From positions 1 to 64,000 of the forward strand of contig NIVC01003482.1 of assembly GCA_002269645.1 (NCBI GenBank): DNA of 64,000 bases, in the 5' to 3' direction. Numbering within the stretch: the stretch's first letter is position 1; each line of letters opens with the position of its first letter. Positions 1-64,000 of the stretch are shown piece after piece. The position numbers were made by a program, and so were the translations under genes. This stretch comes from Macrostomum lignano. Lineage: Eukaryota. Below the pieces are notes generated by a model, which made no database searches, was not told the DNA's origin, and was given only the letters and a program-made list of their open reading frames with translations.

Positions 1-1599
1 ATAGGCAAACCCGGACAAGGCAAGGCTATTAGAGCACAAATTAGTAACAGAAACTTACCGGAAGCTGCACAGAGAGAGAGACAGCGACGGAGTGACCATG
101 GGCGGCTGTTGGCTATACACAGGCAGACTGTGAAGCGGCGATGCGCTGAAGCGACGGGGCGCTGATGTAGCTCAGGCGGTGCTGAAGATGCTGGGCGGTA
201 ACAGACCGCTGGCCGGCAGATGAGCTCACTTGGGGAGCTAAAGGGCTTGGCGGTAACAGACCGCGGACCGGCAGAGGTTCGTCCTATAGACGAATGGGTC
301 AGAGCAGCGTCTGACAGCAAGTGCAAAGATGGGACCAGACGAAGACCTTTCAGGATTTATGCCGAAAACCGTTTCCTTATATAGCCTTCCCAGCCGCCGC
401 TCTAAGGTCGTTTCCATGACTCCCTCTCTCTGATTGGCTGCCGGCAGAATGACGTCAGAATGAGTCATGATGAGAAGCATTAGAACGGCATAGCAACATG
501 AGAAATGGGAAAATTGTGCAATCCGGAGGTGGGGTGGGAGGATAATTGGCGCGGCGGGAGGTCGCAAAAGTGTTGCGCAAGCAAACATTGAGAACAATGG
601 GGCTTGGGTCGAGAAAAAAGGAAATGAAGATCGGGGATAATTGGGGAGAATCGAGAACAATAGAAAAGTAAACATTGGAGAAAAGGTGCTAATTGGGTGC
701 GAAAACGAGAACAAAAGAAAGAGAAAATCGAGAAAATGTGATAATTGGTGGGAGTCGAGAGAACAAAAGAAGCAAAAACGAGAACAATAGAAGCGGAGGC
801 GAGGTGGGTGTCGCATGAGAAATTGGGGAGGAGATTAATAGCATGATAAAAGGTTGCGCAAGAGGGGTGGTGAGTCATTGATGAGTCATCGAGGGGAAGG
901 AGGGGTCACGAGGCTTTCGTCACCGTTTGGGAGTTTAATAAGGGATGGGGTGACGGTGAGCGCATAAAGTACTGTAAGTAGACACCGAAAAAGGGGGGAC
1001 AGCGCATGCACAGTGCACAAAGAGACAAAAAGACGGGAATCGGGAAAGGTACATAATGAATAGGGTAGAGTGCATAGGAGATGGGGGAGCGGGTGAGGAA
1101 CAGAGAGAGACAGGGGCTCCGGAAAGGCATGTGTGGCGGAGTGGGAGACGGAGCCGAGGCAGCAGGGGGTGCAGCAGAGCGGGAGTCTGCAGGCCTGGTC
1201 AAAGACCTGGCCCAGTCTCGACGGCTCTACTCAGGAGGTGCACAGAGATCGGAGTACTTTTGAAAAATTTCCCCTGCCGTATCGCGCGACCAGAGCGTGG
1301 TTACATCAAGTGTACATTTGATGTACACCTGTTAGCTATCGATCACATTACAATATATGATATATAAGTGAGAGCGCGGTGAGTTTGAGAGCTTGAGAGT
1401 TTCGCCTACAAGCTTGCAGACTGGCTGACTTATTCATTATACAACAGCGTCTACCAGCTGCAGCGCAGCATCTGTCGCTGCTGGGCGCTATCTGAAAATC
1501 ATCTCCTTTTCATTTGTTTATTTGGGCGGAGACCATGAAAGCTGGTTCCTGACTTTTCTTGCGATGAAACGATGAACAATACATCTTCTGTTTTCACTC

Positions 1600-2540
1600 C
1601 AATGAAAACTTTAATCCTGCATATGGATTAAAGCCAATAACAAGCAACTTGGATTTCTCCCGTCGCGACCCTATCAACGTCCACATCAAGCGTTGTGGAT
1701 AACAGTCTTCCTTTCTCAACATCAGGAGGAGCTTCCAGACCGCCATCCCTAGTCGAGACGGCACCCCTATGGATGTCGGTGTGAACTGGCGCAGCCACGG
1801 TATGCACTGCTTCAATGACGACTCACTGTATAACGGCCGAGTATGTTTCATGTAGGTAAAACGCTTGTTCAGGAAATTCTGCACCTGAACGAGAACACCT
1901 CGGTTTTCCAGGCCGAAATATGCGTCAGTGAGCACATTGGAGCAGCAATGAAGCAGCACCTGCTGCAGGAAAACATCTGAAATTTAAATATTTGTAGCTA
2001 CACTAATGGCCAAGCCGCTATCAAAGCCTCAACTAAATTTCCAATGAAACTGTATCTCAATGCTGCCGCAGATCATCTTGAAATAGCAGTATCCTCTCGG
2101 ATTCTCGCCCAAAAACTTTAGCAACCCAGACGCTAACAACCTCTAGTGAGGTTACTCTTGCCTGAGTCACAAGTCACCCGCCATGTTAACAGGTGGCTCC
2201 ACCAGCAACACCACCTCCACTGGCACAGTTGCAACAACTACAGACAGAGCCGCTGTGCAATGTCTAACCTGAACAGGAAAGCTTCTGGTTATCTGATCTC
2301 ACTTAGCAATACCAACCTCAGGGAGATGTTAATAGTCCTAACCGGCCATGGATTATTCTAGAGACATACATGTCTCTGGTTGCCCAACCACCTGTCTTTT
2401 CTGTAACATGGAAGAAGAGATCGTGGAGACTTCACGTCACCTGTCCTTACTTCAATATGGCGCGGCACAAACATCTCAGCCACACAATCGGATGGACGAT
2501 CTGACCGATCTGGGTAAAACCTTGCGGCCGAAACGCTAGT
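1600..2540 (+). mobile_element. Decayed non-LTR retrotransposon 3' fragment (RNase H plus C-terminal CCHC region; I/LOA/R1-like)
   Basis: Broken + frames give [25 protein letters not shown] and ICSYTNGQAAIKA (RNase H motifs of I-group LINEs), then [14 protein letters not shown] and CPTTCLFC..EETSRHL-like (the LTGH...CxxC...ET..H C-terminal motif). Several stops and frameshifts. Confidence 0.7.
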
Positions 2541-2824
2541 AGTAAGTGAGTTATTAAGGGAACAAAGTTGTGTACTGAAATATCCGATACCTAAGTAGCG
2601 GGTGCAGAAAGTCCAAGAACAAGGATTCGTCAGTCAAAAATAACCATTGGCCTGAATAAAAGAAAAAGGCAGTAAAGATTCAAGAATTATATTTGAGTGA
2701 ATTAGTTGCCCTTTTTTCCCAAGAATCATCCAAGTCAAAAAATGGTTAGTTTATTGAAGCTCGTTATTGTCGGAATGAGATATTGGAGTTTGTTCAATGC
2801 AGGTCGTTGGAGAGTGTCTCGCAT

Positions 2825-5020
2825 TCATTGGTGATACATCGGCGGAGGGAACCTCTGGGGCATTGGAGCTAGGGGCGGCGGCGGAGCCGTGGGAAGAGGC
2901 ATCGGCTGTGCCAGCGGCATCGGCGGCGGCATCGGCGGTGGCATCGGCGGCGGCATCGGCGGCCGCATCGGCGGCGGCATCGGTGGCCGCATCGGCGGCG
3001 GCATTGGTTGAGCGTAGCCTCCTCCAAGACCTGCCGGTTGTTGCTGTTGCCCGCCATAACGCGGCGCTTTCTGTATGACGAAAAATGTTGAAAAATGGTT
3101 TTAAGATTCATTTTTTATAGGCTCCTACCTGCCGATCAGATAAATTATATGCATTATCGAGTTAGTATACATCAAGTGCAATGAATGTCCTAATCTTCTA
3201 TAAAGTTTAACTCCCCCTTGTCGTATGGTTGGTGCACCTGAAACTTGGAGGGGAGTTAGAGAGTCGGACTCACGACTTGAAGGTCGGGGGTTCGATTTCC
3301 GATCCCACTGCAACAATTTGTATCCCTGAGCAAGACACTTAACTCTGCATTGCTTCAGTTCACCCAGCTGTAAAATGGGTACCAGCATTAGCTGGGGTAA
3401 TTGAGAGTGTGTGTGGTGACCCCCCAGTCCTTGGACTGAACAGCCGTACGCAGCCTTCAGATGCGCCGCGCAATAGCTGCGGCTGAGCTGTCGGTTGCAC
3501 ATCTGCCCATTGGGCAGGTGTAATCAATTATTTTTAATATTATTATTATTTAATACAATTCACTTCCATGGGGGTCAACTCTCAAGGCACAGAGAGGGTA
3601 GATTGCTGTGCACCCTGGGAGAGCACCTCGCAGTGCATGAGCTCGTACCCGTATATACAGTTTTGGCGAGCTTGTATGTGCTTAGGAGTCAGCAAAGTAG
3701 GCCGAGTTGCCACAGGGCAGGTTAATTGTTTTTATAGAATTTATTTTTAAGCGTTGCATAAAATCAGGTTAGGAATAAGATCGACACAATTTCGAAATGC
3801 AACCTAGAAAACAGACGCATGTATATGTCTAAGCTGTAACTACGATTATTTTATAAACAAAATGTTTCTGACCAACTTACCGGTTTCCTATTGCGGCAAC
3901 CATGGCAGATGCAGAATATCACCAGGCCAATTAGAACGACGCCAGTAACTGAGCTGACACAGATGATGGCTATCATGGATTTTGATAAGCCGGACTTTTC
4001 GTCCGAATCTTTCGGAGACGGCTTGCGTTTGTCTCCGGACGAGTATTCGTCATGTGTGCAGCATCTCTGGCTGCCGCCAGGGCCGCAGCAGTAGGACTTC
4101 GCAGACGGCCTGGCAACCAATTCAGCATAGGAGTTCGCTTTGCTGCCGTCGTCGGATTCCGGGCAGACGAACTTGTCGTAGGTCCTCGTTCCCGATGCTC
4201 GAGAAGCGAAGCACACAGTGATGTCGCCAACTACTAAGCCCCTTCGGAAATCGAAGAAGCCACTGCGGCTGACATTGCGTTGTCCAAAAAGGTACATTAA
4301 ACTATTGGGGACGTATACCGAGTCCAACTGAAAGTCAATTGCTTTGGCACGTACTCCACTGAAAAATCGATTAAATACTCATTATTATGCTGAAGTTGAA
4401 TATAGAAGTTCTTTAATTTAAATTTAAAAGTGGGGCTAGTCGTGCAATAGAATCATTACCCATTGTATCCATCGCCAAAACTTCGGAGAAGCTTAAGATT
4501 ATTGAGAGCGTCTGAAAAAAATTAGAAGTTTTCAGCGGTATAATTGTATTTTTATAGTATAGTTAAAGTTTTAGTATATTTGACTAGCAATCTAGTGCCC
4601 CCTTCGGGGCGCCCAATAAGCGAGGTGCAAATAATAATAATATTAATTGCATTCGCTTGCCGCAAAACATCGTTTTACAACCAACAGTGAGGCAATCTGC
4701 CCATTTTTGACTCCTGAGCGCAAAAAGGGTGTGAATACTGTACGCACTCGCACGCACTCGCACGCGCTCACACAAGATGTACAGTGACCAGGACCTTGGG
4801 ATTCGAGAGTGAGCCACAAAAACTAACCAGAAGTCAAGTGTCAGACGTAATAAGATGGTAGTCTCGACGCGTACGTATGTGTGATAGCGCTTCAACAACC
4901 CAATTCATGCATTAGTAAGCCATGGCACTTACGTATAGTGTTGATTGGTAGTAGGAATCCAATAGAAATTAAACAAAGTAGGTTTGATAGACTGCTTGAA
5001 ATGAAATATTGCAACGTCAT
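2825..5020 (-). CDS. STMC6/Shisa-like single-pass membrane protein, paralog A (287 aa, 4 exons)
   Basis: Exons (minus): 5020-4933 (MTLQYFISSSLSNLLCLISIGFLLPINTI, phase-1 GTAAGT), 4511-4460 (ends YNG, phase 2), 4358-3881 (C..FVCP..KSYCCG..QRCC, TM, juxtamembrane Cys, phase-0 GTAAGT), 3070-2825 (Pro/Met-rich tail ending RFPPPMYHQ*). All GT-AG; 864 nt in total, in frame. Confidence 0.85.
3245..3550 (+). mobile_element. tRNA-derived SINE with CORE-like central domain (family 1, longest copy)
   Basis: B-box-like GGTTCGATTTCC at 3289-3300; CCCTGAGCAAGACACTTAACTCTG..TTCAGTTCACCCAGCTGTAAAATGGG resembles the MIR/CORE consensus; (ATT)n tail; two more copies in the window. Lies in the last intron of paralog A. 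Confidence 0.7.
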
Positions 5021-5272
5021 TTTTTATTAAGATAAGTATGTAGTTGTCTGTTAATGTATTCAACGTTTTTACAGTTAGTGATTGATGCCTTGAAAGCCAC
5101 TATATATTCCACATGAAGTATGCGAATAAATTAAGAAAGATGAATGCCATAGATAAACCATGGTAGCCACAAAGTCAACAAAAAGAGAAATACGAAGTAC
5201 AAAAGCTTACTTAGTTCTGAAGAAAATTGATTTAGAAAAAATCTGCAACGAGTTAACGAATTCATCATAAAG

Positions 5273-8200
5273 ATGGCATACAAAATGGTATTTTCATTGA
5301 ACGCGATTGGTCTACTTCTCTTGGTAGAATACTGTACATGTAAGTAGCTTTCAGCAGAATTATTTGGTTTTAAAATTAATTCTCAATCTCACCTTACTTT
5401 AGAAGATCACTCTCACCTCTAAATGATCAATCTCGCTTTTAAATGGTCACTCTCATTTCTAGATAATCAATCTCACTTTTAGAAGATCAAAAAAAGTTTT
5501 TAAATACTAGATCTCACTTTTAGATGATCTATCTCACTTCTAAATGATCAATCTCATTTCTAGATGATCAATCTCATTTTTAGATGATCAATCTCACTTC
5601 TAGACGATCAATCTCACTTCTAAATAATCAATCTCACTTTTGGATGATCAATCTCACTTTGATATGATTAATGTCACTTCTAAATGATCAATCTCATTTT
5701 GAGATAATCAAAATCTCACTTCTAGATGAGCAAATTAGATTATCAATCTAATTTCTAGGTGATCAATCTCACATTTGAGATGATCTATCTTCTAGATAAT
5801 CAATCTCACCTCTAAATGATTAATCTCACTTCTGGATGATCAATATGACTGCTCAACCATATGATCAGTTACACTTCCGAATGCTTTAACTCTCTTTTAG
5901 ATTCTCAATAGGGATTCTAGCCTTTTAAAAATATTCTTTATACATTACTTTTAAATCCGCATAAAAATAAACATTCCAGGTGATTTAAGTGTTCATGAAA
6001 TGAGAGGAAACTTGTACAAGGGGTAACTAAAAACTCAAAGCAGTGATTTGAATTCAGTACAAGTTGATTCAAAATTTCATTTGAGCTGTTTGTTCTGCAT
6101 TTCAGAGGCGGACGCGCTTCAGAACTGGACTTCGACGTAAACTCAGTGTACGTCTCGAAAGAACTCCGACCGCTAGTATTATCAGGTGACAGACTGCGTT
6201 CGGACATAACAGCGAGCGATGTGGCCCTCTGCTTTGCCGGCCGTGGCAAGTATGATCAGTTTATCTGTCCAGAAGAAGACGTAGATTCCAATGCAAAGTC
6301 CTACTATGACTTGCTGTCAAACGCTGATACAAAGACGTATTGTTGCGGTGAGGAGGACGAGCAGTACTGCTGCACAAAAGCCGAGTTCGAGGCGCTGAAG
6401 TCAAGTTTGTCCACGGGAGCCATTGCAGCAATCGTGATCTGCTCTTTACTTGGAGTGGTGGTCATGGGTTTGATCATATTTTGCGCTTGCAAGTTTTTCT
6501 GTCTTGTCAAACAGAGGCCCAACGCCTCTAGGCCGATGGGGGTGAGTAATAAATGCAGTTCTTTCTTATCATGGCTTAAGGAGATCTGATTTAGTGAAAC
6601 AAGATAAAAAGTTCATAAAAATTAAAAATCAGATTGACGTAACAGAGCTGCATGAAAACGCCTCTGTGCAACCCCTGGGCTCTGGCGCTGAAAGGTACAC
6701 CCACCAGGCGTCTGGATGGTGCGGTAGCTGAGGTTGCGGCCAAGATCCCATTATCCATAGACAGCGGCGCGGCAGTCACCAATCACATGTGAAAACTCCC
6801 ACTAGTGAGGCGGGACTTCCGGTCTGTAACAGACGAAGATTCTTGACCCCAACTGTACTAGAAATGGCCGACTAGGGACTCTATGGACAGTCTAGTCAGA
6901 GCTGTAAACGAGGACATTTGGATCTTTTAGCTGGTGAGCGATTCTAGACTACGATTCCCTCCTAAGCCACAGGATTCCAAGGGTGGATAAAACGCCATAT
7001 TTTTATGTTGATGGGGAAGGGTAGGTCCAGAACTCTCTCGTGATGCCCTTCCATAGAAGGGGTCGGCAAACTCCGGCTTGCGGGCGATAAGCGGGCCTCG
7101 AAGCCTCTCGAAACTTCAAAAAAGCGATCCGGCCCGCTAAAGGTTTGTTTCTCTTCTCGGGTTTTTTCTTCTCTCCCCTCTCCCTTTCCCTTCTCTCCAC
7201 ACTCCCCTCTTTCCTCTCTCCCTTCTCTTCCTCTCTCCTCCTCTCTTCTCGTTTATCCTTTCTCTCATCCCATCTCATGCCTCTCTTCTCACATCTCTTA
7301 TCTTCTATTCTTTCTCTTTTTCACTCTCATCTGGCCTGCAGACATGAGCTAAAATCCTTATCTGGCACTTGAAGCGAAAAAGTTTGCCATACTCTGTCCT
7401 ATAGGGACAGGGAAGCTAAAGCTGAGAACGGGGGTGGCCGCTCGGGCCATTAAAACGGGCTCTTGTTTATAGCCCTGAGACTAAGCGTCACACGATCACG
7501 ATCACGTGATACGTGATATTGAAGGCCGTGACTTGTCCTTGATCTTCGTTACCAAGCAACCCTGGTGATGTCACCCACCAGTGGCGCTGCTATTGGACGA
7601 GAAACTGGGGTGGGGTGCAACGGAGAAAAACTATTCATGATGGAGGATTACGTAACAGACAGGAAAAGCTTGGGGAGATGTGGGGTCATAAAAACTGTCA
7701 CACGCATGAATGATTTCGAACAATAGAAAGGAGGGTGGGGTTGGTGCTCGAAGGAGTGGGTAAGCGATAAGCATGAGTCATTGTGATAACTCATTTTCAA
7801 TTAGTCATCATGGGGGGGGGCAGGAATCACACGGGAAAAGGGAGGGAGCGCAAAAAATAGCGGGGAGGGCAGGAAACCTGGACGTGTCTGTATCAAGATG
7901 GCGATCATTTTAAGGATAACCTTTTGCATTGTTGAAAGAGTGAAAATGAATTTCAGAATATTTGCTAATTGGTTCACCAAAGCGCGACGTGATTAACAAC
8001 CAAATGCCACCGATTAATAAAAAGTGTGGGAGCAATGCAACGTAGACAACAAAAACTACTTAAGTAGAACGGGAAAGTACGTTTCTTGGAAAGTTTTCTG
8101 GAGGCCGGTTTTACGGAGAAAATACTTTGCATCGATAGCAGTTTTTTTGTGACAGTCAGGTACAAATACTCAGCAATATCGAAAAGTCGCCATCACAGCA

Positions 8201-8665
8201 GATTCGGTCTGTGGTCGCCAATTTTGAGAGTGCAGGTAAAGTCTCAATCTTTGCGAGTGACGCTACTCAGCTACGCCGCGGCAGACTAGCTTGAGTTGAG
8301 GAATGATGTGGGGGAGCGGTGTGCGAGGGTTGGACGTGGATTAAAGCTACCCCGATCAGTTTTCTCGTATCTTTTATTTCAGAATAGTCCAAGAGATAGT
8401 CACTGACGCATAGATTTGGCGACTTTTTAATGTTGCTGATATGACTACAACAAGTAACAACTTATGCTGTTAAATTTATTAACCAAACATTAATTAAAAG
8501 TGCGTCACAACTTTGTGCCAATTTATCATTATGCAGCCGCCGCGGTTCGGCTCGCCCTACCAGCAGCCGGTGCCCTACGGCTCTGGCGGAGGCTTCGCGC
8601 AGCCGCAGCCGATGCCGTACGCACCGCCGCCGCCGCCGCCCATGGCACCACCGCGAATGTACTAA
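5273..8665 (+). CDS. STMC6/Shisa-like single-pass membrane protein, paralog B (224 aa, 4 exons)
   Basis: Exons 5273-5339 (MAYKMVFSLNAIGLLLLVEYCT, phase 1), 5980-6022 (ends LYKG, phase 2), 6106-6541 (C..FICP..KTYCCG..QYCC, TM, Cys; phase-0 GTGAGT), 8537-8665 (PPRFGSPY...PPPPPPMAPPRMY*). 675 nt, in frame. Confidence 0.85.
5400..5850. repeat. ~20-bp minisatellite (TAGATGATCAATCTCACTTY)n in intron 1 of paralog B
   Basis: Visible 20-nt periodicity (5541, 5561, 5581), degenerate. Confidence 0.85.
7057..7396. mobile_element. Putative hAT-like MITE
   Basis: Imperfect TIRs AAGGGGTCGGCAAACT / AGTTTGCCATACTCTG; 8-bp flanks TTCCATAG and TCCTATAG resemble a decayed TSD. Confidence 0.45.
8169..8439. mobile_element. 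MITE with ~24-bp TIRs and TA flanks (copy 1)
   Basis: CTCAGCAATATCGAAAAGTCGCCA...TGGCGACTTTTTAATGTTGCTGA flanked by TA; a homologous copy lies at 28992-29251. Confidence 0.7.
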
Positions 8666-9112
8666 TAATAAAGGACAACAGACCTGTCCTAGATACAGAG
8701 TTGCAGAGATGTGATGATAAAAACTGTGTTCTTTTAATTTGAGCGTATGCTTTTTAATTTCCTTTGACAGAGACATATCAATAAGTTTGGAATACTTGCC
8801 AAACAGGCATCTGAATAAACGAGTTTTACTACTGACTGTGAAAGCAGTTGCCTACTTTTCTGTTAAAATGGCGTCATAGCACGCTTTTTCTAACTATTTT
8901 TGTCAAGAAAAGACCTAAACACAATATTCCTTTACTTAAAGGACAACAACACAGCAAATATACCTGCTAGAAACTTTCGATAGAGACTTATGAAATTTAT
9001 AAGTCAATTTATCAAAAATACTAACCCAAGTTTTATTTTGTTTCTAAGCTGAACAAACAAACAATTTAACTTTCCTAACTGGAAAATATTTTCTCCATAT
9101 AGATTGCCTGCT

Positions 9113-9628
9113 CACGGTCTATAGTTCACAGCAGTTCACAGTCTATAGTTCACAGTCTATAGTTCATAGTTTATAGTTCACAGTCTAGAGTTCTCGGTCT
9201 ATAGTTCACGGTCTATAGTTCACAGTCTATAGTTCACGGTATATAGTTCACAGTCTATAGTTCACGGTATATAGTTCACAGTCTATAGTTCACGGTCTAT
9301 AGTTCATAGTTTATAGTTCACAGTCTAGAGTTCTCGGTCTATAGTTCACTGTCTATAGTTCACAGTCTATAGTTCACGGTATATAGTTCACAGTCTATAG
9401 TTCACGGTCTATAGTTCATAGTTTATAGTTCACAGTCTAGAGTTCTCGGTCTATAGTTCATAGTTTATAGTTCACAGTCTATAGTTCACAGTCTATAGTT
9501 TATAGTTTATAGTTCACAGTCTAGAGTTCTCGGTCTATAGTTCACGGTCTATAATTCACAGTCTATAGTTCACGGTATATAGTTCACAGTCTATAGTTCA
9601 CGGTCTATAGTTCACGGTCTATAGTTCT
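9113..9628. repeat. 14-bp minisatellite (CACAGTCTATAGTT)n
   Basis: Directly visible tandem repeat abutting the 5' end of the RTE fragment. Confidence 0.95.
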
Positions 9629-9629
9629 G

Positions 9630-11035
9630 CAGGAATGAATTGCGCGACATCTTCGCCGGCATTGTAAACGCGCCCGCATCGCCGCTGCCCGCCAGCTTTG
9701 CGCTCCCACTGGACACGCCGCTCCCAGCTGAGGAGGACTTCTGCACCAGACCAGTCACAACGGAGGACGCAATGCTGTTCGCTCGGAAAACATCAGGCGA
9801 CAAGGTGCTCGGCCCCGACGAAGTCCCGTTCGAAGCGCTGCGGCTCCGCTGTGTGGCCTCCCAGGTCACAGGCGTCATGAACCGCGTGCTCGCCGGTGCT
9901 CCTGCGCCCACCGAGTGGACCGTCGCGCACATCGTGCCGATCCCGAAGAAGGCAGGGACAACGCGGAAAGAAGACCACCGAGGGATCTCGCTGATGTCCT
10001 GCACCGCGAAGCTCTTCAACTGACTGCTGCTCCATCGGCCTGTCTGACCTGTTCGATACTTCATCAGGAGCTCCGCAGGGCGACACGCTAGCGCCGTTTC
10101 TCTTCGTGCCGCTGATGGCTGGGTGCTTCGGACCGCTCTCCTCTCGGCTGAGACGGCTTCCTGCTGCGCAGACGCATCGGTCGTCGCCACGTCGAAAAGC
10201 GCCTAAGCGTGCTTGGCTACGCCGACGACCTCGCCCTCCTGTCCTCGTCCGTTGAAGGCGCCCAGCGCCAGATCGATAGGCTGGTCGAGGCGGCATCGAG
10301 CGTCGGTCTGATCGTCAACACGCTGAAGACCGAGGTGCTGACTGTGCCGGCCGACATCCCAGCGGACTTGACGTGCCGCGGCGCAGACGGGCAGACGACC
10401 AAGCTCGCACGCTGCCAGCGGTTCACCTACCTCGGCGGTCTGGTGCCCCACGTGGAGGAAGACCTCCGGCGGCGCAGAGGACTTGCCTGGGCGGCCTTCT
10501 GTTACACTCGAGCCGTCCTCCAGTCCGAAGCGCTGCCCGACCGCCAGAGGGCTCGGCTGTGGCAGGTGCCAATCGAAACCGTCCTGCTATACAACGCCGG
10601 AGACGTGGACGCTGACGGCTACGCTAGAGCGGCAGCTGGACTCGGCGCACTTAGGGCTGCTCTGTGCGGCCTTTCAAGCTGACGAGAGCGTCGGGACCGA
10701 GGCCCTGTACGATCGGGCCAAGCTGCAGCGCCCGTCCACCATCTTGCGCCGGCTGCGACTTCAACTGGCGAGCCACGTGATCCGGGCCGAAGGCTACTGC
10801 CCCCAACCTGTTCAGAACGTCCTGCTGCTCACCTTGCAGGGCCCGTTCAGGCGGGATCAGGCCCGAACCGGTCGATATGTGGACTGCCTGCTGTGCGACG
10901 CTGGGGCGCCCGACACTGCCAACGGAGCGGACTTTGTTCGCTCCAAGGCTCTGCGGCGCGCCATCTGACGCGCCCTGCTCTAAATGTGACCTTGCATGCG
11001 GGGCCGCGAATTTTGTTGTTGTTGTTGTTGTTGTT
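9630..11035 (+). mobile_element. 5'-truncated, internally deleted RTE-clade LINE (reverse transcriptase pseudogene) with (TTG)n tail
   Basis: GPDEVP, IVPIPKK..HRGISLMSCTAKLF, GAPQGDTLAPFLF, LGYADDLALL, LIVNTLKTEVL, FTYLGG and RRLRLQLASHVIR across shifted frames; stop at 10021; ends in TTGTTG repeats at about 11013-11035. Confidence 0.9.
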
Positions 11036-12135
11036 AGTGAAGTATTTAGGGTTTGTCTCGGGGTTGTCTCGAGGTAGTCTGGTAGGTCGTTGAATCCCAC
11101 CGCTGCCACCAATGTTGTACCTGTGCTTCTCCTACTGTCTAGCACAGTGATTTGGGCTCTCCGTCTTCTCAACCGGAAGCCTTCGATTAGCTCTTAGTAG
11201 CGTAGGTAGTGCTGCCACCAGTTCCTTCAGGTCTCGGCGTTCGGTGAGGTGAGCTTCCCGTCGGAGCGAAATAAACAAGTCAACGATTTCAGCACAGCGT
11301 GCAGATTTGCAGATTAATGAACAAGGCGTCTTGGTCAGCAGATCCCACCGGGCTCAAGGGGTGGCTGGGAAGGCAGTGTTAGCCTCCCTTAGGCTTGGGC
11401 GTCTAAGTTTAGTCAGGCAAGTTACAGATAGCTTTAATTGGCAACTGACCGAAGTATGGAAAGCTAGACTAAAGAAGAACAGCAACAAGAAGAAGAATCC
11501 TTGACTCAACCAAGGGTGAGGGGCAAATATTTGAAGGCAGGAAATCCTCGCTGCACCAGTGTGCGCCGGACCTCGTGACTCTGTTCAATTTTTAGAACTG
11601 ACGTCACCCTCCGCCTTAGGGAAGGCAGGATTTGCGGGTAAAGTGCACAGAGCCGCATGACTCAGTATCTATTTTTAGAAACATGAGTCCCCTATTACCT
11701 TAGAGAAGGCAAGGGCCCGAAACACGTGATTCCTCCTGTAAACAGGGGACAACGAGACTTTAGGACTTCGAGAAAACAAGACTTGTCATGTGACTTGTGT
11801 CACTTGTTCTATAAGTTTTATTGTAGAACTCCTTGTCTGAGGCAAATATCCAGCTTCCGCTCCTCTTCCCTTCCCTACTTGAAGCGTGGCTCAGAAATCT
11901 ATATTGTTTAATCAAGGAATCAAGGATTTAGAATTCCTTGGTTTAATCAAAGCTAATGCTTACATGCTTTGGCGACCCTAAGCCCATAGACATGGCATTT
12001 ATCCTTTGAAGGACAAAAAGAATCGTTAAAATAGTAAGAAAAGCATTTAAAGACACGCAGACAATTTTGGCATTTCTGGTCAAATGTTCAACCCGAAGCA
12101 TTCATCGCCTGCAAGCCTACTGGATCATAGCGTGA

Positions 12136-14417
<2,282 letters not shown>

Positions 14418-14761
14418 TGAGATGCCAAAAACTAAATCAATAAGCAACATCTGTACCGACAAACTATAAATTTCTGAATTTTCATTATTATGCCCCAAAG
14501 TAAAGCTGAGCATTTATGTTGAGAAATTTAAGTTCAAATATCAAAGAATGCTTCGAAATATTTAGTCTTATTGATAACTCTTTTTTCAAAAATATTGAAA
14601 TTCGAATTTTAAATACTGAAAAACTGCTCTTTTACTCGATAAAATTTCGCGACAAAAATTAAATAAGAAATATTCACGACTACAGTCATAAAAACACTGC
14701 ACTCAAAAGATTGTACATTTTCGAGATGGAATGTTTTTTAGTCTAGTACGTGCTACTCAGA

Positions 14762-15668
14762 ATCATTCCCCCTTTAGCATGATTTCCCCTTTTAGCATCA
14801 TTCCCCCTTTAGCATCATTCCCCTTTTAGCATCATTCCCCCTTTAGCATGATTTCCCCTTTGGCATCATTCCCCATTTAGCATCATTCCCCTTTTAGCAT
14901 CATTCCCCATTTAGCATCATTCCCCCTTTAGCATCATTCCCCCTTTAGCAACCCTCCCCCTTTAGCATCATTCCCCCTTTAGCATCATTCCCCCTTTTGC
15001 AACCCTCCCCCTTTAGCAACCCTCCCCATTTAGCATCATTCCCCCTTTTGCAACCCTCCCCCTTTAGCAATCCTCCCCCTTTAGCAACCCTCCCCCTTTT
15101 AGCATCATTCCCCCTTTAGCATCATTCCCCCATTTAGCATCATTCCCCCTTTTAGCATTATTCCCCCTTTTAGCATCATTCCCCCTTTAGCAACCCTCCC
15201 CCTTTAGCAACCCTCCCCCTTTTAGCATCATCCCCCTTTTATCATCATTCCTCATTTTAGCATCATTCCCACTTTTAGCATCATTCCCCCTTTAGCATCA
15301 TTCCCCCTTTAGCATCATTCCCCCTTTTAGCATCATTCCCCATTTAGCATCATCCCCCTTTTAGCATCATTCCCACTTTTAGCATCATTCCCCCTTTAGC
15401 ACCATTCCCCCTTTAGCATCATTCCCCCTTTTAGCATCATTCCCCATTTAGCATCATCCCCCTTTTAGCATTATTCCCCCTTTTAGCATCATTCCCCCTT
15501 TAGCATCATTCCCCCTTTAGCATCATTCCCCCTTTAGCATCATTCCCCCTTTTAGCATCATTCCCCATTTAGCATCATCCCCCTTTTAGCATTATTCCCC
15601 CTTTTAGCATCATTCCCCCTTTAGCATCATTCCCCCTTTAGCATCATTCCCACTCAGCATCATTCCCT
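14762..15668. repeat. ~17-19-bp minisatellite (TTAGCATCATTCCCCCT)n
   Basis: Directly visible, with variable C/T run lengths. Confidence 0.95.
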
Positions 15669-15949
15669 TCTTACCTTAGCTCATATCGTATTGTTTGTAC
15701 AATTCTGGCTCAAAATCATATTTTGATGCAAAATAATTCAGTAGTTACAGCAGCGTAGGTACTAGGAAAATGGAGAAACCAACTTCTAGGATGAATTGTT
15801 TCTTGAATTTTTTACTTGAACCATGGCTGGTTCTCCTAGCCTGAATCCCAAGCCACTCTGGTAATTTGATAGAGCAGAAGTTTGATTTTATACATGTAAA
15901 ATGTACACGCGCCACGCGAGAGAGCCAAAAAGGAACGCAGGTAGCGATA

Positions 15950-16152
15950 AAAAAATTGATTACAACTGCCCTAATAGGAAGATTTGCAACCGACAGCTCA
16001 GCCGCAGCTATTGCGCGGCGCATCTGAAGGCTGCGAACGGCTGTTCAGTCCAAAGAATTGGGGGGGGGGGGGTCGCTACACACCCTCAATTATCCCAGCT
16101 AATGCTGGCACCCATTTTACAGCTGGGTGAATTGAAGCAAAGCAGAGTTAAG
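15950..16152 (-). mobile_element. CORE-like SINE family 1, 5'-truncated copy 2
   Basis: Reverse-complement match to about 3340-3530; breaks off at the 23-bp satellite. Confidence 0.75.
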
Positions 16153-16635
16153 TTGGCTCAATTGATCAGCTGTGTTTGGCTCAATTGATCAGCTGTGTTT
16201 GGCTCAATTGATCAGCTGTGTTTGGCTCAATTGATCAGCTGTGTTTGGCTCAATTGATCAGCTGTGTTTGGCTCAATTGATCAGCTGTGTTTGGCTCAAT
16301 TGATCAGCTGTGTTTGGCTCAATTGATCAGCTGTGTTTGGCTCAATTGATCAGCTGTGTTTGGCTCAATTGATCAGCTGTGTTTGGCTCAATTGATCAGC
16401 TGTGTTTGGCTCAATTGATCAGCTGTGTTTGGCTCAATTGATCAGCTGTGTTTGGCTCAATTGATCAGCTGTGTTTGGCTCAATTGATCAGCTGTGTTTG
16501 GCTCAATTGATCAGCTGTGTTTGGCTCAATTGATCAGCTGTGTTTGGCTCAATTGATCAGCTGTGTTTGGCTCAATCGATCAGCTGTGTTTGGCTCAATT
16601 GATCAGCTGTGTTTGGCTCAATCGATCAGCTGTTT
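16153..16635. repeat. 23-bp minisatellite (TTGGCTCAATTGATCAGCTGTGT)n, about 21 copies
   Basis: Near-perfect tandem copies. Confidence 0.97.
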
Positions 16636-17479
16636 AACTGACTTGGTCAGCTATTTGATGATTTTAAGCCCTGATATAATTTTCAACATTTCCGTTACTT
16701 TTACTAACGACTTCAAAGCAATGTACATAAGATTTATAGTTTTATAGATTTATAACAGTTGAAAATTCTTCTTTGCTAACGAAAAGCTCTATGAATATCA
16801 ATAGAGGTAAAAGAAAGACAAAAACTATCAAAAGATGAATATAGGATTTGTCACCTATGAAAAAGCGTTAATAGTTTTTGTGCTGTAACAGCAAATCCCT
16901 AGCTGTCTCCGTAAATTATTATTTAAAAAAAATACCGCCTAAAATTTTCCAAAAAACGTAGTTTCCCGTCCGGTGTCCTTCGTAGTCATTGGTTCCATAT
17001 TTACATAAGGATTCGTGCACCTTTCTCTTCAACTAATCTATCTAAGGTACCCGTCGGCGTTCCTCGCTAGAAAACATCATTGTTATTTACGATGAGTAAA
17101 TTTTTAGTGAATTTTGCCATCGAATTTAGGTTATATTACGAAAAATGGTAAAGTACCAATTAACCTGACGCTTATATGCAAAACAGCATAGCAGTGGAAA
17201 TTCGTGAGAAGAGTAAACATGAAAAAGGTAAACTAACGAAAGCGAATAGCTTAGGGCTTGTATTATACAAATTTTTAGTCGAAAAGCAGAACTCCCGCTG
17301 GGCTTTATTTGCTTGCAAATCTGTTTTCTATGGTAAAAGTTGTCCTGTTGAAATTTTTGACTTCTAATCAGCCTTGAATTCCCAATTTCTAACCGTAACT
17401 CAGCAGTTCTTCATTCGGACTAAAAAGATCCAAGCAACAAGATCCCAGGTACACAACAGCAAGCAAAACTTTTACGAGT

Positions 17480-20447
17480 ATGAAGAATTGGCAAATTACG
17501 CATTTACTGGCAGTTATCACACTGCTCATTGTCGGACTTTTGACGGGTGAGTTTTTCACCATATTTAAACACATTTTAAATGCAAACTGTAGTTGTTCAC
17601 ACAGAATATATCAGCTACTGTCGTTCAAAGCACAAAGCCGATCAGATCACAATCTTTTTGACTCAACCTATCATTCCTGATTTTTTTATTAAGGTCTTTA
17701 AGGCGTTGAGCTTTTAAGGTGAAGAACGGAAGATTTATTGCTAATTTTATTTTGTTCAAACCAAAATCTCTGCATAGCTTCAAACGGAGCACAGAGCCCT
17801 AGGCCTACGAATAGGACTTTTAAGCTTGAGGAAACTCCTAATGTGAATTACTTTATTGGTCATGGAGAGCTGAGTAGCAAGCACAACTATAAGCGCACTG
17901 TTAAGAAAAATGGACTTTAAATAGAACTTTTGACAGATTTATCCAACCTATCTGTACCATAAAACGCTTCCTTTTACAATGTCCGCATCTCAATACTTTG
18001 TTTTCAAGTACGAGCTATTTATGATCAACATTCACTAAATTAAGTGATGTTGATGTTGATGCTAAACGAGCCACTTTACCTGATATATTTTATCAGAATT
18101 TGAGGTTTTTCAAAGCTACTACTGCTAAATTCAACTTCTCATGCATTTTAGGCGCCGAGTCGCGTGATTATAAAGGGTAAGACCAGTCAGAGGCTTTAGT
18201 AGCCACTTATACTCATACCTTTGTTGCTCTTAACAGTAGAAATACCCACGCTATTTTCCCCCATGGGAAAAGACCACGGGGTGTATTACAAATACACACG
18301 ACCCATTTCACGATAGCTCGCAAACCGAATTACCCATTTTCCTAAAAGTCCACCTTATAAATCAAAATTTCCCGCCCTTTCTGACGAACTAACTTTCAAA
18401 GTCATTGGACGTCAGCATCGTCGAGATATTCAACGATTCTTTTCGAAGACACTGGTGGCAAGGACGACCCACACTACACTGTATAAGCCTTCATAGTGAA
18501 TCCATATTGGCTCAATGATCTGGGTCCATCCATCGTAGAGGCCTTTGTTCTCAGCACTCAAGGCACCAGGGTCCTCTTTATCACCGTCTGGAGCATCGGC
18601 GGCGACCATCGAGACCTTCGACAAAAGCACCTGATCGGCATCTCAGAGACGGCTGAAAACTGAAATGGAAGAATCCTCTTCTGCATGCAGCATTCAGTCA
18701 GTAGACTTAATCGGTGAATTAAATGGACGATAGCGACCCTCTAGGTTAACCTGTAGACATGCAGGCGACCTTTCGGACCTTCAACGGATACCACCACGCG
18801 GCCCTGACGAGCTGGCTCCCCCAACATCGTGATTTTTCCGACGGTCGCCGCCGATGCTCCAGACGGTGATGAAGGGGACCCTGTTGCCTAGAGTGCTGAG
18901 AACAAAGGCCTCTACGACTGATATGCATAGTTTGTTACTCCCACGTGGTTTCATAATGAGATTTTTCGAGCAGAAAAATTTTGCCAATGTTGGTGGTTTT
19001 TGCCACCAGACTCCCCTAGGAGAATCGTTTAATATCTCGACGATGCCGATTTTTCATGATTCTCGAAGTTCCTTCATCAAATAGAGCGGAAAACTTCGCC
19101 CGTGTTCTGGATTTTCATGGAAATTGGCACTTGAATATTTTTGGGGATCCAGACAAAGAAAAAATGTGTGTATTTGAAATACACTTCATGGTCTTTCTAC
19201 TCTTAAGTAAGCGAATACTGCAGCTAACAATGCATCACCACACTTGCTTCATTCAAGATACAAAAGAGGTTCCGCAGCGCTGCTAAAAAGTCCTAAAACA
19301 AAAGTGTCAAATGATCTCAAGCGGTATATGAACAGAGATGGAGCAAATTTCAAATATGAAGAAGTCACACTGTGCAATATATACATTAACAGAGATGAGC
19401 TGCTTGCCTGCCCAGAAAAGATCGATTTTTTGGTCAACGTTTCTTTCTCTGATGTGAACATCCCCAACAGCACGAAATCATTCTGTTGCAGTTACGGGTG
19501 CTGCAACAGTACCGAATTTAAGGAAGATCTGTCCTATATTTTAAAGAGAGACATAGCACTAATTGCAATTTTTTGGTGGTTACCAAACTTTGTACTACTT
19601 CTATTTTTTTTTATTTCGTATGTGTAAGTGAGTTCGAATCAATGTTTATTTATATTTGAATCAAGCTAGACATACGCTCGTAGAATATGATAGATGCAAT
19701 GGCAGTTTTAGTAAATCGGTTTTTTAGACACAAGTTTAGATAATGTAACACTTAACAAAAGCAATTTACCTGCTAATTGTTTCTATCTTCATCCAGGGAT
19801 TCGGATACCTTTGTGTCCGCTGCGCATATCCTTATCGTAATGATCGAGAGGAAAATATTGAATCCATGCGCAACCGATACGGCTCGTGTTTGTTTTGCAT
19901 GCTTGTGGTTATTTTATTTTGTCCGATGTTCTGCGTTGGATACTGTTTATTACTGATATGTGCCAACGGCGCCCTCGATGTCAGTAATGGAATGGACAAC
20001 TGTTGGAAATGCCTCTGCTCTTGTTGTACCAACAACTCAGCACAAACTACATATGCTGATACCAACAACTCAGCACCTCCACCACCAGCACAAACTACCT
20101 CTGCTGATACCAACAACTCAGCACCTCCACCACCAGCACAAACTACATCTGCTGATACCAACAACTCAGCACCTCCACCACCAGCACAAACTACATCTGC
20201 TGACACCAACAACTCAGCACCTCCACCACCAGCACCAACTACATCTGCTGACACCAACAACTCAGCACCTCCACCACCAGCACAAACTACCTCTGCTGAT
20301 ACCAACAACTCAGCACCTCCACCACCAGCACCAACTACATCTGCTGACAACAACAACTCAGCACCTCCACCACCAGCACCAACTACCTCTGCTAATACCA
20401 ACATCTCAGCACCAGTGGTCGCAACTACGCCAGCTGCTAACAACTAA
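17480..20447 (+). CDS. STMC6/Shisa-like paralog D (second subfamily); last splice junction unresolved
   Basis: Exons 17480-17546 (MKNWQITHLLAVITLLIVGLLT, phase 1), 18152-18176 (25 nt, ends DYKG), 19258-~19620 (C..LACP..KSFCC..GCC, TM), and a probable last exon 19797-20447 (Cys-rich hydrophobic segment plus 7x 16-aa repeat). The donors near 19618/19623 are phase 2, while the long frame after the 19796 acceptor is phase 0, so a 1-nt indel or sequencing error is implied. Confidence 0.65.
18234..19202. mobile_element. 969-bp non-autonomous DNA transposon with TTAA target-site duplication
   Basis: TTAA at 18230-18233 and 19203-19206; imperfect TIRs CAGTAGAAATACC / GGTCTTTCTACTC; the paralogous intron of gene F reads GCTCTTAAGTAAGCG with a single TTAA (empty site). 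Confidence 0.85.
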
Positions 20448-20899
20448 TCGACAGATGTCAAACTACGCATGCTACAGCTTACAATTCAGTATTGTTATAA
20501 CTAAATAATAGTTTGACGAAAGTGGATGCATTGCTCTGAAAAGTAACAACACTGAAAGAACCGAACCTATATTGATGTGATATAACGTATCACGGACGCT
20601 CCTACTACAATTTATTTAATACTCCAAAGCAAAGCAAAATATACCTAATCCGGCTGCACTTTACCTGCAATGTCATCAGTGATGTCGTTTTGGCATGTTT
20701 TTTTAATTTCTTTCAGCTAGACAAAATCTTACAGCATGTCCTCAGCTTATCTGTTAATAGTTTGATGATGCCCTAATACGAGCAGTCCATGGGCATGGTA
20801 TGAATAATGGAAAAATTTCATGACACTATAGGGAGTTGATATTGAACAGTTTTTTTATTTTTAGACAGAATGCCTCGACTAATTTTTAATGGACCGGTT

Positions 20900-21307
20900 T
20901 GTGCGGTGCAGTTCCGAGATCGAGTCCATCGCATCCTGCTTCCGAAGTTCCCCGCCTGCCCCGCGCTCTGCCCGGTAGTGGCGATTCGCCGACTTCTGTG
21001 GGTCAACAAGCTGGCAATAGCCGAGGCGCCACTCTGGTCCTTCATCGATCGCAATGGACAGCGGCGCCATCTACCCCCTAGGGACCTGGACCGGTTTCTT
21101 GACTCTAAGCTGCAGAGGGCTGGGTGTGGCGGCAAGCTCTACTCGACTCACAGCCTGCGCCCAGGTGGGGCCACCTGGGCAGCTCACATGGGCCTGCCGG
21201 TGGCGGAGAACCATCGGATCGGCGACTGGAAGAGTTCGGCGGTGGAGCGCTACTTGCCCAACTCGGGTGTTGCTGCGGCCTCTCTGCGTTTTTTCTTCCG
21301 CCCTTAG
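20900..21307 (+). mobile_element. Tyrosine recombinase C-terminal fragment of a DIRS/Ngaro-type retrotransposon
   Basis: LCPVVA...YSTHSLRPGGATWA...IGDWKSSAVERY matches the YR H-x-x-R, G-x-W and catalytic Y motifs typical of eukaryotic YR elements; the N-terminal part is missing. Confidence 0.85.
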
Positions 21308-21469
21308 TGCTCATTTTTGACGGTGCTCTTCCTGCTGATTTATTTTTTGCTCAAAGGCTAGCTGCTGCTCTTATCCCCCGTTGTGTTTGGCTTTGGAGGC
21401 CTGCTTCGTTTCTGTGCCAAGTTCGTGTTTTAATGCCTTTGTTGCTGGAAGCACTAATGGACTGGTTTG

Positions 21470-21835
21470 TGCGGCGCCCAGTGGTCTTTTGGTCTTCATA
21501 CACCAGCGGCCCAGGCTCGATTCCACGTGCAGTCAAGTTAATTTGGTGCTAAATTGGAATCTCGGCTTAGCTCCGCTCGTATGCAACTAACTCAATTGAG
21601 AGCCAACCACCAAGGCACAGTGAAGTCAGTGAAGTGTACATGCCAAAACGGTACGAGTACGAAAAGTTAGGATTGGCTGAACACTCCTGTGTTGAATGTT
21701 TGCCAACGCGTATGACTGCGTACGAATCCGCGTGCAATTTTGTGCCTGCGCAGGTGAGTCAGCAAAATGGGCAGCAATTCCTCTCGCTGGCTGTGTGTGA
21801 CAACGTTGTTTAAAGTGCGTTAGGGTGTGCCGTGC
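21470..21835 (+). mobile_element. tRNA-derived SINE family 2, copy 1
   Basis: CCCAGGCTCGATTCC B-box-like motif; about 330 bp colinear with the reverse complement of 24780-25130. Confidence 0.65.
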
Positions 21836-22145
21836 CCGCCAGTTTCGTCTATGGTTAATGCTTAGTCGCGTCGTCGAAACGATGAGACAACGCAGCCCTG
21901 CCTATGGATTCTCGGCATTACAGTAGTCATTCATGATGATCAAGATGAAACAAAACAAATTTCAAACAAATACACAAACTGGGCATTTTGATTCTGATAA
22001 GTCAATTGTATAGAAAGATTGCCATAGACTGAGTTCAATGAGAAAAAAAGCTAAAACAAAAAAATCTAACCAGCTAATGTTAGTCAGCTTAAGTTGAACA
22101 GCTGCTGTAGCCCAACAACCGTTGCAAAGCACACCTAAAAGTCTC

Positions 22146-23833
22146 ATGATGAGTTGGCGGATCAACTGTTTACCTGCAGCTGTCGTACTACTCATAGGCG
22201 GATGTTTAATGGGTAAGTTTTCCGCGACATAATTTAAATTTATCTTGTATTGCATGCTCTGCTCTTTATTAATTAGTATGTTTCCTGAGTTATAAAATAC
22301 TTCAGATTCTGTTTTATGAATTTTTCATAATCCAGAGATTTACGACCCCCGAAAACCCCCCCCCCCTATTATAGCGACGAAATTATAATCCTATATTAGT
22401 ATTAAAATCGCAGATATTACTTATTTGTCTATTTCATAAACCTACACTACGAGTAAAACAAGTCTTCAGCAGTTGTCCTGTCCACCCTTCCGGCTGCATC
22501 TCTTGTCCTGGACAGGGACTTCAGCTAGCTCTGGGATCAGATTAGAAAGCCCTGGCCCGGGGTCCTTGGGGGCCCACAGCCTCAGCATTTATTGGCCTGA
22601 ACTTCAATAGATTGCTCAGACTTTCAATGAAGATTAGGTCAGTAAGTTCATCCAGTGTTTTTTAAAAATCCTCTCAGCACTAAACTCCCGCCATTCCTTT
22701 TCTTCTGATGCAACGAAAACCAAGGATTTTAGATGCTGACCAAATTTTCAAGTAGGCCTTGTCGCCAATTCATGCTATTGCGATTCTGCTGCATTGAAAT
22801 TCCCAGCTAACTTTTACGTAGGAACTACGTACATGTAGAGTTACCAGCAGTGCAATATAAAACGCCAAGAAATTCTTCGAAAAGTATTTTCCTATGCTTA
22901 TACGTATAACTTCTGATCAATTTTAGGCGGCGTCTGTTCGAAAGATTATAAAGGGTAAGACTTGCAATGTCTTTATTAGCCACTACCTTTTTATTTTTAA
23001 ATTAGGCATTACTGTATTATTTAACTATCTTTATCTCATTCCACTTTAGAGGCAAAAGAGGTTCAGCAGAGCTGCTCAAAGGTGACAAAGTAAAGGTGTC
23101 CGAAAGTCTCAGGCAGTATATGGACAGAGATGGAACCAATTTTAAATATGACGAAGTCACAGTGTGCGAACTAAAGAATTCAGAGCTACAGGCCTGCCCT
23201 GATAAGGTTGACTATTTGGTCAACGTTCCCTTTTCTGAAGTGAGCTCTAAAGCCAGCACGAGATCCCACTGCTGCGAGTCTTCGTGCTGCACTGCTGATG
23301 TCCAATTTGCGTTGAAATTAATAAGTGACGATAGTCGGTCACGCTACACATTACTTGTTGTATCAGTAGTTTTACCCTTTGCCATTTTAATGCTCACCGT
23401 TTTATGCCGACTGTGTGGTGTAAGTCAACGCGAATCTTATGTTTGGGTTTGAATTCTCGTAGGGGTAGAGGCATATAGATTTCAGACCAAATATTTATAT
23501 AATGGCAAGAATTCTAGATCCTTAACTTGCGTCCTAAGATCAGGGCAATAGCTTTCAGAATTATTGACTATTCTGGGTTATTATAGCATCAATAGTGCCA
23601 TATACCTGTAGCTACTGTGCTTATCTGGTGTAAATACTTAACAAAGTGAATATAAATCAACTAATTTCCTTTCTTTATGCAGCTACTTATATACTGCTGT
23701 AGCGATCCGGATGCGAAAAATGAACGTATTGCCGATTGTTATGGGAATACTTCTAAATTTTGGAAAGATTCATTAACATTTATCCTAATGCATCGGGAAA
23801 ATCTGTTTTGGAAGACAAAAAGTAAAACTGGAG
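22146..23833 (+). CDS. STMC6/Shisa-like paralog E (second subfamily); terminal exon uncertain
   Basis: Exons 22146-22212 (MMSWRINCLPAAVVLLIGGCLM, phase 1), 22927-22954 (28 nt, ends DYKG), 23050-23419 (C..LQACP..RSHCC..SCC, TM, phase-0 GTAAGT), 23683-23833 (LLIYCC..., phase-1 GTAAGT). A further exon near 23890-23970 is likely; the downstream flank (24040-24190) resembles that of paralog D (20480-20630). Confidence 0.75.
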
Positions 23834-24459
23834 GTAAGTAAAATAGTATTGTGCGTTCTATTAGTATTTATAACATTAGAATAACATCAGCAGTGTCAAA
23901 AGCCTCTCATAATACCACAACATTCCACCCCCAGCAGCGACTTCAACAGCTTCTACTGATGCAAGCAGTTCGCCATAAGCTGCAGAGCTCGCTAAAAACT
24001 AATTTGACAAATGGTCAAACTATACGTATAACCTAAAATTCAGTATTGAACGTACAGCTGAAAAAACTATTTGGAGAAAGTCGACGTATTGCTCCGAAAA
24101 AATGTAACGACGCTGAAAGCACCGAACCTAATATTGATTTTTATAACGTATACCGAATTTATCACTACTTTAATTTATTTACGAGTATTACTCCACGGCA
24201 AAACAAAATACAACTATCCACCTGCACTTTTGCAAGCTCATCTACGAGTATGACGTCGCAAAACAAGTAATTTATTTGTTATTTTTTATACATATATAAA
24301 ATAACCACTAACCAAACCTACTTAACCTACTATAATACCTTACAAAACATTATGGTACATTTTGGATAGCTTTTTTAAATGTAAAGGTATCGTATCTATT
24401 CATTTAAGCAAAAAACTTTGATCAATATGAAACTATGAAGCTACATATGTAAGCGTATG

Positions 24460-24693
<234 letters not shown>

Positions 24694-24769
24694 TTCGTTA
24701 ATTCTTTTAGGTTCACGGAGTCTGGCAAAAGGTGTAAGCGTAAAAAACGGGGTTGGGGATTTTTTTATT

Positions 24770-25130
24770 TATTTTTTTTTTTAGAGGCAGGGGGGTTGTG
24801 TGCACCCTGGCGCACTTTAAGCGACATAGGCACACAACCGGCGAGAGGCATTACTGCCCATTCCGCCGACTCCCCTGAGCAGGCATACAAGCGCGCGGAT
24901 GCGTTACGCAGGCACACACTCACACAGGAGTGTACAGCGGCCCTAACTTTATCAATTGTTAGGCATGTACACTTCACTGCGCCTTGAAGGGTTGGCTCTC
25001 AAGGCCGTTAATTGCACAAGCGAGCCAAGCCGAAATTCCAATTCAGCCCCAAATTAATGTGGCTGCACTTGGAATCGAGCCTGGGTCGCGGCACACCAGA
25101 GCAGCTGCGCTACCGCTGGGCTACGGCCCC
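24770..25130 (-). mobile_element. tRNA-derived SINE family 2, copy 2 (with A-rich tail)
   Basis: Minus-strand head GGGCCGTAGCCCAGCGG (A-box)...GGCTCGATTCC (B-box-like), body shared with 21470-21835, A-rich 3' tail. Confidence 0.7.
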
Positions 25131-25718
25131 CGGGGTTGGGGATAATGCAAGAGTTATTGTTCACCTTGTGGCGAATGTCATGAGAAATGAGTTGAATTGA
25201 AATTGTGAGAAGTCAATGGCTATTGGCTCTTGACGAAGAATAATCGAATATAATTGACAGTCAGTCAGTTACACTATTATGTCTAAACTTGCCAGATTAT
25301 AGGAGTTAGAAATCTGAAGATTTAACCATAGTAAACCATAGTAATCTCTCTACCCCAAAATTTATCGCATGGTTACACGCGTACAACTAGGGGACTTTGA
25401 TTTTTTCATCAAATTTAGGTTATCTGTGTATATACGCATTCTGTGTATAGCAGTGGAAATTTGAGAAAAGTAAACTTAAGAAAGTAAAACTAACGTAAGC
25501 AAAGGACTTGTAGCTACGCTCGCATTATACGAATTTTGGTTGAAAAACAGAACTCCCGCTGAACTTTGTTTTCTATGGTAAATGTTGACCTGTTTCAACG
25601 AAAATGTTTATTTTAGCTTTTTATTCCTAATTTCGAAGTGTAACTCAGCAGTTCTTCATTCGGACTAAAAATATCCTAGCAAAAAGATCGCAGGTACAAA
25701 AAAGCGAGCAAAAATTTT

Positions 25719-26592
25719 ATGAAGAATTGAGAAATTACTCATTTACTGGAATTTATCGCACTGCTCTTTGTCGAACTTTTGACGGGTGAGTTTTTCACTA
25801 TATTTAAACACATTGCGACGACAAGGACAACTAAAGCAACGTATATACAGCTGGACGCGACACTCACGTTTCATAGAGAAAGTTTTGGAGGCCACTTTTC
25901 GCCGGAAAATACACGGAGATTAGGAAGTTTTCATTAGGAAGAGATTAGGAAGAGATGATAAAACAACATTCACTAAATTAAATGACGTTGATGATGCTAA
26001 ACGAGCCACTTTACCTGATACTGTGATCAGAATACTGTGATTTGAGGTTTTTCAATGCCACTACTGCTTCATTCAACTTCTCACGCATTTTAGGCGCCGA
26101 CTCGCGTGATTATAAAGGGTAAGACCAGGCAGAGGTTCTAGTAGCCACTACCTAATTGTTGCTCTTAAGTAAGCGAATACTGCATTTAGCAATGCATCAC
26201 CACCCTTGCTTCATTCAAGATACAAAAGAGGTTCCGCAGCGCTGCTAAAAAGTCCTAGAACAAAAGTGTCGAATAATCTCAGGCGGTATATGAACAGAGA
26301 TGGATCAAATTTCAAATATGAAGAAGTCACACTGTGCAGATTTTGCACTAATGAGCTGCAGGCCTGCCCAGATAAAGTTTATTATTTGATCAACATTTCT
26401 TTCTCTGATGTAAACATCCGCAACGGCACGAAATCGTTCTGTTGCAGTTCCGAGTGCTGCAACAGTAGCGAATTTAAGAAAGATCTGTCCTATTTTTTAA
26501 AGAGAGACATACTACTAATTGCCCTTTTTGGTGGTCACCAAACTTTGTACTACTTCTATTTTTTATTTATTGTATTACGTATGTGTAAATGA
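25719..26592 (+). pseudogene. STMC6/Shisa-like paralog F, pseudogene (recent duplicate of D)
   Basis: Exons 25719-25785, 26094-26118 and 26220-~26580 are closely similar to D, but codon 4 is TGA (25728-25730) where D has TGG; 1-nt offset relative to D in the TM region; no copy of D's last exon is evident downstream. Confidence 0.8.
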
Positions 26593-27514
26593 GTTCGAAT
26601 CATATGTTGATTTATATTTGAATCAAGCTAGATATATAGAACAAGATAGATATAGAATGGCATACGTTTCAGTAAATCGTGTTTTTATGCAATATCTTGT
26701 AAATGAACAAAACGGAAGAACCATTAAGACTAAAGTACCAGCTACACGAAAAGAGTTAATAATAAATGTCACAGCTAGTGTAGTTTATCAGTTTGTAGTC
26801 GAAATTTGACAATTTAAAAATCAATTTGTCACCCAAAGTGAAACATGCACAGTTCTCAAAGCCGCAGTTTCCAAAGATGCTCGACACTTTAGCCTGATGA
26901 TTTGGCACTGCAAAAGGAGTTGGTCTATGTTGAATGTTTTCTATGAAAGAGAAATACAGGTGCTCAAGTATAGTTGCCGAACTTACCATTTGAAAGATGC
27001 ACGTCTTGGTTAAGTTGGCATGCGACTGATGAGCTTCGTCTGATGAGCTTCTTTGGTACCGCAGTATCCAAACTGGGATTCTTTGGGACTGTCGGCTGCT
27101 CGACTGAATCGATTGGCCGCTTTCAGGCATCGTTTATAGCCGTCGAGGCGTTGAAGACTGCATGGTCGCGTTTTCTTCCTAGGTAGCGCCGCACGGTTCG
27201 TTCAGTCGTCGACAGGAAAATTTTTTTCAATTAATAAGCGCGACTGTTTGACGAGATGCACTATAGCCATAGTAGTTGTTTGACAAGACAAATAGCTTTT
27301 TCTCCCACTACTCGCTTTCCTTATTTCTTGCAAGACGCAAGCAAAATCAGCACTCATCACAGTGTTGTCTATGGTCAAACTAAGCCACACAACTCAGTCG
27401 TCTATGGGTAAAACAACTCTTAAAACAGCCAATTGAAGCATGATAAAAAGTGTGGAATAATGACAGCGACAAAAGTGTCGAATAATGGCCGCAAAAGTGT
27501 GGAATAATGTTAGA

Positions 27515-27637
27515 TTGCGTAGTAGGTAAGGGGCTGAAATAATGGCCATAGACACTCGTGCGCTACGCAATCTAAAAACACGAGTGCTACTCGCACTCGT
27601 GTTTGGCCATTATTTCAGCCCCTTACCTACTACGCAA
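27515..27637. mobile_element. 123-bp MITE-like hairpin with perfect 34-bp inverted repeats
   Basis: TTGCGTAGTAGGTAAGGGGCTGAAATAATGGCCA (27515-27548) and its exact reverse complement (27604-27637). Confidence 0.7.
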
Positions 27638-28991
27638 CGTCATTGTCTATAAGACACAGCCTGGCCATTATTTCAGCGTGCCGGAAGCGGTCATTATTTC
27701 TGGGTAAGAGTCTGCGTGCGTGCGACTGCGTAAAGAGGGCGGTGGTTGGGCCATAGACTATAAATGAATAAGCTGATGATAGGCTTGAGCTGACGAGAAG
27801 TAGCTGAAATAATGGCCAGTTGAGTTTGTCATTACGCCAGGCTGTGTCTTCTGGACAATGACTGAGCGCTGAGTGAAAGTATAAATACAATGCTACGCGC
27901 ACTCGAGTTTTGGCCATTATTCAACTCAGTTGCATACTATATAATCTACCACTGTATGAATAGTGGGAAGAATTCCATGCATTGAGACTATTAAGAGGTA
28001 ATATTAAACAGTTTATTATCTAATAAATTAATACAACAGATCCCACCATAGCTGGTGTAGAGGGTTTCGTGCAAAATCGATAACAGGTGCCAGGCGGTGC
28101 TTAGCCTTCGGTTTATTTTCGCTAGTTCTTGGGTTTTTTGAGTGTAGAAAATGCTTGAAGAAAATGCTGGCTTTGATACTGTGTATTTTTGGCTTTCCTG
28201 AAATTTATAGAATCGTTTTTGCTAAAAATCGATCATATAGATACCTACCTACCTACCGACAAACCAATTTTAGCATATGAAAATCGAATTCTATAGTTAG
28301 TTTATAGTACGTCCGTACGGTATTCATATTGCGTATGATCATAAATTACAGTAATTAAATATATGTTTGCCAGTCGTTGATTTTTTACGGGAACCGTCTA
28401 TCCATTTTTTTCAAATTAGCTTTCAAAATTGTTCATTTTTTTCGATCATGCATACAGTTTTGATGAAAAATTCGAATGGGAAGTGGGCCAACTATTCGAA
28501 AAACTATTTTTTATGCTTTTAATGGCGCTCTGTTTCACGATTTAATTCTTCAGTTCGACCATCTAGTTTCGCCTTGGTCAATTTACAGTGTAAAATGTAC
28601 ATTCACAATAAAGCTAAGGAGTTTACGACCCTTTGTGGCGTTGATTGAATTTTATCGCTTACCAACCAGTCTGATAGACGATGGATGAAAGAGTGGGTGC
28701 ATGGGGAGTTTAAAAGCTGGCCTGAAATTTAACAACCCCCTAAACTGCTCTGATCTTGTTTGTTTTGTTTCATTTTATGAATACAACACAAGGTGGCGAA
28801 GTTGCAGATGAGGGCAATAGCTAATGGGCCCAAATAATTCAAATTAATTTGGCGACTTGGTATATAAAATTTATACCATTGGAAGCGGGTCAAATATCCG
28901 AAAAACAAAGTTTTTAGCGCTTTCAGAGAATTTTTAATTTGAAGGCCCACCATCAGAGTCTTAGTGTCGTAGTGTGCTGCTTATATAGCTA

Positions 28992-29251
28992 CTCAGCATC
29001 ATCGAGAAGTCGCCATCACAGAAGATTCTGTCTGTGGTCGCCACTTTTGAGAGTGCAGGAGTCTCTCAATCTTTGCGGGTGACGTAACGCCGCGGCAGAC
29101 TTGAGTTGAGGAATGAAGTGGGGGATGTGCGAGGGCTTTGTTGGACGGATTAAAGCTACCCCAGTCAGTTTTCTCGTATCTTATATTTCAGAATAATCCA
29201 AGAGAAATTGCTCACTGGTGCATCGAGTGGCGACTTTTCAATGTTTCTGAG
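28992..29251. mobile_element. MITE with ~24-bp TIRs and TA flanks (copy 2)
   Basis: Homologous to 8169-8439; TA|CTCAG...CTGAG|TA. Confidence 0.75.
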
Positions 29252-29975
29252 TAAATATAAAATTTCGAACAGTAGAAAATTGATTTGGAAGTGGGTCAAC
29301 TATTTAAAAAAGACAATTTTTTATGCTTCCAATATTTGAATTCTGAAGTTTAATGCCCCCATGGGTGCTTAAAGGAACTATTTTTGTCATAAGTGATCGA
29401 TAAATTTTATTGTCTATGGTGTATCATCATACTTCATGCTTATATACTGTGCTGAATACTTTGTCAATATTAACATTCGAAAATACGGATCGAGGCGACT
29501 TTTATTATGTAAAAATATTTTATGTTGACGAAAAAAACTTCGGACAGAATGAAAAATCTGCAGAAACTGTCTTCGTTCATATGGACGTTGATAACGTACA
29601 TGTCAAGTATTTCAATCGGTAAGTACGTTCGCCCTCTTGAATTTAGGTAGATACCAAAATTTTAGTTTTCTTAGGATTATAATTTCATCTCCAAAGGGGT
29701 TTTTGAGGGTGCTGATTTTAAATTTGAGCTTCATTTTTATGTAGCTTCAACCTAACTGTATATAGCTTAAAGCCAAGGAAGCAAAAGCAAGGAACGGCGC
29801 GAATGGAGGCTTTTAGAGGGCCTTCTTCCACTTCAAGCGTCCTATAGTGAAGGCAATTATTCCGGAGTCCGTAATTTTTTTGGAATATGCTGTTATTGTT
29901 ATAAAATGACTTCAAGCACACTATAATTATACATGTTCACTGAGACGAGTTCGCATCTCAAATTGCATGTTCTCA

Positions 29976-30185
29976 GCCAGTTCAAGAAACGGGCAACGAC
30001 CGATTGTAGCCTCGGATGAAGATGATTTCAAGCCCGACGAGCATCAGCCTGAATCCAGCGATAAAATCATGCTGATCCTGGTTGCCGTTTTCCTTGGCGG
30101 TCCAATAGTGATCGCTCTGATCACTTGCGCCTTGGCCGTTTGTCTCTGTAAACTGCACGAGAATACCGACAAAGTCAGCGGTGTA
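29976..30185 (+). CDS. Exon encoding a single transmembrane segment (gene G, incomplete model)
   Basis: AG acceptor near 29975, acidic stalk, then IMLILVAVFLGGPIVIALITCALAVCLC with juxtamembrane Cys and GT donor(s) near 30181-30184. Candidate upstream exon ~29480-29618 and tail exon ~31340-31612 could not be phased with certainty. Confidence 0.45.
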
Positions 30186-32526
30186 AGCTCGAATCTTAAT
30201 CTTAATGAAATTTCACAAGCTGGACACTTCAAACGCCATGGAACTTGAATTGATCTCAGCCAGAAAATGAAACGTACATTTTAGCGCCATTTTGACTTCT
30301 GAGAGGGAGCATGACCCAAGAGGCACTTAACCGTCCCCTGAATAGATCCCAAATTACAGCTAAGAGATGCTCAATTAATTTCGGGGCATTGTCCTCCAAA
30401 CTGGTGGTGTGCCAGAGCAGTCATGTCTTACAAACGAGCGATCTCAGGGTGAGAACAGGTACATGTACAGGCCAGGTAGGTTGATTTGGGGGGGCACCTC
30501 TGCCACACCACCAGTCTAGCTAACCATGGCTGATGTAAGGGACTCTTACCAGACTAATGCCGGAGCGGGGTCTTTTGCATCCGGGGATTCTGCAGTGTAC
30601 ATTTAACAGCTGCGCTAATTAATTAACATATGCACTTTACTCTCGCATCGTGTAGCTGAGTAATTACCAAACTCGTATGAAACGATTTCGGGTTTCTCTG
30701 CTGGGGGATGGGACTGGGGTTGGCTTTTAATGACTTTGCGAATTAACCTGCGTAGAGATCGAACAGTGACTTGGGGAGTTAACAAGATTATGATAGCTAT
30801 AGGGTTGTTCCATTCCAAATGACGGAAAATCTGGGAAGCGTGATACCGCGTGAACAACGTAGCCTTGAACTGCCTTTGACAAGCAAGCAAATGACGAATG
30901 ACGTCATCTGCCTGCGCTGTGATTGGCTAGAAATAACGAGGTTATAGGTCAAGACCGATCAGAGGGGGTTGCGCAACTATTCACATGGCAAAATGCGACT
31001 GGCTTACAGATATAGAGTTCTAAATGGAGGGGATCGTTTCATATACATGTAAGACCGAAGTTCACAACGCCGAAAACTATACTGCATGATCTTTAATAAG
31101 TAACGATAAGTGTGTTGGGGTTGGTGTAAATAGAGTGGATGTAAAATGAGTAAGTGGGTGTTAAAGAGGTGGGCTGCAGGGTGTAAAATGATCGAGTGGG
31201 GTGGGTGGAGTTATCGTTGAGTTGTCGGGCGATTAGGTCTTGGGATCCTGGAGTTGGGACCATGCATTTCTTACTGTACTTCTTAATATTGAGAGGAGAT
31301 TGTTGCGGCCTTACTGCTGATATATCAATTTTAATAGATTCTACAGACTCATTTCACTCTGCCGATCGGGCATACCAATTCCAGACACCTCAGGCCAGCA
31401 CCCAGCCGCCGCAGCGAGTCGCCCTAATTCCACCAAAGCCAATAACGGAGAGTCCGAAAGCAGTTCAGCCGGGGAGCGTTCCTGAAGATGAGCAGTCTGC
31501 TAGTCAGAAGCCAGCTGATAATGTGCCACTTAATCCAGTGGGTTTTGCTGATAATTCTCAAAAGTTTGTGAAATTTTCTGCGGAGGAGAATGCGTCAAAA
31601 TCGGATAGCTAGCTGGAGAACTGAAAAGCAGCTTGCTGTTGGTCTACATGTAAATTGCGTAATGGTCTTCTGCAATAACAAAAGGTATTTAATTTGTCAT
31701 GCCTATATAACCTACGATGTAACTAAGCGCCTACAGGGCCTGTATTTTAAATTATTACCTAAAGTTTTTTTTAACACGTTAGTCTAATTATTTATAACCA
31801 TAAAAATGAATTTAGTAAAAAAATAAAAGCAAATATTTTTGCCCTATTTTGGACTTTCGTATTGTGAAATTTCATTTGTTTTTATTATTTTATAAACATA
31901 TAGCTAGCTAGGACATTATATAGATGGGGGCTCTAGATACATAAGATTGAGAAAGAAAAGATAGCGCGCACAGTCATCAGATTTAGCTATTGTAATATAC
32001 ACAAAAACATAAAAACAAAAAATGAGCTTATGTTTAAAATACACGTGACGTAATTTACTTAATCGTTGTTTCAGCAGGGTGCAATTAGAATAATTTTAAA
32101 ATAACGCAAATTATTAACGAAAACTATAGTATATTTCAATGAACAAAAACGTATTTCACAGTTATTTGAAGTTTGAACTAAAGTATAGTACTTCGTAAGC
32201 TACGAACGCTGCTAACAGTTCTACATATTTTTGTTTGACTGTACTTACATGGATACACTAATTGCGCGAGTTTAACTTCTTGATCCCATGCATTTAGACC
32301 TATATTAGTCATATACATTCCTTTTTCGACTGAATTCACTGAATTTCGACTGAAATATCTATAAAAATGGATTTATTTAGTATATTTTACAACGTCTCAT
32401 TATTGATAACATGCTTGGTGCACATTTCATCATTTTCGGGTAAATTTTACTGTAGCCTACGGTAACTAAAAATATTATAATATTTGTATCTTTAGACTCT
32501 ATTTAGTTAAGCGTTTATTTAAAAGC

Positions 32527-33732
32527 ATGTTAAATTCCGGTTTATTGACTATATGGCTAACTCAAGTAATTCTCGTTTACTTTCGTTTACTTCGAAGTAA
32601 TTATCGTGATATTGTGCCTACACTAACTTAAAGAGTATATTATTGTTCAAGTAAAGGATATATATAAAATCCTGTCAAGCTAAAAAAGAACACAAAATAA
32701 TTAAATACCACTAGATAGATATAATTGCCTTACTGTAGGTATAAATAATTGCTGTACAATTATTAAATGTTAACCAGTTGATAGTTAAACAAACTCTTCT
32801 AAATTTATCTCTCCATTCAGTGGCTGCTCAGAAGGAGAAGCTTGAAGTTGAGGAGCCTCGACTTGAAGGCGAAGACCGGCATATTGGACACGGAAGGCAC
32901 CAATCTGGCGGCCATCATCGCGCTCGGGTGAGGTACTCCAGCAGCTATCGTGTGCCGCCACAACTGCTCCAAAGGAAGGGGTGAGTGCGAAAATTTAAGG
33001 GGCTGCTATAATTAACGTGTAGGTTAAAAGGATGCTATTAGAAGCAGGGCGCATCCTTGCAATGCAGACAATGGAGACGATGTCCTTACTGAGCATCCCA
33101 ATCCTGAACTAAGCATCCCCTTCCTTACGTTTTCTCCTAAAAAATTTTTGACAATCAATCTTCCAATCACCAGCGGAATCGATTTAGCTAACAAGACGCA
33201 CCTGATCGAGACCGACAGCGTGCTAATAATCTACCAGTTAAGACGCCTGATTTACAATCGGAGCACAGAAAATCTTGCCGTTTGCGCTGGCCCAGCAACT
33301 GGTCCCAGTTTGTCTTCGAATCGGACTCAATCGTTCAACTATTTTGCCTGCCCAACAGAAATTGGAGGTACCAAATTAACCAACTCTGTTAACGACGAAC
33401 GATCAGACGTGGCTTCATATTGCTGCGGCTCCGCACCGTCGCAGACTTGCTGCGACAAAGAGACATTCTATCGGACCTATGGTCATCCAGTACCTCCTTC
33501 GATGGTTGTCATTGGCGTCTCTGCCGCTGCTGGGATGATTGTATTAGCATTGCTCACTGCAGTTTTGTTCTGCATCAAACGACCAATTCGAAGGGACTCA
33601 ACGGTTAGCAAAGTTAATAAAAAAGCAGCAAAGTCGGATTTCGCTGGGACACCGCTGATTCTTACTGCGGGCCCGTTGACGGACAGCCTCGGCTCGGTCT
33701 ATGCGACAAGTCAGCAGTGCCCGGCAGACTAG
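32527..33732 (+). CDS. STMC6/Shisa-like single-pass membrane protein, paralog H (262 aa, 3 exons)
   Basis: Exons 32527-32596 (MLNSGLLTIWLTQVILVYFRLLR, phase 1; weaker donor GTAATT), 32821-32980 (ends QRKG, phase-2 GTGAGT), 33174-33732 (C..YFACP..ASYCCG..QTCC, TM, tail). 789 nt, in frame. Confidence 0.75.
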
Positions 33733-33874
33733 CCCGCTGTCTCACATGTTGACTAATATAGTGATATAACCAATTCGTTGTCTACAGAAATGTACATAAA
33801 CCAAGTGCTACACTGCGTTCAATTACGTCAATCGTAAAACGGAAGTGTGCACAGAGAGGGGGATTCAAGGAGAC

Positions 33875-34240
33875 ACTACAACCTAGTAGATAGAGACTAC
33901 AAACTAATAGATAGAGACTACAACCTAGTAGATAGAGACTAAAACCTAATAGATAGAGACTACAATCTAGTAGATAGAGACTAAAACCTAATAGATAGAG
34001 ACTACAACCTAGTAGATAGAGACTACAATCTAGTAGATCGAGGCGCCAGCATAAGAGATAGGGGCGTCAACCTATTAGATATAGGCACCAGAATGAGAGA
34101 TAGGGGCGTCAACCTATTATATATAGGCGCCAGAATGAGAGATAGGGGCGTCAACCTATTAGATATAGGCGCCAACATGGGAGATAGAGGCGCCAAAATG
34201 AGAGATAGTGGCGCCAACGTGGGAGATAGTAGCGCCAAAG
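33875..34240. repeat. Adjacent ~21-bp (TAGATAGAGACTACAACCTAG) and ~42-bp GGCGCC-containing minisatellites
   Basis: Directly visible tandem units. Confidence 0.85.
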
Positions 34241-34947
34241 GCCTATTAGTTGATTTATCCATTAAAAATAACTTAGTCAATGAAATGTCTGTTCTTAGCT
34301 ATATTAACTGTCGTAAAAGTGAACTCACTTGCATTTTAATTTACAGTTATTGATTGCTATTGTGATTATAATGAGCTTGTTTAATTTTATCAACTGCGAT
34401 ACATTTTGTACTTTTGTACTCTATAGAAACTCGAAAAAATGCTCTTGTATTTGTAATACTGTATGTAAAAGTTTAATTAATTGTGGCTAATAAAAAGCAT
34501 TCAAGTTAAAATCAAATTGCAGCAGAACTTTAGCATATTCATCTAAATCTTCGATTGCGAAAGCTGGAGTTGCCATGCAAGCTTGAGTTAGTGGTAAAGC
34601 AAAACAGCTATCTGAGACAAAGCTTGAGTACATTTTATCTTGCTGCAGGAGAGCTGTTATCTACCTGTGCCGTGGTGAGAACACAAGCATTAGGGCCGCG
34701 ATTGCAGAGTCCATATACTTGCCTTCTATGAAGAGAATGGAAAGGTTTTTATTTCATGATTTTATCTTTCTACCTAAAGCTAGTTTAACAATCATACGTC
34801 AAACTTTGTTTATAATGCAAAACCCAGAAACCATGCACTATTTTAAGTAGCGCTGTAGAGGCACGAAAATTATAATGTTACGTATTGGGTATGGCCATTG
34901 CCCAATTCTCTATCTACGAGGTGTATTAAAAAATTAGTGTCCGTGTC

Positions 34948-35157
34948 CTTAACTCTGCATTGTTTCAGTTCACCCAGCTGTAAAATGGGTGCCAGCATTA
35001 GCTGGGGTAATTGAGGGTGTGTGTGGCGACCCCACAGTCCATTGACTGAACAGCCGTACGCAGCCTTCAGATGCGCCGCGCAATAGCTGCGGCTGAGCTG
35101 TCGGTTGCACATCTGACCCAATTGGGGCAGGTGTAATCAATTATTATTATTATTATT
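34948..35157 (+). mobile_element. CORE-like SINE family 1, 5'-truncated copy 3
   Basis: Close match to 3340-3550, including the (ATT)n tail. Confidence 0.8.
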
Positions 35158-35239
35158 CAAAAAGTTCTTTTCGGTGCCCTACAAAACTGAACACAAACAA
35201 CTGGAACTATGAAAACACAGTTAGATTGTTTAACATGAT

Positions 35240-36099
35240 ACTGTCACTCAACATATTCACCACCAATGTCTTCACTTCTGCCAGCGATGTACCAGACCTC
35301 TGGTCCGGAACTCACGCCACTCGCGTCCGTTAGGGCGAACAGCTTGATTGCAAGCAGCGTCGATGTGCTCGACGCTGTCGAATCGAATGCCCTGAAGGTG
35401 CCTCTTCACAGATGGAAATAAGAAAAAGTCACACGGCGACAAATCAGGCGACTAAGGTGGATGTTGGAGCACTTCCCAGCCCCATTTGCTCAGGAGTTCC
35501 ACGACGTTGTGCTTGCGATGTGCTGGCGCATTGTCGTGCAGCAGGATCACGCCAGATTCCAGCAGACCAGGGCGCTTCTTTCGTATTGCTGGGCGCAACT
35601 TCTCCTGCAGAATCCACTTGTAGTAGTCCTTGTGGGACTGCCCAGTTCAGCAGGATTCCTTGGGAATCAAGAAACATGAAGTGCATGATCTTCAGCGCAC
35701 CCAGGCTTCCTGGTGGCCTTCTGAGGTCTTGGGAGAATGTGCTGGAAGCCATTCGGCAGACTGGGCCTTTGTCTCAGGATCTCAGCTGTAAACCCACGTC
35801 TCGTCTCCAGCAGCAATTCTCGATGGAAAATCCTCCCCTTCACGATGGAACCGACGCAGGTGGCTGCTTGAAGCCAGAGTTCGCTGCATCTTTTGCTCAC
35901 CTGTCAGCAGGTGTGGCGCCCACTTGCAAAACTTTTTCTGCAGGTGATGACAGTACCATTTTCGGACTGTCTGCTCAGCTAGTGCACAGTTGCCAAGCAC
36001 TTGCTGAAGCTCCCTAAACATATCCGACGGCTTTTTTCCTTGCAGAAACTGAAACGTCATCAAGCTTTGAACGTCTAGTTTTGAAAATGATTCAGCCAT
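35240..36099 (-). mobile_element. mariner (DD34D) transposase pseudogene with internal deletion
   Basis: Minus frames give MAESF..FLQGKKP..EQTVRKWY (HTH), KWAPHLL (WVPHEL-like), AGDETWVYS*DPETK, LLHDNAPAH, HPP*SPDLSPCDFFLF (YSPDL with Y->stop). About 60 codons are missing after the HTH; TIRs not resolved. Confidence 0.92.
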
Positions 36100-36225
36100 G
36101 GCCAAAAACTTGAGTGGTAGCTGACCGAAAGGTTGCTGCTCGAACATAGTTGCAAACTGAGGCTTAAAACCTAAGAACGTTTAGGCCATAGACATAACTG
36201 GTAAAATCGCTAAAATTCTGTTTAC

Positions 36226-37550
<1,325 letters not shown>

Positions 37551-37570
37551 ATACATAATATTAGTAATAG

Positions 37571-38451
37571 ATATATTTTTAATTTTGTCTTTCCAAGCTC
37601 CATGTGTGTGTTAGACTGGTCATGCAGCCCAGGGCAACCGCACAAACAGCCGCTGATTGCTAATTTAATTTGCGGCCATATACGCAATTTGGGGGGGCGG
37701 CTATCAAAACATGAGCCAAAGAAAATTTCTCTTCCAGTCAGATGGTTTTTCTGACCATCGCTGGGGACCTCACTAATTAATACTGCGGGGGTATAGGATG
37801 GCCGCACTTTGCCAATAACAACGTTTGGACATTGCTGCTGGACAAGAAAGTGCATCCTCAGATGCAAGTGCACCGGATGACATTTTAAGCAACGCATATT
37901 GATCAGTAACCAATGCTTTTGGATAACTATAAATATCCCGTGCAAGGCTCCGACGTTAGTTAAAGCTTCTAAAACATTTTTGGTATCGAAATTTTTTAAT
38001 TAAAAGCGCATTCAAAATAAACTTATTCAGACACAAACGTGAAAAGTAGTGGCGTGCAAAACATTCGTTTTAATTTTAAACAATATATACAAAATTTGTT
38101 TTACGAGAAGTCACTCGATACAAAATTGAGTGACGATTCATATTTAAACAATAGGGGAAATCTTGCGTGACGTTGGTGCTATGGTGACTCGAAATTGATT
38201 TCACGGCAGTTTTGAACGCAACTACGAGTATGTCAAATAGCGGAGATGAAAGGGTAAAGTTTTTTATCACTAGTTATACCTATCACAATTATTGTTTGCT
38301 GAGCGACGCTTGAGAATACAATGGAGTGGCCATCGAATAATACTAGAAACATACTAGGACTTTTCCATCACATCAGCCTACTGCATAGCAAAAGCAAGTG
38401 GAACGAATCCCATTGGCTCAAGCAGATGAGCCAATGAATTACAAACTAACT
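37571..38451. repeat. 881-bp direct duplication, left copy (right copy 46430-47310)
   Basis: Identical by inspection (the ORF track also gives identical peptides), offset 8859 bp; each copy is preceded by (TATC)n. Confidence 0.92.
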
Positions 38452-39423
38452 GTGCAGGGGCTGTGCAGGCGGCGATCTGTGACCAGACGCCGCCAACTGC
38501 GACTAGTGGCCTGCCTGGCTACTTCAAATAACTGCTTACCAGTACGTCTCTACTACGACTACGCCTACGACTGTTCTACTACTACTCTACTAATACTTGT
38601 ACTACTACTACTTCCATTACTACTACTACGAGCTACTACTGCAACTACTAGTGCTACTACTACTGATAATCTAGCCTCAACTGATCTGCAGTGCCCAGTC
38701 GCCTGTGACCAGGGGCTGTGCAGGCGGCGATCTGTGACCAGACGCCGCCAACTGCGACTAGTGGCCTGCCTGGCTACTTCAAATAACTGCTTACCAGTAC
38801 GTCTCTACTACGACTACGCCTACGACTGCTCTACTACTACTCTACTAATACTTGTACTACTACTACTTCCATTACTACTACTACGAGCTACTACTGCAAC
38901 TACTAGTGCTACTACTACTGATAATCTAGCCTCAACTGATCTGCAGTGCCCAGTCGCCTGTGACCAGGGGCTGTGCAGGCGGCGATCTGTGACCAGACGC
39001 CGCCAACTGCAACTTGTGGCCTGCCTGGCGACTCAATTTATTTACTGTTTATGTAATAACATCTATTTACTTGCACTTCTTTTTGAAAAGTTCTCAGTGC
39101 TCTGTTTTAATTTAATATTTGTTCTCAATTCTACGGGCGTAAATAACTTATTTGTTGAACTTTTCAAGATGCTTATTCATACACTTCTACGCTCTAAATC
39201 TGTTTTTCTATAGCACCTAACATCTTTAATATTTTTTGTGCAAGGCTTTAAGCTGCCAATCTTTAACCAATCAGCGTGCTTCAACTCACGTTTTTAACTA
39301 ATTATACGTACACATCTTTACTCAACACTGCTCAGTGCACCCCCAAAAGTAGCATATATATATATTGAAATTATGTTACAATAACTTCACTGCCAATATA
39401 TTTGTTTTTAAACCCGAATAAAT

Positions 39424-39464
39424 AAACCCTGACGAAGGCCCAGTCTGGGCCGAAATATCGGTTT
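39424..39464 (+). ncRNA. Minimal type I hammerhead ribozyme (copy 1)
   Basis: AAACC-CUGACGA-A-GGCCC(AGUCU)GGGCC-GAA-AUAU-C/GGUUU: stem I AAACC:GGUUU, intact core, stem II hairpin, palindromic AUAU in place of stem III; predicted cleavage after C39459. Confidence 0.85.
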
Positions 39465-39535
39465 TTTTCGAACATTCGACAACTGGTAACCTTCAATATC
39501 TTCCGAGTGCGTGGTTTGCAGTTTCAAACTGCCTT

Positions 39536-40834
39536 ATGAATATCTGTACCCAGGACCGGACTATTATTGAGGCTCGCCATGTTTGTCAACAAAATATCTT
39601 CGTATACGAGCTATTCTCCGCCAAAAATCTACTTGGGATAAGCAAGAGTACTATTTCTGCAGCTGAATATTTAAGACGCACGACACTACTACGACTACGG
39701 CTACGACTACGACTGTACTACTACTACTCTACTACCACTACTACTACTACTGCAACTACTAGTGCTACTACTACTGAAAATCTAGCTTCAACTGATCCGC
39801 AGTGCCCAGTCGCCTGTGACCAGGGGCTGTGCAGGCGGCGATCTGTGACCAGACGCCGCCAACTGCGACTAGTGGCCTGCCTGGCTACTTCAAATAACTG
39901 CTTACCAGTACGTCTCTACTACGACTACGCCTACGACTGCTCTACTACTACTCTACTAATACTTGTACTACTACTACTTCCATTACTACTACTACGAGCT
40001 ACTACTGCAACTACTAGTGCTACTACTACTGATAATCTAGCCTCAACTGATCTGCAGTGCCCAGTCGCCTGTGACCAGGGGCTGTGCAGGCGGCGATCTG
40101 TGACCAGACGCCGCCAACTGCGACTAGTGGCCTGCCTGGCTACTTCAAATAACTGCTTACCAGTACGTCTCTACTACGACTACGCCTACGACTGTTCTAC
40201 TACTACTCTACTAATACTTGTACTACTACTACTTCCATTACTACTACTACGAGCTACTACTGCAACTACTAGTGCTACTACTACTGATAATCTAGCCTCA
40301 ACTGATCTGCAGTGCCCAGTCGCCTGTGACCAGGGGCTGTGCAGGCGGCGATCTGTGACCAGACGCCGCCAACTGCGACTAGTGGCCTGCCTGGCTACTT
40401 CAAATAACTGCTTACCAGTACGTCTCTACTACGACTACGCCTACGACTGCTCTACTACTACTCTACTAATACTTGTACTACTACTACTTCCATTACTACT
40501 ACTACGAGCTACTACTGCAACTACTAGTGCTACTACTACTGATAATCTAGCCTCAACTGATCTGCAGTGCCCAGTCGCCTGTGACCAGGGGCTGTGCAGG
40601 CGGCGATCTGTGACCAGACGCCGCCAACTGCAACTTGTGGCCTGCCTGGCGACTCAATTTATTTACTGTTTATGTAATAACATCTATTTACTTGCACTTC
40701 TTTTTGAAAAGTTCTCAGTGCTCTGTTTTAATTTAATATTTGTTCTCAATTCTACGGGCGTAAATAACTTATTTGTTGAACTTTTCAAGATGCTTATTCA
40801 TACACTTCTACGCTCTAAATCTGTTTTTCTATAG
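39536..40834 (+). other. 432-codon ORF inside the ribozyme-bounded monomer (identical copies at 41157, 42778, 44399); coding status unknown
   Basis: ATG to TAG, runs through three in-frame 85-aa repeats; no recognisable family. Confidence 0.3.
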
Positions 40835-41044
40835 CACCTAACATCTTTAATATTTTTTGTGCAAGGCTTTAAGCTGCCAATCTTTAACCAATCAGCGTGC
40901 TTCAACTCACGTTTTTAACTAATTATACGTACACATCTTTACTCAACACTGCTCAGTGCACCCCCAAAAGTAGCATATATATATATTGAAATTATGTTAC
41001 AATAACTTCACTGCCAATATATTTGTTTTTAAACCCGAATAAAT

Positions 41045-41085
41045 AAACCCTGACGAAGGCCCAGTCTGGGCCGAAATATCGGTTT
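41045..41085 (+). ncRNA. Minimal type I hammerhead ribozyme (copy 2)
   Basis: Identical to copy 1, +1621 bp. Confidence 0.85.
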
Positions 41086-42665
41086 TTTTCGAACATTCGA
41101 CAACTGGTAACCTTCAATATCTTCCGAGTGCGTGGTTTGCAGTTTCAAACTGCCTTATGAATATCTGTACCCAGGACCGGACTATTATTGAGGCTCGCCA
41201 TGTTTGTCAACAAAATATCTTCGTATACGAGCTATTCTCCGCCAAAAATCTACTTGGGATAAGCAAGAGTACTATTTCTGCAGCTGAATATTTAAGACGC
41301 ACGACACTACTACGACTACGGCTACGACTACGACTGTACTACTACTACTCTACTACCACTACTACTACTACTGCAACTACTAGTGCTACTACTACTGAAA
41401 ATCTAGCTTCAACTGATCCGCAGTGCCCAGTCGCCTGTGACCAGGGGCTGTGCAGGCGGCGATCTGTGACCAGACGCCGCCAACTGCGACTAGTGGCCTG
41501 CCTGGCTACTTCAAATAACTGCTTACCAGTACGTCTCTACTACGACTACGCCTACGACTGCTCTACTACTACTCTACTAATACTTGTACTACTACTACTT
41601 CCATTACTACTACTACGAGCTACTACTGCAACTACTAGTGCTACTACTACTGATAATCTAGCCTCAACTGATCTGCAGTGCCCAGTCGCCTGTGACCAGG
41701 GGCTGTGCAGGCGGCGATCTGTGACCAGACGCCGCCAACTGCGACTAGTGGCCTGCCTGGCTACTTCAAATAACTGCTTACCAGTACGTCTCTACTACGA
41801 CTACGCCTACGACTGTTCTACTACTACTCTACTAATACTTGTACTACTACTACTTCCATTACTACTACTACGAGCTACTACTGCAACTACTAGTGCTACT
41901 ACTACTGATAATCTAGCCTCAACTGATCTGCAGTGCCCAGTCGCCTGTGACCAGGGGCTGTGCAGGCGGCGATCTGTGACCAGACGCCGCCAACTGCGAC
42001 TAGTGGCCTGCCTGGCTACTTCAAATAACTGCTTACCAGTACGTCTCTACTACGACTACGCCTACGACTGCTCTACTACTACTCTACTAATACTTGTACT
42101 ACTACTACTTCCATTACTACTACTACGAGCTACTACTGCAACTACTAGTGCTACTACTACTGATAATCTAGCCTCAACTGATCTGCAGTGCCCAGTCGCC
42201 TGTGACCAGGGGCTGTGCAGGCGGCGATCTGTGACCAGACGCCGCCAACTGCAACTTGTGGCCTGCCTGGCGACTCAATTTATTTACTGTTTATGTAATA
42301 ACATCTATTTACTTGCACTTCTTTTTGAAAAGTTCTCAGTGCTCTGTTTTAATTTAATATTTGTTCTCAATTCTACGGGCGTAAATAACTTATTTGTTGA
42401 ACTTTTCAAGATGCTTATTCATACACTTCTACGCTCTAAATCTGTTTTTCTATAGCACCTAACATCTTTAATATTTTTTGTGCAAGGCTTTAAGCTGCCA
42501 ATCTTTAACCAATCAGCGTGCTTCAACTCACGTTTTTAACTAATTATACGTACACATCTTTACTCAACACTGCTCAGTGCACCCCCAAAAGTAGCATATA
42601 TATATATTGAAATTATGTTACAATAACTTCACTGCCAATATATTTGTTTTTAAACCCGAATAAAT

Positions 42666-42706
42666 AAACCCTGACGAAGGCCCAGTCTGGGCCGAAATAT
42701 CGGTTT
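42666..42706 (+). ncRNA. Minimal type I hammerhead ribozyme (copy 3)
   Basis: Identical to copy 1. Confidence 0.85.
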
Positions 42707-44286
42707 TTTTCGAACATTCGACAACTGGTAACCTTCAATATCTTCCGAGTGCGTGGTTTGCAGTTTCAAACTGCCTTATGAATATCTGTACCCAGGACCG
42801 GACTATTATTGAGGCTCGCCATGTTTGTCAACAAAATATCTTCGTATACGAGCTATTCTCCGCCAAAAATCTACTTGGGATAAGCAAGAGTACTATTTCT
42901 GCAGCTGAATATTTAAGACGCACGACACTACTACGACTACGGCTACGACTACGACTGTACTACTACTACTCTACTACCACTACTACTACTACTGCAACTA
43001 CTAGTGCTACTACTACTGAAAATCTAGCTTCAACTGATCCGCAGTGCCCAGTCGCCTGTGACCAGGGGCTGTGCAGGCGGCGATCTGTGACCAGACGCCG
43101 CCAACTGCGACTAGTGGCCTGCCTGGCTACTTCAAATAACTGCTTACCAGTACGTCTCTACTACGACTACGCCTACGACTGCTCTACTACTACTCTACTA
43201 ATACTTGTACTACTACTACTTCCATTACTACTACTACGAGCTACTACTGCAACTACTAGTGCTACTACTACTGATAATCTAGCCTCAACTGATCTGCAGT
43301 GCCCAGTCGCCTGTGACCAGGGGCTGTGCAGGCGGCGATCTGTGACCAGACGCCGCCAACTGCGACTAGTGGCCTGCCTGGCTACTTCAAATAACTGCTT
43401 ACCAGTACGTCTCTACTACGACTACGCCTACGACTGTTCTACTACTACTCTACTAATACTTGTACTACTACTACTTCCATTACTACTACTACGAGCTACT
43501 ACTGCAACTACTAGTGCTACTACTACTGATAATCTAGCCTCAACTGATCTGCAGTGCCCAGTCGCCTGTGACCAGGGGCTGTGCAGGCGGCGATCTGTGA
43601 CCAGACGCCGCCAACTGCGACTAGTGGCCTGCCTGGCTACTTCAAATAACTGCTTACCAGTACGTCTCTACTACGACTACGCCTACGACTGCTCTACTAC
43701 TACTCTACTAATACTTGTACTACTACTACTTCCATTACTACTACTACGAGCTACTACTGCAACTACTAGTGCTACTACTACTGATAATCTAGCCTCAACT
43801 GATCTGCAGTGCCCAGTCGCCTGTGACCAGGGGCTGTGCAGGCGGCGATCTGTGACCAGACGCCGCCAACTGCAACTTGTGGCCTGCCTGGCGACTCAAT
43901 TTATTTACTGTTTATGTAATAACATCTATTTACTTGCACTTCTTTTTGAAAAGTTCTCAGTGCTCTGTTTTAATTTAATATTTGTTCTCAATTCTACGGG
44001 CGTAAATAACTTATTTGTTGAACTTTTCAAGATGCTTATTCATACACTTCTACGCTCTAAATCTGTTTTTCTATAGCACCTAACATCTTTAATATTTTTT
44101 GTGCAAGGCTTTAAGCTGCCAATCTTTAACCAATCAGCGTGCTTCAACTCACGTTTTTAACTAATTATACGTACACATCTTTACTCAACACTGCTCAGTG
44201 CACCCCCAAAAGTAGCATATATATATATTGAAATTATGTTACAATAACTTCACTGCCAATATATTTGTTTTTAAACCCGAATAAAT

Positions 44287-44327
44287 AAACCCTGACGAAG
44301 GCCCAGTCTGGGCCGAAATATCGGTTT
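44287..44327 (+). ncRNA. Minimal type I hammerhead ribozyme (copy 4)
   Basis: Identical to copy 1. Confidence 0.85.
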
Positions 44328-45907
44328 TTTTCGAACATTCGACAACTGGTAACCTTCAATATCTTCCGAGTGCGTGGTTTGCAGTTTCAAACTGCCTTAT
44401 GAATATCTGTACCCAGGACCGGACTATTATTGAGGCTCGCCATGTTTGTCAACAAAATATCTTCGTATACGAGCTATTCTCCGCCAAAAATCTACTTGGG
44501 ATAAGCAAGAGTACTATTTCTGCAGCTGAATATTTAAGACGCACGACACTACTACGACTACGGCTACGACTACGACTGTACTACTACTACTCTACTACCA
44601 CTACTACTACTACTGCAACTACTAGTGCTACTACTACTGAAAATCTAGCTTCAACTGATCCGCAGTGCCCAGTCGCCTGTGACCAGGGGCTGTGCAGGCG
44701 GCGATCTGTGACCAGACGCCGCCAACTGCGACTAGTGGCCTGCCTGGCTACTTCAAATAACTGCTTACCAGTACGTCTCTACTACGACTACGCCTACGAC
44801 TGCTCTACTACTACTCTACTAATACTTGTACTACTACTACTTCCATTACTACTACTACGAGCTACTACTGCAACTACTAGTGCTACTACTACTGATAATC
44901 TAGCCTCAACTGATCTGCAGTGCCCAGTCGCCTGTGACCAGGGGCTGTGCAGGCGGCGATCTGTGACCAGACGCCGCCAACTGCGACTAGTGGCCTGCCT
45001 GGCTACTTCAAATAACTGCTTACCAGTACGTCTCTACTACGACTACGCCTACGACTGTTCTACTACTACTCTACTAATACTTGTACTACTACTACTTCCA
45101 TTACTACTACTACGAGCTACTACTGCAACTACTAGTGCTACTACTACTGATAATCTAGCCTCAACTGATCTGCAGTGCCCAGTCGCCTGTGACCAGGGGC
45201 TGTGCAGGCGGCGATCTGTGACCAGACGCCGCCAACTGCGACTAGTGGCCTGCCTGGCTACTTCAAATAACTGCTTACCAGTACGTCTCTACTACGACTA
45301 CGCCTACGACTGCTCTACTACTACTCTACTAATACTTGTACTACTACTACTTCCATTACTACTACTACGAGCTACTACTGCAACTACTAGTGCTACTACT
45401 ACTGATAATCTAGCCTCAACTGATCTGCAGTGCCCAGTCGCCTGTGACCAGGGGCTGTGCAGGCGGCGATCTGTGACCAGACGCCGCCAACTGCAACTTG
45501 TGGCCTGCCTGGCGACTCAATTTATTTACTGTTTATGTAATAACATCTATTTACTTGCACTTCTTTTTGAAAAGTTCTCAGTGCTCTGTTTTAATTTAAT
45601 ATTTGTTCTCAATTCTACGGGCGTAAATAACTTATTTGTTGAACTTTTCAAGATGCTTATTCATACACTTCTACGCTCTAAATCTGTTTTTCTATAGCAC
45701 CTAACATCTTTAATATTTTTTGTGCAAGGCTTTAAGCTGCCAATCTTTAACCAATCAGCGTGCTTCAACTCACGTTTTTAACTAATTATACGTACACATC
45801 TTTACTCAACACTGCTCAGTGCACCCCCAAAAGTAGCATATATATATATTGAAATTATGTTACAATAACTTCACTGCCAATATATTTGTTTTTAAACCCG
45901 AATAAAT

Positions 45908-45948
45908 AAACCCTGACGAAGGCCCAGTCTGGGCCGAAATATCGGTTT
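45908..45948 (+). ncRNA. Minimal type I hammerhead ribozyme (copy 5)
   Basis: Identical to copy 1; predicted cleavage after C45943. Confidence 0.85.
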
Positions 45949-46024
45949 TTTTCGAACATTCGACAACTGGTAACCTTCAATATCTTCCGAGTGCGTGGTT
46001 TGCAGTTTCAAACTGCCTTATGAA

Positions 46025-46370
<346 letters not shown>

Positions 46371-46429
46371 TTTATACATGAATCATGCTACTGAACTTGA
46401 CAGTAGAGAATATTCAGTAATATAACGTT

Positions 46430-47310
46430 ATATATTTTTAATTTTGTCTTTCCAAGCTCCATGTGTGTGTTAGACTGGTCATGCAGCCCAGGGCAACCGC
46501 ACAAACAGCCGCTGATTGCTAATTTAATTTGCGGCCATATACGCAATTTGGGGGGGCGGCTATCAAAACATGAGCCAAAGAAAATTTCTCTTCCAGTCAG
46601 ATGGTTTTTCTGACCATCGCTGGGGACCTCACTAATTAATACTGCGGGGGTATAGGATGGCCGCACTTTGCCAATAACAACGTTTGGACATTGCTGCTGG
46701 ACAAGAAAGTGCATCCTCAGATGCAAGTGCACCGGATGACATTTTAAGCAACGCATATTGATCAGTAACCAATGCTTTTGGATAACTATAAATATCCCGT
46801 GCAAGGCTCCGACGTTAGTTAAAGCTTCTAAAACATTTTTGGTATCGAAATTTTTTAATTAAAAGCGCATTCAAAATAAACTTATTCAGACACAAACGTG
46901 AAAAGTAGTGGCGTGCAAAACATTCGTTTTAATTTTAAACAATATATACAAAATTTGTTTTACGAGAAGTCACTCGATACAAAATTGAGTGACGATTCAT
47001 ATTTAAACAATAGGGGAAATCTTGCGTGACGTTGGTGCTATGGTGACTCGAAATTGATTTCACGGCAGTTTTGAACGCAACTACGAGTATGTCAAATAGC
47101 GGAGATGAAAGGGTAAAGTTTTTTATCACTAGTTATACCTATCACAATTATTGTTTGCTGAGCGACGCTTGAGAATACAATGGAGTGGCCATCGAATAAT
47201 ACTAGAAACATACTAGGACTTTTCCATCACATCAGCCTACTGCATAGCAAAAGCAAGTGGAACGAATCCCATTGGCTCAAGCAGATGAGCCAATGAATTA
47301 CAAACTAACT
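46430..47310. repeat. 881-bp direct duplication, right copy
   Basis: Matches 37571-38451; continues into the unique sequence upstream of the GPCR gene. Confidence 0.92.
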
Positions 47311-47442
47311 AAGCTACTGCGAAAGAATTTTATGAGTTGGACGGACTGACAGGATCTTTTTGCTAAGAGGATGCAATAAACGGACTGCAGTCGACTGCTA
47401 ATCAATCTGTAAATCATGACCAAGTGATTTTTTGACGCAATA

Positions 47443-60597
<13,155 letters not shown>

Positions 60598-60854
60598 ACT
60601 AATCCCATGGACAGCTGAAGTACAAGGACGCTGCACTTGCGAATCAGTTGTAACTCTCGCTTTAGGCAGGTTTTCGTTGCAAAATGCATTGGCGTGGCAG
60701 AAATTTTTGCACTACAGCTAGCAGGGACAGAAACAGCTGATATTTCACCGGAACTTTGCTTGCTTGCCGCGGTCTCCGGTTGCAGCAGCTCAGGAAAAAT
60801 ACCTTGCTTGCTTCATCTGGAAGGAATTCCAGAAGGTTAGACCTTTGGAAGTTA

Positions 60855-61300
60855 GCACTGGGGGGATTACTGAGATGTCAAGGCTTACTGGGGGAATTGC
60901 TGAGATGTCAAGGCTTACTGGGGGTATTGCTGAGATGTCAAGGCTTACTGGGGGTATTGCTGAGATGTCAAGGCTTACTGGGGGTATTGCTGAGATGTCA
61001 AGGCTTACTGGGGGAATTGCTGAGATGTCAAGGCTTACTGGAGGAATTGCTGAGATGTCAAGGCTTACTGGGGGAATTGCTGAGATGTCAAGGCTTATTG
61101 GGGGAATTGCTGAGATGTCAAGGCTTACTGGGGGAATTGCTGAGATGTCAAGGCTTATTGGGGGAATTGCTGAGATGTCAAGGCTTACTGGGGGAATTAC
61201 TGAGATGTCAAGGCTTACTGGGGGAATTGCTGATGTCAAGGCAATTACTGTGGGTATTGCTGAGATGTCAAGGCTTACTGGGGTAGTTGCTGAGATGTCA
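60855..61300. repeat. 30-bp minisatellite (TTACTGGGGGAATTGCTGAGATGTCAAGGC)n
   Basis: Directly visible, downstream of the GPCR stop codon. Confidence 0.95.
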
Positions 61301-62149
61301 AACTACTGTTTCGGTAAACTATTTATTTTATTAACTAAATGCGATAGTTGAAAAATGATTAATTTTGATATTGCGTTTTTTGTAAATCTGTAGCCATTTT
61401 CATTGTTTTTAAATTGGACGTCGCATATCATATCGTCTTAGCATATCCAATGTCTCCTGTGAAAATGTTCAGATGTTCGTTAAAAAGTATTTTTTTAATG
61501 ATGAATCGTATAAGAAGTAATTTGCATACTAATAGTAGTCAGACGTTTGCATGGATACATAATTCTAATTTATATAGTGCGTATAATATCGTTAATCTAA
61601 TCTACAAATCGAAAAATGCAGCGATTCAATTATTCATTGCAAAATAACAAATCGCATGCAAATAAATTTAAGTAAACATCTTCTATCCATTTGATGTTGT
61701 TTATAACCAGGTGACATACAAAAATGTGTTATTTTTCAAGTACTTGTGCACTTGTCGTCAAGATTGGAGCTGTTGTTCTTAAATACATCCTCAATGTCGT
61801 TGCGTTCGTGACTTTTGTAAAAAAAATTTAAATTGTAAATTCGTTTTGCGCAAGCGGGTGATTAATAAAATATGAGAAGGTTGAACTGAGAACCAACCGG
61901 CTCGAGTGTACATTCTTTATTAAATGACAACTACTTGAAACAATACGAGTATTATACAAAAATAAATTCAGATTCACGAGTATATTTGAGCAAAGTGACA
62001 ACGAATGTACAGCATAGTACTACTGTTCTTTGGAGCAAAACAGCTATTTTTTAAAAGTTAAATTTGCAAAACTAAATTTACTGTCGAAAGCTTGTCGTTA
62101 AAAAGGATATAAAACATCATTTTTGGGTCATATTTGCGGCGATTCTTAT

Positions 62150-62880
62150 GTCAGATCAGGGGCGATTCTTAGGTCAGAACAATCACGATTCTTAGGTCAG
62201 ATCAAGGGCGATTCTCAGGTCAGATTAAAAGCGGATTTTAGGTCAGATCAAGGGAGATTCTTAGGTCAGATCAGGGAAGATTCTTAGGTCAGATCAGGGA
62301 AGATTCTTAGGTCAGATCAGGGAAGATTCTTAGGCCCGATCAGGGGAGATTCTTAGGTCAGATCAGGGAAGATTCTTAGGTCAGATCAGGGGAGATTCTT
62401 AGGTCAGATCAGGGAAGATTCTAAGGTCAGATCAAGGGAGATTCTTAGGTCAGATCAGGGAAGATTCTTAGGTCAGATCAGGGAAGATTCTTAGGTCAGA
62501 TCAGGGAAGATTCTTAGGTCAGATCAGGGGAGATTCTTAGGTCAGATCAGGGAAGATTCTTAGGTCCGATCAGGGAAGATTCTTAGGTCAGATCAGGGAA
62601 GATTCTAAGGTCCGATCAAGGGAGATTCTTAGGTCAGATCAGGGAAGATTCTTAGGTCAGATCAGGGAAGATTCTTAGGTCAGATCAGGGAAGATTCTTA
62701 GGTCAGATCAGGGAAGATTCTTAGGTCAGATCAGGGAAGATTCTTAGGTCAGATCAGGGAAGATTCTTAGGTCAGATGAAGAGCGATTTTTAGGTCAGAT
62801 CAAGGGCGATTCCTAAGTCGGATCAAAAGCGGTTCTTAGGTCAGATCAAGGGAGATTCTTAGGTCAGATCAGGGGCATTT
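62150..62880. repeat. 23-bp minisatellite (GATTCTTAGGTCAGATCAGGGAA)n
   Basis: Directly visible. Confidence 0.95.
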
Positions 62881-63449
62881 GTTAGAACAGTTCCAAGGCA
62901 ATTTGAATTGAGTCATGGGTCAGATCGGGTTCGAGTCACTGCCATATCCTTGGATAGCGAGGCCGGATAAGCAAACAAACAAATAAAAGCAAACTCGGTT
63001 TTACAACTAAAAGAAACGAATGAAGCGCAGTTGAAAATGCATCAATAGACTCATGTCAAGTTATGGAAGAAGTTTTTAATTAGATTTGAAAGCAAAGCAA
63101 CAGTTAAATGTAATTCACTCATAGCACCAAGTTAATTAAAAGTACTGTTAGAAAAAAAAACTTTACAAAAATAAAATTCTGTATTAACTAAGCGTACTGC
63201 AAAAACACAAAAGTTCAGCTTGCGACACTACATGTATAAGAATTCATATAGAAAATTTGCATAACTACCAAAGAAACCGTATGCACAGGTAAATGGTGAG
63301 CTTAACCAAAAGTTTACGCAATTTAATTAACACCGGAATATTTGTGATTCGTGATTAAACAAAAAACTGTTTTGTATTAATAGGAAATGCAAATGTTCAA
63401 ATTGAATTATTGTTTAATAAGCTTTCTTGGCTGGGTCTGATCATCACTG

Positions 63450-64000
63450 TTTAGGGACGATTCTCAGGTAAGTTCAGGGGCGATTCTCAGGTGAGTTCAG
63501 GGACGATTCTCAGGTGAGATTAGGGACGATTATCAGGTGAGATCAGGGACGATTCTCAGGTGAGATTAGGGACGATTCTCAGGTGAGTTCAGGGACGATT
63601 CTCAGGTGAGATTAGGGACGATTCTCAGGTGAGTTCAGGGACGATTCTTAGGTGAGTTCAGGGACGATTCTCAGGTGAGTTCAGGTACGATTCTCAGGTG
63701 AGTTCAGGGGTGATTCTCAGGTGAGTTCAGGGGCGATTCTCAGGTGAGTTCAGGGACGATTCTCAGGTGAGTTCAGGGACGATTCTCAGTTGAGTTCAGG
63801 GACGATTCTCAGTTGAGTTCAGGGACGATTCTCAGGTGAGTTCAGGGACGATTCTCAGGTGAGTTCAGGGACGATTCTCAGGTGAGTTCAGGGACGATTC
63901 TCAGGTGAGTTCAGGGACGATTCTCAGTTGAGTTTAGGGACGATTCTCAGGTGAGTTCAGGGACGATTCTCAGGTGAGTTCAGGGACGATTCTCAGGTGA
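63450..64000. repeat. 23-bp minisatellite (GATTCTCAGGTGAGTTCAGGGAC)n, runs off the window end
   Basis: Directly visible. Confidence 0.95.

Follow-up and report, generated by a model that had tools for sequence, protein, structure and literature searches.

The window analysed here, a 64,000-nucleotide stretch of Macrostomum lignano DNA, contains, arranged in tandem, seven genes for small six-cysteine membrane proteins; one of them (F) is a dead copy. We consider it probable, at roughly 0.78, that this region is a cluster of Shisa-like genes of the STMC6 superfamily that arose through repeated local duplication of one four-exon gene, and whose products would work by an adaptor-type mechanism. 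The ancestral gene would have comprised a signal-peptide exon, a mini-exon, an exon encoding the cysteine domain plus the transmembrane (TM) segment, and a tail exon. The cluster is real, lineage-expanded, and structurally unstable. Its features are given below; every core exon is stop-free and carries the cysteine motif.

2825-5020, minus strand: gene A, 287 aa; exons 4933-5020, 4460-4511, 3881-4358 (core), and 2825-3070 (tail); all introns GT-AG, in phases 1, 2, 0
5273-8665, plus strand: gene B, 224 aa; exons 5273-5339, 5980-6022, 6106-6541 (core), and 8537-8665 (tail)
12136-14420, plus strand: gene C, 278 aa; exons 12136-12193, 12735-12771, 12867-13329 (core), and 14139-14420 (tail)
17480-20447, plus strand: gene D, 368 aa if the GT donor directly after 19621 is used; exons 17480-17546, 18152-18176, 19258-19621 (core), and 19797-20447
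20038-20413, plus strand: tandem repeat in the last exon of D (48-bp unit x 7.8; Tandem Repeats Finder), encoding (TTSADTNNSAPPPPAQ)n
22146-23452, plus strand: gene E; exons 22146-22212, 22927-22954, and 23050-23419 (core); read-through would stop at 23450-23452
25719-26592, plus strand: pseudogene F, a truncated D-type duplicate; exons 25719-25785, 26094-26118, and 26220-26592 (core); no terminal exon
29549-31612, plus strand: "G", a transcript-supported, single-TM gene of about 176 aa lying between F and H; it lacks a cysteine-rich ectodomain, and its exon model is ambiguous
32367-33732, plus strand: gene H, 263 aa; exons 32367-32439, 32821-32980, and 33174-33732 (core plus a 46-aa tail)

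The seven-gene tandem cluster proposed in the initial annotation is borne out, as exactly seven homologous core exons in the window bear the predicted motifs in their predicted places, and when all 1912 six-frame ORFs of the window were searched with a family HMM, the same seven matched (E <= 1e-39) and nothing else did. The seven share one gene layout, in which a signal-peptide exon, a mini-exon, and a core exon are joined by introns that are GT-AG throughout and in phases 1, 2, and 0; exons 1 and 2 have lengths of 1 modulo 3 in 7/7 genes, as do the core exons of A-E. The earlier claim that all members combine a signal peptide, six ectodomain cysteines, and a TM segment holds by hydropathy, with a signal-like hydrophobic N-terminal exon and a TM segment after the cysteines in seven of seven, except that F is dead and D has two hydrophobic segments. 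A, B, C, E, and H have the N-terminal hydrophobic exon and one TM segment, with cysteines at its cytoplasmic end; in D such cysteines follow the first TM segment. These are the juxtamembrane cysteines claimed for most members. The cluster limits, 2825 and 33732, coincide exactly with the stop codons of A and H. The cluster lies among satellites and transposon fragments, and an Rfam scan of the window returned no matches. Positions 1-15260 are 99.76% identical to the public contig NIVC01003254.1. At least two further family members lie just beyond the window: one is P0009, and another is a short-loop gene of 254 aa whose tail contains PPPPPPY.

Only seven columns (C1, C2-P, CC, and CC) are invariant in the seven-way core alignment, and paralogues diverge strongly between the conserved cysteines (20-43% identity). 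The gap between C2 and C3 is 24 residues in 6/7 genes and 23 in H, and that between C4 and C5 is 7 in A/B/C/H vs 3 in D/E/F. With the B protein as query, tblastn found the A, C, and H exons at E = 1e-27, 1e-16, and 1e-5, and profile-profile alignment of A/B/C/H with D/E/F (hhalign) gave a probability of 97.3% (E = 2e-11). By these comparisons, D/E/F are homologous to A/B/C/H, and the cluster consists of these two subfamilies.

Public models already exist for A, B, C, E, G, and H, and UniProt/UniRef automatic names of the genes include "Shisa N-terminal domain-containing," "CX domain-containing," "CYYR1," and "shisa-6-like," which does not fit the earlier view that the cluster is easy to miss. 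The BOX15_Mlig models in GenBank come from an assembly and annotation guided by RNA-seq (PMC5730564). The spliced model of gene A matches public protein P0004; its last exon encodes a proline-rich tail (43% Pro) ending in FPPPMYHQ, with one PPxY (PPMY) at residue 282, and an alternative Arg/Cys-rich tail (P0003) is explained by the other assembly copy, in which the acceptor carries a 1-nt indel. Translation of gene B reproduces the RNA-seq-based GenBank protein P0001, the tail of which is 35% Pro and contains only xPY motifs without a strict PPxY. Gene C agrees with P0008/P0030, and its tail contains polyQ and PPPPPPPY, with one PPxY (PPPY) at residue 259. The 46-aa tail of H lacks a PY motif and is not proline-rich (7% Pro); contig L005 has a transcript-based product of identical length (263 aa) called at the syntenic position, and the H-related P0012 is named "shisa-6-like" by UniRef. 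PY-motif tails are not supported as a general feature of the cluster: PPxY occurs in two of the six intact genes, once each in A and C, and not in B, H, or D; E has no PY motif in the modelled sequence, which does not include the tail beyond its core exon.

Joining the core exon of D to the terminal exon in frame requires a weak donor (the GT after 19621); a strong donor (GTAAGT) lies 2 nt further on but in the wrong phase, and its use would yield 205 aa. A T9 run lies just upstream of the D donor. The last exon of D, open for 218 codons, encodes a second hydrophobic segment, a cysteine cluster, and repeats; by hydropathy the two hydrophobic segments span residues 128-162 and 179-215, both after the ectodomain, and the transcript-based D paralogue P0005 has the identical two-segment architecture. 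The tail contains PPPP repeats without PPxY, and a sequon count found N-N-S in every unit of the 48-bp repeat. The additional hydrophobic segment and the sequon-rich repeats in the tail make D-type proteins atypical, and the single TM segment assumed throughout the cluster does not extend to them. The exon junctions of E agree with the transcript-based fragment P0007, and its 3' end was not found in the window. F is a truncated pseudogene: it has a TGA at codon 4 of the signal exon and a 1-nt insertion in the TM segment that shifts the frame, its homologous donor is mutated to ATGAGT, and its DNA similarity to D stops at 26687, short of the last exon of D. Both the stop and the frameshift recur in L005, an independent contig that has no gene call at this place. 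As a possible eighth member, "G" (ORF 29910-30245) was discarded because it has no cysteine domain and the family HMM matches across the TM segment only (E = 0.17); a 176-aa gene is called at its syntenic place in L005.

Assignment of these genes to the Shisa-like/STMC6 superfamily, as proposed earlier, is supported indirectly, the family definition being that given in three papers citing Pei and Grishin (2012): PMC11399591, PMC6125347, and PMC5578492. The best Pfam match of A, C, and H is Shisa_N, and that of B is DUF4690/SNORC with Shisa_N second. Shisa_N scores of these four genes range from 15.8 to 20.8 bits, below the cut-off of 22 (C 19.3; H 17-18; B highest at 20.8), and the DUF4690/SNORC and CYYR1 scores of B (26.8 and 16.7 bits) are likewise below their cut-offs of 30.7 and 31. 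Because no window gene directly reaches a Pfam gathering threshold and Pfam scans gave no STMC6 match for D, E, and F, superfamily membership rests on transitive profile evidence and motifs. An exhaustive family-profile search of 1.84 billion representatives returned only 21 matches, among them a Schistosoma japonicum protein (P0017, E = 6.7e-6) that passes Pfam Shisa_N (26 > 22 bits) and a Ptychodera flava "shisa-4-like" protein (P0019, E = 6.2e-5) that passes Pfam CYYR1 (44.8 > 31 bits). The C*C*CC*CC cysteines are invariant in the seven window genes and nine flatworm homologues, and remain so when P0019 is added. A word-indexed homologue search with P0019 returned the query alone.

More specific placements were not obtained. 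The top Shisa_N score stays under the cut-off, and homologue searches retrieved no named orthologue of Shisa proper (Shisa 1-9). For CYYR1 (PF10873), genes other than B gave no match, and there are 0-1 PPxY motifs per protein vs three. The CX domain model (PF01705) matched nothing in any Pfam scan at E <= 1-10, despite which UniRef names P0004, P0005, and P0008 "CX domain-containing," presumably from another signature database. P0013, an M. lignano relative outside the cluster, matches WBP-1 at 23.1 bits, below the 28.1 cut-off.

Sequence comparison places the family in a flatworm-wide branch of the superfamily, with the motif CP…[SK]YCCG-x4-Q-x-CC-x3-[EQ][FY]. The N-terminal segment, including an "SVY(I/V)P..L" extension, is kept in trematode and cestode homologues, and is thus not the Macrostomum novelty it had been taken for. 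The C2-C3 loop is unusually long, as first described, with 23-24 residues in the cluster; parasite homologues have 15-17, and both P0019 and a canonical member nearby have 10. The initial annotation had named one-to-one orthologues across phyla as evidence against diversification; no close orthologue outside M. lignano was present among the 1.84 billion representatives, and the lineage-specificity of the expansion depends on database coverage of other macrostomids.

A convergent origin of the six-cysteine pattern, in a flatworm-specific family unrelated to Shisa/STMC6 whose sub-threshold Pfam matches arise from composition (CC pairs ahead of a TM helix), is quite unlikely. It would account for the sub-threshold scores, for the many co-matches that cover only the TM segment (Protocadherin, EphA2_TM, Glycophorin), for D, E, and F having no STMC6 match, and for an N-terminal extension and long loop that canonical members lack. 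The lack of a structural match would fit it as well: a PDB sequence-profile search gave integrin TM noise only, and when the AlphaFold2 model of B (mean pLDDT 77.6) was compared with the PDB by Foldseek, nothing matched at E < 4. However, in a library of 1.84 billion sequences the family profile reaches Pfam-validated Shisa_N and CYYR1 proteins at whole-library E-values between 1e-5 and 1e-6. The Shisa_N, SNORC, and CYYR1 matches align over the CP…CC…CC region, and those to Shisa_N cover the cysteines and not the TM segment. The hemichordate CYYR1-type P0019 also shares CP and SYCCG-x4-QYCC-x3-EY with the family residue for residue, and a short-loop member with a PPPY tail lies within the extended cluster. 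It is very improbable that the array is mostly decaying duplicate DNA in which one or two genes function and the rest are becoming pseudogenes. Such decay would be consistent with the dead F copy, with a frameshifted copy of E, with the need for a weak donor or a corrected homopolymer in D, with the A tail frameshifted in one copy, and with the satellites and transposon fragments around the cluster, but the reading frames of A, B, C, and H are open throughout, their splice sites are canonical, and their public models are based on transcripts. For B, C, and E, copies compared with one another give a dN/dS well under 1, and D retains its 218-codon open terminal exon.

Birth-and-death by lineage-specific tandem duplication, as originally proposed, is supported by the conserved intron phases, the F pseudogene, and differences between assembly copies together with the orthologue search. 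The D/E/F half differs in structure between these copies: E is intact in the window and in L003, where it is inverted, and carries an 8-nt deletion and a frameshift in L005, and the D-type gene content differs. Some of these differences could be artefacts of the fragmented public assembly. The further proposal, that the cluster diversifies as a cell-surface system for recognition in immunity, allorecognition, or reproduction, with variable ectodomains as recognition surfaces and copy-number variation as repertoire, found no support and is unlikely. The divergence between paralogues, the tandem duplication with a pseudogene, the inversion, null E copy, and different D-type genes, and a sequon-rich D tail that may face outwards would all suit such a system. 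Selection was assessed by Nei-Gojobori dN/dS between copies and between paralogues; the ratio ranged from 0 to 0.9 and never exceeded 1, values that are weak either way given tiny counts between copies and saturation of A/B/C at synonymous sites. The ratio is raised, at about 0.6, between D-type paralogues, but is 0-0.6 between copies, from very few changes, with A, B, C, and E copies differing by 0-3 amino acids in the core exon. Moreover, the family is small (about ten lineages and 21 matches in the exhaustive search), and there is rigid conservation of the loop length (24) and of the motifs that flank it. A more speculative idea, which we also hold to be improbable, is that D/E/F represent an undescribed two-pass Shisa-like glycoprotein whose six-cysteine domain is displayed at the cell surface together with a mucin-like, sequon-rich repeat of variable length. 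Gene content would be polymorphic between haplotypes or subgenomes (D-type genes that differ, E inverted or null, F dead), in a fast-turnover surface-identity or gamete-interaction system of an outcrossing hermaphrodite.

For the favored Shisa-like adaptor cluster, we envisage type I membrane proteins with a small ectodomain, probably held by three disulfides, predicted to face the lumen or cell surface. By analogy, the proline-rich cytoplasmic tails of A and C, with their single PPxY, may recruit NEDD4-family WW-domain HECT ligases, and the adaptor, along with any membrane partner bound by its ectodomain or TM segment, would then be ubiquitinated, retained, or sent to endosomes/lysosomes. Such a ligase-adaptor mechanism has been shown for CYYR1 PPxY-WWP1 and WBP1L-CXCR4 (PMC11399591), and tails of CYYR1, WBP1, VOPP1, and WBP1L bind WW-domain proteins, including NEDD4-family ligases and WWOX (PMC11399591, PMC6125347). 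Shisa retains Frizzled and FGF receptors (sources for the analogy: PMC11399591, PMC6125347, PMC5578492). B, proline-rich without a strict PPxY, would probably engage other proline-recognition modules, and H, with its short non-proline tail, would bind partners without a ligase-recruiting output. In D-type proteins, the second hydrophobic segment and the Ser/Thr/Pro repeat with one N-x-S sequon per unit would most likely yield an exposed, glycosylated, mucin-like C-terminus besides the cysteine domain.

The cluster is unsurprising to a specialist, with the genes annotated and expansions of the superfamily known in other invertebrates. Gene IDs of the cluster occurred in no searchable paper, nor in the supplements of the M. 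lignano germline/neoblast paper examined, and no description of this expansion was found in the searchable literature. STMC6 proteins control receptor surface levels via NEDD4-type ligases, and most have no known partner. The analysis documents a flatworm branch of the Shisa-like/STMC6 superfamily whose conserved N-terminal extension is found also in cestodes and in trematodes, schistosomes included. Within this branch, the genetically tractable M. lignano, for which transgenesis and RNAi exist, shows a local tandem expansion. Paralogues with different tails (PPxY; proline-rich without PY; non-proline; two-pass with glyco-repeat) form a natural series for questions of ectodomain binding and tail function, and the parasite homologues hold some interest for neodermatan surface biology.

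Among known systems, Shisa-like proteins and Shisa 1-9 (Shisa_N, PF13908) share the C*C*CC*CC ectodomain with the cluster, a single TM segment (by hydropathy) with A, B, C, E, and H, and a proline-rich tail with A, B, and C, and Shisa_N is the best or second Pfam match of A, B, C, H, and most flatworm relatives, with the Schistosoma homologue passing. Unlike Shisa, the window genes score below the gathering threshold and have the flatworm-specific N-terminal extension and long loop, and the Wnt/FGF-receptor or AMPA-receptor roles of Shisa are not transferable to them. CYYR1 has a signal peptide, a small cysteine domain, a single TM segment, and cysteines at or in the membrane, an arrangement that A, B, C, E, and H match as judged by hydropathy; the CYYR1-type P0019 carries C-P…[ST]YCCG-x4-Q[YW]CC-x3-E[FY], one B isoform is named CYYR1 by UniRef, and A and C have proline-rich PPxY tails. 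The cluster differs from CYYR1 in the low score of B, in a C2-C3 loop of 23-24 residues vs about 10, in about 45 extra conserved residues N-terminal of C1, and in having one PPxY or none vs three in human CYYR1 (PMC11399591). WBP1, WBP1L (OPAL1), VOPP1, and TMEM92 resemble the cluster in overall architecture and in the PPxY-WW output that we propose by analogy; unlike this group, the cluster has fewer PY motifs (none in H, D, and E), and WBP-1 matches no window gene. SNORC (Small Novel Rich in Cartilage; DUF4690, PF15756), a vertebrate proteoglycan-type protein not known to act as a PY adaptor, gives the top single Pfam score of the window (B, E = 8e-6) from CC…CC through the TM segment, although this score is below the cut-off and B is the sole match among window genes. 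Lineage-specific Shisa-like expansions in amphioxus and Saccoglossus were reportedly described by Pei and Grishin in 2012, and our search for documentation of them found nothing among accessible texts. Like the M. lignano cluster, these expansions are tandem, lineage-restricted multiplications of six-cysteine single-TM genes in invertebrates; the flatworm cluster differs from them in being much smaller, at about ten lineages, and in its two-hydrophobic-segment subfamily with a glyco-repeat tail.

The tandem cluster proposed in the initial annotation is real: its cysteine motifs lie in seven stop-free stretches recovered by an ORF list and motif scan of the window, each a core exon encoding six cysteines (C1–C6) and a transmembrane (TM) helix. 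A seven-way alignment of genes A, B, C, D, E, F, and H has exactly seven invariant columns (C1, C2-Pro, C3C4, and C5C6). In tblastn searches, the B protein matches the exons of A (1e-27), C (1e-16), and H (1e-5), and profile-to-profile comparison joins A/B/C/H to D/E/F, the two subgroups already told apart initially, with 97.3% probability (E = 2e-11). Judged from these alignments, the similarity among core exons is far more than chance, and a family HMM run against the window's full set of 1,912 six-frame ORFs retrieved only the seven (E ≤ 1e-39) and no eighth. Overall identity among the genes is 20–43%, yet the C2–C3 gap is 24 residues in six of the seven and 23 in H. The C4–C5 gap is 7 residues in A/B/C/H and 3 in D/E/F, and the cytoplasmic end of the TM segment carries cysteines in A, B, C, E, and H.

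The ORF at 29910–30245, probably the one originally labelled G, was rejected as a member, matching the family HMM over the TM helix alone (E = 0.17). The surrounding gene G (29549–31612, forward strand) is transcript-supported and encodes about 176 aa with a single TM segment and no cysteine domain, though its exon model is ambiguous. Its exon 1 opens with MKN…, as in D/F, and has the phase-1 end of the family's signal exons, so G could have arisen from a member by losing the ectodomain.

Gene models were built with public proteins as guides and junctions read in the window, which revealed one common layout in all seven genes.

Exon layout of the family
Exon 1: hydrophobic, signal-like, 58–88 nt, 3′ phase 1
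Exon 2: mini-exon, 25–160 nt, 3′ phase 2
Core exon: begins on the third base of a Gly codon; N-terminal segment, six cysteines, and TM helix; 3′ phase 0 in A–E
Tail exon: present in A–D

All modelled introns (20/20) are GT-AG, and identical intron positions and phases are expected from tandem duplication of one ancestral gene. The exon 2/3 junction encodes a conserved (K/Y)-G-G in every member, split by the phase-2 intron (e.g., 6020–6110 and 22950–23060). Trematode and cestode homologues have the same (K/Y)-G-G. K-R-G comes next in D/E/F, forming a dibasic site that hints at proteolytic processing just past the signal peptide.

The models of A, B, and C reproduce public proteins P0004, P0001, and P0008/P0030, and the H model (263 aa) is as long as the gene annotated in the syntenic position on contig NIVC01003840.1. 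These four genes are intact. The GenBank BOX15_Mlig models derive from an RNA-seq-guided transcriptome assembly rather than ab initio prediction (PMC5730564). In the window, the Pro-rich tail of A is the in-phase frame, and the alternative Arg/Cys-rich tail of public protein P0003 results from a 1-nt indel at the acceptor (window ~3073) in the other copy. The E model reproduces public protein P0007 over the length of that fragment; the 3′ end of E was looked for in the window and not found.

F is a truncated pseudogene. Codon 4 of its exon 1 is TGA, a 1-nt insertion interrupts the TM segment, mutation has turned the homologous splice donor into AT, and similarity to D ends ahead of D's last exon. 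The stop and frameshift recur in the independent contig NIVC01003840.1, where no gene is called, and so are not errors of the window sequence. Two copies of F differ at six positions, apparently all non-synonymous.

In D, the core exon joins the last exon in frame only via a weak donor, GTGTAA. The perfect donor GTAAGT of P0005, the transcript-based D-type protein of contig NIVC01001769.1, lies 2 nt downstream in D, in the wrong phase, since a T-rich stretch that includes a T9 run is 1 nt shorter in this gene. This could be an old lesion, but the last exon retains a 218-codon open frame, making it more likely that a homopolymer is misread or that the weak donor is used. After the first TM segment, D and P0005 share a short charged loop and then a second hydrophobic, Cys-rich segment of 25–30 residues. 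The D tail continues with a CxxCxCxCC cluster and eight copies of TTSADTNNSAPPPPAQ, encoded by a 48-bp tandem repeat, with an N-N-S sequon in each unit. Should the second segment cross the membrane, the tail would be extracellular and mucin-like. D may be chiefly a surface glycoprotein.

Pfam Shisa_N is the top or second match for A, B, C, and H, and for public proteins P0008 and P0009, covering the cysteine region every time at 15.8–20.8 bits and never reaching the 22-bit cut-off. B also matches DUF4690/SNORC at 26.8 bits (cut-off 30.7) and CYYR1 at 16.7 (cut-off 31), and the Pfam scan of D, E, and F gave no match to any STMC6 family. An exhaustive profile search of 1.84 billion representatives returned 21 proteins in total at E ≤ 1e-3: M. 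lignano paralogues, three proteins of parasitic flatworms (one each from Mesocestoides corti, Schistosoma japonicum, and Calicophoron daubneyi), a single hemichordate protein, two other assemblies, and repeat-derived junk. The Schistosoma protein clears Pfam Shisa_N at 26 bits and the hemichordate "shisa-4-like" protein clears CYYR1 at 44.8 bits; the latter shares C-P…SYCCG-x4-QYCC-x3-EY with the window family, residue for residue. The STMC6 superfamily delineated by Pei and Grishin comprises single-TM proteins with six conserved cysteines and a Pro-rich tail, frequently with PPxY (PMC6125347, PMC5578492, PMC11399591). Given the sub-threshold Pfam matches and the Shisa_N and CYYR1 proteins retrieved by profile, we accept the window genes, on sequence grounds, as members of this superfamily, and the original Shisa-like/STMC6 assignment was essentially right. 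Membership of any single curated family was not accepted; all window genes fall below the Pfam cut-offs.

When the parasite homologues are aligned, the N-terminal segment (consensus SVYIPxxLRxL), noticed initially as an extra element, proves to be conserved across Platyhelminthes rather than peculiar to Macrostomum. The C2–C3 loop is unusually long, as had been claimed, its 23–24 residues being confined to the Macrostomum genes versus 15–17 in the parasites. AlphaFold2, given a nine-sequence alignment, models B with moderate confidence (mean pLDDT 77.6) and places C1 and C2 on a predicted β-hairpin, a short helix within the long loop, the CC pairs on two short strands, and the N-terminal extension within the domain (pLDDT 78–87), followed by one long TM helix.

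Other public sequences bear on the extent of the cluster. Contig NIVC01003254.1 of the same assembly (GCA_002269645.1) matches window 1–15,260 at 99.76% identity, NIVC01003840.1 matches 22,066–33,017 at about 98%, and NIVC01001769.1 carries a second copy of the region, 96–99% identical over genes A–C. Such redundancy of the published assembly is known and stems from the duplicated karyotype of the DV1 line. Beyond the window's left edge, 19–25 kb past A, NIVC01001769.1 carries two extra members, and further relatives (P0013/P0025) lie on other contigs.

Family genes about 19–25 kb left of the window
L004 (NIVC01001769.1) 7188–7868: extra family gene
L004 (NIVC01001769.1) 10001–12667: extra family gene

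One, P0009, is A-like and 378 aa in length, its tail being polyproline and its Ser/Thr linker long; the second (254 aa) combines the canonical short loop C-x10-CC-x7-CC with a PPPPPPY tail. These two are separated from A by a 613-aa gene, with a Fibrinogen_C gene farther out.

The D/E/F half is where the three public copies disagree. On NIVC01001769.1, the DNA of the P0005 gene is 79–82% identical to D or F within flanks of 96–99%, and the E segment is inverted. On NIVC01003840.1, sequence upstream of E is unrelated, and an 8-nt deletion in E (L005 ~11040) truncates the protein, which accounts for the 79-aa public model P0007. Assembly artefact could account for some of this structural difference. 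Three elements are facts at the sequence level: the F pseudogene, the 8-nt deletion in E, and the divergence of the D-type gene. Frame-changing indels also set the copies apart (1 nt at A's last acceptor, 8 nt in E); they may reflect allelic variation, divergence between subgenomes, or assembly errors.

Nei-Gojobori estimates of selection
A between copies: dN/dS 0.6, 3 changes
B between copies: dN/dS 0
C between copies: dN/dS 0.28
E between copies: dN/dS 0.11
D vs. D′ (D-type gene of another copy): dN/dS 0.61
D vs. E: dN/dS 0.49
D vs. F and F vs. D′: dN/dS 0.85–0.94, F being a pseudogene

Synonymous sites of A/B/C are saturated. Nei-Gojobori dN/dS indicated no positive selection in the comparisons of A, B, C, and E copies or of D-type genes; the latter are fast-evolving, and diversifying selection is not demonstrable. 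The earlier description of tandem birth-and-death holds largely, with F dead and E and the D-type genes variable; the suggested recognition system is unsupported.

Several unrelated features share the window.

Other features of the window
38398–45697: 1,621-bp unit, four in tandem; flanks 36226–37549 and 46025–46375
59278–60597, forward strand: rhodopsin-family GPCR ORF, 439 aa (Pfam 7tm_1, 90 bits)
9612–11172; 35412–36147; 3125–3502, 15901–16188, 34870–35121: transposon debris between genes
13371–14064, 14762–15667, 16153–16633, 24461–24693, 50731–51624, 54994–55946, and others: dense micro-/minisatellites

Each 1,621-bp unit contains 3.7 copies of a 255-bp subrepeat and a long Thr/Leu-rich open frame (432 aa); the array shows strong negative GC skew and is edged by (CTAT)n and (TATC)n microsatellites and duplicated ORFs (37544–37945 and 46388–46804). 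The GPCR ORF, with its long Ser/Ala/Gly-rich third loop and NPxxY motif, is probably an exon of an aminergic or peptide receptor. The debris includes an RVT_1 reverse-transcriptase fragment (23.9 bits), a Mos1/mariner HTH fragment (33 bits), and a short repeat, present three times, that encodes "…CNRQLSRSYCAAHLKAA(Y/N)GCSV…". Satellites include (AGTT)174 in C's last intron, (AGAC)58, 17-bp × 52, 23-bp × 21, and 24-bp × 37 and × 40, several producing long spurious ORFs.

Cytoplasmic tails differ among the members.

Tails of A, B, C, and H
A: 84 residues that are 43% Pro, with PPPM repeats and PPMY at the end
B: 51 residues that are 35% Pro, lacking a strict PPxY
C: polyQ, then PPPPPPPY
H: 46 residues, 7% Pro, no PY

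By homology and architecture, A and C would most likely function as transmembrane adaptors, in which a membrane partner is bound by the ectodomain or TM segment while the PPxY tail brings in a NEDD4-family HECT ligase via its WW domains, leading to ubiquitination, retention, or endolysosomal sorting. Adaptor action has been shown for CYYR1-WWP1 and WBP1L-CXCR4 (PMC11399591) and for WBP1/VOPP1-WWOX (PMC6125347), as has Shisa action on Frizzled and FGF receptors (PMC5578492). That PY output is missing from B, D, E, and H, which may modulate their partners by other means. A literature search found no paper on these genes or on a flatworm Shisa-like cluster; the genes are already in GenBank and UniProt under family-level automatic names. 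The D-type sub-architecture is mildly unusual, and the cluster as a whole is an expansion of a familiar kind: lineage-specific Shisa-like expansions were reportedly noted by Pei and Grishin in amphioxus and Saccoglossus.
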